In this document: piece after piece, positions 1 through 64,000 of the stretch
How the letters are laid out: each line of letters opens with the position of its first letter
Position numbering within the stretch: position 1 is the first letter of the stretch
Assembly (NCBI GenBank): GCA_965217585.1
Contig: OZ244561.1
Location: forward strand, 4,864,001 to 4,928,000
Length of the DNA stretch: 64,000 nt
From: Candidatus Latescibacterota bacterium
GTDB taxonomy: Bacteria; Latescibacterota; UBA2968; UBA8231
Direction: 5' to 3'
Position numbers and translations under genes: made by a program
The notes under the pieces: generated by a model
The model's input: only the letters and a program-made list of their open reading frames with translations
Database searches by the model: none
What the model was told of the DNA's origin: nothing

Positions 1-2
1 TC

Positions 3-1253
3 ACGGTATTCGCCGGGCCGAATAACACGGGCAAGACGTTCGTGTCGAAGATGCTTTATTCAATTCTTAGTGCTATGAACGCGAATCATGCGCTAGTATT
101 TTTTGATGTGATAGCCCGCGGCATAGAATCGAATTTGCAACTTTTCGAGCAGAGCGGTCGAGCGATAGAAGAACGCCCCTTGTCCGCAATTAGAAGGGCA
201 CTCCAAAAGATCAACTCTATCCTACGGGAGGTGTTCCCAAGTCATCCGATCCAAGATGAACTTGACAAGCTCAGGGCGGTACAACCCGCGTTGATCGTTG
301 AAATCAAGGAGATAAAAGTCCATTCCCAAATCCTTAAAAACAACTTTCATGTCGATCTTGAATCCTCCATAGACACTTTGGAAGAGTTTCTCGGGGATGT
401 GGAAAAGGCGATTACTTTGGGGTGGTATTTCAGGCTTCGCCAGAACGTACACAGAAATTTTCAAGCATCTGATCTTTCAAATTTCAAAGGGGACGACGAT
501 TCCTCTTTGTCTTTCAGGGTCCAAGGAGTGGGGAAATTAAGGATAACAAAAGAAAATCTTTTTGATCTCGATCACGATCCACAAATCGTTCAGAAAATGC
601 AATCATTCCCAGAAGCCTTCTATTTCGAGTCTCCGCTTTATTGGAAACTGAAAAATGCTTTGGAGTCGATTAAGCTAGACTCACGTTCTCCTTTCGGGGC
701 TTCTTTGAACGGCGTCCCAGATTACTTCTACGATATGGCCGTTGCCCTCAGAAGGAGGCGGATCGAACATCCTTTCTCCGGAATACATGAAAGTCTGCAT
801 AAGGCGATTGGCGGGCAGATTTCGTTGAGTGAAGCGGGTGATCTTGAATTCCAGAAAAACGGCAAGTCGATTCCGCTCTCTCTCACGTCGGCGGGAGTTG
901 CAAATATGGGAATGTTGGCCTTGCTGATTGAGCGAGGAGCCTTAGAGCGTGGCTCTTTTCTTTTTATTGATGAACCTGAGTCGAATCTCCATCCGGCTTG
1001 GCAAGTTGAAATGGCGGCGTTCCTTTTTGAATTAGCCCGTCAGGGTGTCAACGTGGTGGTCTCTACCCATAGCATGACGATCCTCAAGTGGCTTGAGGTG
1101 CATGTAAAGGAAAAACCGGAAGACCGGGAACTCGTCAGGTTGAATAAGTTTCCGCCGGACGCCGAATGGAACGACGACATGGACGCGGTGATGGCAGAAG
1201 TTAAACAGTCATTGACTAAGCCCTACTCTGATCTCTACATCAAAGGGCTGTAG
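3..1253 (+). CDS. ABC/AAA-type ATPase (AAA_15/AAA_21, AbiEii-like), 5'-partial
   Basis: Frame is open from the window start and includes Walker A GPNNTGKT upstream of the called start (42). Signature-like LTSAGV, Walker B/D-loop FLFIDEPESNLHP and H-loop STHS are present. GC is lower than neighbours. Confidence 0.85.
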   Translation, partial: TVFAGPNNTGKTFVSKMLYSILSAMNANHALVFFDVIARGIESNLQLFEQSGRAIEERPLSAIRRALQKINSILREVFPSHPIQDELDKLRAVQPALIVEIKEIKVHSQILKNNFHVDLESSIDTLEEFLGDVEKAITLGWYFRLRQNVHRNFQASDLSNFKGDDDSSLSFRVQGVGKLRITKENLFDLDHDPQIVQKMQSFPEAFYFESPLYWKLKNALESIKLDSRSPFGASLNGVPDYFYDMAVALRRRRIEHPFSGIHESLHKAIGGQISLSEAGDLEFQKNGKSIPLSLTSAGVANMGMLALLIERGALERGSFLFIDEPESNLHPAWQVEMAAFLFELARQGVNVVVSTHSMTILKWLEVHVKEKPEDRELVRLNKFPPDAEWNDDMDAVMAEVKQSLTKPYSDLYIKGL

Positions 1254-1254
1254 A

Positions 1255-1821
1255 ATGCCCTTATCCCAATTCGTCAAGCCAATAGAGTCTATAGAGTCTA
1301 TCGGCGACTTTAAAGCGTATCGAATGGACAGCACGAAGGGAGGGTCCAACATGCGCGACGATGCCGGACTTGGAACATGCGAGTGCTGCGACTATGTAAC
1401 AATCAGCAAGGACAACCAAAGCGTTTTTCTCATAGAGGAAACCAACTTAGAGTACACGATATATAATTTCAAACAGGATTATGATTACCTTGAAGAAGCC
1501 GATGAAAATAAATTGTTTTACGAGAAAATTCTTGGGGAGAATCGGCTTAAACTTTATGGATCGATGTTGGTCCTGTGTCGCCTGTCAAGCTTGCAGGACG
1601 ATGTGAAAGAATTTCTGCCGAAGGATAAGTTTCAATTCTGGCTCGTAACGACCGGCACCGCTCCGTCTCCGTTGGACTCTACTATATTGATGGACCACCT
1701 GAGCGATAGGTTGAGAATTGATCTGAAAAGTCCATTCGGAGGGATGATGAATGCGGTCGATATTATTCCGTCAACTAAGCTGGCCGAAAAACTATCGGAC
1801 GAAGCTATGGAAGTAGAATAA
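1255..1821 (+). CDS. Hypothetical protein coupled to the ATPase, possible PD-(D/E)xK-like fold
   Basis: 188 aa, starts 1 nt after the ATPase stop, same low-GC composition, CCDY-x11-IEE motif. Confidence 0.6.
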   Translation: MPLSQFVKPIESIESIGDFKAYRMDSTKGGSNMRDDAGLGTCECCDYVTISKDNQSVFLIEETNLEYTIYNFKQDYDYLEEADENKLFYEKILGENRLKLYGSMLVLCRLSSLQDDVKEFLPKDKFQFWLVTTGTAPSPLDSTILMDHLSDRLRIDLKSPFGGMMNAVDIIPSTKLAEKLSDEAMEVE

Positions 1822-1865
1822 ACGTTCTCAAACTGTATCCCATTCACTTCTGTTGAGGAAAAAAA

Positions 1866-2531
1866 ATGATTGATCTAAGCAAGTACCGCATTATCGACTT
1901 ATCGCACGAGATGGTTCCCGGAGAGAAGAAAATCGACGGGCACTATCTGCACGGCGAGCCCTTTTACGGCCGCTCGGTGGAGGTGCAGGAGTTTATGGCC
2001 TACGGGGCCCGGATGCACTTCATTCAGAGTCAGACGCACAATGGCACGCACTGCGAGGGGGCCTACAAATACCTCGATGAAGGACCGGACATGGCCGGCA
2101 TGCCATTGGCCTCGTACATTGGCGAGGCCGTGATCTGCGATTTTTCGCACAAGGGGGCAGGAGAGGGAATCAGTGCCGATGAATTTCGTCGGGCAGGGGT
2201 GAAAAGCGGCGATATCGTGCTGGTGCGCACCAACCCCGAACACAGCGGCGAGCTACCCTACTTTGAAGCTGATGTGCTGGATTTTTTTATTAAAACGCGG
2301 ATCAAATTGCTGGCCTCGAGCGGCGGTTTGTACTACGGCCCATCCACTGTGCCCAACGCCCACATTGACGCCGAGCGCCGGCTGCTGCAAGAGGGCATTC
2401 CCATGGTGGACGCCCTCTTGGGATTGGAGCAACTGACAAAGGACCGCGTCTTTTTCATCGCCCTGCCGATCAAGATGCAGCGGGTCACGGCTAGTTGGAC
2501 CCGGGCCATTGCCCTAGAAGAGATCGACTGA
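1866..2531 (+). CDS. Cyclase / kynurenine formamidase-like metal-dependent hydrolase
   Basis: IIDLSH start, HNGTHCE variant of HxGTHxD, GDIVLVRT, C-terminal FIALPIK..RAIA; RBS GAGG. Confidence 0.85.
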   Translation: MIDLSKYRIIDLSHEMVPGEKKIDGHYLHGEPFYGRSVEVQEFMAYGARMHFIQSQTHNGTHCEGAYKYLDEGPDMAGMPLASYIGEAVICDFSHKGAGEGISADEFRRAGVKSGDIVLVRTNPEHSGELPYFEADVLDFFIKTRIKLLASSGGLYYGPSTVPNAHIDAERRLLQEGIPMVDALLGLEQLTKDRVFFIALPIKMQRVTASWTRAIALEEID

Positions 2532-2535
2532 GCGC

Positions 2536-3390
2536 TCAGCTCAGCGCGACGACTTCTTGTTCGACGATTTCCTTGAGGTGGCTAAAGGAGGCCGGTGCGG
2601 CTAGTTCCAAGGTTTCTGGCGAAAGTCGAGCCTTGACCTCCGGGGAGAAACGGTCTAGACCGCCGCGCACGCTTTCGTGCTGCTGCATGTAGCGCAGGGT
2701 GAGAAAGCGGCGGTCGCGGTCTTTGGGCACCCAAGAGAGCGCGCCGTGGGTGACTAATTCGGAGATGATGACCACATCGCCGGCCTTGGGCGTTACATTG
2801 AGCACTCCCTCGGGCACTTCGGTGCTGAAGTACTCGTCGTTGTATCCATCTGCCGTATAGCTATCGGGATAGAAAAGTGACCGCGGATAGTCGAAGTGGC
2901 TCTTGTGGCTACAGGGGAGAATAATAAGCCCGCCGTCGCCGGGATAGACGTCGGTCAGGTAGAAGAAGAAGACTAGGTCATTGCACTGGACTTTGCCGCC
3001 GATTGTGCTGTAGCGTCCCTGCTCTGGATTGCGGGCCGGTGACCCGGGGACGCCACCGTGCAGGGGATGGAAGGGCTTGCCGTGGACATCGACCATCAGA
3101 TTGCCGCTGGTCAGGCGCGGCCGATCGTCGGTCAACTCCTTGAGGACAGGCCAAGTTTTGGGGTGTAGGGTCAGCGATTCGAGGGGCTTGTCAAAGGCGA
3201 AGGCATTGATATACCAGTTGAAGTGCTCGCGCTCGAGATTGATTTCGAGGCCGGCGGGTACCTCCTCCGGCGGCGTGTCAATGTAGCGCTGAGCCGCGTC
3301 TTGGGCCGCCTGCAATTCCGCTCCTTGCAGTACGCCTTGGAGGTGAAGGTAGCCGGTCAAGTCGAAAAAATAGCGCTGTTCGGGGGTCAT
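2536..3390 (-). CDS. Phytanoyl-CoA dioxygenase (PhyH) family Fe/2OG enzyme, paralog 1
   Basis: MTPEQRYFFDLTGYLHL start (ATG 3390 overlaps the upstream stop), YLTDVxPGDGGL, KAGDVVI..HG motifs. Confidence 0.85.
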   Translation of the reverse strand: MTPEQRYFFDLTGYLHLQGVLQGAELQAAQDAAQRYIDTPPEEVPAGLEINLEREHFNWYINAFAFDKPLESLTLHPKTWPVLKELTDDRPRLTSGNLMVDVHGKPFHPLHGGVPGSPARNPEQGRYSTIGGKVQCNDLVFFFYLTDVYPGDGGLIILPCSHKSHFDYPRSLFYPDSYTADGYNDEYFSTEVPEGVLNVTPKAGDVVIISELVTHGALSWVPKDRDRRFLTLRYMQQHESVRGGLDRFSPEVKARLSPETLELAAPASFSHLKEIVEQEVVALS

Positions 3391-4850
3391 GCCGCACCTC
3401 TTTGTGCAACGATTTGGAAGGAATAGAGCTGGCTTTGGCGCAGGCTGAAATGCAGGCGCACCGGCTCCTTGAGTTCTGCTAGCGTGCGGCCGCTGCGCCA
3501 CTGGACTTCGTGGGTCGTGCAATCTGCGTCCAGCGGCTGACACTCGCCTAGGGAAAAACCATCGATGACCGCCCCGTAAAGGGTGCGCACCTCGACGCGC
3601 ACCTCGCCCCGGCTGGCGTCGGCGTTGAGCCGGAGGGCGTTGCCCTCGTCAAAGCGCAGCGGTCGGGTCGTCAGACTTCCCGGCTGGTCTCCCGCGGCAA
3701 TAGAGACAAAGCCGTCCACGCGCAATTCGGCGATACCTAAGGCATCGCCGCGCAAAAGCCGGCCGTTGTGTTGCGTGCCCAATAAATCGTTGATGCCGAC
3801 GTGCGGAATATTCGAGCCGCGATAGTAGATGCGGATGCATTCGTCCTCGACTTGGACGTGGTCGATGTACAAGCGCTTTTCGTCCCAGGCTTGCTCGTCG
3901 CCGCCGAGGAAGACTTGGCGGTCGCAGACTCGCGTCCACTGGCGGCCGTCGCGGCTGAAGGTGAGTTGGGCGTCGATGGTGTAGTTGGTGCCCGCTAGCG
4001 GTTGGGAATCGCCGGTGAACTCGTGATAGACATTGAGAAACCCGAGGTAGGCACCTTGGTATGGCAGCACGGGCATATAGTAGAACTCAGTGCCAAGGCC
4101 GTCACGCTGGTCCGGGGTGAGTACTTCCTCGATGTGAGTCCACGAAGCGGCGTCAATGCTCTCGGCCCGCCCCATGCGCCGGGTGGGAAAAACCGAAGCG
4201 TCGTAGGGCACGCCTCGGTTGCGCCAGGTGCGCTTTCGGTGGTGGCCGTTGGGCCGCAAGTACATGACGTACAGTCCGTAGCGCTGGTCCCAAAACAGGG
4301 ACTGGGAGGCATCGCCTGTGGGGGCGATCACGGGATTGGGCTGATGCGCGGTCCAGCGCAGCCCATCGGCCGACCAAGCCATGCCCACTCCACCCCCGTA
4401 GTAGTAAGCCATTTTGTAGCGCCGCGCCGGGTCTTGTTCGCGTTCGTCTTTGGCGACCGTCATGTCATGGGCAAAGCCCGCAGGCAGGGCGAGCAGATTG
4501 TTGGCCGTTGACCCATTGAATTCGACGAGCCCCAGTTCGGGGCGCTCGAAGTGGATGCCATCCTCTGAGACGGCGTAACACAAGCCGGGGCTATTCACTT
4601 CGGGGTAAATGCTGTACCAGAGATTATATGTGCCTTTGTCGCGGTCCTTAGCTACATCGCAGTAGAGGAAGCGCTGTCCCTCCCAAGGTTTTTCCATCAC
4701 CAAGACGGGATTCTCCGCGAGTTTGCGCGGCTGATGCACAAAGCGGGCGGCGTTTTCCAGCGAATCGATCAGCAGATCATCGAGGAAGAGCTGGCGTTCG
4801 GGGCCGATATCGACGATGGGGGGCAGGCGTTCGACCAGCAGTTCGTTCAT
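3387..4850 (-). CDS. Uncharacterised five-bladed beta-propeller glycoside-hydrolase-like protein (paralog 1)
   Basis: QLFLDD, KPWE, YAVSEDGIHFERPELG, SADGLRW and SRDGRQW Asp-box-like repeats; C-terminal beta-sandwich ending VRLHFSLRQSQLYSF. Confidence 0.75.
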   Translation of the reverse strand: MNELLVERLPPIVDIGPERQLFLDDLLIDSLENAARFVHQPRKLAENPVLVMEKPWEGQRFLYCDVAKDRDKGTYNLWYSIYPEVNSPGLCYAVSEDGIHFERPELGLVEFNGSTANNLLALPAGFAHDMTVAKDEREQDPARRYKMAYYYGGGVGMAWSADGLRWTAHQPNPVIAPTGDASQSLFWDQRYGLYVMYLRPNGHHRKRTWRNRGVPYDASVFPTRRMGRAESIDAASWTHIEEVLTPDQRDGLGTEFYYMPVLPYQGAYLGFLNVYHEFTGDSQPLAGTNYTIDAQLTFSRDGRQWTRVCDRQVFLGGDEQAWDEKRLYIDHVQVEDECIRIYYRGSNIPHVGINDLLGTQHNGRLLRGDALGIAELRVDGFVSIAAGDQPGSLTTRPLRFDEGNALRLNADASRGEVRVEVRTLYGAVIDGFSLGECQPLDADCTTHEVQWRSGRTLAELKEPVRLHFSLRQSQLYSFQIVAQRGAA

Positions 4851-5704
4851 ACGGTCAGTTCTATTGTATCGCGCGTGGTGATTTCTTTGCGGTCCTTGAA
4901 GTCGCGCACGGCGATCAGTTCCAAGGTTTCTGGCGACAATTGGGCCTTGACGCCGTCGGGAAAGGGGTCAGAGGGGCCGATGTGCTGCACGCCGTAGCGC
5001 AGAGTGAGAAAGCGGCGGTCGCGGTCTTGGGGCTCCCAGGAGAGCGCGCCGTGGGTGAGGTGTTCGGACATGATGACCACGTCGCCGGCTCTGGGCGTAA
5101 AATTGGTCACTCCTTCGGGCACTTCAGTGCTGAAATAATCGTCGTTGTACCCCCCGTCTGCGGTGTAGCTTTCTGGATAGAAGTAGTGGTGTTCGCGCAG
5201 GAAATTGGCCTTGTGCGAGCCGGGTACGACAATGAGCCCGCCGTCGCCGGGGAAAACGTCGGTCAGATAAAAGAAAAATACCAAGTCATTGTTGTATATT
5301 TTGCCGTCCTTGACAAAACTGCGGCGCCAGCCTGGCTGGCCTTTGCGCAGGGCTGACTCGCGTCCCGAATGCAGGGGATGAAAGGGCTTGCCGTGGACAT
5401 CGACCATCATATTGCCGCCGCCTAGCCGGGGTTTGCCGCCGGTCAGTTCGAGCAGGATGGGCCAGGTTTTGGGGTGCATCGTCAGCCGTTCGAGGGCCTT
5501 GTCAAAGGCGAAGGCGTAGAGATACCAGTTGAAGTGCTCGCGGTTGAGGTCGATGCGAAAACCCTCCGGTAGCTGATCCGGCGGCGTGTCAATGTAGCGC
5601 TGGGCCGCGTCCTGGGCGGGTCGGAGTTCGCTCTCACTCAGAACACCGCGCAAATGGAGATAACCGGTTAGATCAAAAAAATAGCGCTGTTCGGGAGTCA
5701 TCAT
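4847..5704 (-). CDS. PhyH family dioxygenase, paralog 2
   Basis: MMTPEQRYFFDLTGYLHL; closely similar to 2536-3390; VPGSHK, RAGDVVI..HG. Confidence 0.85.
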   Translation of the reverse strand: MMTPEQRYFFDLTGYLHLRGVLSESELRPAQDAAQRYIDTPPDQLPEGFRIDLNREHFNWYLYAFAFDKALERLTMHPKTWPILLELTGGKPRLGGGNMMVDVHGKPFHPLHSGRESALRKGQPGWRRSFVKDGKIYNNDLVFFFYLTDVFPGDGGLIVVPGSHKANFLREHHYFYPESYTADGGYNDDYFSTEVPEGVTNFTPRAGDVVIMSEHLTHGALSWEPQDRDRRFLTLRYGVQHIGPSDPFPDGVKAQLSPETLELIAVRDFKDRKEITTRDTIELTV

Positions 5705-5842
5705 CTCGTTTTCCTGTGATCTCACTGGCTGGTGACTTATATTGGTTCCGCACCTTTCAAGTAACCAAATACGGCTCTGGACTTCAAGGTCCCCTAACTC
5801 AAAAGGTCCTTGGTAGCCGGGATTATCAGCAGGAGTTCGTTC

Positions 5843-6940
5843 ATGGCCCGTGTGCGCATTGGTGTTTTGGGTTGTGGTGCCATAGCTCAGGTCCAGCACC
5901 TACCCAACCTGTTGGCACTCAACGAGGAATTTGCCGTTCCCATTGTCTGCGACCTGTCTCCCGACCAGGCGGCCTATGTCGCCAAACGCTTTGCTATCCC
6001 CCGGCACGTCAGCACCCTCGACGACCTGCTGAGCGCTGATATCGACGCGGTCCTCCTCTGCCATACCGATCCCAAAAGCGACGCGGCAATCGCTGCTTTT
6101 GCCGCCGGCAAACACGTGCTGATCGAAAAGCCCATCTGCGCGTCCTTACAGGAAGCCGACGCCATGATAGCGGCCATGCGCGAAGCTGGCACCGTGGGCC
6201 AGGCCGCCTACATGAAGGCCTACGATCCGGCCTTTGCTCTGGCCAAAAGAGAGGTAGAGGGTTTGGATTACAGCTTTATCCAGATCAACCACCTGCACCC
6301 GAGCAATTATCTCCACCTCGATCACTTCAACGTGCAATACGTTGGTTCACAGCGCCCCGCAATCGCCGCTCAACGCCAGCGCGCCTATAGGGAAACACTG
6401 CGCCAGGCTTTTGGCGACCTTTTTGCGCAAGCTGAACCCGTCTGCGGCATCACCTACGGCCTGATCCACGATCTTTACAGCTTGCGCACGATGGTGGGCT
6501 CGCCCCGCGCCGTGGTTAGCACGGAAATCTGGAAGAACAACCGCTCGATTACCTCAGTGCTCGAATACGCCAATGGCGCGCGCTGTGTCATCAGTCGGGT
6601 TGACTTGGAAAAGTTGTGGGATTTTCGCGAGACCTTGGAGATCTACGGCGACGATAAGCGCGTGCTGCTCACCTATCCGACCGGTTTTTCGCGCCGCGTG
6701 CTCTCCACCCTGACTATCCAGGGCATTGACGAGCACGGCACTAGCTACCGCAAAGAACCAGCCATTCCTTGGGAGAGCGCCTTTACCGCGGAATTGCGCC
6801 ACTTCCACGCCTGTATCACCGAGGGGGTGGAGTGTCGCACGCCGATCACTGAGGCGCGCCACGACGTGGAACTTATCATCGATATCACTAAATCCTATAT
6901 CACCGGCCAATCCGTGGAGAAAAACTGTGAACGGAAATAA
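5843..6940 (+). CDS. Gfo/Idh/MocA family oxidoreductase
   Basis: RIGVLGCGAIA Rossmann motif, GKHVLIEKP; RBS AGGAG before ATG 5843. Confidence 0.9.
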   Translation: MARVRIGVLGCGAIAQVQHLPNLLALNEEFAVPIVCDLSPDQAAYVAKRFAIPRHVSTLDDLLSADIDAVLLCHTDPKSDAAIAAFAAGKHVLIEKPICASLQEADAMIAAMREAGTVGQAAYMKAYDPAFALAKREVEGLDYSFIQINHLHPSNYLHLDHFNVQYVGSQRPAIAAQRQRAYRETLRQAFGDLFAQAEPVCGITYGLIHDLYSLRTMVGSPRAVVSTEIWKNNRSITSVLEYANGARCVISRVDLEKLWDFRETLEIYGDDKRVLLTYPTGFSRRVLSTLTIQGIDEHGTSYRKEPAIPWESAFTAELRHFHACITEGVECRTPITEARHDVELIIDITKSYITGQSVEKNCERK

Positions 6941-8414
6941 TCTATACGACCCTAATTTGCATCTATTTCTCGACGACGTGGAAGTACAAGATCATCCCGG
7001 CTTTGTGCGCAAGGTGCAGCGGCCTGAGCGCATTCAGACGGAGCCGGTATTAAAACCCGACCGGCCCTGGGAGGGGAAAGCCGTGCAATTGTGGGGCTCG
7101 GTGCTCTACGACGACGACGAAAACTGCTTCAAGATGTGGTATTATTCGATCAACAACGACCTGTACGAGCGCACCGGCCAAGGGCACTTTATGTGTTACG
7201 CCACCTCAAAAGACGGTATCGCGTGGGAAAAGCCGGAACTGGGGATCGTGGCCTGCGAAGGGTCCCGCGCCAACAATATCGTCTATCCGCCGCCGGGTGT
7301 TCACTACGGTTTGGATCCGTGGGGCGTGGTCAAAGACCTGCAAGAGCAAGATCCGTCCAAACGGTATAAGATGGGTATGTACCAACAGCGCCCGACCGCG
7401 GACGCTCCGCAGGAAACGCCCACTATGGACCGCCAAGCGCGCAATGCCCTGCGCAAAGTGCTCTTCGATAAAATCCGCGACCACCACGGCATGTACGCAG
7501 CCTTCTCGCCAGACGGCATTCACTGGCGGCTGGACGACCGCAATTACGTCCCCCGCTCCGGCGATGCCGGCGCGCTGGTGTACGATCCCATGCAGCGGCG
7601 CTACCTAGCGGTTTCGCGCCGTTATGAAACGCTGATGGATCACTTCATGCTGGAGTGGAAGGACTACCGCCGCGTCATTGCTCTGTCCAGCAGCGAGGAT
7701 TTTATCGATTGGACGCCTCTGAGAACCATTATCAAACCGGATGATTTCGACGATCCTAGGGATCAGCTATACGTGATGACGCCTTTTGTCTACGGCAGCC
7801 AGTACATTGGTTTCATCGGCATGCTGCACTCGGCCACGGAGCTGGGTCCGGTACAACTGGCTACGGCGCGGCATCTGGACCACTGGCAGCGGGTGGGCCG
7901 TCGCGAGGAATTTTTGCCGGTTGGCTCGCCCGGCACTTGGGACGGGGCCTGGTCCTCCCTGTCGTCCAATCCTCCTGCTCTTGTGGGGGATACGCTGTAC
8001 ATGTGGTATTCGGGCCGTCCCCAGGCCCACGGCACCGAGGGCAATTCCACCAGTTCGATCGGGCTAGTGACCTTGCGCAAGGATCGCTTTGTGGCGCTGC
8101 GCTGTGGCATCGGGGGCGGCGAGTTGATGACTGAACCCATTGCCGTCAGCGGTCCTAGGCTCGGGGTCAATGCCACCTGTTTATTCGGGCACTTGCAGGT
8201 GCGCGTCATCGCGGAGGCCTCCGTGCCGGAGGGCTTTGACTTCGACTCGTGCAATGGGTTGGCACGGGGAGACGAGACGGATTGCGAGGTTACCTGGGGG
8301 CAGGAGCGGCGCGATCTGACGCCTTTTGTCGGTCGGACTATCCGCTTGCACTTTCGCGCCGACAATGCTACGAGCCTGTACGCCTATCGAACCGGGGACA
8401 AATCTCGCGTTTAA
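6927..8414 (+). CDS. Beta-propeller hydrolase-like protein (paralog 2)
   Basis: Likely GTG start 6927 after GGAGA; LFLDD, RPWE, YATSKDGIAWEKPELG, SPDGIHW; shared C-terminal domain. Confidence 0.75.
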   Translation: MNGNNLYDPNLHLFLDDVEVQDHPGFVRKVQRPERIQTEPVLKPDRPWEGKAVQLWGSVLYDDDENCFKMWYYSINNDLYERTGQGHFMCYATSKDGIAWEKPELGIVACEGSRANNIVYPPPGVHYGLDPWGVVKDLQEQDPSKRYKMGMYQQRPTADAPQETPTMDRQARNALRKVLFDKIRDHHGMYAAFSPDGIHWRLDDRNYVPRSGDAGALVYDPMQRRYLAVSRRYETLMDHFMLEWKDYRRVIALSSSEDFIDWTPLRTIIKPDDFDDPRDQLYVMTPFVYGSQYIGFIGMLHSATELGPVQLATARHLDHWQRVGRREEFLPVGSPGTWDGAWSSLSSNPPALVGDTLYMWYSGRPQAHGTEGNSTSSIGLVTLRKDRFVALRCGIGGGELMTEPIAVSGPRLGVNATCLFGHLQVRVIAEASVPEGFDFDSCNGLARGDETDCEVTWGQERRDLTPFVGRTIRLHFRADNATSLYAYRTGDKSRV

Positions 8415-8436
8415 CGAGGACAAGGAGAAAAGACAA

Positions 8437-9954
8437 ATGGACGAGTTACAGGCCAAAACCCTACCCGCGCTCGATTGGCACGGTATCTGGCCCGGCTACG
8501 TCAGCCACGACGACGAAGGACTGTATTTCCCCCAGGATTTGCCCACCGGCATCCGCTTGGCCGTGCAGCAAGCCGAGTGCTCTGATCCGGTCATGGTGCG
8601 CCAAAAGCGCTGGGAAGCCGGCAATATCCACTACCCGAGTTTAATAAAGGAAGGCGACCGCTATCGCCTGTGGTACTGCTGCTTCGCCGACCCCGAAGAT
8701 TCCTGGGTGAAGGCCGGCCATGTGCCGGGTAAAGTGCCCGGACTGTGGTGCTACGCCGAGAGCGGCGACGGCTTTCACTGGGAGCGGCCCGCATTGGGGC
8801 GGGTCGAATTCGCTGGCTCCAAGGATAACAATATCCTCTTTGTCTGCGACCAAGTGGGTTCGCACTACGGGTATATGAACGTCATGCGCGATCCCAACGG
8901 CAGCGACGAGGAGCGCTATAAGGCCATCGGTATTACCGCCAAGTTCGAGGTTGATGGCCAGCCAGCTAGCCGGGCGGAGGTGATGGAATTGCGGGCCAAG
9001 CGCGAGGCGGCCGGAGACGCCGGTGAAATCGGTGCCAACATAACCTCGCAGGTAGTGGTCACCGCCGGGGTTTCGGCCGACGGCTATAGCTGGACCCACC
9101 TGCCCGAGCCGATTATGGCACCGCCCTTTTTGCTCGATACGCAAAATATTCTCACCTACGATGCCGATAGCGGCAAATACGTCATTTATTTGCGCAGTGG
9201 TCTCCAGCGGCGCCGGGCGGTGTCGCGCTACGAAGCCGATACTTTTCGCGGGCCGTGGGACAATCACCTCATGGTGCTCACGGCCGAGCCCGACGATCCG
9301 CCCGATTGGGACATCTATGCGCCGGGCTATTGTCGCCATCCGCACGGCCAGCACCTCATGTTCTTCAGTCCCTACCGCCGGGCCAGCGATTTGGTCGACG
9401 TGTACTTGTCCACCAGTCACGACGGCCAGCTCTGGTACCGGCCGGAACGCAAGCCGATCATTCCGGTGAGTGAGCGCTATGGCAGCCTTTACCCGACGCC
9501 AGAACTGGTGGAGTTGGACCAAGACCGCTGGGGCGTGCTGACCTTGGCCTGTCCGCACCCGCACAACCGCTCTTCCAACCATCCGCACGAGTACATCTGG
9601 GCCACGTGGAAGCGCGACCGGCTGGTGGCTTGGGAAACGGACGATTGGGCGGAATTTGCCCTGAGCGAACAGCTATGCGCCGGCCAGCAGCTCAAGATCA
9701 ACTTCAAGACGTTGTTGCCGGGTGCCTTTGTCGAAGTGGAAATCGTCGCTGGCAGTTTGCCCAATCGAACGAGTGCAGCTCTGGTTCCGGCCCTAGCAGG
9801 ATTCAGTTTTGCCGACTGCGACCGGATGGCTGGGGATGAGTTGGAGGCCGTGGTGAGCTGGCGGGGCAAGTCGGATCTGGCGGCGCTGAAGGGCCAGAAG
9901 ATCCATTTGCGATTTCGCATGGCGCGCGCCCAGCTCTTTGCCGTTACCCTCTGA
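8437..9954 (+). CDS. Beta-propeller hydrolase-like protein (paralog 3)
   Basis: RBS AAGGAG and ATG 8437; YAESGDGFHWERPALG, DTQN, SHDGQLWYRPERKP, WRGKSDLAALKG. Confidence 0.75.
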   Translation: MDELQAKTLPALDWHGIWPGYVSHDDEGLYFPQDLPTGIRLAVQQAECSDPVMVRQKRWEAGNIHYPSLIKEGDRYRLWYCCFADPEDSWVKAGHVPGKVPGLWCYAESGDGFHWERPALGRVEFAGSKDNNILFVCDQVGSHYGYMNVMRDPNGSDEERYKAIGITAKFEVDGQPASRAEVMELRAKREAAGDAGEIGANITSQVVVTAGVSADGYSWTHLPEPIMAPPFLLDTQNILTYDADSGKYVIYLRSGLQRRRAVSRYEADTFRGPWDNHLMVLTAEPDDPPDWDIYAPGYCRHPHGQHLMFFSPYRRASDLVDVYLSTSHDGQLWYRPERKPIIPVSERYGSLYPTPELVELDQDRWGVLTLACPHPHNRSSNHPHEYIWATWKRDRLVAWETDDWAEFALSEQLCAGQQLKINFKTLLPGAFVEVEIVAGSLPNRTSAALVPALAGFSFADCDRMAGDELEAVVSWRGKSDLAALKGQKIHLRFRMARAQLFAVTL

Positions 9955-9967
9955 TAGGAGACAGAGC

Positions 9968-10834
9968 ATGCTGGTGGGAATTGTCACCTTGAAATCGGCC
10001 CCCTGGGAATTGGCGGATAATTTCCGGCGGCTGGAGTCCTATGTCCGGGAGGCGGCCGGGCGTCGCGCCCAAGTGATTGTCGCGCCCGAGTCCGTGCTAG
10101 ATGGCTATGTGTTTAACGCAGACCCCACATCCCAATTGGCGGATATGCTGGAAATCGCCCAGACCGTGCCGGATGGATCCTATATCCAACGGGCGGGCGC
10201 GCTGTGCAAAGAATTGGGGACGTATCTGATATTCGGCTTGCTGGAACGGGAAGAGCAGACCCTGTTCAACGCCTGTGTCATGCTCGATCCGCAAGGCGAG
10301 GTGATCGCCCATTACCGCAAAATTACCACCGCGGGAGAGTACGCCATCACTCCGGGGCGCGCGCTACAGCCGTTCGACACGCCCCTGGGCCGGTTGGGCT
10401 TTCTGCTGTGCAGCGACCGCACCGTGGACAATTGCGCGGTGCTGGGGGTTCAGGGGGCCCAGGTCATTTTCATTCCCATGGACGGCAGCGGTGGACCGGA
10501 CAATACCGAGAAAATGCGCTGGCGGGCTCGGGACAACCACTGCTGGATCGTTATTGCCAACACCTGGAGCGCGGTAATCATCAGCCCCAGCGGGGAATTG
10601 CACTTGGAGAAGTACGAAACCGAATGCGTCAGCGTGCAATACGTACACTTGCCGCAACAGGATAACAGTCAAGGACGGTCGCGCTTTGTAGCGCGCCGGC
10701 CCGATCTGTACGGTCCCCTAGTCGCCGGACACGAGGACGGCCACTACGATGGGGAGGGCAAACTCACTGCAGCGGGCGAAGCGCGCCGACAAGCAGCGCG
10801 CCGGAAGGCCGCGGAGGGCCATGACAGACAATAG
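9968..10834 (+). CDS. Carbon-nitrogen hydrolase (nitrilase superfamily)
   Basis: APE (catalytic E), HYRK (K), LLCSD (C) triad; RRPDLY. Confidence 0.9.
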   Translation: MLVGIVTLKSAPWELADNFRRLESYVREAAGRRAQVIVAPESVLDGYVFNADPTSQLADMLEIAQTVPDGSYIQRAGALCKELGTYLIFGLLEREEQTLFNACVMLDPQGEVIAHYRKITTAGEYAITPGRALQPFDTPLGRLGFLLCSDRTVDNCAVLGVQGAQVIFIPMDGSGGPDNTEKMRWRARDNHCWIVIANTWSAVIISPSGELHLEKYETECVSVQYVHLPQQDNSQGRSRFVARRPDLYGPLVAGHEDGHYDGEGKLTAAGEARRQAARRKAAEGHDRQ

Positions 10835-13112
10835 AGTGGATATCCGCGACCGGGTCGCCCGCCACGATCTGCGCTACGACGCGGTGCCCTGTACCTATTT
10901 CGAGGGATTTATCCTCGGCAACGGCGATCTGGGTGCCGTGCTATGGTTCGAGGAGGACTGCATGGTGCTCAGTTTGGACAAGGCCGATGTCTGGGAGCGG
11001 CGCGCAGACCAGAGTCTGGAGCCGGGCATGGATTACCGCACCGCCCTGCAGCAAGTCCGTACCAGCAGCTTCGATCCTAGCTGCCGAGTCTTCGATCCGG
11101 TGCGGCCCCCCGACCGAGTCTGGGGCAACAAGCTGCCGATCGGCCGCGTCGAATGGCCGCTTGGGCAGACGCCGATAGCACTAGAGGGCAAGATTGCGCT
11201 CTACGAGGCCGCCTTTTCGCTGGAATTGCGGCTGGCGCAGGGGGCGCTGACCGTGTGGGGGTATCTGCACGCCGGCGAGAATATCGTCGAGCTCGAAATG
11301 GAGGCGCACGGTAAAATTCCACTACCCGCTTGCCGAGTCGCCCGCCGCTTGGACGAGCGCAGCGAAGAGATCATGCAAATATGGGATTATCCCGAGCCCG
11401 AGTATGGAGGCCAGGGGACCGACCGCTACTTGGTGCAGGGATACAGCGGCGACGAGGAGTACGCGGTATTCGTCCGACAGTGCCGCGCGGCGAGCAACCG
11501 CGCTCGTTGCGCTGTCACGGTGATTCGGGGTGCGGCCGGCGATGAGCTGCCGGCTCGGGCGGCCGCTGCTGTAGAGGCTTGGCAGGGACGCGATGACCTC
11601 TTTGACGAGCACTTGGCGTGGTGGGCGCGCTTCTGGACGCGCTCGCATTTGTGCGTGCCCGACGCCGCTCTGGAACGCTTGTGGTACGCGGAGATGTACA
11701 AGCTGGGCTGCAACGCGCGGGCGGACAAGTACCCCGTCACCATCATGGGCGTGTGGAACCCCGATACGCGCATTCCGCCTTGTTACGGAGACCTGCACCA
11801 CAATCTAGAAACAGAGATGAACTACTGGCCCATTTTCGCCGCCAACCGCCTCGAACTGGCCATGCCGCTCTACGAACTACTGGTGGACCAGTTGCCGCGC
11901 TTTGAGGAGAATTGCCGCACCTTCTTCGGCTGGAGCGGAGCCTACCTACCGGCCAATATGGATATCTACGGCCAAGGCGTGGGCTTTATGTGGTTTCCCT
12001 GGAATTTGCAGGTCGGCGTGGGTGCCTGGCTGGCCCAGCACTTCTGGCTGCACTATTGCTACAGTGGCGATCGGGACTTTCTGCACGACAAAGCCTGGCC
12101 CTTCATGGAGGCCGTGGGCCGCTTCTGGCTGGGATTTCTCGAAGCCGACGAAGAGGGCGTGCTGCACGTGCCTTGGTCCTACTCGCCCGAGTACGACGAC
12201 ATTGTGTGCAAGGGCCGGGATTCGGCGTTCGATCTGGCGCTGGTGCGCTATTTGTTTACCACGCTCATCGCCGCCGCACAGGACCTCGAATTGGGCGCGG
12301 AAGAGACTGCGTCCTATGGCCAGGCCCTAGAAAACCTAGCGCCGCTTCCCGTGGATGAGCGTGGCATTCAGGTTTACGCCGGGGTGCCGTTGGAGCGCAG
12401 CCACCGCCACTTCTCCCACCTGATGGCCATTCACCCCCTCGGCTACGTCCATGTCGAAGGCGACGCGGGCGACCGAGATTTGATCGAGCGTTCGCTGGCT
12501 CATTTGCGCCACATCGGCACGGGCCACTGGTCGGGCTGGTCCTTCCCCTGGGCAGCTTTGATCGCCTGCCGCGCCCGGCGCACCAATATGGCCCACTCCA
12601 TGCTGCGCTTTTACACCGATCAGGTGATACTGCCAAACACCTTGCAGGTGAGCGTTGACTGGCGCCAGACCGGTTTCTACACGGCCGAACATGGTTTTAT
12701 CAATACCTTGGAGGCAGGCACAGGTGCCGCAGCGGCGGTTATGGAGATGCTACTGCAAAGCTGGGGCGGCAAAATCCGCGTCTTTCCCTGCGTGCCAGAT
12801 GCGTGGCCAGCGGCGTCTTTTGCTACTCTGCGCGCCGAGGGGGCCTTCTTGGTCAGCGCCTCGTATCGGGACGGGGCGGTAGAGTGGGTACACATCACCA
12901 GCGAAGTCGGCCATGAGTGCACCGTGCACAATCCGTGGCCGCAAGGCGACGTAGTGCTACGCGATCTGTGTACTGGTGCCGAAGTTTTGCTAAATGGGGA
13001 TGTGCTGGCCTTTGCCACCAAGGCAGGGGGACAGTACGAATTGACCGGAACGGTGGCAGGTCGGCAGCAAAGGTCCGGAGCGATCTTCGCCGGCCTGCCG
13101 CGCTGGGATTAA
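10821..13112 (+). CDS. GH95-like (alpha-L-fucosidase-type) glycoside hydrolase
   Basis: LGNGDLG, HHNLETEMNYW, SYSPE, HRHFSHLMAIHP, GWS, EMLLQS motifs of GH95 (alpha/alpha)6 barrels. Confidence 0.8.
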   Translation: MTDNRVDIRDRVARHDLRYDAVPCTYFEGFILGNGDLGAVLWFEEDCMVLSLDKADVWERRADQSLEPGMDYRTALQQVRTSSFDPSCRVFDPVRPPDRVWGNKLPIGRVEWPLGQTPIALEGKIALYEAAFSLELRLAQGALTVWGYLHAGENIVELEMEAHGKIPLPACRVARRLDERSEEIMQIWDYPEPEYGGQGTDRYLVQGYSGDEEYAVFVRQCRAASNRARCAVTVIRGAAGDELPARAAAAVEAWQGRDDLFDEHLAWWARFWTRSHLCVPDAALERLWYAEMYKLGCNARADKYPVTIMGVWNPDTRIPPCYGDLHHNLETEMNYWPIFAANRLELAMPLYELLVDQLPRFEENCRTFFGWSGAYLPANMDIYGQGVGFMWFPWNLQVGVGAWLAQHFWLHYCYSGDRDFLHDKAWPFMEAVGRFWLGFLEADEEGVLHVPWSYSPEYDDIVCKGRDSAFDLALVRYLFTTLIAAAQDLELGAEETASYGQALENLAPLPVDERGIQVYAGVPLERSHRHFSHLMAIHPLGYVHVEGDAGDRDLIERSLAHLRHIGTGHWSGWSFPWAALIACRARRTNMAHSMLRFYTDQVILPNTLQVSVDWRQTGFYTAEHGFINTLEAGTGAAAAVMEMLLQSWGGKIRVFPCVPDAWPAASFATLRAEGAFLVSASYRDGAVEWVHITSEVGHECTVHNPWPQGDVVLRDLCTGAEVLLNGDVLAFATKAGGQYELTGTVAGRQQRSGAIFAGLPRWD

Positions 13113-13124
13113 ACGGGGTCGAGC

Positions 13125-14138
13125 ATGGACCATTCCCTAACGGCACCGATCATTGACGCCCACGGCCATACCTTGGATCTGGCCTTCAAGTCGGGGTGCG
13201 AGCTGCACCAAGGTTTGGGTGGACTGACTGATGTGCCCCTGATGCGCGTCGGTGGGGTCGCGGCTCAGCTAACCGCTTGTTGGGTGCCGGATGCGAGAAT
13301 CGGCGGTCCTCACGGCAGTCGGCATCCCCTGCAGGAGGTCTTGCGGATCGTCGACTATTTGCATCGCCAATTGGAAGGCGAAGCCGGAGAATACGCCGTG
13401 TTGGCTACTACCGCCGATCACATCGAAGAGGCGCACAAGAGTGGGAAAACCGCCTTTGTTTTGGGCTTGGAGGGCGGCGATGCGCTCAAAGGCGACTTGG
13501 GCGTATTGCGCACGCTCTATCGCCTGGGATTGCGGCACCTCGGCTTGGTACACGAAGGACGCAATGCCTTGGGCACGGCGACGCAGGTGTGGAACGGGCC
13601 AACCATGCGACTTTACGACAGCGGGATTGATCCGCCGGGCCGGCTGACCGAGGCTGGCCGGCAGGTCATTGGCGAGATGAACCGGCTGGGCATGCTCGTC
13701 GATATCACGCATCTGGTTGAGGCCTGTTTTTGGGACGCGCTGGAAGTCGCCCGCGCGCCGGTCATTGCCACTCACGGCAATGCACGGGCACTGAGGGACA
13801 CCGTGCGCTACTTGAGCGACGACCAGCTCCGGGCGGTGGCCGCTACCGAGGGCTTGATTTGCCCTAGTCCGATGCCGCTGGGTCCTGGGGGCGAAACAGC
13901 CAGTCTGGAGATGTTGCTGGATCATATTGATTACATAGTTGCGCTGGTTGGAGCTGCCCACGTCGGCTTTGGTACGGACCTGCTCGACCAGCTCAACGCT
14001 CGGCCGGTCGGGTTGGAGGATATTGGCGAGAGCCAAAATATCGTCGAGGGCTTGCAGCAGCGCGGGCACCAGACCGAGGCAATCGACGGGATTATGGGCG
14101 GCAATTTTATTCGCGTTTTCAGAGAAGTAGCTGGCTAG
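13125..14138 (+). CDS. Membrane dipeptidase (peptidase M19, amidohydrolase fold)
   Basis: IIDAHGH, GLEG, EMNRLGMLVDITH, ATHGN, HVGFGTD, GGNFIRVF. Confidence 0.9.
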   Translation: MDHSLTAPIIDAHGHTLDLAFKSGCELHQGLGGLTDVPLMRVGGVAAQLTACWVPDARIGGPHGSRHPLQEVLRIVDYLHRQLEGEAGEYAVLATTADHIEEAHKSGKTAFVLGLEGGDALKGDLGVLRTLYRLGLRHLGLVHEGRNALGTATQVWNGPTMRLYDSGIDPPGRLTEAGRQVIGEMNRLGMLVDITHLVEACFWDALEVARAPVIATHGNARALRDTVRYLSDDQLRAVAATEGLICPSPMPLGPGGETASLEMLLDHIDYIVALVGAAHVGFGTDLLDQLNARPVGLEDIGESQNIVEGLQQRGHQTEAIDGIMGGNFIRVFREVAG

Positions 14139-14170
14139 GCTGCCGGAGTACGAGAGGAGGAAGAATACTG

Positions 14171-15688
14171 ATGCACCAACCATTTCTGGACTGGTACGAT
14201 ATCTGGGCAGGACAGGCCTGTGCCAACGAAAACGGCGAGTCCTGGCTCAAGGATCCGCCGCTAGGTGTGCGGCTAGCAGTGCAACCGGCGCGCAGGTCTC
14301 CGGTATTCTTTCGCGCCGAAGAGCCTTGGGAACAGGCCCGAATGGCGTATCCGTACGTCCTGTTGGACGACGGGCTCTACCGGATGTGGTTTTGGACTTC
14401 GGGAGAGGAAGAAGGAGGGGCGCGTTTCAACGGCTATGCAGAGAGCCGGGACGGTTTTGAGTGGGAACGGCCGAACTTGGGGTTAGTGGAGTACGGCGGT
14501 ACTAGAGCCAATAATCTGCTTTCGCGGCACAGCGATTTTGAGCTCAACTCGGTATTCATCGATCCCCATGCCGGTCCCGAGGAGCGCTACAAGGCCATTG
14601 GCCCGAAAACCGTATTTTACCGCAACGGGGTAGTGGATGCAGAAATGGATTGGGTGCAGTTTCGCCAGTTGGGTGCCGATACCGGTACTCGGGACGATCC
14701 AACCATCAATACCATGCAGGTTGTGGAGGAACAGTTCGGCGTCCGCCGGGATAATGTGGTACAGGGTGCGGTCTCTGGCGACGGGTTGCGCTGGACTGTG
14801 CTCGACACCCCCTTAGTAAACGTCGGCAATAGCGTGCTCGATACCCAGAATGTCGCCGCCTACGAACCGGAAACCGGAGAATACGTTGCCTACTTGCGCG
14901 GCATGTTCCACAATGAGAACAAATTCGGCTATACCGGTCGACGGGCCGTGCGCAAGACCGGAGGGAAAGAGTTCGGCGCTTGGGCCCCGCCGCGCTACGT
15001 CCTAGTGGCCGACCCGCAGGACCACGTTGCCGACGATATATACACGCCGTGCTACTGCCACTATCCGGGGGTGCCCGGCTTGCATCTGATGTTTCCTTCG
15101 GTGTACCACCGGCTCGACTCAGAGCAGGATGTCCAGCTAGCGGTGAGTCGGGATGGGTGGAATTGGGTGCGGCCCGAAAGGAAGCCGATCATCACCCTCG
15201 AAAGCGACGAAGGGCGGTATGGTTGCATTCGCGCTGCTCCCAATCTAGTGCCGCTCAATGAGGAGGAGTGGGGCCTGCCGTACGACGGCCGCTACAGTCG
15301 GCACGACCACGGCCCGGCCGAGTTGCCCGAAGGCGAGTTTCGCTGGGCGATATGGAAACGCCATCGGCTGGTGGCCTTGGAAGCGCCGCTGGAAGGACGG
15401 GTAACTACCATTCCGCGAGTTTGCCAAGGCGGGGAATTGCGCCTCAACTTCCAGACCAAGCGAGCCGGCTGGATCAAGGTGGAAATTGTGACGCCGCCGA
15501 TCGAGCCTGTGGAGTCGATTCAACCTTTGGAGGGTTTCAGTGCAGACGAGGCCGATGTCTTGGTGGGAGACGAGTTGGATAAAGTCGTTACGTGGAAGGG
15601 CAAGAGCGATCTAGCGGCGCTAAAGGGAAAGCAGGTGGCCGTTCGCCTGCACCTGGCGCGGGCCAAGGTGTTTTCCATGGCTATCTAA
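14171..15688 (+). CDS. Beta-propeller hydrolase-like protein (paralog 4)
   Basis: EPWE, YAESRDGFEWERPNLG, DTQN, SRDGWNWVRPERKP, TWKGKSDLAALKG; RBS GAGGAGG. Confidence 0.75.
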   Translation: MHQPFLDWYDIWAGQACANENGESWLKDPPLGVRLAVQPARRSPVFFRAEEPWEQARMAYPYVLLDDGLYRMWFWTSGEEEGGARFNGYAESRDGFEWERPNLGLVEYGGTRANNLLSRHSDFELNSVFIDPHAGPEERYKAIGPKTVFYRNGVVDAEMDWVQFRQLGADTGTRDDPTINTMQVVEEQFGVRRDNVVQGAVSGDGLRWTVLDTPLVNVGNSVLDTQNVAAYEPETGEYVAYLRGMFHNENKFGYTGRRAVRKTGGKEFGAWAPPRYVLVADPQDHVADDIYTPCYCHYPGVPGLHLMFPSVYHRLDSEQDVQLAVSRDGWNWVRPERKPIITLESDEGRYGCIRAAPNLVPLNEEEWGLPYDGRYSRHDHGPAELPEGEFRWAIWKRHRLVALEAPLEGRVTTIPRVCQGGELRLNFQTKRAGWIKVEIVTPPIEPVESIQPLEGFSADEADVLVGDELDKVVTWKGKSDLAALKGKQVAVRLHLARAKVFSMAI

Positions 15689-15705
15689 GGGCATGGGCGA
15701 ACCAT

Positions 15706-16284
15706 CTACGTCCCAGCGGTGATAGAAAATTGGCTCATTGACAACCTGCCGGTAACTTCGCTGGAAAATCCGACGAAGGAGAAACCGTAACTCTCGGCCC
15801 GGCTCAACACCTGTTCGAGGGCGACGGGATGGCCCGGGTCGGCAGACCAACTGCGGTGCCATTGGTTTTCATCTGCTGCAAGTGCAAGGCGATTGGCCGT
15901 CCAAACGCCCTCTTCTAGAGCGAGAGGATGGGCTGTGTAGTGCCAGCGCGTGCTAGCGGCGTGTACCCAGAAGAAACACTGGGCACCGTCCAAACGCAGC
16001 CGATCGGCCCTCAGGTGGACTGCAACTGCGGACTGGCGCATATCGAGCGGGTCAACGCCGACCCAGCTGCGGTAGCACAGCAGCGGCAGGATAGACAGGG
16101 GGCGCTCCGGGGTATCGGCGCTCCAGCGCCGGTGATCGGTCCAGATAAAGCTCCCATTGTCCACACCGCCCTGCGCGGCCCAAGTGGCTAGGATGAAGAT
16201 ATTGCTACCGTCGGCCACCATGCTGGCGTGGTAGTCGTACGAACACCAGCCTTCTGGCCCTTTGTCGAAGTTGTTTTTCATCAC
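15706..16284 (-). CDS. Hypothetical protein (probable beta-sandwich)
   Basis: 192-aa Trp-rich ORF with RBS GAGGAG; no family recognised. Confidence 0.6.
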   Translation of the reverse strand: MMKNNFDKGPEGWCSYDYHASMVADGSNIFILATWAAQGGVDNGSFIWTDHRRWSADTPERPLSILPLLCYRSWVGVDPLDMRQSAVAVHLRADRLRLDGAQCFFWVHAASTRWHYTAHPLALEEGVWTANRLALAADENQWHRSWSADPGHPVALEQVLSRAESYGFSFVGFSSEVTGRLSMSQFSITAGT

Positions 16285-16395
16285 ATTCTCTCCTCAGAAG
16301 CGTTTTTAAAACCCGGGGTCTGAGTAGCAATAGGTGCGATCCAAGGTGATCAGCCAATCTTTCCGGGGCGGTAAAAGGGTAAAAGGAATCAAGGG

Positions 16396-17145
16396 TTAAC
16401 GAATCCTTAAAAGGCGCACGCCAACGCCAAGGTGGCGGGCGTCGGGCGAGGGGTTGGCGCGAGCCGCCGACCGCACACCCTGGGCATCATAGCGGAAGTC
16501 GCCGCCCCGAATGACGCGAGTAGAGCCGACGGTATACCAGTCCTGTACCCATTCCCAGACATTCCCATGCATATCATACAATCCCCAAGGATTCGCTTTC
16601 TTCAGACCCACTGCATGACTCATACTCCATCCATTCGCAGAATACCACGCATAGTCAGTAAGCTGACTCTCGTCATCCCCAAACGACCACCGCGTCGTAG
16701 TACCCGCCCGACACGCATATTCCCACTCCGCCTCAGTCGGCAAACGATACAGCACCCCACCCGCCGCCACATTCAACTCCTCTATGAAAGACTGCACGTC
16801 TTTCCAAGAAATATTCACGGCCGGATGAGACGGCCCCCTGAGCGCATCGTCTTTCTTAGATGGAGGCCGCGACCCCATGACCGCCTCCCACTGACCCTGC
16901 GTCACCTCATACTTACCCAAGTAGAACCCTTGACTGATCTCCACCTCCCGTACCGGCCCTTCATCCTGATTTCGTCCCACCTCCGAATCCGGCGATCCCA
17001 TCTGAAAGGTCCCAGGCTCAATCCAAACAAACACCATCTTGGCACCATTAGGCAAAGAAAATGTCTTCTCAGCGCCCGTCGAGTTGTCGCCGAGGCAAGC
17101 AATCGGTACCAGCAACCCCAGCAGACATACGGTCAAAAACTTCAT
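16396..17145 (-). CDS. FGE-sulfatase/SUMF1 (C-type lectin fold) lipoprotein, candidate DGR target
   Basis: Lipobox-like PIAC; FQMGS, YEVTQGQW, RLPTEAEWEYACRAG, NPWGLYDMHGNVWEW, RVIRGG..RSA.R..GVRL; lacks the catalytic Cys pair of true FGE. Confidence 0.9.
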   Translation of the reverse strand: MKFLTVCLLGLLVPIACLGDNSTGAEKTFSLPNGAKMVFVWIEPGTFQMGSPDSEVGRNQDEGPVREVEISQGFYLGKYEVTQGQWEAVMGSRPPSKKDDALRGPSHPAVNISWKDVQSFIEELNVAAGGVLYRLPTEAEWEYACRAGTTTRWSFGDDESQLTDYAWYSANGWSMSHAVGLKKANPWGLYDMHGNVWEWVQDWYTVGSTRVIRGGDFRYDAQGVRSAARANPSPDARHLGVGVRLLRIR

Positions 17146-17265
17146 AGCTATAGCTCCCTTATATAGAAGAATGAAAGAAGTGAGAAACAGTCATGTACTC
17201 TGCCATCGCCTAATCCTCCGATTGGGTTTACACAATACGCGGCCGTCCGGGCGGGACCTGTCTCT

Positions 17266-18876
17266 CTAGCGCTCGAATCTGTAGGTGAAGTCCACGGTCT
17301 GGACCGGCTCGCCGCGGTAGTCGTATCTCAGCACCGCGTCCTTCACCGTGACCTGGATGTCGCGGACGTCCGGGTCCAGCCCCGTAAACAAGACGTAGCC
17401 GGACACCTCCTGGCGGTTGAAGACCGCGTCCGCCGTGAACAGCGCCTCGCGCAGCAGCTCATTGCGATCCCTGCCTGGGGAGGGGACTGGGGCGAAGTAC
17501 GCAGGAGCCAGATTGTGCCACTTGCGGCCATCGGGGGACCGCATCACGATGCTTGCCGGGTCGATGAACACCTTCGGGTAGTAGTAGTTTCTCACCCCAA
17601 GGCGGAACACCGTGCTATGCCGGAAGTCTCCCCGCGCCGGGAACTGGCGGTTGAGCTCTTCGGCCGTCATGGGGCGCAGGGACACCTCGAAGCGGTTCAG
17701 GGTGAAGCGAACCGAGCCGTCGTCGGCCACGGTCATAGCCTCCGCCTGCTCGGCAGCAGGGCGCAAGGAGGCCTTGTCGGCCGTCTCTGCGTATCGGGTT
17801 CCATCGGCCAGCGAGAGCGTAGCGATCAGACAACTCACGCAGCCGATCAGCACCCCCACACGCAGCATCTGATGCCGCTGCACAGGTCTTCGGTCAGACT
17901 GTTCGTCGACCAGAGCGCGGATACGTGCGACGAGACTTGACGACTGGACTACCGGCAGAGAGGCAGTGGAGTTGAAATAGCGCGCGTTCATGGCGATCTC
18001 CATTAGATGGCGGCCATACGATGAGGATCGCTGGCCGGCGTTGAGCACGAAGTCATCGCACGCCTTCTCTTGCTCCAGGCGCAGACATCTGAAGGCGTGC
18101 CAGACCATCGGATGGAACCAGTAGAAGGCGGTGATGATGCGAGCGAAGAGCTGTGTGGTCTGGTCGCCGCGACGAGCATGGGCAACCTCGTGTAGCAGTG
18201 CGATCCTGATCCGGTCGGCGGGCCAGGTCTGGGCCGAGAGAGGAATGGCCACGGCTGGCCGTATGAAACCCCAGGTAACCGGTACCGGTATGCGCGGGCT
18301 GACCAGTATGCGGATCGGTCGCCGGACCAGTCCGTTGCGTTCCAGCTCTGCGGCGATGTCGGCCCATAGGCCGCTGGTCACACAGCGGGCATCGGCCAAC
18401 CAGCGTCTTCTCGATCGGTAATCGCGCACAAGCCCGGATAAGGAGGCGATGAGCCCGGCCATCCACAAACCCAGTAAGAAGGGATACAGCCTGGATGATC
18501 CGGTGCCGGAATGGCTGGAAGCCAGAATGCCATCGAGCTTGCCGGCCAGTGGGGAGCCCGGCGGATCGCTGTTAATCTGCGATGGAATCGGCGAAAGTCC
18601 TGGAGGGGATTTCACCGCTGCTTCGCCGTCGTATAGTGAAACGGCTCCCTCGAATATCCCCGATAAACCGGACACAAAGGAGAGAGGTGGCAATAAGATA
18701 GAGAAGGCAGGAAGCAACAGGAGGGCGAAAAAAGCGGCCAACCACAGGGCGTGACGCAGCGCCGCCGATGAGCGCCACAGGGCCGTCATGAGCCATGCGA
18801 TCGACACAATGCCCGCGCTTTTGATCGTCATTTCGAGCAGGAATCTGGCGGCATCAAAGGAGGAGGCTCCGGCCAT
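17266..18876 (-). CDS. BlaR1/MecR1-type M56 metallopeptidase with atypical C-terminal sensor domain
   Basis: SAALRHALW, HEVAH zinc motif, YWFHPMVW, EKACDD. Confidence 0.9.
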   Translation of the reverse strand: MAGASSFDAARFLLEMTIKSAGIVSIAWLMTALWRSSAALRHALWLAAFFALLLLPAFSILLPPLSFVSGLSGIFEGAVSLYDGEAAVKSPPGLSPIPSQINSDPPGSPLAGKLDGILASSHSGTGSSRLYPFLLGLWMAGLIASLSGLVRDYRSRRRWLADARCVTSGLWADIAAELERNGLVRRPIRILVSPRIPVPVTWGFIRPAVAIPLSAQTWPADRIRIALLHEVAHARRGDQTTQLFARIITAFYWFHPMVWHAFRCLRLEQEKACDDFVLNAGQRSSSYGRHLMEIAMNARYFNSTASLPVVQSSSLVARIRALVDEQSDRRPVQRHQMLRVGVLIGCVSCLIATLSLADGTRYAETADKASLRPAAEQAEAMTVADDGSVRFTLNRFEVSLRPMTAEELNRQFPARGDFRHSTVFRLGVRNYYYPKVFIDPASIVMRSPDGRKWHNLAPAYFAPVPSPGRDRNELLREALFTADAVFNRQEVSGYVLFTGLDPDVRDIQVTVKDAVLRYDYRGEPVQTVDFTYRFER

Positions 18877-18878
18877 CT

Positions 18879-19268
18879 TCAGCGTCCTTTCTCTCTCGCT
18901 TCGGTCAGTAGCGCATCCAGCCGGGCGATTTCCTCTGGGGTCAGCTTATCCCCTTCCAGATCGATGAGAGCGGCGATCGCCCTGGATGGTGAACCGCCGA
19001 AGAACGTGCGCAGCACCTGGCGTAGCGCGGATGTTTGGGTCTGTTGATGCGGCCAGGTCGGTGAGTAGACGAAGCGCGGTCCCTCTTTCCGGTGTTTGAG
19101 ATAGCCTTTGTTTTCGAGATGCCTCAACCAGGTCCGCACCGTCGCGTTGGTTAAGGCAGGCGATAAGTCCTCTTGCACTTGACTGGCTGTAGCCTCGCTG
19201 CGCCGGAAGATGATGTCCATGATCTGGCGTTCCCGGCGACCGAGTTCGAGATAGTCGTGGTCACTCAT
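18879..19268 (-). CDS. BlaI/MecI/CopY family transcriptional repressor
   Basis: LGRRERQIMDII, TVRTWLRHLENKGYL, FFGGS; directly upstream of the M56 gene. Confidence 0.92.
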   Translation of the reverse strand: MSDHDYLELGRRERQIMDIIFRRSEATASQVQEDLSPALTNATVRTWLRHLENKGYLKHRKEGPRFVYSPTWPHQQTQTSALRQVLRTFFGGSPSRAIAALIDLEGDKLTPEEIARLDALLTEAREKGR

Positions 19269-19284
19269 AGGTATACCTCACGAA

Positions 19285-19322
19285 AAATGTTATTATACTA
19301 ACATGTTAGTATAATAACATTT
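19285..19322. promoter_or_regulatory. Perfect 38-bp palindromic operator upstream of the BlaI-like gene
   Basis: AAATGTTATTATACTAACA|TGTTAGTATAATAACATTT, 16 bp upstream of the ATG; contains TATAAT on both strands. Confidence 0.85.
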
Positions 19323-19355
19323 ATGATTGAAAGCAAGAGGATATAGGCTGATCGG

Positions 19356-20234
19356 TTAGCCCATCACGCCGGCCGATTGGGCGCAGGTGGCGAAGAATTC
19401 GTCGGTTTGCTGTGCGATGCGCACTGGGGTTAGAGGTTTGATTTCGAGTACAGCATCCCCCTGAAAATTGATCGCCGCTAGGGCGTCGAGCAGGTAGCGC
19501 CAATCCGCTGCGGGTATTTTGCCGGTGCCCGGCATGGTGTGTAGGCGGCCGATGCCCACGTCATCGCCTAGCGCATCGCTGATGTGCAGGTGGCAAATGC
19601 GGTCTTGCAGCCGATCGACGTACTCTTTGAGGGGAAAGCGTTTGAATTTTTGCACGTGGGTCGTGTCGAGGCAGATTCCAAGGTCGGCAAAGCGCGCCAG
19701 CGCCCGCTGCAAAATGGACAGGTTCCACAACTCAGGATTTTCTTCTTGCTCGCCTTCGGATGCGTTTTCCAGCGCGATCTTGACGTTGTTCTGGCGCGCG
19801 TACTCCAGCACCTGGGCGGCAAAAGCGAAATCGGGATCGGGGCCATCGAGATAGAGATTGGCCGCGTGCACTACCAGGACCTGACTGCCCACTTGCGCCA
19901 CCGTGTCGATTTGGCGGTGGTAGCTCTCAATGGTATTGTCGCCGCCCGTGTGCCAACTCGAGCGCACGCCGCGCAGGATTTGCGCCAGCCGAGGCCGGTG
20001 CTCCTCGGCGTAGAGATCGAATTGTTGGGACACCAGAGCTTCCCGGGCGGGGCTCGTCCACTCCCAGCTAGCCCATTTGGGCCACAACTCAACGCCGTAG
20101 CCTGCGGCAGCCACTTCGTCGACGACTTTTGCCAGACTGTCCAAGCCGCGGTCTAGGGCAAAGCTGGTGCCGCCTTTTCTCAAGGGGAAATAGTGAATGT
20201 AATTCCACAGGCTGATGGAGATATTCAGTTGCAT
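19356..20234 (-). CDS. Sugar phosphate isomerase/epimerase (AP endonuclease 2 TIM barrel)
   Basis: IALEN, ICLDTTH, HLHISD, HTMPGTG, AVLEI. Confidence 0.85.
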   Translation of the reverse strand: MQLNISISLWNYIHYFPLRKGGTSFALDRGLDSLAKVVDEVAAAGYGVELWPKWASWEWTSPAREALVSQQFDLYAEEHRPRLAQILRGVRSSWHTGGDNTIESYHRQIDTVAQVGSQVLVVHAANLYLDGPDPDFAFAAQVLEYARQNNVKIALENASEGEQEENPELWNLSILQRALARFADLGICLDTTHVQKFKRFPLKEYVDRLQDRICHLHISDALGDDVGIGRLHTMPGTGKIPAADWRYLLDALAAINFQGDAVLEIKPLTPVRIAQQTDEFFATCAQSAGVMG

Positions 20235-20273
20235 GGGGCCTCTTTTCTCAAGTTGGTTTGCGGTGGTTAGCTA

Positions 20274-22214
20274 TTACCATCCGTGCATGCGGTGTCCCTC
20301 CGCTGGGAACCAGATCAGATCCACTACCATGGAAAAAACTACTCCGACCACATAACCGATGGCCAGGCCATAGAACAGGGGTTTACCGGCGATGTAGGCC
20401 TTGGCCCCGCCGTAGCGCAGCAGGGCTATTTTGACAATCCACACGATGAACAGACTGAACCAGTAGAGGCGGAGACCGAACGTGTGCTGGAAGGCCAGGC
20501 CGATGGGATGGAAGGGGAACCAGTGGAAATAGCCGCGCAGCAGGGCGATGAGCGCGGCTTCGCCAAAGCCGAAGAGCCACACCGCCCACTTGCCTGGGTC
20601 GGGCAGCATGGGGTTGTTGAGCAGATAAACCATGTCTTGGAAGATCCAGTTGGCTTTGCCGCCGAGGAAAAGCAGGCCGCCTCCATCATAGGCTAGGCTG
20701 ATCGTCTCGATGGCCAATACGACGAATCCGATGGGAAAGGCGATCAGGACCATTGCCGTCAGCCGCCCGGGCTGCCGCTCTAGGGAAAACAGGCGGAAGC
20801 AGTGAGGCAGAGCTGGCCAGGCCGGGATGCGGAAGGTGCCGAAGAAGGCATTGCTGGTGAATACCTTAAACGCCACTAGGCTGCGCGGCGACTGGAAGGC
20901 CGAACCGACTAGCTCGATGAGGAAGGAGTCGCCCTTGATATGGGGTTTGTTGGGCAAGAGATAGGCAAAGCCGGTGGCGGCGACGAGTTTGGCTATGACG
21001 AAGTAGGTCAGCGTCATCAGCAGGAAAGCGCCAATAGCCACGGGCAAGCTCATGCCCAGTTGCACTCCCCAGCCGATGACGCTGAGCGCCGACAGAATCA
21101 GGCCAGCCAAGGCCAGCCGGTAGAGCGCGACCTGACGTGGCTCGCCCTGGCCGCTGCGCACTTGGTGCCACACCTGACGCAAGTGGCGTCGGGCCAGCCA
21201 GATGGACCACAGGCCGATGAAGACTAGGGCGCCGTAGCTCTCCATGTAGATGATGTTTTGCGCCTCGGGCTGCTGGCCGGCGGCACCCACGGCAAAGCCA
21301 CCGATGGAAAAGCCGGTTCGCTTCATTATGGCGATCTTGAGCGCGGCCAGCAAGTGGAAAAAGATCAGGCTGCCGAGGATGTCCACCGGACACAAATAGG
21401 TCACGGCCATGATCAGCGGCAGAATGCGCACGGTCAGAAAAAAGTCCGGTGTCAAGTGAAGATCGTAGAATTTCCAGTAGAATTCGACGGGTGGCAGGCC
21501 TAGGGCGAAGTAGGTGGCGATATTGTAGAGTATGGGCAGGAAAACCAAGGCGAAGCCAATCCAGAAGACGGGCTTGCGAAATAGCTCGGGCCGTTGCTTG
21601 TCCTCAAAGCCACGGGTCAGGTCTAAGGGCATTTGCGCCAGTGGAAAGGTCAGCTTCTCGGCCTCAACCCACTGTTTGTGGAAAAGGGCGATTAGGCAGA
21701 AGCCGAAGACTACCATGCCCATAGAGACGCCGAGCCACTGGCCAATGGCACCGATCCACCCGTCCCAGGGAATGGAGCCCCCTTCGGGCAGGCCAAACCA
21801 AAACGGATCGATTACCCGGGGAGAGGGATTGGCAAAGACGTGCCAGGGAAGGTAGTGGAAAAGGGTCTCTTCCCACTGGTTCTCGGCCGTGGCGAAGTAA
21901 CTTGGTGACCCCATGATCGAGGTCCAATAGGTCATCCAGCCCAACTGCGGAATGGTACCCACTACCCAGAGCATGGAGAACAGGGTCAGCAATTCGCCGC
22001 GGCTGAGCGCTAGGCGCGGCCAGAGTGCCCTGAGCGCGGTATTGAGGAAGAGCCACAGCACAAAGGGCATGAACGTGGCCATGGGGAATTGCGAGTGGAC
22101 GTAGCTACCTATCCCTAGGCGCTGGCCAACGTTGACGATGTAGTAGAAGTTGGCGGCTATGGTCAGGGTGCCTAGGACAATAGCGCGCGCGGTGATCTGC
22201 GGCGAACCGCTCAT
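20274..22214 (-). CDS. Polytopic membrane protein, DUF6785/DUF6784 (OPT-like transporter)
   Basis: Many hydrophobic segments; QWVEAEKLTFPLAQ, WFPFHPIG, WIVKIALLRYGG, PLFYGL. Confidence 0.7.
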   Translation of the reverse strand: MSGSPQITARAIVLGTLTIAANFYYIVNVGQRLGIGSYVHSQFPMATFMPFVLWLFLNTALRALWPRLALSRGELLTLFSMLWVVGTIPQLGWMTYWTSIMGSPSYFATAENQWEETLFHYLPWHVFANPSPRVIDPFWFGLPEGGSIPWDGWIGAIGQWLGVSMGMVVFGFCLIALFHKQWVEAEKLTFPLAQMPLDLTRGFEDKQRPELFRKPVFWIGFALVFLPILYNIATYFALGLPPVEFYWKFYDLHLTPDFFLTVRILPLIMAVTYLCPVDILGSLIFFHLLAALKIAIMKRTGFSIGGFAVGAAGQQPEAQNIIYMESYGALVFIGLWSIWLARRHLRQVWHQVRSGQGEPRQVALYRLALAGLILSALSVIGWGVQLGMSLPVAIGAFLLMTLTYFVIAKLVAATGFAYLLPNKPHIKGDSFLIELVGSAFQSPRSLVAFKVFTSNAFFGTFRIPAWPALPHCFRLFSLERQPGRLTAMVLIAFPIGFVVLAIETISLAYDGGGLLFLGGKANWIFQDMVYLLNNPMLPDPGKWAVWLFGFGEAALIALLRGYFHWFPFHPIGLAFQHTFGLRLYWFSLFIVWIVKIALLRYGGAKAYIAGKPLFYGLAIGYVVGVVFSMVVDLIWFPAEGHRMHGW

Positions 22215-22217
22215 GGG

Positions 22218-23726
22218 CTACAGGGCCGTTGAAAACAGTTTAGCCCGCGCCAACTGGAACCGCAGCGAGACGTTCTGGCCCTTGAGCACCGACAGGTCGC
22301 TCCGGCCTTTCCAGGTCACTGTTCTGGCGATATGGTCCCCTTCCAGCACATCGCAATCTTCCAAGCCAAAACCTGCGAACTCCTCCAGCGGCGCAGCCGG
22401 CGTGGTCGGCCGATGCGCCAGCCCCACCTTGACCCAGCCGCCCTGCTGGGTGTGAAAGTTGAGCCGCAGTTCAACTCCCTCGCAGGGGCGTTCTACCGTG
22501 GAGAATCGCCCTTCGGTTGGCACCTCCAGAGCGACCAAACGATCCGGCTGCCACAAGGCCCAGCGGTACTCGCTTATGGGTTTGTCCACAGTGGACAGAA
22601 AGGCACCGCCGCCGTCGTGGCGCTGGTAATAACACAAGACGGGCAGCCCCCACTCGTCGCCGATGGGCACCAGATTGGGGCTGGCGTAGAGGGCACCGTA
22701 TTCTTCGCCGTGGATGTGGCACCCAATCACGGGCTGGCGCTCGGGGCGATGCCACAGCCAGCCATCGCGGCTGCTGGCCAGTTGGATGTCTAGGGTCGAA
22801 GAAAGCCGGTGATAGATAGTGGGAAACATCAGGTGGCGCTGGTTGCCCGGACAGCGACAGTAGCAGGAGGTGTACAGGTCCTCGTCCGGGGCGTCGTGGG
22901 CATCGACGGTAAGTACTAGCTGGGTGGGATGCCAGTTGCCGAATTGGTCGCCGCCAGTGCGTCGCACCGAGCGCCGTCGCTCCAAGTTGCCGCGCAGATA
23001 AGCCACGTACTCGCCGGTGTCCTCGTCGTAGGCAGCGATGTTCTGGGTGTCCAGTTGAGTGTGTTCTGCGTCGTAGAGAGGCTCGTCCAGCACGGTCCAG
23101 CGCAGCCCGTCCGGGGATACAGCACCGCGTAGCTGATGTCGTATATCGGCTTCGGCATCGATCTGCTCCGGGCTGTAGCCGTTCAGTTCCATAGCCCGGC
23201 GCACTTCGCGAATTTCCAGCTTGGTCTGGCGGTCGTTGGGCACGGGCTGGCCGCGGCGGTAGAGCTGGCCGCGGGCCTCAATGGCTTTGTAGCGCGCTTC
23301 CGGTGGTGCGGTTGGATCGCGGAAGAGAGAGTGGATGTCAAAGGTCTGGTGGTCTTGGATGATATTGTTGGCCGTCGAGCCTTGGTACTCGTACAGGCCC
23401 AGTTGGGGGAAGTCCCAGTTGAAGCCATCGGCACTCTCGGCGTAGCGGTTGAAGCAGCCCGATTGTTCCGCTGAGGTGCGCTGGTCGTACCATAGGCGCA
23501 GCCGACCTTCTTCGCGCAGCACCATCATGTGGCTGAGGCTGTTTTGCTCCCAGGGGGGATCCGGCCGCATGAAAACTTCGGATACGTGCGCCGGTTGTAC
23601 CTTGAGGCCGATGCCCTGCGGCGGATCTTGGAGCCAAGCGCGGCCATTTTCGTCGCGGCCTGCCTGTCCCGGCCAGATGCCGAACCAATCGAGGAATGGC
23701 TGAGGCACCAAAGGCGTTTCGCGCAT
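22218..23726 (-). CDS. Beta-propeller hydrolase-like protein (paralog 5)
   Basis: PPWE, YAESADGFNW, SPDGLRW, DTQN, SRDGWLWHRPER, TWKGRSDL; closest to 14171-15688. Confidence 0.75.
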   Translation of the reverse strand: MRETPLVPQPFLDWFGIWPGQAGRDENGRAWLQDPPQGIGLKVQPAHVSEVFMRPDPPWEQNSLSHMMVLREEGRLRLWYDQRTSAEQSGCFNRYAESADGFNWDFPQLGLYEYQGSTANNIIQDHQTFDIHSLFRDPTAPPEARYKAIEARGQLYRRGQPVPNDRQTKLEIREVRRAMELNGYSPEQIDAEADIRHQLRGAVSPDGLRWTVLDEPLYDAEHTQLDTQNIAAYDEDTGEYVAYLRGNLERRRSVRRTGGDQFGNWHPTQLVLTVDAHDAPDEDLYTSCYCRCPGNQRHLMFPTIYHRLSSTLDIQLASSRDGWLWHRPERQPVIGCHIHGEEYGALYASPNLVPIGDEWGLPVLCYYQRHDGGGAFLSTVDKPISEYRWALWQPDRLVALEVPTEGRFSTVERPCEGVELRLNFHTQQGGWVKVGLAHRPTTPAAPLEEFAGFGLEDCDVLEGDHIARTVTWKGRSDLSVLKGQNVSLRFQLARAKLFSTAL

Positions 23727-23909
23727 ACCGGACTCCTTTCAATAGGACTAGTACCAGATTGTATTCGAGCTGCCGCTTCGTCCCGCAGGGGGACCTGCAA
23801 AACAGTTAGGATATCAGTGGTTCAAATTGGTATAAAACCTGTGTTGTGGGAAGAAAGAACCTATTTTATGGTCGGCTACTGTATTGTCGCTTCCCGAATC
23901 ACATAGAAT

Positions 23910-25060
23910 ATGGCTCGCTTGGTTCTCTTTTTTTTTTTGCTGCCGCCACGAGTGCCCACGCTCAGGCTAGGGACGCTTCTGGGGCGGCGGCTATTGCCTA
24001 TCACAGCGCCAAGGTGCTCTTTGAGAAAGGCGACTTACAGGGCGCGGTGCAGTTCTATCACCGCGCCATTGAGCTCGACCCCCAGCGCCTCGCCGCTCAC
24101 CTCGATCTGGGCGTCGCCCTCTTTCAACTCGGCGATGCGGACGGTGCTCTGGCAGCATTCCGCACGGTCCTGCGCCTCGATCCCGAACACGCGCTAGCGC
24201 ACAGCTACCTAGGCAATGTGCTGTACAGCCGCCGGGATGTCGAGAGCGCGGTGCGGTCCTATCGCCGCGCCATTGAACTCGACCCCGCATTGGCTCAAGC
24301 CCACAGCGACCTAGGTGCCATCTTCTACGGACTGGGCGATGTGGAAGGGGCCATTGCCGCGTGCAGCCGGGCGGTCGAGCTCGAGCGCGACCATGTACAG
24401 GCGCGCTACAACTTGGGCTTGGCCTTCAAAAAAAAAGGCGATTCGGAGAAAGCGGTCCAATCCTTTCGGCGTGCCATGCAGGCCGATTCTACCTACGTTC
24501 CAGCCCGCTACAGTCTGGCTCTGCTGCTCTATGAGCGGGGCAATGCAGCAGAGGCCATCGCTCAGTACCACCAGATCATCGGCCTAGACCCCAAGCATAG
24601 CCGCGCCCACAACAATCTAGGCCACATCCTCTACAGCCGCGGTGATGTCATCGGTGCCATGGCGCTCTTGCAACGCGCCCTCGAACTAAACCCCGACTAC
24701 GCCCAGGCCCACTTCAATCTGGGCTTGGCCTGCAAAAAGCAGGGGCGGATCGACGAGGCAGTGCAATCGTTCGGTACTGCTCTGCGCCTGCGCCCGGGCC
24801 ATGTCCGCGCCTACAACCACCTAGGTGCCGCGCTCCACGCCCGCGGCGATAGGGGTGCTGCGGTCCAGGCCTACCAGCAGGCTATCCGCCTCAAGCCCGA
24901 CTTTGCTGGCCCGCGCTTTGGGCTGGCCACCATCCTGCAGGAGCAGGGCAATGAGGCGGCCGCCGTTCAGCAGTACCGTGCCATTATCAGTACCGGCGAC
25001 GATGAGCACTTACAGCGCATGGCGCAACAAATCCTCCGCGCTATGGGGGAAAAACCGTAG
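23910..25060 (+). CDS. Secreted TPR repeat protein, probably frameshifted at a T11 tract (alternative GTG start 23846)
   Basis: About 10 canonical TPRs (AHxxLG..A..LDP). ATG 23910 gives MARLVLFFF, which joins AAATSAHA-QA only if the T run is 9 or 12. Confidence 0.8.
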
Positions 25061-25062
25061 AT

Positions 25063-26781
25063 TCAGCGCTTTGCAGCGGCAATGCCCCGGCCTTCTTCTA
25101 CTACCACAAAACGATCCCCCGCCACTTGGGTGTATTGGTCGATTAAACCGCTGGGCCAGCGGATTTCTAGGGTATCCACTGCGACGCTCGGCCCTAGTCC
25201 AAAAGTGAGCCACAGACTGTTGTGCGATAGGTAGCTCGAGCCGGCGGTCACTTCTCTGAGCTGTTGCTGGCCGCTGGTGACTAGGCGCACTCTGGCACCG
25301 ATGCCGTCGCGGTTGCTGTTGATGCCCAAGGTACGGACGGTTAGCCAGTGATTGTCGCTGGCGGTGTCGTTGCGCAATAAGGTAGGCACGTCGTTTTTGT
25401 TGACCACGAAAAGATCCTCATCGCCGTCGCCATCGTAATCGCCGACAGCAGTGCCCCGGCTCGATTTGACGATCTGTAGGCCCGGCCCGGCTTGCGCGCT
25501 CAAATCGACGAAGGCGACACCATCGTTGCGGAAGAGATTGTTCTTCTGGGCGTAGCTCGACTGCGGAAAATAATCCTCTAGGGCAGCAGTGACGTGGCCG
25601 TTGGCAATGAAAATATCCAGGTCGCCGTCGCGGTCCCAGTCGAAGAGAGCCGTGCCCCACTGCAGCGGCATGAGGGTGGTGCGGGCGACGCCAGCGGCAA
25701 AGGAGATATTGGCGAAGGCGCGGCCGTCGTTGCGGTGGAGGGTGGTGGTCTGCCCTTCGTAATTGCTCACCGCTAGATCCAGATCGCCGTCGTTGTCCCA
25801 GTCGCCGGTGGCCAGACCCATGCTGCCCTCGGGCCGGCCATCAGCGTCGTAGGCCACGCCCAAGGCCAAGGCTTCTTCGGCAAAGGTACCGTCGTCTTGG
25901 TTGGTGTAGAGGAAATTGGGGGTGGCGTCGTTGGCCACGTAGAGGTCCAGATCGCCGTCGTCGTTCCAGTCCAGAAAGGTGGCTCCCAGCGCCTTGCCCG
26001 GGACGGCGTTGAGTCCGGCACCTGCGCTGACATCGGCGAACGCGCCGTTGCCGTCGTTGCGATACAGCACATCGGGCTGGCCAGCAAACGCTTCGGGCGA
26101 AGCTACGCTGGCCAGCCCGCGCTGGCCGCCGAAGAAACCGTCGCGCTGCTCGCCGGGCAGCAGGGTGGTCGCTGGATCGAAGACCACGTAATTGCCGGCA
26201 AAAAGGTCCAGGTCGCCGTCGTTGTCGTAGTCCCCGAAGGCGCAGGCCGTGCCGTAGCCATCGTCGTCTGCCCCGGCCAGTGCGCCGGTCTCGGCAAAGG
26301 TGCCGTCATCTTGATTGGCAAAGAGGAGGTTGGGGCCGTAGTAGGTGATGTATAGGTCGGAGTCGCCGTCGTTGTCGTAGTCCCCGGCCACACAGCCAGA
26401 GCCCCAGCCGCTAGCATCGGTACCGGTCTGTTTGCTGACATTGACGAAGGTGCCGCCGCCCCGATTGCGGAACAGGGCGTTATGCGGAACTTCGCCGTTG
26501 GCCGGAGGTCGCACGTCGCGCGGCAGATCGGCATAGCGCGCACCGGTAAAGCCTAGGCCGCCGTTGACGATGTATAGGTCGAGCCGACCGTCGCTGTCGT
26601 AGTCGAAAAAGGCGGCACCTGACCCGGTCGTCTCTAGGATCGTGAGGGCGTTGTTATTGCCGTACCAATTGCGGAAGGCCAGACCCGCCTCCTGGGTTAC
26701 ATCGGCGAAGCGGGGTTGGGCATTGCAGATGGCAGCGCCGAGGAGAGCGGCTAGGAGCAGTAAATTAATTGTTGGCGCCAG
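25063..26781 (-). CDS. CRTAC1-like FG-GAP repeat protein with C-terminal ASPIC/UnbV domain
   Basis: Repeated DYDNDGDxDL, SNRDGIGARV, GSSYLS, IRWPSG. Frame stays open 89 codons upstream of the called start, to a CTG 8 nt after GGAGG, and gives a signal peptide. Confidence 0.85.
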   Translation of the reverse strand: MAPTINLLLLAALLGAAICNAQPRFADVTQEAGLAFRNWYGNNNALTILETTGSGAAFFDYDSDGRLDLYIVNGGLGFTGARYADLPRDVRPPANGEVPHNALFRNRGGGTFVNVSKQTGTDASGWGSGCVAGDYDNDGDSDLYITYYGPNLLFANQDDGTFAETGALAGADDDGYGTACAFGDYDNDGDLDLFAGNYVVFDPATTLLPGEQRDGFFGGQRGLASVASPEAFAGQPDVLYRNDGNGAFADVSAGAGLNAVPGKALGATFLDWNDDGDLDLYVANDATPNFLYTNQDDGTFAEEALALGVAYDADGRPEGSMGLATGDWDNDGDLDLAVSNYEGQTTTLHRNDGRAFANISFAAGVARTTLMPLQWGTALFDWDRDGDLDIFIANGHVTAALEDYFPQSSYAQKNNLFRNDGVAFVDLSAQAGPGLQIVKSSRGTAVGDYDGDGDEDLFVVNKNDVPTLLRNDTASDNHWLTVRTLGINSNRDGIGARVRLVTSGQQQLREVTAGSSYLSHNSLWLTFGLGPSVAVDTLEIRWPSGLIDQYTQVAGDRFVVVEEGRGIAAAKR

Positions 26782-26807
26782 TGCCCTTGCCTCCCTCGGG
26801 TGCTAGT

Positions 26808-26841
26808 AAGAAGCCGTCTTGGAAAGACCCAAGACGGCTTC
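26808..26841 (-). terminator. Stem-loop after the FlgD-tailed gene
   Basis: GAAGCCGTCTTGG-N6-CCAAGACGGCTTC 13-bp perfect stem with a short T tail. Confidence 0.6.
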
Positions 26842-26893
26842 ATTAAGCCTGCAGGAGCAAATCCCCTGCGGTTTCGCTCTCGGTGCAGAGTCC

Positions 26894-28771
26894 TTATTTG
26901 AGGAAGGTCATCGCCCGCTTTTCGACGAACGAGCCCGCCTCCATGCGGTAGTAATAAACGCCGCTGGAGACCAGCTCGCCGCTGACATTGCGCGCATCCC
27001 AATCGGCCCGGTATTTGCCCGCGGTCATGGTCTGGTCGGCTAGGGTGGCCACTAGCTGCCCCACGGCATTAAAGACTTGCAACTTCACGTGTGCTTCGGC
27101 ATCGGGCACAGTAAACTCGATGACGGTGCTCGGATTGAAGGGGTTGGGAGTGGCATTGCCCAGACTATATGCGTCGGGGGTGTTGGCACCAGCCACCTCT
27201 AGCACAGCGGTGGCGGCGGCACCCAGCTTGCCCGAGGCCAAGGCCACAGGCGTATAGAGCAGCAGATGGGGGCCGTAGGGATTAGTGGCCTCGTCGTCCC
27301 CGTAGCCGTAGGAAAAGGTCTCTAAGCGCATGCCGTTTCTCGTATAGAGACCATCGTAGGGACCGCCCTCCTGCAATAGGTTGAAACGGGTACCCCCCGG
27401 CCGCATCCGGCCCCAACTGGCGGGGAATTCGAGTTCAAAGGCACAGGCACCGTCGCGTCCCAGCGCGCTTATGGTCGCTGCCCGGCTGCCGGCATTGATA
27501 AAGACGATGTTTCCGCTTTTGTCAGTAGTGACGCCCAAGTTGTTTATGGCGGAGCCGCCCAAGGCGCCGATGGCGGCGGCTTCTTCATTGGAAATACTGT
27601 CGCCGCACAAATCGCCGTTGCGGTTGGCCCACATCACATTGCCGTCGTGGTCCAGGCGCAGAATGTTTGGGAAGGCCCACGAAGAGACCCAGATGCCGTT
27701 GTCGGTCACCGAGATCTGAGCGGGACCTTCGCCGGTTATGCTCTCGTTGCCGTCATCATCGACTCTGAGCCTGTTGTAGAACTCGGTCACATCGAATGCT
27801 TGGGTGATTTCGCCAGTGGTCTTGTCGCGCACTTCAACGGCGTTGAAGGGCACCTCTTGCTTGCCCCAGAGGGCGTTGAACACCACATCGCCTCTGGGCT
27901 GAAATTCGACGATGCGGTCGCCGTTGGCATTGGGTGACTGGCCGTTGGTACCGAAGTCGGTGACCCGGTCCCAAGATTGGGCGGCGCGGTTAATGCGGAG
28001 TTTGTAGAGCCCGCCGAACTCTTCGCGGCGATGGGAGGTCCAAAAAATCTCTGGATCCTGATCGTCTATGCGCATCCCGCCTAGGGTGCGGGCACCCTCA
28101 AAGCCGAAGTCGAATTTCCAGCGCTCCCAGGCGTTGGGGTTGGCCAGATAGTCCGTGCCCAGGGTGCCGCGGACCATATCGCCGGCAGTGTGGCCCCGGT
28201 CGGGCACTTCGCGCTCGTACTCCTGGACCCAGATTTCGGGCGGGTCCTGCGAGGTGTCAATACTGGGGAAGGTAAACCCTGTGGGGCCTGCCCCAGGACC
28301 GGCCAGGACCGGTTTGTCGAGGTTGTTGACCGCGACCACATCGAATTCGTAGTCGCCGGCTCCCGCGGCATTGCCCTCCCAGTCGTCGCCGTCCCAAGAG
28401 ACGGTGCCATCACCGGATTCGGAGACCTGGCCCGGGGTGGTGGCGATGTACAGGTCTTGGGGCTCTAAGCGCAGCCAAGCACCGGCTGGCCCCCGCTCGC
28501 CGGTTTCGCCGCTGCCTTTGCGGTAGATCACTACCCAGACCGTGGCGCGCTGGTTAATGGTAAAGGGAATGTCCACGCTACCATTGCCGTCGTAGGCCAC
28601 ATCCTGAGTGGAAATGACCATTGGATTGAACTCGCCGGAAATATCAGGTAGTTCAAATGAGTCTCCATAGTCAGGGCCTTGGGGGAAGGTCTGCTCGTCC
28701 TGTGCCCACGCCGCACCGACGGCGAGTGCTGCTATTGACCAACTAATGGCCAAAATGCGCAATTTACGCAT
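26894..28771 (-). CDS. Secreted protein with N- and C-terminal FlgD-Ig-like domains (T9SS type A-like tail)
   Basis: Signal peptide AWA-Q; N-terminal WDGDDWEG..GDYEF; C-terminal TAV..YSLGNATPNPFNPSTVIEF..WDARN..SSGVYYYRM..MTFLK; RBS AAGGAGG. Confidence 0.85.
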   Translation of the reverse strand: MRKLRILAISWSIAALAVGAAWAQDEQTFPQGPDYGDSFELPDISGEFNPMVISTQDVAYDGNGSVDIPFTINQRATVWVVIYRKGSGETGERGPAGAWLRLEPQDLYIATTPGQVSESGDGTVSWDGDDWEGNAAGAGDYEFDVVAVNNLDKPVLAGPGAGPTGFTFPSIDTSQDPPEIWVQEYEREVPDRGHTAGDMVRGTLGTDYLANPNAWERWKFDFGFEGARTLGGMRIDDQDPEIFWTSHRREEFGGLYKLRINRAAQSWDRVTDFGTNGQSPNANGDRIVEFQPRGDVVFNALWGKQEVPFNAVEVRDKTTGEITQAFDVTEFYNRLRVDDDGNESITGEGPAQISVTDNGIWVSSWAFPNILRLDHDGNVMWANRNGDLCGDSISNEEAAAIGALGGSAINNLGVTTDKSGNIVFINAGSRAATISALGRDGACAFELEFPASWGRMRPGGTRFNLLQEGGPYDGLYTRNGMRLETFSYGYGDDEATNPYGPHLLLYTPVALASGKLGAAATAVLEVAGANTPDAYSLGNATPNPFNPSTVIEFTVPDAEAHVKLQVFNAVGQLVATLADQTMTAGKYRADWDARNVSGELVSSGVYYYRMEAGSFVEKRAMTFLK

Positions 28772-28931
28772 GGTGCCTCCTTGGTTTGAAGAAATAATAA
28801 ATGACTACCTTCAGCAAGATCAATAATGCATAACTCAATAAAAAATAAATAGTTTGTGACAGCCGTTCTTCGTAAGGAGATATGACTTTTAGGCGAGCCT
28901 GTCAAGCAGATTCTCCTCTTCCACATGGATA

Positions 28932-30482
28932 TCAGGCGGGATTTTTGAACTCGACACTGTAGAGCTCGCCGCAGCGTATCTCAAAGCCCAGCGAGATCGG
29001 CCCCTCGCCTTGGTGGCCTAGGTCGGCCTCGCCTTGCCAGGTCACCTCGCGGTCTAGCTGGTCGCCCACCAGCCAGTCGCAGTCCTCGAATGAGCGGCCG
29101 GGCAGGGGCTGGTACTTGCGATCCATGACCTGCACCTTTACGCTGCCTCCGGGCACGGTCTTGAAGTTGAGGTGGACGCGGCGCTGCTCAATTGCTAGCT
29201 GAAAGGTTCTGAAGCGCCCCTCTACCGGCGCTTCTAGGGCAGCGAGCCGTCCCTTGGGCCACCAGGCCCAGGCAATGTGCCCGTGCGGCGGCTGGCGCAG
29301 ATGCTTGTGCGGCTCCGGCGAGCCGCATATGGTGATGCCCATGCGCTCTCCGGGCAATGGCACTAGGCCGACGCCGGCGGATACTGCCCCCTCGACCCAT
29401 GCACCCCCATCGCCGGGTTCGCATACCGGTCCGCCGGGCACGAAGTTCCACACCACATTGTCCGGGCTGGCGGCCAGCACAAAGCTGAAGGAATCGTCGA
29501 TCAAGCGCCAGCGCAGCGGGAACATGAGGTGATAGTCGGTGGTGCCCGGCATTTTTGTTTTGGAATTGGCGTACCACAAATCGTAGGGTTCAGCCGCGGC
29601 GTTGGGCCAGAAGACTTCCTCGGACAAGGGCAGGCGGCGGAAATCTGCAGAAGCGGTGCGACCGATGCTGCGGCGGTTGAAGAAATGGCTGCGGCAATAG
29701 GCCACGTACTGTCCCAGTACTGGATCGTATTCGCAGACATTGTGGGTGTCGCTGACTTGAGCGACGAGCGGGTCGGGGATTGGCGTCCAGCTAAAGCCGT
29801 CCGGCGAGATGGCACCGAACAGGCCGTCCCACTTTTCTGCCTCCAGATTGAGTGCCTCCACCTCGCCGGGTCTCTGTTGCAGGTAGCGCTGCTTTTGGGC
29901 CGGACTTAGCTGGCCTATGTAAATCATTTTGTAGCGCTCCGCAGAACAGGCCGACTCATCCTTGAACACGGTGGCACCGTGCAAACCGGTCTCTTCGACC
30001 TGGGGCAGCCCGTAAACAATATTGTTGTCCTTGGAGCCCTTGCGCTCGACCCGGCCCTGGGCGGGAAAACGCCAGTTTTCACCGTCGTCCGATTCGGCGT
30101 AGCAGATGTAGTCGGCCGCGCCCATGGGGTGTTTTTCGTGGCCGATATGTTCGCCCGCGAATAACTCGTACCAGAGACGGTAGCGTCCCTCTGCGTGGAT
30201 CGCGGTGCCGGGCCAGATAAAGCCTTCGTCCTCCGCCGGCAGCAGGAAAGGCTCGCTCTTAGTCGCCGGTTTAGCGCGCAGGCGGATGCCGATGGGCATA
30301 TAATTCGGCTCGTGTAGCAGTGGTGGCCTCTCGTCGTTGGTCCAGATCCTCAGCCAATCCCCTGCGGCGTTGCGCCAGCCGGTTGAATGGCTGCCGTGAT
30401 GGATGTAGCGCCAGTCGTGAAAGTAGATAATATTCGACGGCAATTTGTAGGGAGGGTGCTGGTTGCGGATGGGAGAAATCAT
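28932..30482 (-). CDS. Beta-propeller hydrolase-like protein (paralog 6)
   Basis: YAESDDGENW, SPDGFSW, DTHN, RSFEDCDWLVGD..VTWQGEADL. Confidence 0.75.
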   Translation of the reverse strand: MISPIRNQHPPYKLPSNIIYFHDWRYIHHGSHSTGWRNAAGDWLRIWTNDERPPLLHEPNYMPIGIRLRAKPATKSEPFLLPAEDEGFIWPGTAIHAEGRYRLWYELFAGEHIGHEKHPMGAADYICYAESDDGENWRFPAQGRVERKGSKDNNIVYGLPQVEETGLHGATVFKDESACSAERYKMIYIGQLSPAQKQRYLQQRPGEVEALNLEAEKWDGLFGAISPDGFSWTPIPDPLVAQVSDTHNVCEYDPVLGQYVAYCRSHFFNRRSIGRTASADFRRLPLSEEVFWPNAAAEPYDLWYANSKTKMPGTTDYHLMFPLRWRLIDDSFSFVLAASPDNVVWNFVPGGPVCEPGDGGAWVEGAVSAGVGLVPLPGERMGITICGSPEPHKHLRQPPHGHIAWAWWPKGRLAALEAPVEGRFRTFQLAIEQRRVHLNFKTVPGGSVKVQVMDRKYQPLPGRSFEDCDWLVGDQLDREVTWQGEADLGHQGEGPISLGFEIRCGELYSVEFKNPA

Positions 30483-30520
30483 GGTTTTATCCTTGGTAGA
30501 GAATGCGGCTCGGTTTCCAG

Positions 30521-33457
30521 TTATAGGAGCCGTCCATATTCGGTAAAGCCGATGAGGACGCGGGCGAAAAAAGTCAGCGCATCAAAGGCATCGTCTGCCC
30601 GCGATTCCTCGTCGAATGCCTTGACCTCCCGCTGCAACCCCACGATTGTGCGCAAATCGTAGCCGAAATACTTCGAGCGATTGCTCACATTGAGATACAA
30701 TGTGCGCTGGTCAAAACTGTTGCGTGAATTGACTCGGTCCTCGACCCGGTAGGGCAGCGGCCCCAAGCCCTGGATGCCTAGTTGTAGCTGGCTGCGCTGC
30801 ATCAGCGGCAGGGTACAGCGCAGGATGGGAATGACACTGAACTCCGAGCGCACGGTGCGGCGGGCGTAGCGGCCGTCGGTCTGGCGGTCAGCGGCCTGAT
30901 CGACCAGGCGCAGCAGCAGGACCTTGAACTGGGGTTGGATCTGCAGCCGGTGCCAATGCCAAGTGTAGTCGGCGCGGCTGACCCAAGTGAAGAAGTCGAG
31001 CCGTTTGTCGCGCTGGACTAGGCCGCCGGGCAAGGGACCGGCTTGTTGCCAGTTAAAGCGCAGACGGATCTTGTGGACCATCTGGAGGGTGGACCAGGGA
31101 TTGAGCCAGCTCTCTAGGTAGGTCTCATTAACGTAGCTGTTGCGATACAGCAGTGGGTCGGCGAGGAAATTGTTAGTGAAAGAGGGCTTGTTGCCGGCGG
31201 TCAGGCCGCGAAAATCCGTCTCTACGCTCCGCGGTCGTTCGACCAGCACGGAGAATTCGTCGGCGATATCGTCTTTGACGCGGCGCAGGTGGTTTTCGAA
31301 AAACAGCCGCTGCAGGCGTCCCAGCTCTTCGCGCCGGTAGTTCACCAGCGCGTAGGTTGACTCGTTGCGCCCGCCGCCGGCGATCTGTTCGACGTCGTAG
31401 CGCCCCACCCCCAAAGACCAGTGGGGCGTCAGATCCAGTTGGCCGAATAGGTGGACGCCGCGCTGGTCGGGGTCGTAGGGGTAGTCGGGATCTAGGTCGT
31501 CCTCGCGCACATCGGGATCGTCGTTGTTGTTGCGGTCGAGGCCGTAAAAGAAGTCGTTGGACTCGACGTAGTACATGAGGAAGGGCTCGACGTAGTCGGG
31601 CACATCGTTGAAGTTGCGGTTGGTGTCGGGTAGGCCGTCGTTGTCGTCGTCCTGGCCAGGGAACACTCCGTCGATGTCCTCGTCTTCGCGGTCGTTGGGT
31701 TGCCCCTGCAGATTGCCCACGCGCTTATCCGGGTAGCGGTCGCCGTCCTCGTTGTCCTGCACTAGGTCCCAGAAGATGGTGTTGTTGGTCAGGCCGGCCA
31801 GCGAAGTTTCTGTCAAACCGATTTCGAACGGCACAAAGGTGCGCATTCCCGTGTGGAAGTCTGGATTCATGGCAAAGGCTTCGGCCCCTAAGCGGCCCCC
31901 CTTGAACCAGCGCACGGCATTAATGAACCAAGCCGATCCTTGCTCGGAGAAGCGCGGTCCCCGGTCGTACAGCGTGGTCTGGTCCATATGCGCCGGAAAG
32001 CGAGAGTAGCGCGCTGAGCGGGCGTACTCGCCGTTGATTTCCAGGCCAACCAGGGAAAGGTGCATATCGGCGCTGTAGGTGAAAAGCGATGTGTTTTCGC
32101 CCACATTGATCCGCCTCCTGGCCAGATTGGACCCGTCTTGCACATTGCCCTCGGCGCGCAGGACCGGTCGGTAGAATGTGCTCACGTACTGGTTGGGATA
32201 GCCGCGTCCCCGCGGGTTGTTGAGATTGAGAGTGGCCACTTCTACTCGGTAGTCGTTGGCCAGCGCCGCTTCCACAGCCACCGATTCCACGTAAGGCTCC
32301 TGCGACAGATCGAAGAGGAACACCAAATGCTCGTTGCCGTCGGCTTGTAAGATCTGCTCGGACGATTCGACTTTGAAGGTGGCCAGCAGCCCTTCGAGGT
32401 TGGTATTACCACTCACATCAATGCCGGCCTCGTGGTCGGCGCGATAGAGGTAATCGGCAAAGAGCGGCATATCGTTTCTACCGCGGTAGTAGAGCGTGGA
32501 GGTCTGGTAATAACCCCGGGGGTTGGTGTAAATGGTCGGATTGAATTGGCCCGTCAGCCGGGAGATAGTGCCCACCTGCGTATCCACGCCTTCGGAGTGG
32601 CGAATTACTGTTGGCACGATATCGGGCCGGGCTTCGCCGTTCAGTACGAGTTGCGCTTCCTGCACCAAGGCACCGCCGCGGCCGTCTTGGGGCGAGTCGT
32701 CGGTAAAGCGCACCACAACTTGGTCCATGGACGGCAGGCTGGGCCTCAGGGAGCCTTTGAGGCTGTTGTTGTCTTGGGTGCTTTGGTACACGTGCGTGTT
32801 CACGCCGTTCAGGCCCAGCCGCAGGGCCCCGATATCCGTCTCCAGCCGGGTCCCCAGCAGCATGGTCGAAGCGTCGGCAAAGTGCGTGTTTTCGATGGCC
32901 CAGGGGGGAACGGATTCAACGTAAAAATGGGGGCGCTCAATGCGCGATCCCAGGAAGGTGAAGCGGGCATAAGGGGTGGCCAAGTCGAAGCGGGTGCCAT
33001 TAAAGTCAACTTGCGACAGGGTCAGTGGCGTGAAGCGGGCGATCAGCCCATCGCCGACAATGGCGCTGTATCCCCAGCCGTTATAGCTATCGCGGCCCAC
33101 CACCAGAAAATCGAAAACCGTACTCCATTGGTTGCGATCCTTGAAGATACTACTGCCGTATTCCTGACCCAGAGTGCGGCGCTCGGTCCAGTCGTATAGG
33201 TCGTAACCAGTGATGAGGGGATCGCCGAAGGAATCGTAGAAGGCCCGGGGTCGGTCGGAGTAGGGGAAGGTGTGGTCCGGGTAGTTGGAATAGCCCTGAA
33301 AGGCATAGTTATTGTACTGGGGCAACTGCCGCCAGAGAAAGTCCTGGGAAGGCAGAATCTCGGGAATGCCCAGACGCGGCGTTGCTGCCAAACTCGGGAC
33401 TATTGCCCACAGCAGCGCTAGGAGCACACAGCAGATTTGCATTGTCGGTTTTTTCAC
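30521..33457 (-). CDS. Large secreted/outer-membrane protein with Asp-rich Ca-binding-like core (paralog C)
   Basis: Signal peptide; YDSFG, RFTPLTL, DDSPQDG, VQDNEDGDRYPD..GVFPGQDDDNDGLPDTNRN..PDYVEPFLMY..PDYPYD; amphipathic strands at the C-terminus. Confidence 0.75.
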   Translation of the reverse strand: MKKPTMQICCVLLALLWAIVPSLAATPRLGIPEILPSQDFLWRQLPQYNNYAFQGYSNYPDHTFPYSDRPRAFYDSFGDPLITGYDLYDWTERRTLGQEYGSSIFKDRNQWSTVFDFLVVGRDSYNGWGYSAIVGDGLIARFTPLTLSQVDFNGTRFDLATPYARFTFLGSRIERPHFYVESVPPWAIENTHFADASTMLLGTRLETDIGALRLGLNGVNTHVYQSTQDNNSLKGSLRPSLPSMDQVVVRFTDDSPQDGRGGALVQEAQLVLNGEARPDIVPTVIRHSEGVDTQVGTISRLTGQFNPTIYTNPRGYYQTSTLYYRGRNDMPLFADYLYRADHEAGIDVSGNTNLEGLLATFKVESSEQILQADGNEHLVFLFDLSQEPYVESVAVEAALANDYRVEVATLNLNNPRGRGYPNQYVSTFYRPVLRAEGNVQDGSNLARRRINVGENTSLFTYSADMHLSLVGLEINGEYARSARYSRFPAHMDQTTLYDRGPRFSEQGSAWFINAVRWFKGGRLGAEAFAMNPDFHTGMRTFVPFEIGLTETSLAGLTNNTIFWDLVQDNEDGDRYPDKRVGNLQGQPNDREDEDIDGVFPGQDDDNDGLPDTNRNFNDVPDYVEPFLMYYVESNDFFYGLDRNNNDDPDVREDDLDPDYPYDPDQRGVHLFGQLDLTPHWSLGVGRYDVEQIAGGGRNESTYALVNYRREELGRLQRLFFENHLRRVKDDIADEFSVLVERPRSVETDFRGLTAGNKPSFTNNFLADPLLYRNSYVNETYLESWLNPWSTLQMVHKIRLRFNWQQAGPLPGGLVQRDKRLDFFTWVSRADYTWHWHRLQIQPQFKVLLLRLVDQAADRQTDGRYARRTVRSEFSVIPILRCTLPLMQRSQLQLGIQGLGPLPYRVEDRVNSRNSFDQRTLYLNVSNRSKYFGYDLRTIVGLQREVKAFDEESRADDAFDALTFFARVLIGFTEYGRLL

Positions 33458-33473
33458 GATCGGCCCATTTCCA

Positions 33474-35576
33474 TCAGTACACCACGGCTACGGCGCACAG
33501 GCGGCTTTCTTCTTCGCGCTCCAGCAGGATCCGCACTCGCACTAGGTAGAGTCCCGGTGCCACCAGTTCGCCGGTATCGTCCCTGCCGTTCCACAGGCCC
33601 GGCACCGAGGCCGACGCAGACGGTAGCCGCACGTATTCGCCCGCGCTCAGAGCGGCTGCATATAGGGCGCGCACAGGTTGGCCCCGGACATCGAATATGT
33701 CCACCTCTACTACTTGGGGCTCGCTCACCCGCGCCAGGGTGAATTCGATCACTGTTGCGTCGTTGATGCCGTCGCCGTTGGGGCTGAATGCCCTTGGCAC
33801 CGGACGCACCTGACTCAACAGGGACCCCTCGACGCCGCTGGCAGACACCTGCCACGAGCGCGGCTGACCGCTGTCTGGATCGGGTTCAATGTTCTCCTCG
33901 GCATCTAGTGTCGCGCCCCCGTCTGGACCAGAAACTTGGGCGCGGAATTGGAAGACATTGCTCAGCAGCCGTCCGCGAAAGCGCATTTCTAGGATCCCTG
34001 CTTGGCGCCAGGGCTCGGCCAGTACTAGGTCCAGCGCGGTGCTCGATGCTGTGGTTGCGGCGATTTCCACTCCAGGCGGGAGCACAATTTCCTCTAGCTC
34101 GATCTGGCTGGGCAGGGCAACGCGCACCCGCTCCACCCCCAGATCATCAGCACTGAAGTCCAACTCTAGGCGATAGGTGAAAAGGGTATCGCGGCCCAGC
34201 ACGGCCCGATTGGGTTCGACCCAGCCGCGGACCAGCGAGGCCGGCACTTGGTCGGTGAAATCGACAATCAGACTGTCCAAGCGCGGGCCCGCGTCTTCGA
34301 ATTGGGTTTCCATATGGACCCGGTACTGCAGGAAAGTGCGCGGTTCGGGCACCTGTAGCAGCGTCGGGCTGGTGTACACCGGTGCGCTCCAGTCGCTCCA
34401 GGTGCTGCCGTCGTTCGAGCTGCGGAATTGTAGCCCGAGCGCGGTGCCGGTCGGCACCTGGCCGCCCCAGCGCACGGAGGTGAAATTCTTGCGCTCGCCG
34501 GGTCGTCCTAGGTCTAGGGGCGGCGAGACAAAGCTGCCCGCAGAGGCAACACCGCTGCCCAGCACCTGAATCTCGGCTACTTTGGCGCGCTGCACTGCAT
34601 CGACCTCGGCGACGATCACTCGTAGGTAACGGGCAAAGACCGGGGCAAAGGCAATGGCTGTACGCTCGGGCTGATTAATGCCGTGCAGCACGCCCACCTC
34701 GCTCCACCCAAACTGGTCGTTACTCACTTGGACGGCGTAGCCGCGCAGGGTGTTCTGGACCAACTCGTCGGCGTTTCTGCCCTGGGTCAGGACCCGCACC
34801 TCGCTGATTAGACGCCGGTCCAACAGATCCACCTGGGCAATGGCGTTCAACTCGGTCGGATCTACGGTCCAGCCGGTATTGGAACGGCCGTCGAATACTT
34901 CCGGGCGGTTGGAAGGCAGCCTGAACGCTAGATTCTCTCCCTCCACTGAACGTAGGCTCAGGCCGCCAGCCGCCCGGCCTATGTCGATGCTACCGGGAAA
35001 GCCGGCGATGACATCCGCCTTCAGCGTATCGGACCAGCCGGATACGCCCGTCCGGTCCAGTTGGCCGCGCTGTACTTGCTGCCAGGCGTCCAGCCGGCTC
35101 ACATTAGCTGTCAGCCAGTCCGCGTCTTCTTGGGGTTCGCCGCTCCAGTACCACAAATCCTGCAAAGCACCAAAGGTGCTGACCCATAACTGCTCTGCGG
35201 CGCTCACCGCCACAACTAGGCCGCTACCGTTGCCCCGGCCGCGGTTAACGACGCGTACGGCCAGCTCGTTTTTGCGTCGCTTGAGCTCGACCGGGTACTC
35301 TTCCATGGTGGTCCAATCGTCGTCGCTGCCGATGGCTTCACCGTTGAGGAAAACCTCGTATTCGTTTACCGCGGTCAGGCGCAGCAGCGCAGATCCCTCC
35401 TCGGGTGCATTGAAGGTATGCCGGTAGTACACGGTCTGCTCCCACTGGTCAACGGTCCATTCCTCCGCATGGCCCGTGGTGCTCACCAGCAGGGCCGTGG
35501 CCAATAGCAATGGACGCAACAGCAAAGGTGGCCTCTGCGGGGCTGAGTTACTCGCTTGGTCTGTTCTCGTCCACAT
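33474..35576 (-). CDS. Secreted multi-beta-sandwich protein (discoidin-like) with FlgD-Ig C-terminus, paralog 2
   Basis: Signal peptide GHA-E; YAVQVSND..W, ARYLRV, FSPNGDGIND, WNGRDDTG..PGLYLVRV. Confidence 0.75.
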   Translation of the reverse strand: MWTRTDQASNSAPQRPPLLLRPLLLATALLVSTTGHAEEWTVDQWEQTVYYRHTFNAPEEGSALLRLTAVNEYEVFLNGEAIGSDDDWTTMEEYPVELKRRKNELAVRVVNRGRGNGSGLVVAVSAAEQLWVSTFGALQDLWYWSGEPQEDADWLTANVSRLDAWQQVQRGQLDRTGVSGWSDTLKADVIAGFPGSIDIGRAAGGLSLRSVEGENLAFRLPSNRPEVFDGRSNTGWTVDPTELNAIAQVDLLDRRLISEVRVLTQGRNADELVQNTLRGYAVQVSNDQFGWSEVGVLHGINQPERTAIAFAPVFARYLRVIVAEVDAVQRAKVAEIQVLGSGVASAGSFVSPPLDLGRPGERKNFTSVRWGGQVPTGTALGLQFRSSNDGSTWSDWSAPVYTSPTLLQVPEPRTFLQYRVHMETQFEDAGPRLDSLIVDFTDQVPASLVRGWVEPNRAVLGRDTLFTYRLELDFSADDLGVERVRVALPSQIELEEIVLPPGVEIAATTASSTALDLVLAEPWRQAGILEMRFRGRLLSNVFQFRAQVSGPDGGATLDAEENIEPDPDSGQPRSWQVSASGVEGSLLSQVRPVPRAFSPNGDGINDATVIEFTLARVSEPQVVEVDIFDVRGQPVRALYAAALSAGEYVRLPSASASVPGLWNGRDDTGELVAPGLYLVRVRILLEREEESRLCAVAVVY

Positions 35577-38302
35577 TATTGTACCGGCTCCAGTCCCACG
35601 ACCATGCGAATAAAAAACTGTTCGAAATCAATATCCTCGAATTTCCGCGTGCGGTCCTTCATGCGGCGTCGGCTGATCTCGTAGCCAGCCGTAAGTGCCA
35701 TATCGAAACCAGCGTATTCAAAGCGATTGACCAGCATGAAAAGCGCATCGCGGGTGTTGTAGTCCTGGTCCGTATTTTTGCCATTGCGGTAGATGCTAGG
35801 CAGCGCGGACAGCCCCTGGAAGCCGCCGCGCAGGAAGGTGCGCTCGGTGAATTTGAAATCGGCCACTATCATGGGAAAGCCGAAGACCTCGGATAGCGGC
35901 TGAATGCGCCCCTCGTCGTCGGTGCGGCGGCGCAGCATGAGCTTGTAGCGCGGCGATACTTCTAGCCCGCCCAAGCGCCAGCGGTAATCTGCTCGCAACA
36001 CCGAGGTCCATAGCTGAATCGCATTATCGCCGCTCCTGCCGCTGAACTGCTGGTTGACTTCGAACTTGAGATTGGCACCGACAAAGAGGTTGCGCACCCC
36101 CCGGAAGGCGAAGTCGACGAAGGCGGTGTTGACGGCGCTGTCCAGCAGCAACAATTCGTCTTCGACAAAGGTTTCAATGGTGGCACGCGGATTAAAGATG
36201 TCGAAATTGGCCACGTCGCCAAAGCGGAATACCCCGTCGGGGATATCGTCCTGCACCCGCTTTAAGAAGTCCACTGCCTGCAGTTCGCCCCAACTGCCGA
36301 AGCGCCGCTGGTACTCGGCTTTGGCGTACCACACATCCGCCCGTTGGCCGCCCCAAATGGCCTCTATATCGTAGCGTCCGAAGGTCAGTTCCAGCGCCCG
36401 CTGGGGCTGAAAGCGCACAAAGAGATGGTAGCCTTGGCGGTTGAGATCGTACGGGTAGTCCGGCTTATTGTCGTTTTCGCGCACGTCAATGACGCCATTG
36501 TTGTTCAAATCGTCGCCGTAGTCGAAATCGTCTGGATTGACGTCGTAGAGCAAAAAGGGCTCGAAATAATCGGGTACCTGGTTGCGATTGCGGTTGGTGT
36601 CGGGGGTGCCGTCTTGGTCCTTGTCCAGGCCGGGGAAAATTCCGTTCTGGTCCTCGAAACTGGGTATGAAGAAATCGTCTGGAAAAGGATCCTTGTCGTC
36701 GTTGTCGTCAACGGTGTTCAGGTCGAAGGTATTGTTCAGGCTCTCGTCGGTTGAACCTAGCTGACCGGCGAATGGCCCGGTGCCAGTGGCAGCGTATGCC
36801 CCCAGCGTCAGATCGGTCACCGAAAGCTGCGTGCTGTACTCGGGACTGAGACGGAACAATTCCCCGCCAGCGGCAATTTTTGGGGTGAATTCCCGCTCGA
36901 TATTGAGCAGATAGGCGTGCCCACCGCGGTCGTGGCGCTGGCCGCGGTGGTCGTGGACGGGGTACTGGAGGAAGTTGAAGCTGTGGGCCCACTCGCCCTT
37001 GAAGTGGAAGCCTTTTACGTCCGTGCTCAGGCCTAGGCCAGTCAAGGTGAGGCCGGTCTGGCGGCCGTAGTCAAAGCGGATCTGCTCGACATCAGCACCA
37101 GCGGATCCACGTCCTTTGGAACCGGCCAAACTTTTGTAAAAAGTTGCGCGGTTGCGCTGAGCCGGTTCATTGCGGGATTCGCGCGGATCAACGGCGTAGA
37201 TTTCCGACACGCTGACGCGATAATTGCCGCTCAGTAGCGCCTCGAAGGAGGCCGACACCACTTCCTCGTCTGCGGGCAGCGGGAACCAGAACAATACATA
37301 GTTTTTGCCATCGGCGCGGAAAAAACCACCGGGTTCGGGGGTCTGCAGCGGATAGGTGCCCAAGCGGCGGCCCTGCAACACTTCCACGTAGGGCGGAATC
37401 GGCCGTTTGAAGAAGAAGTCCTTGTTGGGAAAGCTCGGATTAAAATCCTCAGTGTTGTGACGCGTGACAAAAGATTCGATATCGTCTCGCCGCTCGCCGT
37501 TGAGCAGGATATTGACGTCGAAGACCCGGGCCCCATTGCCGTCCAAGGGCGAGGTGTCTTCAATGCGGACCACCAAATAATCGATTACCTGTACCCGGTT
37601 GGGCAACTGACCCTTCATGCCGTTCCAATCGGGCGGCGAGCGGGTGTCAATGCGGAAGAGGTTCACATAAGAGGTACTCAGGTCGATGGTGCGCCAGCGC
37701 CATTGCCAGTGGCCGCCCAACAGGTACGAGGCGAAGGCGGCGGTGCTCAAGGCGGCGGCGTCCTTTTGGGAAAGTACGGGCTTGTCCATGCGCGAGGCTA
37801 GGACCGAGAAGTTGTGCCTTTCATTGGCCAGGTCCCAGCGGATGCCATTGAGGGCGGCCAGATCTAGGATCAACGGCGAGAAATGGGTGCGGATACGGTC
37901 GCCGATGATCAGCCGCGTCTGCCAGCTCTTATAGCTATCGTCGGCCACCATTAGGCGGTTGAGAAAACCCTCGTAATTATTCGGCTTGGCAATGGTGCTG
38001 CCGCTGAATACCTGGGCCGGATCGTCGAAGCGGCGGTTTTCCCGCAGGTGGTACACCTCGACGCCGTTTACCAGAAAGTCGCCGAACTCGTCGTACACGG
38101 GATTGGCCGTGCGCGTGATGACATTGCGGGGCCAGGTCCGGTAGCCCTCTAGGCCGTAGTTGTCGTAGGTGAGCAGGCCGGGGCGGTATAGCATCATGCG
38201 GGCACCTGTGGTGTGGGGATCGAGCAGTCTGGGCTCGCCTTCGCCACGCACCATCGTTGCTAGGGCCGCTATAAGCGCGCCTATTGAGATCGCTTTCAGC
38301 AT
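35576..38302 (-). CDS. Large secreted/outer-membrane Asp-rich protein (paralog B)
   Basis: Signal peptide; YDEFG, NGIRWD, VDDNDDKDPFPD..GIFPGLDKDQDGTPDTNRN..EPFLLY..DLNNNGVIDVRENDNKPDYPYD. Confidence 0.75.
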   Translation of the reverse strand: MLKAISIGALIAALATMVRGEGEPRLLDPHTTGARMMLYRPGLLTYDNYGLEGYRTWPRNVITRTANPVYDEFGDFLVNGVEVYHLRENRRFDDPAQVFSGSTIAKPNNYEGFLNRLMVADDSYKSWQTRLIIGDRIRTHFSPLILDLAALNGIRWDLANERHNFSVLASRMDKPVLSQKDAAALSTAAFASYLLGGHWQWRWRTIDLSTSYVNLFRIDTRSPPDWNGMKGQLPNRVQVIDYLVVRIEDTSPLDGNGARVFDVNILLNGERRDDIESFVTRHNTEDFNPSFPNKDFFFKRPIPPYVEVLQGRRLGTYPLQTPEPGGFFRADGKNYVLFWFPLPADEEVVSASFEALLSGNYRVSVSEIYAVDPRESRNEPAQRNRATFYKSLAGSKGRGSAGADVEQIRFDYGRQTGLTLTGLGLSTDVKGFHFKGEWAHSFNFLQYPVHDHRGQRHDRGGHAYLLNIEREFTPKIAAGGELFRLSPEYSTQLSVTDLTLGAYAATGTGPFAGQLGSTDESLNNTFDLNTVDDNDDKDPFPDDFFIPSFEDQNGIFPGLDKDQDGTPDTNRNRNQVPDYFEPFLLYDVNPDDFDYGDDLNNNGVIDVRENDNKPDYPYDLNRQGYHLFVRFQPQRALELTFGRYDIEAIWGGQRADVWYAKAEYQRRFGSWGELQAVDFLKRVQDDIPDGVFRFGDVANFDIFNPRATIETFVEDELLLLDSAVNTAFVDFAFRGVRNLFVGANLKFEVNQQFSGRSGDNAIQLWTSVLRADYRWRLGGLEVSPRYKLMLRRRTDDEGRIQPLSEVFGFPMIVADFKFTERTFLRGGFQGLSALPSIYRNGKNTDQDYNTRDALFMLVNRFEYAGFDMALTAGYEISRRRMKDRTRKFEDIDFEQFFIRMVVGLEPVQ

Positions 38303-38306
38303 AGAC

Positions 38307-41024
38307 TCAATTCGTCCTCACCTGCAGGAAAAACTCCGAAGTCTCCACCGTGCCTGTCGTGCTGGAGTGGACAAAGTCGATAAAGGATTTTCGCAGTCCT
38401 AGGTTCATGCTGATCCGGTAGCCGGTGTAGCTGCTGTTGTTATGCAAGCCGATGATATAGTGCCAGGCATTGAAATCGTTGGAGGGGGCCACGGCATCGC
38501 GAAAGCGATGCCGCAAGAGGGGAAAACCCTGGATGCCCGCCTTTATGGTGGTGCGTTCGGTCAAGAAAAAATCGAGCCGCACGATCGGCGCTAGGTTGGT
38601 CTCGTTGACGAGGTCGTCCAGTAGTGCTGAGTCGGAGCGGTGATAGGTCCATTTGAGCATGGGGGTCAGCGTCAACTTCTGGCGCGGCTGCCAGACGTAG
38701 TCGACCCGATTTACTAGAGCCAGAGACCAGTCATTGCCCGAATTTTGTGTCTGGCCGTCGGCAAAGGTATCGGCAAAGCGGTGGTTGAGTTCGCAGCGCC
38801 AGGTATTGTTGAGCGTCAGGTGGTCGACGCCGGTGTAGTTGAATTTCACATAGCTCAGATGGGCGTGGCTGTTGCGATAACTTAAGGGATCGTCGCGCAA
38901 GCCGATTTCGTAGTGCCCCCGCAGCAGCGGATTGGACGCGTATTGATAGAGCGGGTCGGGGATATCGTCCTGCACGCGCTTGCTGCGGTGGCGCAGCTTT
39001 AGGTGAATGCTGTCGAACAGCGGTCGATGGTACTCGAGTTTGGCGTACAGGGCGCGATTGCGACCTCCCCCAGCAATCTGGTCAATCGCGTGTCCGCCCA
39101 GCCGCAACTCGAGCTGGGAAGTGGGGTTGAAGGTAAAGAATACATGTTGCCCTTTGCTGTCGCGCTCGTACGGGTAGTCGGGTTTGTTGTCGTTTTCGCG
39201 CGAGTCAACCACGCCGTTGTTGTTGAAGTCGTCGCCGTAGACGAAGTCTTCGGACTCGACGAAGTACATGAGGAAGGGCTCTTGGTAGTCGGGCAAAAGA
39301 TTGTCGTTGACATTGGTGTCGAAGATGCCGTCGCCGTTGTCGTCTAGGCCGGGGAATACCCCGAAGCCGACGTCGCGCAGGGAGCCGGGAAAGAGGTTTT
39401 CTTTGACCTCAAGAGCCGCCTGGGTGATGTCGTTCTGGAAGCGCAGGCCTAGGGGATCGTCGTGTTCCCAGGAATCGGGCCAGGGGTCCAGATCGTCGTT
39501 GTCGTCGACCAGTTCGAATTCTTTTAGGGCGGGTACGAATTCGTCGAAATAAGTGAAAGAGGTGCGGTATTGGGGGGATACCCGGAACAGCTCCCAGCCC
39601 ACGGCGAAGTTCGCGAACAGACGCTTGCCCTGCAGCGAATAAGCACTTACAGGTCGCTTGTGCCGTCGGCCTTCTTGGACGGGAAAGATAAGGTGGTGGG
39701 TGCTGGTATTGAGGTCGCCGCGCACTTCGAAGCCGAGCAGATCCAGTTCGAGATTGGCACCGTAGAGTTCCAGACCCGATGGAAAGCCGTAGTCGAACTC
39801 AACCCATCCCATATTCGAACCGTTGCGGACGTTGCCTTCGGCCCGCACCACATTGCGCCAGTCTTCCCACGCTGAGCCGGCCACGCCGCTCCGGCCTACG
39901 GGGGCACCTAGGTCAATGGCGTAGTCGTTGGCAGCTAGGACCCTAAAGGAGATATGTTCGGCCTCGGGCGGCACGACAAAGCGGAACAGCAATACGTCAT
40001 AGCCGTCGGCCTGGAGAGCATCTTTGCCGTCTAGCTCCACTGGTTCGGCATTGCTGAACAGGCCGCCGCGCGAACCGAAAAGACTGCCGAAACCAACGGT
40101 GTGCGGTAGCCAGGACTGACGCCGCCGCAGATGTGGCACGTCTTCCAAACGCAGGCGTTCGGAAATCATGCGCCGCTCTTTGCCTAAGGATACGAGATCG
40201 GCGATCCGGCGCACTTCCGGAGCCATCTGGCTGGGCTGGCCATTGACGATCATCTGGACATCGTGGACTTGGGCACCAACACCATCGTTGGGCGAATCAT
40301 CGCTGATGGCCAGAAAAACTTCGCCGGGTGTGATCAAGTTGGTGGGGAAAGAGCCTTTGCGGAAAGATCCCTCTCGGCGCCCCAGCAAGGTGTCGGTGAT
40401 ATGGGTATTGACGTACGAAGCGCCAAATTGCAAGGCACTGCCGATCTGGGTTTTCCAGTGTCCGCCGAAGAGATAGGTCACAAAGTCGAGCGGCCTCGCA
40501 GAGGCGAAGTTGCGCAGGGGATCGGAAATGCGCGAGCCCAGCACAGTGAAGCGGTTGCGCTGCGAATTGGAGTCCCAGCGGATGCCATTCATGCGGTTAA
40601 TCGATAACATCATGGGCTTGAAGCGAGCCTCCACGGCCCGGCCGAGGATGACCGAAGAACCCCAGTCCTGATAGGAATCATTGGCGACGACCAGATTCTG
40701 AAAAAGGTCTCGGTAGCCGTTATCTTTGAAAATGATGCTGCCGCCAAAAGGCGAAATGGTACGGAATTCTTGGGTGCGGTAGAGATTGGCACCGTTGAGC
40801 AGGGTGAAGCCGAAGGGGTCGTAAACGCGCGTCTCCTCGTCGAGGAAGAAGCCGCCCGCTAGGCGCTGCAGACGGATATCGCGGTAGGAAAAATGAGCGT
40901 AGTTCTCATAATCCTCGTTGGCCCACAGGGGATAGTATTCGCGGTTGAGGTACTGGCCGTGGGACCGGTCAAAAAAGCCGGTCAGCATTAGCAAAAGCAG
41001 GCAGGTTGTTTTAAGGTAGCGCAT
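38307..41024 (-). CDS. Large secreted/outer-membrane Asp-rich protein (paralog A)
   Basis: Signal peptide; YDPFG, NGIRWD, VDDNDDLDPWPD..GVFPGLDDNGDGIFDTN..EPFLMY..DFNNNGVVDSRENDNKPDYPY. Confidence 0.75.
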   Translation of the reverse strand: MRYLKTTCLLLLMLTGFFDRSHGQYLNREYYPLWANEDYENYAHFSYRDIRLQRLAGGFFLDEETRVYDPFGFTLLNGANLYRTQEFRTISPFGGSIIFKDNGYRDLFQNLVVANDSYQDWGSSVILGRAVEARFKPMMLSINRMNGIRWDSNSQRNRFTVLGSRISDPLRNFASARPLDFVTYLFGGHWKTQIGSALQFGASYVNTHITDTLLGRREGSFRKGSFPTNLITPGEVFLAISDDSPNDGVGAQVHDVQMIVNGQPSQMAPEVRRIADLVSLGKERRMISERLRLEDVPHLRRRQSWLPHTVGFGSLFGSRGGLFSNAEPVELDGKDALQADGYDVLLFRFVVPPEAEHISFRVLAANDYAIDLGAPVGRSGVAGSAWEDWRNVVRAEGNVRNGSNMGWVEFDYGFPSGLELYGANLELDLLGFEVRGDLNTSTHHLIFPVQEGRRHKRPVSAYSLQGKRLFANFAVGWELFRVSPQYRTSFTYFDEFVPALKEFELVDDNDDLDPWPDSWEHDDPLGLRFQNDITQAALEVKENLFPGSLRDVGFGVFPGLDDNGDGIFDTNVNDNLLPDYQEPFLMYFVESEDFVYGDDFNNNGVVDSRENDNKPDYPYERDSKGQHVFFTFNPTSQLELRLGGHAIDQIAGGGRNRALYAKLEYHRPLFDSIHLKLRHRSKRVQDDIPDPLYQYASNPLLRGHYEIGLRDDPLSYRNSHAHLSYVKFNYTGVDHLTLNNTWRCELNHRFADTFADGQTQNSGNDWSLALVNRVDYVWQPRQKLTLTPMLKWTYHRSDSALLDDLVNETNLAPIVRLDFFLTERTTIKAGIQGFPLLRHRFRDAVAPSNDFNAWHYIIGLHNNSSYTGYRISMNLGLRKSFIDFVHSSTTGTVETSEFFLQVRTN

Positions 41025-41025
41025 C

Positions 41026-43077
41026 TCAGTACATCACCGCTACGGTGCACACGGCGGTGATGTCGCCCTGATTCAATCGGGCCCGCACCCGCACTAGGTA
41101 CAGGCCCGGCACCACCAAAGTGCCGTCGTCGTCGAGACCGTCCCAAAAACCCGGGCTGAGCGCAGGGTCTCCTCCGGCTGGAGGGCGCACGTATTGGCCA
41201 CCGCGCAGCGAGCCGGTGTCTAGCTGGCGCACCAAGCGGCCCCCTAGGTCGAGAATGTCCACGTCTATTTCCTGCGGCACACTGACCCGGGAGAGGACGA
41301 ATTCAATGATGGTATGGTCGTTGATATTGTCGCCGTTGGGGGTGAAAACGGGCGGATTTGTCCGCACCTGGTCCAGTATCGGCCCAAACGCGTCGAGCGC
41401 CCGCACACTCCAGGAGTAAGGGGCACCGGTGCTTGGATCAGAGGCGGCGTTCTCCTCGGCGTCGAGTGAGATAGCTGCCTCTGGGCTGAAAAGGCGCGTG
41501 GAAAAGGCGAACTGGTTGGTCAGCAACCGCGCCCTGAAACGCAGTTGCAACTGGCCGGACTGGTGCCAGAGATCGGTCCATACCAACTCCAATGCGTCTC
41601 CCGCAATAGTGGTGCGGGCGATTTCTATCCCCGGGGGTAGCACAATTTCTGCCACCTCGGCTAGGCTCGGCATAGCGATGCGAATGTGCTCCACGCCCAA
41701 ATCGCCCGCGTCGAATTCGACTTCGAGGTGGTAGACGAATTCGGTCTCGCGCCCTACCACCCCCCTGTTGGGTTCCACCCGGACGCGGGCGGCCGAGGCA
41801 GGCGTTTGCTCGGAGAAAGCCATGATCAGACTATCTAGGCGCGGACCGACGTCTTCGAAATCAGTGGAGAAATTAACCCGATATTGCAGCAAGTTTCGCG
41901 GTTCGGGTACCTGCAGAGCGGCTTCTAGGGCGCCAGTCTCAGGACTCCAGTCGCTCCAGTTGACGCCGTCGTTCGAAGTGCGGAACTGCACGCTCAGGGT
42001 GGTGCCTGCGGGCCGCTGGCCGATCCAGCGGAAGTGGTCGTAGATTTTGCGCTGGCCGGGCAAGCCCAAATCCAGCGGCGACGAAGTGAAAGTACCCGCG
42101 GGAGCCACCCCCTGCCCGGTTACCTGAATATCGGCGACGCGGGCCCGCCGCAGTGGATCGAGTTCGATGGCGATCACGCGCAAAAAGCGGCTGAAGGTTG
42201 GCTCAAAGGCAACGGCGGTTTGCGCAAAATCGGCAATGCCGCGAATGGCACCGACTTCACGCCACTGAAAACCGTCGTTGCTGACCTCGACGGCATACCC
42301 CTGCAGGGTGTTGGCGGCAAAATCTTCGGCATTCGTTCCGGCTGTGAAGACCCGCACTTCGCCGAGCAGGCGCTGGATGCCCAGGTCGACACGGGCAAAG
42401 CTGTTGAGCTCGTCGGGTTCGATCGTCCAGATGCTTTCGGCTTGGCCGTCAAATACCTCCGGCCGGTTTGCCGACTGATTAAGTGCTAGGTTTTCGCCCT
42501 CGACCGTGCGCAAGTTCAGTCCGTCGCCGCCCACGTCAATGCCCCCCGGATAGCCGGCAATTACTTCCGCTCCGAGGGGGTCGTCCCAGCCGGAAAGCCT
42601 GTGGCGCTCCAGCCGACCGCGCTGCACCGTTGTCCACGCTGCTATCTCGCTCACATCCGCGGTCAGCCAGTCGGTGCCTTGCTGGGGATCGCCGCTCCAG
42701 CGCCATACCTCCTGCAGACCGCTAGTAGTACTCAGCCACACCTGTTCGCCGGCGACCACTTCGACGACCAGACCACTGCCGTTGCCCTGTCCCCAGTTTT
42801 CCACGCGCACGGCTAGATGGTTAGCGCCGCCTTGCAGTTCGACCGCCAATTCCTCCACGGTCGTCCAGTCGTCATCGCTGCCCACCGAGTCGCCGTTGAG
42901 GAAAACCTCGTATTCATTGACCGCGGTTAGGCGCAACGCGACCTGTGTCGCTGCAGCCGCATTGAAGGTAAGCCGGTAGTAGACGATTTGGTCCCACTGC
43001 GCTATCTGCCACTCGGCCGCAGCCGCGGGCGAGAGCACCGCCAGAACAAAACCCACTACCGATGGCATGACTTTCAT
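41026..43077 (-). CDS. Secreted discoidin-like/FlgD-Ig protein, paralog 1
   Basis: Signal peptide AAA-E; collinear with 33474-35576 (LRLTAVNEYEVFLNG..GSDDDWTT, FTPNGDNIND, WDGLDDDG..PGLYLVRV). Confidence 0.75.
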   Translation of the reverse strand: MKVMPSVVGFVLAVLSPAAAAEWQIAQWDQIVYYRLTFNAAAATQVALRLTAVNEYEVFLNGDSVGSDDDWTTVEELAVELQGGANHLAVRVENWGQGNGSGLVVEVVAGEQVWLSTTSGLQEVWRWSGDPQQGTDWLTADVSEIAAWTTVQRGRLERHRLSGWDDPLGAEVIAGYPGGIDVGGDGLNLRTVEGENLALNQSANRPEVFDGQAESIWTIEPDELNSFARVDLGIQRLLGEVRVFTAGTNAEDFAANTLQGYAVEVSNDGFQWREVGAIRGIADFAQTAVAFEPTFSRFLRVIAIELDPLRRARVADIQVTGQGVAPAGTFTSSPLDLGLPGQRKIYDHFRWIGQRPAGTTLSVQFRTSNDGVNWSDWSPETGALEAALQVPEPRNLLQYRVNFSTDFEDVGPRLDSLIMAFSEQTPASAARVRVEPNRGVVGRETEFVYHLEVEFDAGDLGVEHIRIAMPSLAEVAEIVLPPGIEIARTTIAGDALELVWTDLWHQSGQLQLRFRARLLTNQFAFSTRLFSPEAAISLDAEENAASDPSTGAPYSWSVRALDAFGPILDQVRTNPPVFTPNGDNINDHTIIEFVLSRVSVPQEIDVDILDLGGRLVRQLDTGSLRGGQYVRPPAGGDPALSPGFWDGLDDDGTLVVPGLYLVRVRARLNQGDITAVCTVAVMY

Positions 43078-43094
43078 TGCTCAGCTATTGCTCG

Positions 43095-43541
43095 CTATGC
43101 TCCCGACTCGAAGTCGAGGCTTACAGTGATGGCTTTGGTAATCGGATTGACCACCAGACGGTGATATTGGCCGAAGGGCTTCCAGCGCTTTGAGCCGTTT
43201 CCCCAGACGTGTTCCGGCTCTTGCTCCGGCACTGACAGGCCAATGCGCCGCAGTGCTTTCGTCGTATCAAAGGGGTCCATCTTTTTGAATGTATAGGTCA
43301 CGTAAGACGCGCTGCCATGTATCAAATCCACGTAAACCCAGGTGCTATCTCCATCCGCATCTCTCCACTGCAGAGTGGTTACTTTCTCGGAGCGCGCAAA
43401 GTCGAAATCCGGCTCGCCTAGGCGCTCCTTCAGGGTTGCTCCGGTTTTGTTCAATATCTGGTGCACAGCGAGCAGCGGCACTTCTTCCCGGCCGCAAGCG
43501 GCGATAAAAAAGAAAGTTGCAAAGAATATGCTGGAGTGCAC
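43095..43541 (-). CDS. Small lipoprotein
   Basis: Hydrophobic N-terminus with IAAC lipobox; within the operon. Confidence 0.65.
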   Translation of the reverse strand: MHSSIFFATFFFIAACGREEVPLLAVHQILNKTGATLKERLGEPDFDFARSEKVTTLQWRDADGDSTWVYVDLIHGSASYVTYTFKKMDPFDTTKALRRIGLSVPEQEPEHVWGNGSKRWKPFGQYHRLVVNPITKAITVSLDFESGA

Positions 43542-44776
43542 TATTCCACCTTGAAAGTGAAGGGATACGTCACGAATACAGGCAGTGGCGTCAATCGGGG
43601 TGCTGTGGCCCGCGCTCCGGGACCGCGCGCATTCTCTTCACTCGTTGCGCCAGCTGCCGGTTTTTGCAGTGCCCCTATATCAATGGGTCGGAAAGCCCAC
43701 CGCATAATCTCTTGTTGCATGCACTGGCCCACGGCTTGGCTACCCACACTCGAGTTGGTGACCTTGGCCTCGGAAACGGCTCCGCCTACCTCAATGGTGA
43801 AGCGCATGGTCACTGCGCCTGCGGTGGCCTCTCCTTTGTCGAATGCTGCGACGAAGCAGCGGTTGAGACCCGACAAACGCTGCCGCACCACGGCCCGAAT
43901 GGCACTCAGGCTGCGGGTGCGCTCACCGGGCAGGTTGCCCATGATCCGGCTGGGGCCATTCTCGGAAATCATCAATGTTTCGGCGGTTTTGCCGCTGATT
44001 GCTCCCTTTTGCACGACGCGATCTTCCACTTTGTGTTTAAAGACAAAGCGCAGATCCCGCTTTTCCACGGGTTTGTCAAAAACCCCGAAACGCAAGACGA
44101 AGTCCTTCAAGGTCAGCACTACCTCCTCGGTTTCGGGATAAACCGGATCGAAGACGATAAAACCGCCGTAATTCTCGCCCTTAAATATGGGCTGGCCCTC
44201 CTCGTAGTTATAGCTGCGTACCATGCCCATGCGCAGTTCGAAGCGATAGAACTCGTTGCCGCTCTGGCCCCGCTGCGAGCGGTAGTAGTTTTCGAAATTA
44301 CCATAGGGCGACGACGAGGTGATGCCATAGGCGCGCAGGAACTGGCCTTGGTCGGTCTGCACTACGGCTGCCAATGGGTCGAGCATGACTTTGGGCAGAG
44401 TGCGGTTGAAAATAGTGACCTTGAAAACGGTGAAGCGGTTGGGCGTATATCCTAGGCGTGTATCGATCCAGTCGCCGTAGGTGTAGGGATTGGTCGAGTA
44501 CTTGCTGCGCCCCGATTCGTCGGGGAAGAGGGCGTTGAGCTTGGCGTCGGTCATGTGCTCTACCTCGAGGCGCATCCCGGCCAGTTCCCAAGAGATCGCG
44601 CCATTCTCCTGCAGACTATAGGCCCCTTCCGTTTCCGCGGACTCGATGACCGGCAACAGCAGAGTCTCGCGCTTGACGGCCGTGGGAAAGAGAAAACAGC
44701 CTGATAGCAGACCGCACAGCGCAACGACCCAGATCAGCCGGCCGTGTCCCACCGCGCTATTACCCTCTTTACTCAT
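43541..44776 (-). CDS. Lipoprotein with C-terminal TonB-C-like AgmX/PglI domain
   Basis: LSGC lipobox; C-terminal IRAVV..LNRCF..GAVTMRFTI..GAVSEAKV..VGQCM..W.F..VTYPFTF. Confidence 0.75.
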   Translation of the reverse strand: MSKEGNSAVGHGRLIWVVALCGLLSGCFLFPTAVKRETLLLPVIESAETEGAYSLQENGAISWELAGMRLEVEHMTDAKLNALFPDESGRSKYSTNPYTYGDWIDTRLGYTPNRFTVFKVTIFNRTLPKVMLDPLAAVVQTDQGQFLRAYGITSSSPYGNFENYYRSQRGQSGNEFYRFELRMGMVRSYNYEEGQPIFKGENYGGFIVFDPVYPETEEVVLTLKDFVLRFGVFDKPVEKRDLRFVFKHKVEDRVVQKGAISGKTAETLMISENGPSRIMGNLPGERTRSLSAIRAVVRQRLSGLNRCFVAAFDKGEATAGAVTMRFTIEVGGAVSEAKVTNSSVGSQAVGQCMQQEIMRWAFRPIDIGALQKPAAGATSEENARGPGARATAPRLTPLPVFVTYPFTFKVE

Positions 44777-45996
44777 TGGTTCTGCTCCGTGTAGAAATCG
44801 ATCTGTTGCTGGGCAATGGAGCCTTGCTGAGTCAGGGCGAACACCACTAGGTTGACGCCCATTTGTAGCTGTGGCTCGTTGCGGAATTCCTTTTCCCAGG
44901 CGCGTCCATATTCCTTGGTCGTGAAGATTGCCACCAGGCGCTCGCCGAGAAAAATACCTTCCAAAAAGGGCACCTCGGGATGAAAATCGCGGCCGAATAC
45001 GAGCCTATCCTGAGTCCGTTTTGGCGGCGGGCCATCGTCGAAGTCGTAAAAGCTGTGGTATATGGGGTGGTCGTTGGGGATGACTTTGAAGCGCGCATCC
45101 CGCCCCAGCGAAGCCTTGAGCATTTCCCGCAGCGAGGCTTCGGCCGGGGTGTACTCGGTGGCGGCATCCCGCCCCAACTCGCTCATGGCCTCGACCATGA
45201 CAAAGCCACCCTGCCGCAAATAGTCACCCAGATTGGCGATCTCCTGCTGGGTGGGTTCGAAGGCTTGATCGACGGAGATGTACACGAAGGGCGCCCGGAA
45301 GATAGCGCGCGAATCGAGGAAGAGATGGTCGTCCACTCCGGCCCGAATCTGGGTAAATCCATTAATCGCTTCGACCAGCTCGAAGATGGCCCGCTGGGTT
45401 GACGGTTTGAAGTCGTTGCCCCAGGCTAGGGCTAGGTAAACGAAGCCGGTGATGTTCTGTTTGTCGGTCGGATCCTGGACCACCAGTCCCTTATAGCGGC
45501 CGATATCCAGCGCTTCCAAGTCGAGGAATTCCTCCTGCATGCTGATGCGCTTCTCCGGCTCTTTGGGGCTCTTGATGGCGACGCGCTGCACTTTGGGCTG
45601 GACCACTTCTAAGCCTAGGTCCGCACCGCTTGCAACGCCGAAGCGGAAGGTCTTGATTTTGCCGACTAGGTCGGGGAGGCGAATCTGGGGTTTGCGGGTG
45701 ATTTGCGGCTTGGCCGCCCGCACCTGGCGGGTCATCTGCCGTTTGGGGATTTGCCGTTTCTCAAACTCAAAGGCTTTGGTCATGCGCGGCTTGCGCACCA
45801 CTAGGTGCATCAGCGGGGGTTTGGGAGCTTTTTTTTCTTCTTCCCTGGTAGCTAGGTAGATTGTGGGTATGGCCAACAGAGCAATCGCTATCGCCAGCGC
45901 CCGGTAGAGTACCCTGCGCTGGCGGCGCAGTAATTCCTCCAAACGGAGCGCGTCCGTCGGCGTGGCGAAGCGTTTGGCATCGATTTGAGCGGCCAT
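44773..45996 (-). CDS. DUF4159 domain protein with N-terminal membrane anchor and basic/Pro-rich linker
   Basis: One TM segment; PFVYI, LGDYLRQGGF, IPNDHPIYHSFYDF, LEGI, QMGVNLVVFALT. Confidence 0.8.
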   Translation of the reverse strand: MAAQIDAKRFATPTDALRLEELLRRQRRVLYRALAIAIALLAIPTIYLATREEEKKAPKPPLMHLVVRKPRMTKAFEFEKRQIPKRQMTRQVRAAKPQITRKPQIRLPDLVGKIKTFRFGVASGADLGLEVVQPKVQRVAIKSPKEPEKRISMQEEFLDLEALDIGRYKGLVVQDPTDKQNITGFVYLALAWGNDFKPSTQRAIFELVEAINGFTQIRAGVDDHLFLDSRAIFRAPFVYISVDQAFEPTQQEIANLGDYLRQGGFVMVEAMSELGRDAATEYTPAEASLREMLKASLGRDARFKVIPNDHPIYHSFYDFDDGPPPKRTQDRLVFGRDFHPEVPFLEGIFLGERLVAIFTTKEYGRAWEKEFRNEPQLQMGVNLVVFALTQQGSIAQQQIDFYTEQNQ

Positions 45997-46003
45997 GGTA
46001 CCC

Positions 46004-49000
46004 CTATAAGCGGTTGGCTTCGATCCACTCTTTGTGCATGCGGGCAAAGCGATGGGCTTCGGCCTGTTCGTCGGTTAGGCGACTGAGGACTTGGTCGTAA
46101 ACCTGCACCGCGTCCTTCCACTGCCCCAATGACTCGTAGCAGACCCCCATATTGCTCAGCGCTCCGATCTCGCTTTCGGTGCCGGGATAGTCGCGCGCGA
46201 CTTCCGCAAAGCCGGCTGCCGCCCGGCGGAACTGGGCCGGGTTCTGCTCTTCAAGGGCTTGGGCAAAGACCGCCTCGACTTCGGCGTAGCGCAGGTAAGC
46301 CACTACTTCGCGCAGGTCATCTATTAATTCGGGAACCTTTTGCGCCACCGGACTGCTGGGAAAGCGGCGGATGACTTCTTGGTAGGCCTGCAGGGCTTTA
46401 TCGTATTCCTTCTCATTGTAGTAAAAGTCGCCGATGGTGAACTGGGCATTGGCCGCCAGAGCACTGCCCGGGTAGTCGGCAACCACGCTTTGCAAGGCGG
46501 CGATGGCTTGGGACTCCCGTTTCATATTGAGATGAGACCAGGCCAGATTGTAGAGGGCATCGTCGGCCAGATCCGCTTGCGGGTGCATTTCGAGCAATTG
46601 CTGGTAATGCGCTTGCGCCGTCTCGAATTGTCCCAAGTTGTAATGGGCTTCCCCGGCCCTGAACAGTGCGTCGGGTGCCAACTCGCTTTGGGGATAGGCG
46701 CTGGCTAGGTCGGCAAAGGCGGCAGCGGCTTGCTCGAACTGAGTCAGGTTGAAATGGGCGTATCCCAGATAGTAGAGGGCGTAGGGGCGGTTGCGATGAT
46801 CGGGCGTTTTCTGCAGATAAGTTTCGAGCACTCGCACGGTTCCCCCGAGATCGTCCCGCTCGAATAGGGCCTGCCCCAGAGCAAAGCGCATATCGGCCGA
46901 ATAATAGGAGTCCGGGTAGCGGGACAGTGCCTTTTGGTAGGTGTTGATTAGTGCCTGGGTATCACCCCGTGAGGCGTGGGCGTCGCCCATTAGGAAGTAG
47001 GCTTTCTCTTGGAGGAAATAGGGTTGCTCACCGCGCAGAGCGGGCAAGTCCAAGGAGAGAATCCGCCGGCATACGGCCTCAACTTGGTCGAATTCATTCA
47101 GGTTGTAGTGAAGTTCGGCCAGCACCACTAGGTGTTCGGCGCGCTCGACTGAATCGGTTGCCGCCGCTACTAGGGCCCGGTAGTCCTCGATGGCTTCTTC
47201 GTCCCGCCCTAATTCGAGATGGGCCAGACCAAGCATGCGCTGGGCCGCCCCTGCCAACTCCTCGTTGTCGCTGTGCAGTAGTGCTTTTAGGTCGGCTGTC
47301 GCCTCCTGATAGCGCTTGAGCTTGAGCAGGCTTACGCCGCGGCCGTAGAGGGCACCCCGGCGCACCTCGTCGTCGTCGGCCAGTTCGATGGTGCGTCCCA
47401 GTGCTTCCACCGCGGCGCCGAATGTCTCCGTTTCGATCAGGGTGCGCCCTTTCATGTAGTGGAGACGGGCCTGTTCGTTTTTAGCTATACTGACCTCCAA
47501 GCCCGCCTCCAGCGCCTCCAACGCCCCCGAGAAATCGCCCTCCGCAGCCAGCAGGTTGCTCGTTTCGAGCATGGCCTTGGAAAACAAATTCGAAGTGCGG
47601 TCAAGCTGTCGGAATAGCTCCACTGCCCTGCCGGGCTGGCCCAAATCCCGGTAGCACAGAGCCAGTTCGAAACGGGCCCCGTGGCGCTGCGGGGACTCGG
47701 AGTATTTTTGTAGAATGGATTCGTAAGCGGCGATGGCCCGCTTGAAGTTTTCTTGCTGGTAGTGGATGCGGCCCAGTTGGAAAAGAGCGCTGCGTACGTA
47801 GTCGGGGTCTTGGTCGGCGTCGACGATCTCTTGATAGAGCTCCAGCGCCTGGACAGTATGCTCAGCACTGCCCAGAGTGCCGAGCATTTGGTTGCACAGG
47901 GCGATATTAAATGGGGTAGCAGCTAGGGATAGTTCGCTGCTGGGGTAGTCGGCGGCAATGCGTTCGTACGCGGCGATCGCCTGTGCATAGGCCAATCGGG
48001 CGTCGTCGGCCGCGGCTTGGCGCTGAACCTCAGCCCGCTCGTAATGGGCCCGCCCGATCTTGTAAAGGGCCCAGGGCGGTGCCAGACCAGCGGCTTTGGC
48101 CACATCCCCGTACGCATCTAGGTAGAGTTGATATTCGGCGATGGCGCGTTGATAGTTGCCAAGGCCGTAGTAGTGTTCGGCCAGCAGGGATTGCATGCTG
48201 GCCTGAAAAATGCGGTTGCGGCTACCGTCGATGGCCTCGCGGTAGGTGCGCACTGCCGCTTGGTCGTCGCCGCCTTGGGTGTACATATCGGCTAGGCGGA
48301 TATAGGCCTCGGCCACCAGTTTCTGTTCCTGAGCGAAGGCGGTTATAACCTTGCTATAGGCGGTAGCGGCACCGGCAAAATCCCCGCTTTGGGCGCGGCA
48401 ATCGCCTATCTTGATCTGGGCTTTGGCCGCCAATTCTAGCGCAGTCTCGTCTACTAGGCCGGCTATTTTCTCACGCCGCATCTTCAGCAGGTCGCGCTCG
48501 CTGAGGTGGTCGATGTCTTGGCGGTCTACCACTTCCTGGTACCAGAAAGTGGCCTGATCGTAGCGCTGCTGCAGAAAGTAGGCTTCGCCGATTTGGAAAA
48601 GCGCCCGGTCTGCGCGGTACCCTTTGGGGAAGTGCCGCCCCAATTCCTCAAAGGCGGTGATGCTTTCCCGGTACTGCCCCAATTCAAAATGGGCCCAGCC
48701 GATATTGTAGAGGGCGTTGTCGAGGTATTGGCTGTCGGGATATTTCTGCACAAAAGCCCGGCCCTCTGCTATGGTGCGCTGGTAATCGCCGCTTGCATAG
48801 AGGCAGTTGACTAGCCGATTGCGGGCCAGTTCCCGCATCTGCGGAGAGGTGGTCTGGGCTTCGGTCTTGAGGAAGTAGGCACCCGCTTCCACGAAGTCGG
48901 TCGCGGTCCGTTCGGCGAGTTGGCGTTGGCGTTCGGGGTCGCGTGCCCGGGCGGCGCGGCGCTGGGATTCCTGGGCGCGCTTAAAGTAGCTATTACCCGT

Positions 49001-49249
49001 CTGGTAGAGGGCGATTTCTTTGATCGGGGCCGCAACCTCGCCGACCGCGGCCTTGATCTCCGCTGTGTAGAGCAGCGGGCTTTCAATGGCATTGATGCGC
49101 TCGTAGGTTGCGATGGCTTGCTCGTAGTCCTCGGCGGCGTAGAATTTCTGTGCCTGCTTAAAAGAAGCTTGTATTTCGTCCGGGGTCGGTACGAAGTACG
49201 AGCCTACTACTAGACCCAGCAAAGTACCTACAATGAGCAGCGGTGTCAT
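46004..49249 (-). CDS. Giant TPR protein (YbgF/BamD-like repeats) with N-terminal anchor
   Basis: More than 20 repeats of the ..YP.S....ALY..G type; ATG 49249 after GAGAGG. Confidence 0.9.
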   Translation of the reverse strand: MTPLLIVGTLLGLVVGSYFVPTPDEIQASFKQAQKFYAAEDYEQAIATYERINAIESPLLYTAEIKAAVGEVAAPIKEIALYQTGNSYFKRAQESQRRAARARDPERQRQLAERTATDFVEAGAYFLKTEAQTTSPQMRELARNRLVNCLYASGDYQRTIAEGRAFVQKYPDSQYLDNALYNIGWAHFELGQYRESITAFEELGRHFPKGYRADRALFQIGEAYFLQQRYDQATFWYQEVVDRQDIDHLSERDLLKMRREKIAGLVDETALELAAKAQIKIGDCRAQSGDFAGAATAYSKVITAFAQEQKLVAEAYIRLADMYTQGGDDQAAVRTYREAIDGSRNRIFQASMQSLLAEHYYGLGNYQRAIAEYQLYLDAYGDVAKAAGLAPPWALYKIGRAHYERAEVQRQAAADDARLAYAQAIAAYERIAADYPSSELSLAATPFNIALCNQMLGTLGSAEHTVQALELYQEIVDADQDPDYVRSALFQLGRIHYQQENFKRAIAAYESILQKYSESPQRHGARFELALCYRDLGQPGRAVELFRQLDRTSNLFSKAMLETSNLLAAEGDFSGALEALEAGLEVSIAKNEQARLHYMKGRTLIETETFGAAVEALGRTIELADDDEVRRGALYGRGVSLLKLKRYQEATADLKALLHSDNEELAGAAQRMLGLAHLELGRDEEAIEDYRALVAAATDSVERAEHLVVLAELHYNLNEFDQVEAVCRRILSLDLPALRGEQPYFLQEKAYFLMGDAHASRGDTQALINTYQKALSRYPDSYYSADMRFALGQALFERDDLGGTVRVLETYLQKTPDHRNRPYALYYLGYAHFNLTQFEQAAAAFADLASAYPQSELAPDALFRAGEAHYNLGQFETAQAHYQQLLEMHPQADLADDALYNLAWSHLNMKRESQAIAALQSVVADYPGSALAANAQFTIGDFYYNEKEYDKALQAYQEVIRRFPSSPVAQKVPELIDDLREVVAYLRYAEVEAVFAQALEEQNPAQFRRAAAGFAEVARDYPGTESEIGALSNMGVCYESLGQWKDAVQVYDQVLSRLTDEQAEAHRFARMHKEWIEANRL

Positions 49250-49304
49250 AGGACCTCTCAAAGAAAGAGCACACCAGCACACCAAATTCTGCAGATTAGC
49301 CAAA

Positions 49305-49333
49305 ACTGTAAGAAAAGGCTAATGCGGTTGCAA
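49305..49333 (-). promoter_or_regulatory. Putative sigma70 promoter for the envelope operon
   Basis: TTGCAA-17 nt-TACAGT on the minus strand, about 55 nt upstream of ATG 49249. Confidence 0.4.
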
Positions 49334-49602
49334 GTATTTCTCTATGCGGTTTGGTAACGGGTTTTTTACGCCATGAGAGGAAACGGGGCAGATGTTCCTT
49401 TGGCATGTTGCTAGAGGCGAAGTATATTATCGGCCGTGCGCTGGAGCGGCTAAATTTGCACGGCCCTGCGCGTCCTATTCGAGTCTATGAGCCGCACAAA
49501 CTCATTGCGGGAGGCATGCGTTATGGAAACCCTATTAGCCGGCGGCATCCTGATGATTCCCTTGGGCCTGTGCGCCGTCCTCTCACTAGCATTCATTCTA
49601 GA

Positions 49603-50673
49603 TAGGACTTACGCAGTTGGATAGTTTAGGATAAGATAGAAGCTACTCCCCCTCCGCCGCGAGCCAGTCCGATGAACCCAGCCAAGTGTGCAGACCACGA
49701 CTACATCCACTTCCTGATCGCCGCTCAGTGCGCCTTCAGTTGTACTGAGGCCGCCCGCTGTCATCCTGAAGGGGGCCCTACGCCATCCCATGACGCCTTC
49801 ACGCGCCTGCTCACAAGACAGCCTCCCGATACCGAGGCGTTGTGGCGAGAGACGCAGGGACTGGTCACCCTTCAGGGCGGCGTGTTGGCTCTGGACGATT
49901 CCACCTTGGACAAGCCCTATGCCAAGCGGATCGAACTGGTGACGCGCCATTGGAGCGGCAAACATCACCGGGTGGTCTTGGGCATCAATCTCATAAGTAT
50001 GGTCTGGTCGGACGGCCTCGCTTGCATTCCCTGCGACTTCCGCGTCTATGACAAGCCGATCGGGGGCCACAACAAGAACGAGCACTTCCGGGCGATGCTG
50101 GCCAGTGCCCAAGCGCGCGGCTTTCAGCCCGAGTGCGTGGTGTTCGATAGCTGGTATGCTTCCCTCGACAACCTCAAGCGGATTCGCGCCTACGATTGGT
50201 CTTGGCTGACGCGCCTCAAGGCCAACAGACAGGTCAACCCCGATGGGAGCGGCAACGTGGCGATCGGCTCTGTTGCCATCGAACCGGAAGGCCGGCGGGT
50301 GCATCTCAAGGGCTATGGGTTCATCCAGGTGTTTCGGACGGTCTCGGCAAACGGAGACGCGCAATACTGGGCAACCAACGACCTGGAGATGGCTGTCAGC
50401 CAGTTTGAGGCGTGGTCCAAGCGGGCGTGGTCCATTGAGACCTACCACCGAGGCCTCAAGCAGTGTTGCGGCGTCGAGCAGGCGCAGGTTCGGTCGGCAC
50501 GGGCGCAGATGAACCATATCGCGTTGTCGATTCGCGCCTTCGTGCGGTTGGAGGTGCATAGACTCCAAACCGGTGTCAGTTGGTATGAAGCCAAAAGGAA
50601 CATCATCCGAGAGGCTGTCCGGCTGTATCTGCAACGACCACTGCACAGGCTCAACTCAACTGCGTAAGTCCTA
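49603..50673 (+). mobile_element. IS701-family insertion sequence (1071 bp)
   Basis: Perfect 17-bp TIRs TAGGACTTACGCAGTTG (49603-49619 / 50657-50673), flanked by 5-bp direct repeat CTAGA (49598-49602, 50674-50678). Confidence 0.93.
49672..50667 (+). CDS. IS701-family DDE transposase
   Basis: SHDAFTRLL, LALDDSTLDKPY, VFDSWY, WSIETYHRGLKQCCG; stop codon lies within the right TIR. Confidence 0.92.
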   Translation: MNPAKCADHDYIHFLIAAQCAFSCTEAARCHPEGGPTPSHDAFTRLLTRQPPDTEALWRETQGLVTLQGGVLALDDSTLDKPYAKRIELVTRHWSGKHHRVVLGINLISMVWSDGLACIPCDFRVYDKPIGGHNKNEHFRAMLASAQARGFQPECVVFDSWYASLDNLKRIRAYDWSWLTRLKANRQVNPDGSGNVAIGSVAIEPEGRRVHLKGYGFIQVFRTVSANGDAQYWATNDLEMAVSQFEAWSKRAWSIETYHRGLKQCCGVEQAQVRSARAQMNHIALSIRAFVRLEVHRLQTGVSWYEAKRNIIREAVRLYLQRPLHRLNSTA

Positions 50674-51344
50674 CTAGAAAGGGTCTGGGTACTCAGTCGT
50701 ATTCCCGGCGAGCAGGCCGCCCAACAGACTCTAGAAGAGGCGGAAAGAGCCTTAGCGGATCGGGGGCAAGAAGCTGCCGCCCAGTACTGCGCCGACCACA
50801 AAGGCCCTCTGTGTTTTATTTTTGCCTCCTTGCTCAAGCGCTTTGACACCCTCATGCTCGAACGCCGCGAATTCCGTCCCACCAACGAACGCCTAGCCCG
50901 CTTGGCTGGACAGGCCGGTGCCGGAGACCTCTCCCGCTTTATGCTCGAGCAAAAGGAACTTTCCGACCTCAAGGACGATCTCGTGCTGGAGACGGACGAA
51001 GCCGGCAAGGTCTATCTAAGTCGCTACCTAGTGGTGCTCAATACCATCGGCAATATCTCGCCGTTGCTGGGTCTGTTCGGCACCATCCTCGGCATGATCA
51101 CCTCCTTCAAGGCCATTGCCGTAGCCGGCACGGGCGATCCCAAGGTGGTGGCCAGCGGCATTTCGCAGGCCTTGGTCACTACGGCCACGGGGCTGGCGAT
51201 CGCCATCCCCACCATCGTGGCCTACCGCTCGCTGGCCCGGCGCGCCGACCACCACCGCAGCCGTCTCGAAGTCTATGGTCTGGCTTTCGTCAACACCTTG
51301 TTGGTGGTCGGTCAGGAGCAATTGGACGGGGAGGCAGCTGGCTG

Positions 51345-51764
51345 ATGGCGCTGGTGCTTGGCCGCAAACGAGAAAGCCTGACCAGAGAGGAAGGCCCGGA
51401 TCTGACGCCGCTGATCGACTGCGTTTTCCTGCTGCTCATTTTCTTCATGGTCACCACCGTCTTCATCCACTCCAAGGGACTAGACGTGGATCTTCCGGCC
51501 CAGAGCCAGTCGACGGAACAGCAGGAGAAGAAAGACATCAATATCCACATCGACGCCCAAGGACGCATCCAGATCGGCGGCGAGGACGTGGTGCCCAAGG
51601 CCTTGGTCGAGCGGATCCAGCGGGCAATGAAAGAGGCCAACAACGATAACATCATCATCCAGGGACACGTCGATGTTGCCCAAGAGCACGTGGTCTTGGT
51701 GGTGGATGCGGCCAAAGCGGCTGATGTCGCTGGTATAGCTTTCGCCAAAGAGGAGGCCCTCTAG
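51345..51764 (+). CDS. exbD: ExbD/TolR biopolymer transport protein 1
   Basis: LTPLIDCVFLLLIFFMVTT transmembrane motif with the essential Asp; VDLP. Confidence 0.92.
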   Translation: MALVLGRKRESLTREEGPDLTPLIDCVFLLLIFFMVTTVFIHSKGLDVDLPAQSQSTEQQEKKDINIHIDAQGRIQIGGEDVVPKALVERIQRAMKEANNDNIIIQGHVDVAQEHVVLVVDAAKAADVAGIAFAKEEAL

Positions 51765-52180
51765 TGATGCAGCGGACATCCATATTGGAAGACCCAGAGG
51801 ATGAAAACCTCAACCTGACGCCGCTGATCGACTGCGTTTTTCTGCTGCTCATTTTCTTCATGGTCACCACTGTTTTTAAGCAGCCCTATAGTCTGCAGGT
51901 GGAGTTGCCCCAGGCCCGTCAGGCTACCATCGTCGAAGAGAAGAAATTGGTGGCCTCGATCGACAAGATGGGTGCCATGGAGCTCAACCGCCAGCTAGTG
52001 AGTATGGCAAAACTTCCAACGTTGCTCGCCCGCGAGAAAGAGACGACCCGCAGTTTGACGTTGATCATTCGCACGGACAAGAAGACCCGGCACGGTCTTG
52101 TGCTCGAGGTCATGGAGATTGCCAAGCGGCTCGACGTCGACAAGGTCGTTTTGGCCACCGAAGAGGAAGGGGAAATCTGA
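51764..52180 (+). CDS. exbD: ExbD/TolR biopolymer transport protein 2
   Basis: NLTPLIDCVFLLLIFFMVTT, VELPQA, IRTDK..HG.V.EVM. Confidence 0.92.
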   Translation: MMQRTSILEDPEDENLNLTPLIDCVFLLLIFFMVTTVFKQPYSLQVELPQARQATIVEEKKLVASIDKMGAMELNRQLVSMAKLPTLLAREKETTRSLTLIIRTDKKTRHGLVLEVMEIAKRLDVDKVVLATEEEGEI

Positions 52181-52211
52181 GCAGCTTCTGAAGCGATCAA
52201 CAGGAACCCCC

Positions 52212-52955
52212 ATGCGCTATCTCATCGCCATCCTTTGCCTAGTCTTGGCCGCTTCCGCCGCTCCCGCCGAGGATGCCCTGCCACACCACACGATCCTCCG
52301 CGCCGCCGGGTCTATCGCCGTGGACGGCCACCTCGACGAGCCTTCTTGGGGGGCCGCCCAAGTCATCGACCAGTTCGCTTTTCCTTGGTGGACTGAAGGG
52401 GCCAAGGATCGCACCGAAGCTCGCTTGCTGTGGGACGATGACCATCTGTACGTCGCCTTCACCGCGCACGATCCGCACATTTCGGCGACCCTGACCAAGC
52501 GCGACAGCCCGGTATCGCGCGACGATTGCGTCGAGGTATTCATCGCCCCAGACACCAGCCAAGTCACCAGCTATTTCAACTTTGAGTTCAACGCCTTGGG
52601 CACGATTCTGGACCGCTCGCCGCACGCCGATCGTTCGTCCTCATGGAACGGCGAGGGCGTGCAGGTGGCCATCGACATCGAGGGCACACTCAACCAAGAG
52701 ACGGATCAGGACACGCTCTGGACCGCTGAAATCGCCCTTCCCTTTGCCGTTTTCGACCCGTACGCCCCCCACCTGCCCCCGACCGCCGGCGACGTGTGGC
52801 GACTCAACCTGTACCGCACGGGCGGTGCGGTCAATCTGCAGTACATCACTTGGTCTAATACCTTGACGCCCAAGCCGCAATTCCACCTGCCCCAGCGCTT
52901 TGGGGTAGTGCATTTCGACGGCCGGCCGGTATTGAGCCAAGACGAAGCCGAGTAG
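52212..52955 (+). CDS. Secreted CBM9-like / DOMON-like carbohydrate-binding protein
   Basis: Signal peptide; IAVDGHLDEPSW, LLWDDDHLYVAF, DCVEVFI, WTAEIALPF, WRLNLYR, FHLPQRFG. Confidence 0.85.
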   Translation: MRYLIAILCLVLAASAAPAEDALPHHTILRAAGSIAVDGHLDEPSWGAAQVIDQFAFPWWTEGAKDRTEARLLWDDDHLYVAFTAHDPHISATLTKRDSPVSRDDCVEVFIAPDTSQVTSYFNFEFNALGTILDRSPHADRSSSWNGEGVQVAIDIEGTLNQETDQDTLWTAEIALPFAVFDPYAPHLPPTAGDVWRLNLYRTGGAVNLQYITWSNTLTPKPQFHLPQRFGVVHFDGRPVLSQDEAE

Positions 52956-52990
52956 GAAAACGCGGTTAGCCGCGCTCTCAGCAAACGGTC

Positions 52991-54472
52991 GTGCTTCTAG
53001 TGATCTATCGCGTCCTACTGCTCGCGCTGTTCGCGTCCTGCGAACCCGCAAAAGAAGCGCCGCTCGTCCTCTACGAGAGCCCGCATGGACTGGTGGTGTT
53101 GAAGGCAGCGCGGGTCGATTTTGCGGCAGAGGGTGAAGAGGCGGCTGCGGCGCGGGCGCACTTTGCTACTGGCGAAGATTATCTAGACGAGGGACGTTGC
53201 GGTGCGGCGGCTGTGAACTATTTGCAGGCCGCTGCGAGGCGACCTTCACCAGCGGTCTGGCTCAATGCGGGGGTCGCGCTGCTGTGCGATGGCGAGTATG
53301 AAAGGGCCGAAGAGGCGCTGGCCAAGGGTCTGGATCTTTCTAAGGCTGCGGCGCGGGAAGATGTTCAAGCCGCTTTGCTGGGCAATCTGGGCCAGGCCCA
53401 TCAGCGCCTAGGGCGTCTCGACTCGGCGTTGGTGGCCTATCAAGGTGCGGTGGCGCTGCATCGGCAGAACGGCTTTGCCGCTGGCGAGGCCCAAGCGCTG
53501 GGCGATTTGGGCGCGGCCTATTTCATGGAGGGTGATCCAGAGCAGGCGCTCGGTTTCCTAAAGCAGGCCCGGGATGGACACCGGCGGATCAGTGATCGCC
53601 TTGGGCTGGCGAGAGATCTCGACCGCATCGGCACGGTTTTCTTCGTTCGGGGCACGGCGGATTCGGCACTGGCGGCCTTCGCGGAGGCGCTGGTGCTCTA
53701 CCGGGACGAGGGGTATCTGCGCGGCCAGGCTGGCGGCCTGACGAATATCGGCAATATCCACCTAGACCAGAGCAGACTCGATTCGGCGCACTTTTATTTT
53801 TCCGCAGGGCTGGCCGTTCTCGAGCGCCTAGCCGATGATGCGGCCCGCGCAACCCAGCTAGCGCGGATTGGACAAATCTACCAGCAGCAGGACGATCTAG
53901 AGGCGGCGATGAAGATGTACGTCGCCCACGGCCATCCGCGCGGTCGAGCCGTCCAGTCGAGCAAGATCGGTCAAGTGCTGCAAAAGCAGGGTCGTCTAGA
54001 CGAGGCGATAAAAGCCCATCGCGCGGCCTTGGCACTGTACCGAGAATTCGATCTCTACGCCGAGGGAGCAACCCAGCTCGACTACATCGGCCACATCTAT
54101 TTCCGCCAGGGCAAAATCGACGAGGCGCTCGCCTCCTTCGAGAACGCCCTGCACGTCTTCACGCAGGCGGGCAACCGCCAAGGCGAGGCCGCGCAGTTGA
54201 GCAATATCGGCAATATCTACTTCGAGCAGGGCCGCTTGGATAAGGCGCTCAAGGCATTTGGCGACGCCCTGCACGTTTTTCAGTTGATCGGGCATCGGCA
54301 GGGGGCGGCGCAGAGTTTGGGCAATATCGGGTTGGTGTACCACAAGAAGGGCGAGCGGACGCGGGCGCTGGAGGCGTTGCAACAGGCGCGTGCTGCGTAT
54401 GCCGAGATTGGGGTGCGGAGCGAGGGACGGCGGACGGTGGAGGAGGCGATCCGATCAATCGAGGGGCGTTAG
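52991..54472 (+). CDS. TPR repeat (lipo)protein
   Basis: FASC lipobox; about 40-aa repeats G.A..L.NIG.IY..QG..D.AL. Confidence 0.85.
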   Translation: MLLVIYRVLLLALFASCEPAKEAPLVLYESPHGLVVLKAARVDFAAEGEEAAAARAHFATGEDYLDEGRCGAAAVNYLQAAARRPSPAVWLNAGVALLCDGEYERAEEALAKGLDLSKAAAREDVQAALLGNLGQAHQRLGRLDSALVAYQGAVALHRQNGFAAGEAQALGDLGAAYFMEGDPEQALGFLKQARDGHRRISDRLGLARDLDRIGTVFFVRGTADSALAAFAEALVLYRDEGYLRGQAGGLTNIGNIHLDQSRLDSAHFYFSAGLAVLERLADDAARATQLARIGQIYQQQDDLEAAMKMYVAHGHPRGRAVQSSKIGQVLQKQGRLDEAIKAHRAALALYREFDLYAEGATQLDYIGHIYFRQGKIDEALASFENALHVFTQAGNRQGEAAQLSNIGNIYFEQGRLDKALKAFGDALHVFQLIGHRQGAAQSLGNIGLVYHKKGERTRALEALQQARAAYAEIGVRSEGRRTVEEAIRSIEGR

Positions 54473-54475
54473 GGA

Positions 54476-54940
54476 CTAATGGGCAGAGGAGGAGAGGGAG
54501 AGGCGGTTGAGGTGGATCGGGATGGGCGCGGCGTCTCCTTCGCGGATGTGGACGATCTGATCCATGGCGAGGTTGTAGAATCGCTGCTTTTGCCCCGTTG
54601 TCGGCCAAGTAACTTCCACAAAAAGAAGCGTATCGGCGCTGCCTAAACCGATCTCCTGTTGTAGGCTCGACGCGCCGAAGCTGCCGCCCGAGCCGACGGT
54701 GGCGTAGATGTCGCGGAGCGCGCCCTTTTCGCGGATGCGAGCTTGGATACGGGTGCCCAAGGCATCTCTGCTGGACTGGACGCCTTCGAGGCGGAGGTTT
54801 TGATAGAAGCGGGGCTTTTCTGCGGTCGAGGGCCGGCTCAGATAGACTGCGGCGATATCATCGGGGTCTTCGCTGTGGTAGCCAGCGACGAAGAGGTCGA
54901 GGTCGCCGTCGTTGTCGTAGTCCCAAAACCAAGTGGGGAA
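54476..54940 (-). pseudogene. Remnant of a CRTAC1/ASPIC-UnbV gene (5' truncated, internally deleted)
   Basis: FPTWFWDYDNDGDLDLFV..PRFYQNL is fused directly to RLEGVQSSRDALGTRI..GGSFGAS..IGLG..VTWP; no start codon or signal peptide. Confidence 0.8.
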
Positions 54941-55601
54941 CGACGAGTTGGACCGCCTCTACTTCGTCTTTGACCGCTTCGACGATCTATGGGATCGCGA
55001 TGCCGGCGGCGTGGGTGGCGCTGGCGGCGACGACAGCTTTGAGATCAACCTAGACGCCAATCACGGCGGCGACGTCTCGTGGTTTGGTGCCGACGATTTC
55101 GATACCGAGGAGGAAGTGCTGCGCAACCGGGGTCGCTTCAACCAGATGAGCCACTACCGCTGGCCGCCGCTGGAGCCGATCGGCTGGAACTGGCTTTGGG
55201 CCTCCAGTGCCACTTGGCACGACGTCGAGCCCTATTCGTGCTGTGGCGACTCCTTCAATCTCAACGGCGCGCACTCCACCGAGGCGACCTTCCAGGTCGA
55301 GTGGTGGACCGTGGGCTGGGACGACTTCGACCACGCGTCGCCTGAAAACAGCATCCTGCACGCCTTTAGCGAAAACGATATCGTCGGCTTGGGTATCGCG
55401 ATCATCGACAACGATGTGGGCACCGACAACGACACCGACCGCCGCTTCGCCGCCTGGCGCATGGGCGGCGCGCGCTGCGGCAACGGCGACGGCAAGTGCA
55501 TCACCGACTTCATCCTGCTGCCGGCGCAGATGGATCTTTTGCCAACCGCTGTCGAGAACGATAGCTGGGGCCACATCAAGGCTTCGTACATGCAGCAGTA
55601 G
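54933..55601 (+). pseudogene. 5'-truncated secreted CBM9-like protein with TAVE..SWG.IK tail
   Basis: Begins mid-domain (NDELDRLYFVFDRFDD) with no RBS or signal peptide; ends PTAVENDSWGHIKASY. Confidence 0.65.
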
Positions 55602-55634
55602 CTGGCCCGGTAGTTTGCGGCGCGGGTTTGACCT

Positions 55635-55674
55635 AGGGAGGTAGATCGATTGCGATCTGCCTCCCTTGTTTTTT
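55635..55674 (+). terminator. Rho-independent terminator
   Basis: AGGGAGGTAGATCG-ATTG-CGATCTGCCTCCCT followed by TGTTTTTT. Confidence 0.8.
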
Positions 55675-55677
55675 AGA

Positions 55678-55706
55678 TCCGCAGATGGACGCAGATGGAC
55701 GCAGAA
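55678..55706 (+). repeat. Short tandem repeat (CGCAGATGGA)x2.6
   Basis: TCCGCAGATGGACGCAGATGGACGCAGA directly after the terminator. Confidence 0.6.
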
Positions 55707-55762
55707 TAGTAGAAACAAGACGATCCGCAGCTCGAATCGTTCAAGTCATTCAGGATTGCTAT

Positions 55763-57418
55763 ATGACGCGGAGAAAAATTCTCGCTCTGTTGGCGTTTTT
55801 CGCCTGCATCAGCGCCGTGTATGCCCTCGCCGAGCGGCAGACGCGGAGGATACAGGCGACCGAGGCGGAGCTGAGTATCGACTGGGATGCGGTCGTCGAT
55901 GACCCGGAGGAGCGGCTCGAGATCTCTTGGATGAGCATCCCGCGCCATCCCACCGCGCGCGAGGGCACCTGGATCGAAAAGCGGCTCGAAGCGCGGTTCA
56001 ACGTCGATTTCAAGCCGCTGTTTACTAGTCATTTTGCCTATATGCGGCGTCGGCCGCTGGTCTTTGCCGGCGGCAATGTGCCCGATTTGTTCTACGCTGG
56101 CGATCCGGTCGTGGTGCAAAAGGACGCTCACCACGGCTATGCACTGCCCATTCCCTACGAGGTCATCCAAAAACACGCGCCCAACTACGTGCGCTATCTC
56201 AACCAGTACGCGCCCTCGACGTGGCTATACGCCTACTGGAAGGGGGCCAACTACGGCATTCCCACTTGGGGCAGCAGCTTGGGCTATCCGGTGCCGGGGA
56301 TCTGGAGAATGGACTGGCTGCGCAACGTCGGTATCGACAAGGTGCCGGCAACCCTCGACGAGATGTACACGGCGCTGTGGAAGTTTCGCCACGAGGACCC
56401 GGATGGCAATGGGATACAAGACACCTACGGCATGTGTCCCAATGCGCAGGCTTGGTTCAATGTCTTCGGCGAGGTCTTCGGGGCCTACGGGATCGTGCCG
56501 CACGGCTGGATGCTGCGCGACGGCGAGGTCGTGTGGGGCGGGACTCGGCCCGAGGTCAAAGAGATACTGGGGCTTTTGCGCAAGTGGTACGACGACGGGC
56601 TGATTGACCCCGACTTTGCGATCGGCCAAATCAAGAGCAGCCCGATGCCCTACCAAAAATTCGTCAGCGGCAAGACGGGTTATCTCTTCGGCCAGGGCAG
56701 CTACGGTAGCTTTGACAAGTACAACAAGGCGTCGTTGGTGTCGGTCATTGCCGAATTGCAGCCGGGTGCCGAGGTGGTGGTCGGGCCGTTCCCGGCCGGC
56801 CCGGAAGGCATCCGGGGAGGACGGGTGTGGAGCACGGCTGCCCATGTCTTCGTCTTCGGCAAGCAGGTGGCGGCGGCACCTGAGAAGGTCGTGCGGATGC
56901 TCAAAATTTTCGAGGCGCTAGCTGTTGAGGAAAAGCTCTTTGTCGAGGTGCGGATGGGCCAGCGGGGCGTGCATTGGGAGTTCGACGCTGAGCGCGGCCT
57001 GTACCATCTGCCGCCCTACGACGACCGCAATGTCGCTAGCAAGCATCTGACCACGTTGAGCGTCGATGGTCCGGGTGGCTTTTTCGCGCCCTGTGGGGTC
57101 CGGCCTGCCATTGCCGACAAGTATCTGCCGACGGCGATGCTGCGGCACCGCGAACGCTATCAGCGCTCCGAGTGGGCGCAGGCCGGCCTTTTCGGCAAGC
57201 CGGACGTGGTGCCCTCGTCGATCAAGCATCTGCGCGATCTGCGCAACTTGCAGATGACGGCCTACGCCGAGATCGTGCGCGGCGAGCGCGACATTGACTA
57301 TTTCGACGCTTTTGTGGCCGAGTGGATGGAACGGGGTGGGGCGGAGATGACCCAAGAGGCGCGGGAAATCTACAAGGAGCGCGCGGAGATTTACAGGAAG
57401 GTAGGGGCTGCACCGTAG
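55763..57418 (+). CDS. ABC transporter extracellular solute-binding protein (family 1, LplA-like)
   Basis: Signal peptide; YGIP, RMDWLRNVG..P.TLDE, DPDGNGIQDTYG, WYDDGLIDPD, FDAFVAEW..GG. Confidence 0.85.
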   Translation: MTRRKILALLAFFACISAVYALAERQTRRIQATEAELSIDWDAVVDDPEERLEISWMSIPRHPTAREGTWIEKRLEARFNVDFKPLFTSHFAYMRRRPLVFAGGNVPDLFYAGDPVVVQKDAHHGYALPIPYEVIQKHAPNYVRYLNQYAPSTWLYAYWKGANYGIPTWGSSLGYPVPGIWRMDWLRNVGIDKVPATLDEMYTALWKFRHEDPDGNGIQDTYGMCPNAQAWFNVFGEVFGAYGIVPHGWMLRDGEVVWGGTRPEVKEILGLLRKWYDDGLIDPDFAIGQIKSSPMPYQKFVSGKTGYLFGQGSYGSFDKYNKASLVSVIAELQPGAEVVVGPFPAGPEGIRGGRVWSTAAHVFVFGKQVAAAPEKVVRMLKIFEALAVEEKLFVEVRMGQRGVHWEFDAERGLYHLPPYDDRNVASKHLTTLSVDGPGGFFAPCGVRPAIADKYLPTAMLRHRERYQRSEWAQAGLFGKPDVVPSSIKHLRDLRNLQMTAYAEIVRGERDIDYFDAFVAEWMERGGAEMTQEAREIYKERAEIYRKVGAAP

Positions 57419-57438
57419 GGGCGTTCCTCATGGGCGCG

Positions 57439-59070
57439 CTAGACCATGTGGCCGTGCTGTCCTCGCATGTAGAAGGTGCCGTCCCGGTTCATGCCGGGGA
57501 ATCTCCACGCACCGGGGCTGATGGGCCAAGGCAGGACATCGGCGCGATCTGCCCATTCGCGGTAGCGCTTTTCCATTTCTGCGACTCTCGCTTTTTCTCG
57601 CTCCGCTAGGTCGTTGAGTTCGGTGCGATCCTCTTCCATGTTGTAGAGTTCCCAGCCGCCTTGGCCGCTGGTTTCGCAGACCAGTTTCCACGGCCCGATG
57701 CGGATGGCGGCATTGCCCTCGTGCTCCCAGTACATAGGCTTTTCGCGCGACCACTCGCGGCCTGCGAGGAGGGCGAGAAAGCTCTCACCTTCGAGGGGGG
57801 TAATGGCGTGGCCGTCGTATTCGGCCGGATAGGAAGCGCCGGCTGCGTCGATGAGGGTGGCGGTGATGTCGATGATTTGGGCGGGGGCGTGCGTCAGGTC
57901 GGGTTGCTTGATGGTGGCAGGCCAGCGGATGATGCAGGGGGTGGCGATGCCGCCTTCGTGGACCCAGCGCTTGTAGCGGCGGAAGGGGGTGGTGCTGACA
58001 TTGGCCCAGGGCACGTCGTAGCTCATGTAGGTGTCCGGGGCACCGGGCATCAGACCGGGGATGTTGCCCATTTGCACCGGCCGCCCGTCGTGGGTTGTGA
58101 GGCCCTTTAAGAAGACCCAGTCGATGCGGTTGCCATCCTCGCACAAGAATTCAGCGCAGCCGCCGTTGTCCGAGAGGAAAACGACCAACGTATTGTCCTC
58201 TATGTCGAGCTCGCGGAGTTTGTCGAGGATGCGGCCGATGCCTTGGTCCATGCGACCGACTTGAGCTGCGTACACGGCCATGCGCCGGTCTTCCCAGTCC
58301 GGGTCGGCCGCTTCATTATAGGGGGGTGCGTCCTCGTCGCGGGGCGATATGTCCCAGTGGGAGCTGACGATTTCTAGGTCTTTGAGCGTTTCGTGGCGGG
58401 CGGTGCGCGCCGCGTCCCAGCCGCCTTTGCGGTACTGGCCTTGGTAGCGGGCGATGTCCTCCTCAAAGGCGTGGAGCGGCCAGTGCGGTGCCGTGTAGGC
58501 GACGTACATGAAGAAGGGCTGGTCGGCGCTTGCGGAGATGAAGTCAACGGCGTGGTCGGAGATGGCGTCGGTGAGGTAGAAGTCGGTGGGATTGGAGGCG
58601 ATAGGGGTGCCGTCGAGGGTGCAGGTGCGTCCGCCAAAGTAGCCGCTGTTGGTCCCGAGACCAAAGAGGCGGTCGAAGCCGTGCTGCATCTCGGGGGGTA
58701 TGTCGGCGCTGTCGGGTCTTTTGCCGCAGTGCCACTTGCCCGACATTAGGGTGCGATAGCCGCGTTCCTTGAGCACTTGGGCGATGGTGACGGCCGAGTG
58801 GCGCAGGTAGCCGCCGTAACCGGGGGCGTTGGGGATGCCGCCGGCCATGTGGCCGATCCCGGCTTGGTGCGGATAGAGGCCGGTCAGCAAGGCCGCGCGC
58901 GAGGGGCAGCAGCGGGCGAAATTGTACATCTGCGAGAAGCGCAGGCCCTCGGCGGCGAGGCCGTCTAGGTTGGGGGTGCGGATTTCGGAGCCGTAGCAGC
59001 CGAGGTCGGAATAGCCCATGTCGTCGGCGAGGATGAGGACGATGTTGGGGCGCTGGGAAGCGGTGGTCAT
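57439..59070 (-). CDS. Arylsulfatase (Cys-type S1 sulfatase)
   Basis: RPNIVLILADDMGYSD, CCPSRAALLTG, GKWH, YTAPHWP, SDNG, EGG. Confidence 0.95.
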   Translation of the reverse strand: MTTASQRPNIVLILADDMGYSDLGCYGSEIRTPNLDGLAAEGLRFSQMYNFARCCPSRAALLTGLYPHQAGIGHMAGGIPNAPGYGGYLRHSAVTIAQVLKERGYRTLMSGKWHCGKRPDSADIPPEMQHGFDRLFGLGTNSGYFGGRTCTLDGTPIASNPTDFYLTDAISDHAVDFISASADQPFFMYVAYTAPHWPLHAFEEDIARYQGQYRKGGWDAARTARHETLKDLEIVSSHWDISPRDEDAPPYNEAADPDWEDRRMAVYAAQVGRMDQGIGRILDKLRELDIEDNTLVVFLSDNGGCAEFLCEDGNRIDWVFLKGLTTHDGRPVQMGNIPGLMPGAPDTYMSYDVPWANVSTTPFRRYKRWVHEGGIATPCIIRWPATIKQPDLTHAPAQIIDITATLIDAAGASYPAEYDGHAITPLEGESFLALLAGREWSREKPMYWEHEGNAAIRIGPWKLVCETSGQGGWELYNMEEDRTELNDLAEREKARVAEMEKRYREWADRADVLPWPISPGAWRFPGMNRDGTFYMRGQHGHMV

Positions 59071-59149
59071 GGAGGGACTCCTCTGGGTGGATTTTCTTTT
59101 TAGGCCCTAATCAAATCACAAACAACTAGAGAGCCAATTGAGGTGTCAA

Positions 59150-60589
59150 ATGAATGTACTGCACATCCTCTCCGATCAGCACCAAGCGGCTTGCATGGGC
59201 TGCGAAGGCCACGCGCAGGCGCTGACGCCCAACATGGATCGGCTGGCCAGCGAGGGTATGCGCTTTTCAGCGGCGTACACCCAGAATCCGATCTGTACGC
59301 CCAGCCGGATGAGCATGTATACGGGACAGTACTGCCACAACCACGGCTTCTTCGGTCTGGGCGGGCCGCGTCCGGAGGGGATGCAGAGTTTTCTCGGTCA
59401 TTTTAAGCAGCACGGGTACAGGACGGCGGTGATCGGCAAGACGCACGTGCCCAATCAGCCGCGCGACTGGCTTTTGGACCATGTTGACTACTGGATGTCT
59501 GGCACTTCGACGCCGGTGCCGGCCGCGGGCGGTCTGTCGCCGTATCAAACGTTTCTGGCGGGTGCCGGTCTGTTGGAGCAAAACGACAACTTCCGCATCA
59601 CCGGCTACCCAGCCCTCCACCCGGTTGGTCTGCCCCAGAACCAGTTCCGCGCTCGGCCATCGGAGCTGCCGCTGGAGTACAATGTTGAGAGCTGGTGCGT
59701 GGATCGGGCGATTGAATTTATGGAGGGGTGTGAGGGAGACCCTTTCTGTATGCAGGTTTCGCTGCCGCGACCGCACGCACCCTATACGCCAGACCAGAAG
59801 TTCTGGGACCTGTATACAGACGACATCGCGCTGCCGGAGACCTATTACCAGGATCCGTCGGGACGCCCGCCGCACTTCCGCGACATGCACGCGAGGTTTC
59901 AGCGGGCTTGGGAGGGGGAGGCATGGTCGCCGGAGGAGGGGGCGCGCAACATCTGGCGCGGCTATCTGGGCTGCGTGACGCAGGTTGACTACTGCATTGG
60001 CCGCCTTTTGGACTACCTCGACGAACGTGGCTTGGCCGAAGATACGATCGTCGTCTATAACTCCGACCACGGCGCGTACAGCACTGCTTTTGGCATTCAG
60101 GAAAAGGCCCCTGGGATATGCTCGGAGGCGGTGTGTCGGGTGCCGATGCTCTGGCGGGTGCCGGGCGTTGCGGCCAAGGGCAGGGTTTGCGACGCGCTGG
60201 TGGAAAACGTCGATTTGGCCCCGACGTTTATGAACCTCTGTGGGTTGCCGGCGATGGAGAGCATGGACGGGGCGGATATCAGCGGTCTCTTGCGGGGTGG
60301 AATCGATCCGGTGCATGAGGTAGCGGTCACTGAGCACCGGCACAGCAAGGCGCTGCGCTGGGGTAGGTGGCGCTATGTGCATTATCAGCCGGAGAATTTT
60401 GGGGCCGACTGCGGCGAGCTTTACGACTTGGAGGCCGATCCGCACGAAGCTCGCAATTTGTACGGCGAGCCGGCGTTCCAAGAGATTGTCGAGCAGGGCG
60501 AGAAGCTCCTGTGCCACTGGCTGATCTCGACGCGGCAGTATCGCACGGCGTTTTTGGTGGGGGCGTGGAACGAGACTAATTACGCCTGA
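59150..60589 (+). CDS. Sulfatase-like hydrolase (Cys-type)
   Basis: NVLHILSDQH, TPNMDRLA, CTPSRMS, GKTH, PHAP, SDHG, ELYDLEADP. Confidence 0.92.
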   Translation: MNVLHILSDQHQAACMGCEGHAQALTPNMDRLASEGMRFSAAYTQNPICTPSRMSMYTGQYCHNHGFFGLGGPRPEGMQSFLGHFKQHGYRTAVIGKTHVPNQPRDWLLDHVDYWMSGTSTPVPAAGGLSPYQTFLAGAGLLEQNDNFRITGYPALHPVGLPQNQFRARPSELPLEYNVESWCVDRAIEFMEGCEGDPFCMQVSLPRPHAPYTPDQKFWDLYTDDIALPETYYQDPSGRPPHFRDMHARFQRAWEGEAWSPEEGARNIWRGYLGCVTQVDYCIGRLLDYLDERGLAEDTIVVYNSDHGAYSTAFGIQEKAPGICSEAVCRVPMLWRVPGVAAKGRVCDALVENVDLAPTFMNLCGLPAMESMDGADISGLLRGGIDPVHEVAVTEHRHSKALRWGRWRYVHYQPENFGADCGELYDLEADPHEARNLYGEPAFQEIVEQGEKLLCHWLISTRQYRTAFLVGAWNETNYA

Positions 60590-60624
60590 GAAGTTCTCGT
60601 TCGCTTTGACTCAGGAAGCAACAA

Positions 60625-61074
60625 ATGCATTCGAATCCGCCAAAACATATCGTTGCTGCTGGAATGCTCGTGGAACGGGGAGACGAGGTTCTGCTGGTTA
60701 GAACAGAACGAAGGGGTTGGGAGTTTCCAGGTGGTCAAATCGAAGAGGGTGAGTCCGTCCTTGATGGGGTCATCCGCGAGGTCAGAGAAGAGGCCAACAT
60801 CGTGGCTTCGGCTGATCGACTTGTCGGCGTGTATAGCAACCTCAGCAATCATCGAGTGATCTTCGATTTTCTTGGTTCTTGGTTGTCTGGGGACGCTCGG
60901 ATAGGAGAAGAGACGCTCGATGTTGCATGGGTCGAAAAGACAGAGGCTGGTAAGATGATAGATTCCCCTATTTACAGCCGAAGGCTTCAGCAGCTTTTGT
61001 CATTTGATGGACGGGTTTTGTTCCAGTCGTACACGACACCTCCTTTCACGGTACGTGCTCAGAAGTTTGTATAG
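60625..61074 (+). CDS. NUDIX hydrolase
   Basis: Nudix box GGQIEEGESVLDGVIREVREEANI. Confidence 0.92.
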   Translation: MHSNPPKHIVAAGMLVERGDEVLLVRTERRGWEFPGGQIEEGESVLDGVIREVREEANIVASADRLVGVYSNLSNHRVIFDFLGSWLSGDARIGEETLDVAWVEKTEAGKMIDSPIYSRRLQQLLSFDGRVLFQSYTTPPFTVRAQKFV

Positions 61075-61089
61075 AGAGTTCTGGAGATC

Positions 61090-61770
61090 ATGAAAGCGGT
61101 TCTATTCGATTTGTTTGAAACGCTGGTGACACAGAAGTATGCAGATCGCCCTACTGAACAATCATTCGTCGATAAACTGGGATTGAATTTGGATGATGTG
61201 CGAACGTGGTGGGGGGATCACGAGAGAGAACGGATGACGGGTAAGTTTGCTACCTATCAGGAAATGTTGTCCGCGTTGTGCGGCTCGCTGGGATCTTCAG
61301 TCGAAAGTGCGACGATTGAGGAAATCAGTAGCGATCGGTTGCGACGTAAGCGGGAGTACCTGCTTGGTGTGGACGCTGAAATGCTGCAAGTACTTTCGCA
61401 GCTTCGTTCAAATGGCTGGACGATTGGGATTGTTAGCAATGCTACTCCGGACGAGGTGGCCGATTGGTCCGAATGCCCGCTCCGCGATGTAGTGGATGAT
61501 GCTGTTTTTTCATGTCAAATAGGCTATATGAAACCCGATCCTGAAATCTACAATTTGGCATGCGAGCGTCTCGGCATTTCGCCAACTAAAACTGTATTCG
61601 TCGGAGATGGAGGATTTGATGAGCTTCAGGGTGCTGCCGCAGTTGGTATGCTGCCTGTACAAGCCCGGTGGTATTATTTGCGGGAGATCGAATGGAATGC
61701 CATACCAGAATTGAGCTGCATCGACAGGATTGACGACCTGTTCCATCAACTTGAGTGTATGGTGTCCTGA
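61090..61770 (+). CDS. HAD family hydrolase
   Basis: FDLFETL, IVSN, KPDPEIY, FVGDG. Confidence 0.92.
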   Translation: MKAVLFDLFETLVTQKYADRPTEQSFVDKLGLNLDDVRTWWGDHERERMTGKFATYQEMLSALCGSLGSSVESATIEEISSDRLRRKREYLLGVDAEMLQVLSQLRSNGWTIGIVSNATPDEVADWSECPLRDVVDDAVFSCQIGYMKPDPEIYNLACERLGISPTKTVFVGDGGFDELQGAAAVGMLPVQARWYYLREIEWNAIPELSCIDRIDDLFHQLECMVS

Positions 61771-61937
61771 ACAGGATTAAGACGAGACCCGAGGAGGCAA
61801 TATGTACGAGCAATTAGAAATACACTACGAGGGACAGACGGAGTTTGTCGCCACGGACCAGCAGCGCAAGTCCTTGCGGTTGTTCGTCGCTTGTCCGGCG
61901 GGCTTGGAAGCTGGGGCCGACGTGCGAGTTTCGATCA

Positions 61938-62093
61938 CGCAGAGAGCTCATCATTGGACACTCTGGTAGGAACCACTTGCTTTTAGTATGCTTCTCTGAG
62001 CATGACGATGCCATCCGCATTATCAGTGCTCGTCAAGCAACAAGGAGGGAACGTAGAGATTATGAAGAATACCAAATCCAGCGCCGCGGATGA
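61938..62093 (+). pseudogene. brnT: 3' half of a BrnT-family toxin
   Basis: RELIIGHS..LLLVCFSE..IRIISARQATRRERRDYEE; N-terminal half replaced by repeat copy 1. Confidence 0.75.
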
Positions 62094-62286
62094 GATGCGA
62101 GATGAATACCAGTTCGACTACGGTAAGGCGAAGCCTAATCGTTTTGCAGACAAAATTGGACCAGATCAATTGATGGTCGTTCTCGATCAAGATGTCGCGG
62201 CGGTATTCAAGACTCCTGAATCCGTTAACCAAGTACTGCGGGCGATTATCACTTCAATGACAATCGCAGAAAAAGGCGATCTCTGA
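62062..62286 (+). CDS. BrnA-like antitoxin
   Basis: DEMRDEYQFDYGKAKPNRFA..VVLDQDVAAVF..VNQVLR; overlaps the brnT end; RBS AAGGAGG. Confidence 0.75.
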   Translation: MKNTKSSAADEMRDEYQFDYGKAKPNRFADKIGPDQLMVVLDQDVAAVFKTPESVNQVLRAIITSMTIAEKGDL

Positions 62287-62343
62287 GACCAAAGCGCCGG
62301 TCACTCCGGCGACCTCGGACAATACCACTGGCGGAGTTGCACT

Positions 62344-64000
62344 ATGTACGAGCAATTAGAAATACACTACGAGGGGCAGACGGAATTCGTCGCCACGGAC
62401 CAGCAGCGCAAGCCCTTGCGGCTGTTCGTCACTTGTCCGGCGGGCCTAGAAGCTGGTGCCGATGTGCGCGTTTCGATCAGCGCGTTCCATTCCTTTTCCC
62501 GTAAGTGGACGCTTGAAGATCCTTTTGTCGAAGGGGGCGAGGGCGTGGTGGTGATAGGGCATGGGTTGGCGTGCGACTGGACCGATATGACGCGGGGCGG
62601 CGACGGTCCGGCCGGAGGCGGGTTGGTGGGGAGGCCGATCAACGAGCTCTACTTGTGTACCATTCAGGTCACCAAGGCGCTAAGCGCGGGAGCGCGGCTG
62701 GTCTTTCCATTTGGCGTGGTGCCGTCGCCACATGCGGATATAAGTGGTGCTTTGCAAGTGCGGGTGCGGCGACCCGAAGCTGAAGTTTTCGAGAAAGTGG
62801 GAGACCCCATTCCACTGAGCAACACTCCTGGCCCCCTGACGCGGCTGGAAGGACGTATCTCTGCTACGGCGGATGCGGAGGGAAGGCGTAGGGTCGTAGT
62901 TTTCGCGACGGACGATCATCTCAATCCGATAGCCTCCTACCGGGGGACGGTGGCTGTGCAGGCCGACGGCGCGGTCGCCGGGCTGCCCGATGAGGTAGAA
63001 ATTGGTGCCGATGGGCGTGGCGTGGTCGAGGGCGTTGAAGTGCAGGCCGATGGTCCCGTTCGCATTGCAGTGCGCGATGTAGAACGCGGTTTAGAAGCAC
63101 GGAGCGGTCCGGCGCAGGCGGTCGGCGAGCGCGGTCACTACTTCGGCGGCATCCACTTCCACACGCGGCTTTCGGTGGACGGCGACCGAGATCCGCGCGC
63201 GGCATACGCCTATGCCCGCGACTTTCTCAACCTCGACGTGGTTGCGATGACCGACCACGCACCGATTGGCCCCGGATGGGCCGAGTGCTTGGCGGTCAAT
63301 GAGGAATTTTACGAGCCGGGTCGCTTTGTGACGATTCCCGCGTGGGAAAGCTCCAACGCCTATGGGCACGCCAACCTCTATCTGCGCACGCCGGAAGTCG
63401 ATGGCGGCACTTGGCACTGGAAACCGGAGCTTTGCCCCTCGGAAGTGGTTTGGGACCAAGACGTGGTCATGGTGCCGCACCATCCCAACTGCGGACAGCC
63501 CATCGAATACGGCAAGCACCGCGAGGTCATGGGCAAGACGTTTTACTGGTCTCAATACCACTGGGAATTCCCCAACAAGCGGGCCAGATTGGTGGAAATC
63601 GTCCAGGGGCGGGGCAATTTTGAAGCCGACGCGCTAGATGATTACTGGGGTATTCGCATAGGCGGATTGGGTGCTGCGGTGCAGGATGCTTTTGCCCAAG
63701 GCTGGCGCTTGGGGTTTGTGGCCGGGACCGATAACCACCAGGGACACCCGACGCAAAATCCGGGGGGCTATGTGGGGATGACCTGTTTCCGGGCGACGGA
63801 ATTGACCCGCGAGGCCGTGTGGCAGGCGATGGACGAGCGTTGGACCTACGCGACTTCGGGCGTGCCGATTATCTGCGACTATGCGGTCAATGGCGTGCGC
63901 TCGGGCGCGGAGGGTGCGTTGGCGGAAGGAGAAAAGGTGCATTTCTCCGCCAGTCTGCACGGGACCGCGCCGATTGAGCGGGTGGAGATCATTGCCAACG
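62344..64000 (+). CDS. DUF3604 / PHP-like metallohydrolase, 3'-partial (absent from the ORF track)
   Basis: Open frame to the window end; HYFGGIHFHTRLS.DG, YARDFLNLD..AMTDH, GHANLY, PHH, GFVAGTDNHQGHP, R.TYATSG. Confidence 0.85.
   Translation, partial: MYEQLEIHYEGQTEFVATDQQRKPLRLFVTCPAGLEAGADVRVSISAFHSFSRKWTLEDPFVEGGEGVVVIGHGLACDWTDMTRGGDGPAGGGLVGRPINELYLCTIQVTKALSAGARLVFPFGVVPSPHADISGALQVRVRRPEAEVFEKVGDPIPLSNTPGPLTRLEGRISATADAEGRRRVVVFATDDHLNPIASYRGTVAVQADGAVAGLPDEVEIGADGRGVVEGVEVQADGPVRIAVRDVERGLEARSGPAQAVGERGHYFGGIHFHTRLSVDGDRDPRAAYAYARDFLNLDVVAMTDHAPIGPGWAECLAVNEEFYEPGRFVTIPAWESSNAYGHANLYLRTPEVDGGTWHWKPELCPSEVVWDQDVVMVPHHPNCGQPIEYGKHREVMGKTFYWSQYHWEFPNKRARLVEIVQGRGNFEADALDDYWGIRIGGLGAAVQDAFAQGWRLGFVAGTDNHQGHPTQNPGGYVGMTCFRATELTREAVWQAMDERWTYATSGVPIICDYAVNGVRSGAEGALAEGEKVHFSASLHGTAPIERVEIIAN

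Follow-up and report, generated by a model that had tools for sequence, protein, structure and literature searches.

In the myxobacterial Glt machinery, as set out in excerpts of two papers, three outer-membrane barrels (GltA/B/H) are accompanied by a propeller-containing adhesin and, on the periplasmic face, by a TPR protein, next to the TonB-like GltG/J and a motor of one TolQ-like and two TolR-like subunits (PMC11761067, PMC3169522). Tol-Pal and this Agl-Glt focal-adhesion machine follow a common logic, in that both exert force on an adhesin-bearing platform in the outer membrane. Here, we describe a conserved, uncharacterised cluster of Latescibacterota-like bacteria that appears to connect a proton-driven inner-membrane motor with three large, new outer-membrane barrels and sugar-binding surface proteins. 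We found no description of such a cluster in print. With a probability of about 0.4, we read it as a machine of the Tol/Glt type, which would transmit force to an outer-membrane platform bearing lectins tagged with a C-terminal sorting domain (CTD).

Organization of the gene cluster

The original prediction had placed nine co-directional minus-strand genes and a divergent exbB-exbD-exbD-CBM9 unit at 30521..52955 of the window (the whole 64,000-nt stretch of DNA analysed). The ORF list contains all nine genes at exactly these positions, and Pfam domain matches identify the divergent unit (Table 1). While genes, domains and paralogy within this span held, exbB is not intact, and the conserved cluster continues to the left as far as a 625-aa CTD protein. 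Spacing along the nine-gene run is tight (4-nt overlap, 1-nt overlap, 17-nt gap, 1-nt gap, 4-nt gap, 1-nt overlap, 16-nt gap), with the junction between the TPR and DUF4159 genes being either a 44-nt overlap with a TTG start or a 7-nt gap with an ATG at 45996. Between the divergent units, a single promoter-like match (49400-49428, plus strand) did not exceed shuffle expectation.

Export signals read from the translations comprise a signal peptide in all five large secreted proteins, a lipobox in the 411-aa and 148-aa proteins, and a hydrophobic N-terminal anchor in the DUF4159 and TPR proteins. Pfam bore out the TPR, DUF4159, F5/8 type C, ExbB, CBM9 and two ExbD domain calls, and NCBIfam that of the AgmX/PglI C-terminal domain. 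In line with the reported lack of a classical receptor, TolB or Pal, Pfam and NCBIfam scans of 44 window ORFs brought up neither Plug or TonB-dependent receptor families nor TolB or Pal/OmpA.

Table 1 Features of the cluster and its flanks (bit scores against model cutoffs)
Feature	Position	Strand	Evidence or remark
625-aa secreted protein, T9SS type A C-terminal sorting domain	26894..28771	-	FlgD_ig 59.3 bits vs 27; TIGR04183 24.6 vs 23
516-aa protein, no signal peptide, no family	28932..30482	-	38 nt downstream of last barrel gene
Barrel paralog 3, 978 aa	30521..33457	-	'last-position' subfamily
700-aa secreted lectin-like protein, F5/8 type C (CBM32-type) plus CTD-like tail	33474..35576	-	F5_F8_type_C 43.4 bits vs 28.2
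Barrel paralog 2, 908 aa	35576..38302	-	the modelled one
Barrel paralog 1, 905 aa	38307..41024	-	'first-position' subfamily
683-aa secreted lectin-like protein	41026..43077	-	F5_F8_type_C 30.0 bits vs 28.2
148-aa lipoprotein, no family	43095..43541	-	lipobox; homologue in 19/66 loci
411-aa lipoprotein, AgmX/PglI (TonB/TolA-CTD-like) C-terminal domain	43541..44776	-	NF033768 62.1 bits vs 40
DUF4159 protein	44773..46047	-	PF13709 102.4 bits vs 25.9
~1080-aa TPR protein, N-terminal hydrophobic anchor	46004..49303	-	likely start ATG at 49249
Divergent intergenic region, TPR operon vs exbB	49304..49522	.	
exbB 5' fragment	49523..49602	+	26 codons (49523-49600) = TM1, plus 2 bases of split codon 27
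IS701-family insertion sequence	49603..50673	+	1071 bp
exbB 3' fragment	50674..51345	+	MotA_ExbB 96.7 bits vs 22.9
ExbD/TolR paralog 1	51345..51764	+	PF02472 94.6 bits vs 25.4
ExbD/TolR paralog 2	51764..52180	+	PF02472 96.6 bits; 39% identical to paralog 1
Secreted CBM9-like protein	52212..52955	+	PF16011 63.5 bits vs 25; likely start ATG at 52212, inside ORF 52098-52955

Conservation across genomes

The comparison set comprised 66 related loci from MAGs labelled Latescibacterota, KSB1, Zixibacteria and Handelsmanbacteria, seven of these loci being near-identical orthologues of the window. On the strand of the barrel gene, a lectin/CTD gene was present in at least 58 loci, the TPR gene in at least 53, DUF4159 in at least 52, the AgmX lipoprotein in at least 47, the 625-aa CTD protein in at least 40, ExbB in at least 19 and ExbD in at least 12; all of these are lower bounds, since each flank was followed for 10 kb at most, or to the end of the contig, and counting was confined to the barrel strand. 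Co-occurrence in other genomes, on which the original prediction had staked its case, goes far beyond chance and extends to 28-30% identity in KSB1- and Zixibacteria-labelled MAGs. The supposed lineage specificity did not survive this comparison, since the system spans several FCB-group candidate phyla. That the genes form no single system and are unrelated envelope genes fortuitously adjacent in this genome is contradicted by synteny over the 66 loci, with several phylum labels and down to 28% identity, which leaves this reading a practically negligible probability.

At 28-29% barrel identity, a KSB1 and a Zixibacteria locus (L064 and L065) share the order FlgD-tail, lectin, barrel(s), TPR, (DUF5683, fn3-like), exbB, exbD, exbD, DUF4159, AgmX. 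The motor was counted as part of the system because exbB-exbD-exbD lies within the same operon in many loci; exbB-exbD(-exbD) is found there in L036, L037, L042, L049, L062, L064 and L065, and motor genes are divergent, as in the window, in L009-L011. An orthologue of the CBM9-like gene adjoins exbD in L062. Among the 66 loci kept, 14 assemblies carry two or three.

An insertion sequence splits exbB

The first reading of the DNA had taken exbB for an intact motor gene and missed an IS701-family element that splits it after codon 26. The 5′ fragment, preceded by GGAGG, covers HMM positions 2-31 and is 100% identical to residues 1-26 of an intact 248-aa homologue (P0290); the 3′ fragment covers positions 26-240 of 240 and is 97% identical to P0290 from residue 26 on, and both pieces together align with this homologue end to end. 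The element is bounded by perfect 17-nt inverted repeats (49603-49619 and 50657-50673), of which the window holds these two copies only (0 of 100 shuffles reach two), and lies between two direct copies of the 5-bp target duplication CTAGA (49598-49602 and 50674-50678). Its transposase (49672-50667) matches NF049921 with 391.6 bits against a cutoff of 250. Since the insertion disrupts the stator gene, the locus is probably unpowered in this genome copy, unless a paralogous motor substitutes.

Putative scaffold, transducer and connector proteins

The TPR protein repeats CpoB/YbgF-like modules in seven stretches (TIGR02795, 271.1 bits vs 90.1) and additionally contains BamD-like modules (TIGR03302, 185.1 bits vs 81.4) and Pfam TPR families; its NCBIfam match to PorW/SprE is partial (116.4 bits vs 250). 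The DUF4159 protein, whose PDB relative is 4i66, has a TonB-like topology, in which a short N-terminus in the cytoplasm is followed by a single TM helix, a basic linker rich in Pro, Lys and Arg, and a globular DUF4159 head; TM helix and basic Pro-rich linker recur in every DUF4159 homologue among those listed. According to an excerpt of one paper, TonB and TolA bind their motor through an SHLS motif (PMC12204202). S-x3-H lies within the TM helix of 14 of 44 DUF4159 homologues and not in the window's copy; in this copy and in 26 of those 44 homologues, the helix lacks His altogether, and TonB-like coupling by this motif is therefore not universal.

The 411-aa lipoprotein, sub-threshold for TIGR01352 (17.6 bits vs 27.1), was modelled by AF2 at pLDDT 88.8. 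Foldseek matched its C-domain to TonB and TolA CTDs with a probability of 0.95-1.00 but E-values of 0.02 or higher, and its N-domain to MPT63/YjhA-like sandwiches. Elsewhere, the N-terminal β-sandwich occurs in conserved form as a lipoprotein of its own (~255 aa). In roughly half of the loci the lipoprotein lacks the TonB-CTD-like domain and measures about 250-320 aa; therefore, a link to the barrels that is common to all loci cannot lie in this domain.

Three putative barrel paralogs in fixed order

The proposed paralogy of the three ~900-aa proteins is reflected in 30-32% identity over about 850-1000 residues. The paralogs diverged anciently, and each combines a conserved segment at the N-terminus with a loop that is Asp-rich and calcium-binding-like. 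Their family (887 clusters) has no Pfam or NCBIfam model, with Plug and TonB_dep_Rec unmatched in all three and a sub-threshold Pfam match of paralog 3 to SlpA_C (18.3 bits vs 35). The AF2 model of the 908-aa paralog, the only one folded, comprises about 23 long strands (pLDDT 68.7, pTM 0.69; residues 14-100 and 510-620 at low confidence), and Foldseek matched it to outer-membrane barrels only (MtrB, SlpA, LptD, OccK, TBDT barrels), all at low TM-score. An ordinary TBDT or a soluble enzyme would have spoken against the original prediction; the modelled paralog is neither and looks like a large outer-membrane β-barrel, which, given the moderate confidence of the model, may contain a small N-terminal plug. 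Comparison with PorV/Q gave an hhalign probability of 0.2%; SprA was unmatched in Pfam and NCBIfam, with no SprA structure among the Foldseek matches listed.

The SlpA tether was the second-best fold match, SlpA_C sequence matches being weak, and could indicate envelope maintenance of a Tol-Pal-like or SlpA-like kind, in which the outer membrane would be tethered or remodelled relative to the cell wall, with the lectin proteins as incidental passengers. The CpoB/YbgF modules of the TPR protein and the motor, which scores slightly higher with TolQ/TolR than with ExbB/ExbD models of NCBIfam, agree with this. Yet the TolQ and TolR equivalog cutoffs are widely missed (84.7 vs 221 and 67 vs 127.3 bits), the window contains no TolB, Pal, OmpA-like or SLH domain, and two to three copies per genome together with tight lectin/CTD linkage are unlike a housekeeping tether, which makes this explanation very unlikely.

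Where lectin and TPR genes are both present and near-identical loci are dropped, 31 loci have three barrel genes, two have two and ten have one. In a tree of 113 barrel sequences, clades track gene position: 29 of 30 locus sequences in the clade of the 905-aa paralog are first in their locus, and all 31 in that of the 978-aa paralog are last. Three distinct barrels in fixed order suggest a hetero-complex rather than a single channel. This weighs against energised glycan import, whereby the barrels would act as analogues of TonB-dependent/SusC-type transporters with no plug or only a mini-plug, gated by ExbBD via the TonB-like DUF4159 and AgmX proteins, with the CBM32 lectins and the CBM9 protein capturing glycans at the surface in the manner of SusD or surface glycan-binding proteins. 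Such import would fit the presence of both Ton motor components, ExbB and ExbD, the TonB-CTD-like fold of the lipoprotein, the lectin and CBM9 domains, and the glycan-catabolism neighbourhood in the window (GH95, two sulfatases, an FGE-type enzyme, a solute-binding protein and six ~500-aa paralogs with a weak GH130-like match); indeed, the lectin domains, CBM9 neighbour, sulfatases, GH95 and sugar-related window genes suit nutrient capture no less than adhesion. Multiple loci per genome recall PULs, and the barrel's nearest named look-alike cluster is the TBDR-like family DUF6029 (score 0.89, a lead only). Unlike PULs, however, every locus comes with its own motor, TPR and DUF4159 genes, the core is invariant across the 66 loci rather than substrate-variable, no CAZyme or inner-membrane sugar transporter set recurs in their flanks, and the barrels lack Plug and TonB_dep_Rec matches. 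We consider glycan import possible, if doubtful.

CTD-tagged candidate surface proteins

The 683-aa and 700-aa proteins are paralogs, as had been noted, with 57% identity. FlgD-Ig tails had been likened to T9SS-type signals, and the analysis supports this: the 625-aa protein passes TIGR04183, and its tail is homologous to those of both lectin-like proteins (E 6.7e-6 and, in a second comparison, 2.4e-11 for the 700-aa protein, which matches CHU_C and FlgD_ig of Pfam below threshold). A signal peptide is visible in the 625-aa protein; its N-terminal ~500 aa have no family and may form a propeller. Por_Secre_tail and FlgD_ig are found in its look-alike clusters, some of which also have NHL repeats.

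These tails raise the question of T9SS-like or T9SS-accessory secretion or anchoring of CTD proteins, in which the barrels, in some phyla with PorV/PorQ-like proteins, would translocate or retain cargo, the TPR protein would stand in for PorW/SprE, and the PorLM motor would give way to ExbBD or be supplemented by it. In 5 of 66 loci (L037, L049, L051, L064, L065), a PorV/PorQ-like barrel gene indeed separates the lectin gene from the barrel genes, giving the order cargo gene, PorV/PorQ-like, barrel (66.9-84.1 bits vs a cutoff of 90 in the four loci giving a match). In contrast, the window-type cluster has no PorV/Q-like gene, its barrels show neither PorV/Q homology nor a SprA match, and the PorW match of the TPR protein is sub-threshold and typical of TPR cross-matching. 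This reading appears unlikely.

A proposed force-transducing machine

Both the fold and the co-occurrence favour the trans-envelope system originally proposed, whose possible functions (secretion, surface assembly, motility, uptake) are narrowed only modestly. In the Tol/Glt-like machine that we favour, an ExbB/TolQ-type proton channel with two different ExbD/TolR subunits would form the inner-membrane module, together with a transducer-like protein of TonB topology, whose head is DUF4159 instead of a TonB C-domain, and the membrane-anchored TPR scaffold with its CpoB/BamD-like modules. The connector would consist of the lipoprotein with an Ig-like sandwich and TonB/TolA-CTD-like AgmX/PglI domain plus the small lipoprotein, the outer-membrane module of the three barrel paralogs, and the surface module of Sec-exported proteins with T9SS-type CTDs, namely two CBM32-type lectins and one probable propeller protein. 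Proton flow via ExbB-ExbD would drive the DUF4159 transducer, and force passed on through TPR scaffold and lipoprotein connector would do mechanical work on the three-barrel platform holding the CTD-tagged lectins at the cell surface. The contacts between proteins, the direction in which work is done and the physiological role are all our inference; the cell would probably use the machine for energised attachment to glycan surfaces or polymers, for moving along them or for handling them, and a classical plug-pulling TonB importer would be a less close parallel. A counterpart to the cytoplasmic platform of Glt was not seen. We are aware of no published case of gliding in these phyla; among the literature matches listed, no title or abstract opening deals with such a cluster, and one paper has gliding for algal EPS only.

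Left of the barrel genes, the 516-aa protein, unmatched in Pfam, NCBIfam and PDB sequences, is tied to the cluster only loosely, its gene being conserved downstream only in near-identical loci (L001-L004, L006, L059). It is one of six ~500-aa paralogs in the window, which show a weak GH130-like match.

Organization of the gene cluster and its interrupted motor

The nine tightly spaced minus-strand genes described in the original prediction form a compact unit, with overlaps of 1-4 nt and gaps of 1-17 nt in the ORF listing. Pfam and NCBIfam searches confirmed the domains that had been assigned to the cluster by eye (TPR, DUF4159, AgmX, ExbB, two ExbD and CBM9), and the proposed paralogy was borne out by identities of 57% between the two lectins (683 and 700 aa) and of 30-32%, over nearly the full length, among the three large proteins (905, 908 and 978 aa). 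On the plus strand lie the genes for ExbB (MotA_ExbB, PF01618; 96.7 bits against a Pfam cut-off of 22.9), two ExbD proteins (PF02472; 94.6 and 96.6 bits, cut-off 25.4) and the CBM9 protein. Promoter and terminator scans returned nothing exceeding shuffle expectation.

Although the cluster itself is real, its exbB gene, taken as whole in the original prediction, is split by a 1071-bp IS701-family element, which separates the TPR operon from the ExbB domain. The element ends in perfect 17-nt inverted repeats, is bordered by a 5-bp direct repeat and encodes a transposase scoring 391.6 bits with NF049921 (cut-off 250); the transposase equivalog, terminal inverted repeats and target duplication that define the family are thus all present. 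The first 26 codons of exbB, preceded by GGAGG, take in its first TM helix; the gene then breaks off and resumes directly behind the element. An ExbB HMM derived from related loci in other assemblies (66 retained, numbered from L001) matches the 5′ piece over its positions 2-31 and the 3′ piece over positions 26-240, and P0290, an intact ExbB homolog of 248 aa, equals the two pieces end to end with 100% and 97% identity. The clean target duplication indicates a simple, recent insertion. As assembled, the window locus lacks an intact gene for the stator channel, and the insertion flags this copy as probably inactive, which matters to anyone picking a locus for expression.

The TPR protein (~1080-1099 aa) matched the CpoB/YbgF model TIGR02795 in seven stretches (271.1 bits, cut-off 90.1) and a BamD subfamily model (185.1 bits, cut-off 81.4), and no Glt model was among its 19 NCBIfam matches. 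In contrast to CpoB, a free protein whose model NF008068 has 263 positions, it is ~1080 aa long and anchored. Its N terminus offers a hydrophobic segment only, followed by a conserved Pro-Thr-Pro-Glu-type stretch, and we interpret the protein as a scaffold in the periplasm, which may be anchored or released.

Positions of features in the window, or in a related locus where indicated
Feature	Position	Strand	Basis
Nine-gene cluster	49303/49249 to 30521	-	ORF listing
905-aa, 908-aa and 978-aa barrels	38307-41024, 35576-38302, 30521-33457	-
683-aa and 700-aa lectins	41026-43077, 33474-35576	-
411-aa AgmX-type lipoprotein	43541-44776	-
625-aa CTD protein	26894-28771	-
exbB, start of 5′ piece	49523	+
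exbB, resumption	50674	+
IS701-family inverted repeats	49603-49619, 50657-50673
~500-aa paralogs	3390-4967, 22221-23738, 28932-30482	-	HMM
~500-aa paralogs	6714-8411, 8320-9951, 13931-15685	+	HMM
GH95, FGE-sulfatase-type enzyme, two sulfatases, extracellular solute-binding protein	10749-13112, 16396-17145, 57439-59070, 59138-60589, 55685-57418
BlaR1-like M56 peptidase and BlaI/CopY-type repressor	17266-19268	-
646-aa DUF6785/DUF6784 protein	20274-22214	-
FG-GAP/ASPIC protein	25063-26514	-
Two further TPR proteins	23846-25060, 52991-54472	+
AAA_21/AAA_15 ATPase	42-1253
First G+C dip	1-2000
Second G+C dip	60001-62000
~310-aa exported protein	L036, 21251-22159
1920-aa CTD-tailed protein	L064, 593-6355

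A family of large predicted outer-membrane barrels

The 908-aa paralog was modeled from an alignment of 22 sequences. The model (pLDDT 68.7, pTM 0.69) consists mainly of long β-hairpins (the DSSP string suggests about 23 long strands) and is poor in the N-terminal ~100 residues, which are conserved in sequence, and in the Asp-rich segment 510-620, where Asp, Asn and Pro are invariant at many positions. The original prediction was to fall if the large proteins proved to be ordinary TonB-dependent receptors (TBDTs) or soluble enzymes; Foldseek against the PDB returned outer-membrane barrels only, namely MtrB, SlpA, LptD, OccK porins and TBDT barrels. The best matches were MtrB, SlpA and LptD (6r2q_B, 8ae1_A and 8h1s_C; E 7e-9 to 6e-7, TM-score 0.15-0.25), from whose systems the cluster differs in having no SLH domain, LptD N-domain or cytochrome partner. 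With barrels as the sole matches and TM-scores of at most 0.25, the fold class is clear and there is no close relative.

The proteins had no NCBIfam match, and the family profile found nothing among PDB sequences; PDB sequence searches were likewise empty or uninformative for the 625-aa, 700-aa and 516-aa proteins and the lipoprotein. The same profile recovered 887 clusters from a library of 1.84 billion proteins, 292 of them at E <= 1e-30. When 30 relatives were scanned, 29 lacked any Pfam match, one had a sub-threshold SlpA_C match (30.2 bits) and none carried a Plug or TonB_dep_Rec domain; on the 978-aa paralog, SlpA_C (PF21620) stayed below its gathering score (18.3 bits against 35). All clusters returned by a language-model search were unnamed ones, from Latescibacterota and Gemmatimonadota, and the ESM Atlas placed the barrel near DUF6029, a TBDR-like barrel family, at 0.89, a value under the tool's own reliability line. 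That the barrels are enlarged PorV/PorQ proteins was ruled out by an hhalign probability of 0.2%. A complex prediction pairing the barrel's conserved N-terminal segment (residues 22-120) with the TonB-CTD-like part of the lipoprotein (residues 285-411) scored 0.01 against a mark of 0.32, in a run without controls that has no bearing on binding.

Among loci with lectin and TPR genes, near-identical ones dropped, 31 carry three barrel genes, 10 carry one and two carry two. We built a FastTree phylogeny of 113 barrels (midpoint-rooted; excluding L001-L006 and L059, lengths outside 840-1110 aa and sequences containing X), and its clades track gene position. In the clade of the 905-aa protein (support 0.945), 29 of 30 locus sequences stem from the first barrel gene of their locus, and in that of the 978-aa protein all 31 stem from the last, at a support of only 0.098. 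Middle-position barrels fall into two clades (supports 0.409 and 0.818), and the single-barrel loci mostly group in a clade of 10 of their own (0.847). Such position-wise clades would be expected of an old hetero-oligomeric platform.

Surface proteins with T9SS-type sorting domains

Downstream of the interval singled out originally lies a gene for a 625-aa protein with a signal peptide and a tail matching FlgD_ig (59.3 bits, cut-off 27). The tail also matches the type A C-terminal sorting domain (CTD) model TIGR04183 at 24.6 bits (cut-off 23), and the homolog in locus L036 reaches 33.9. Por_Secre_tail occurs in 99-100% of the members of look-alike clusters, some of which have NHL propeller repeats. 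The two lectins end in tails homologous to that of the 625-aa protein (E 2.4e-11 and 1.4e-7), their own FlgD_ig/CHU_C matches being sub-threshold. Both lectins carry an F5/8 type C domain (43.4 bits in the 700-aa and 30.0 in the 683-aa protein, cut-off 28.2) and a galactose-binding-like N-domain at sub-threshold scores. In the KSB1 locus L064, the protein with a CTD tail encoded upstream of the lectin reaches 1920 aa.

TonB-like features are divided between two connector proteins

The C-terminal domain of the lipoprotein matched AgmX/PglI (NF033768; 62.1 bits, cut-off 40) and, below threshold, the TonB model TIGR01352 (17.6 bits, cut-off 27.1). In its predicted structure (pLDDT 88.8) this domain resembles the C-domains of TonB and TolA (target-normalized TM up to 0.56, probability 0.95-1.00, E >= 0.02), and the N-domain resembles MPT63/YjhA-type sandwiches. 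Conservation lies in the N-domain: homologs of 250-320 aa that lack the TonB-like domain make up about half of those in the loci, and stand-alone forms of the N-domain are common in the protein database.

The TM helix and linker reside on the DUF4159 protein (PF13709; 102.4 bits, cut-off 25.9, with a Pfam match in 18 of 18 homologs), which shares its topology with TonB and TolA: the N-terminus is short and leads into a single TM helix, followed by a basic stretch, conserved and rich in Pro, Lys and Arg, and a globular head. Its profile reached PDB entry 4i66 at 9e-20, the sole relative gained from PDB sequence searches. Across 44 non-redundant homologs, the TM helix contains His in 18 and the pattern S-x3-H in 14, the core of the SHLS motif by which TonB and TolA bind their motors, according to the available text of PMC12204202; the TM helix of the window copy and its clade has no His. 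Apparent fusions of DUF4159 with AgmX and others (L015, L033, L041, L047, L048) were rejected and read as stop-free frame extensions into neighboring genes; in L033 the DUF4159 match ends at HMM position 291 of 395.

The cluster recurs across candidate phyla

Scanning one genome per species yielded 547 stretches with a barrel relative, of which 66 loci were kept. They come mostly from MAGs titled Latescibacterota, with some from Gemmatimonadota/-etes, Handelsmanbacteria, KSB1, Zixibacteria and Zipacnadia and one from Myxococcales; seven (L001-L006 and L059) are orthologs of the window, 94-95% identical, which puts the source organism of the window among these MAGs. The genes recur together across the 66 loci, as the original prediction required. 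The original reading withstood both refuting conditions that it had named, on fold and on co-occurrence. Gene content was counted by six-frame HMM search on the barrel strand, and the counts are lower bounds, since flanks stop at 10 kb or where the contig ends, and motors encoded opposite to the barrels (the window, L009-L011) go uncounted.

Components detected on the barrel strand of the related loci (lower bounds)
Component	Loci
Barrel	66/66
Lectin/CTD protein	58/66
TPR	53/66
DUF4159	52/66
AgmX-type lipoprotein	47/66
625-aa-type CTD protein	40/66
DUF5683 protein	23/66
Small fn3-like lipoprotein	22/66
ExbB	19/66
Small lipoprotein	19/66
~310-aa periplasmic protein without family	14/66
ExbD	12/66
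PorV/PorQ-like barrel	5/66

Most often the genes run CTD protein, lectin, three barrels, TPR, (DUF5683, fn3-like), DUF4159, lipoprotein, (~310-aa protein), exbB, exbD, exbD; L037 and L049 differ in placing the motor genes after the fn3-like gene and ahead of DUF4159. In the KSB1 and Zixibacteria loci, the barrel and ExbD genes are single and a PorV/PorQ-like gene is present (84.1 and 66.9 bits, cut-off 90). Fourteen assemblies give two or three loci each, and the whole machine is therefore paralogous within genomes. The ~310-aa exported protein lies between a short lipoprotein and exbB (L024, L027-L029, L036, L038, L039, L042, L045, L047, L048, L052, L062, L064); it belongs to no Pfam or NCBIfam family and was not found in the window.

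Comparison with known systems and proposed function

We infer both the function and the protein contacts of the cluster, and favor, at a probability of roughly 0.4, a force-transducing machine acting on an outer-membrane platform that displays CTD-tagged lectins. The full definition of Ton, Tol-Pal, Glt or T9SS is matched in no case.

With the Ton system the cluster shares the ExbB and ExbD families and a TonB-CTD-like fold. It differs in having no Plug or TBDT, in splitting the TonB features over two proteins, and in its additional giant TPR protein and DUF4159 head; a single-protein TonB (TM with SHLS, Pro-rich linker, TonB_C) was not found in the cluster, nor was any PF03544 match. Energized glycan import is the main rival reading, for which the lectin and CBM9 domains and the glycan-catabolic neighborhood speak. 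We nevertheless consider it rather unlikely: the parts fit a Tol/Glt-type logic better than that of a Ton importer because there is no plug domain and the TonB-like features sit on two proteins, because every locus has its own motor, scaffold and transducer, and because the outer-membrane module is a fixed triad tied to adhesin-like proteins.

From Tol-Pal the cluster has the CpoB/YbgF TPR module. The Tol equivalogs are not reached, with TolQ at 84.7 bits against 221 and TolR at 67.0 and 67.5 against 127.3, and Pfam and NCBIfam detected no TolB, Pal or OmpA family member in the window. This agrees with the earlier remark that no classical receptor, TolB or Pal was recognized, as Plug, TonB-dependent receptor, TolB and Pal/OmpA domains were not found in the 44 window ORFs. 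Envelope tethering as the function of the cluster appears very improbable.

The alternative of a dedicated device for secreting or anchoring CTD proteins meets the T9SS comparison. Like T9SS loci, the cluster has CTD-tagged cargo genes beside outer-membrane barrels, a large TPR partner and a proton-driven motor. A candidate PorV/PorQ-like gene was counted in 5 of 66 loci; four of these, beside the cargo gene, score 84.1, 76.4, 67.6 and 66.9 bits (cut-off 90), a further candidate in L021 (~326 aa, same position) has no match, and none was found in the window. Unlike in T9SS, the motor is of ExbBD rather than PorLM type and the barrels are unrelated to PorV/Q; SprA/Sov, PorK/L/M/N and PorU were not found in the 64-kb window, the nearest being an FGE-sulfatase-type protein (GldK 56.9 bits, cut-off 350). 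On balance, such a device seems improbable.

The closest parallel in parts to the favored force-transducing machine is Agl-Glt of Myxococcus xanthus, which, in the available text of PMC11761067 and PMC3169522, combines the barrels GltA/B/H, a propeller-bearing adhesin at the surface, a TPR protein at the periplasmic face, the TonB-like GltG/J and the AglRQS motor. The cluster likewise has one TolQ-like and two TolR-like motor genes (a likeness in composition only), a TonB-like connector with an AgmX/PglI-type C-terminal domain, large periplasmic TPR proteins, a three-paralog barrel platform in the outer membrane and a surface protein with a probable propeller, and whole-machine paralogs occur within one genome, as with Glt and Nfs. 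It differs in that the Glt equivalogs are far from reached (GltG 33.2 bits against 650, GltJ 18.6 against 450) and the TPR protein has no GltD/E/C match. Its ~900-aa barrels are unrelated in sequence to the small Glt barrels (GltH 209 aa; PMC3169522 Table 1), its TonB-CTD-like domain sits on a lipoprotein rather than a bitopic inner-membrane protein, and its surface proteins bear T9SS-type CTDs instead of lipid anchors. DUF4159 is not named among the Glt proteins in the consulted portions of PMC3169522 and PMC11761067, and no cytoplasmic components were seen in the cluster. The Tol/Glt-type fit, taken with the published Glt model as far as those portions of PMC11761067 and PMC3169522 describe it, leads to the force-transducing reading.

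A second parallel is offered by vWA-headed motor-driven force transducers, described in a section of PMC12204202 as having a TM with SHLS/His, the synteny TPR, tolQ, tolR, tolR, transducer, a distribution over PVC, Proteobacteria, Bacteroidetes and Rhodothermaeota, and no assigned function. The order TPR, tolQ-like, two tolR-like, transducer recurs in L037 and L049, and the transducers share topology and, in the 14 homologs noted but not in the window copy, S-x3-H in the TM. Unlike those proteins, the head here is DUF4159 by Pfam, an assignment from sequence only, and no vWA family appeared on the heads of 18 homologs in Pfam even at E <= 1; that section of PMC12204202 mentions no outer-membrane barrel, lectin or CTD partner.

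More broadly, the cluster could represent an unrecognized class of proton-driven cell-surface machine in FCB-group candidate phyla, in which an ExbBD stator, a DUF4159-headed transducer and a giant TPR protein would serve a hetero-trimeric platform of ~900-aa barrels that moves, exposes or translocates T9SS-CTD-tagged lectins, convergent with Agl-Glt and Bacteroidota gliding/T9SS. We regard this fuller proposal as possible, if somewhat doubtful. If true, it would give DUF4159 and the 887-cluster outer-membrane family their first functional context, and it already supplies a hypothesis on the role of these two families without known function. To our knowledge, the action of 5:2 proton motors on the outer membrane is understood in three cases, Ton, Tol and Agl-Glt. 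The cluster would be a possible fourth output, widespread in uncultured glycan-degrading phyla, whose outer-membrane module is wholly new and whose transducer head is not of the TonB kind, and by tying T9SS-type sorting domains to an ExbBD-type motor it is relevant to the handling of CTD proteins in bacteria other than Bacteroidota.

The outer-membrane protein family is new here, and the transducer head likely so. Searches of open-access text on DUF4159, DUF5683, and Latescibacter/Zixibacteria/KSB1 with TonB, T9SS or gliding motility gave no description of the cluster among the matches listed; DUF4159 appeared in the Pfam paper only, no open-access text was found on Latescibacter with type IX secretion, and T9SS featured in none of the Zixibacteria/KSB1 matches listed. 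The 2015 Latescibacteria genome paper, in its available part, reports generic TonB import only.

Genomic surroundings

The window encodes six paralogs of ~500 aa that lack a signal peptide or Pfam family and were linked by HMM at E 3e-11 to 8e-56. One shows a weak GH130-like match (beta-1,2-mannobiose phosphorylase, 28.1 bits, cut-off 450), and a ~351-aa relative follows the cluster in L008-L011; the paralogs may be an expanded cytoplasmic glycan-processing family. The neighborhood further contains glycan-catabolism genes, a protein of 646 aa with DUF6785/DUF6784 (278.9 bits) adjoining a ~500-aa paralog, and a sensor-repressor pair. An FG-GAP/ASPIC protein downstream of the cluster is kept there in near-identical loci, and two more TPR proteins flank the cluster. 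The start of the window has a G+C content of 0.465 against about 0.60 elsewhere and, with its ATPase of AbiEii-like type, looks like a foreign or defense-related islet; a second dip, to 0.536, falls over NUDIX and HAD hydrolase genes.
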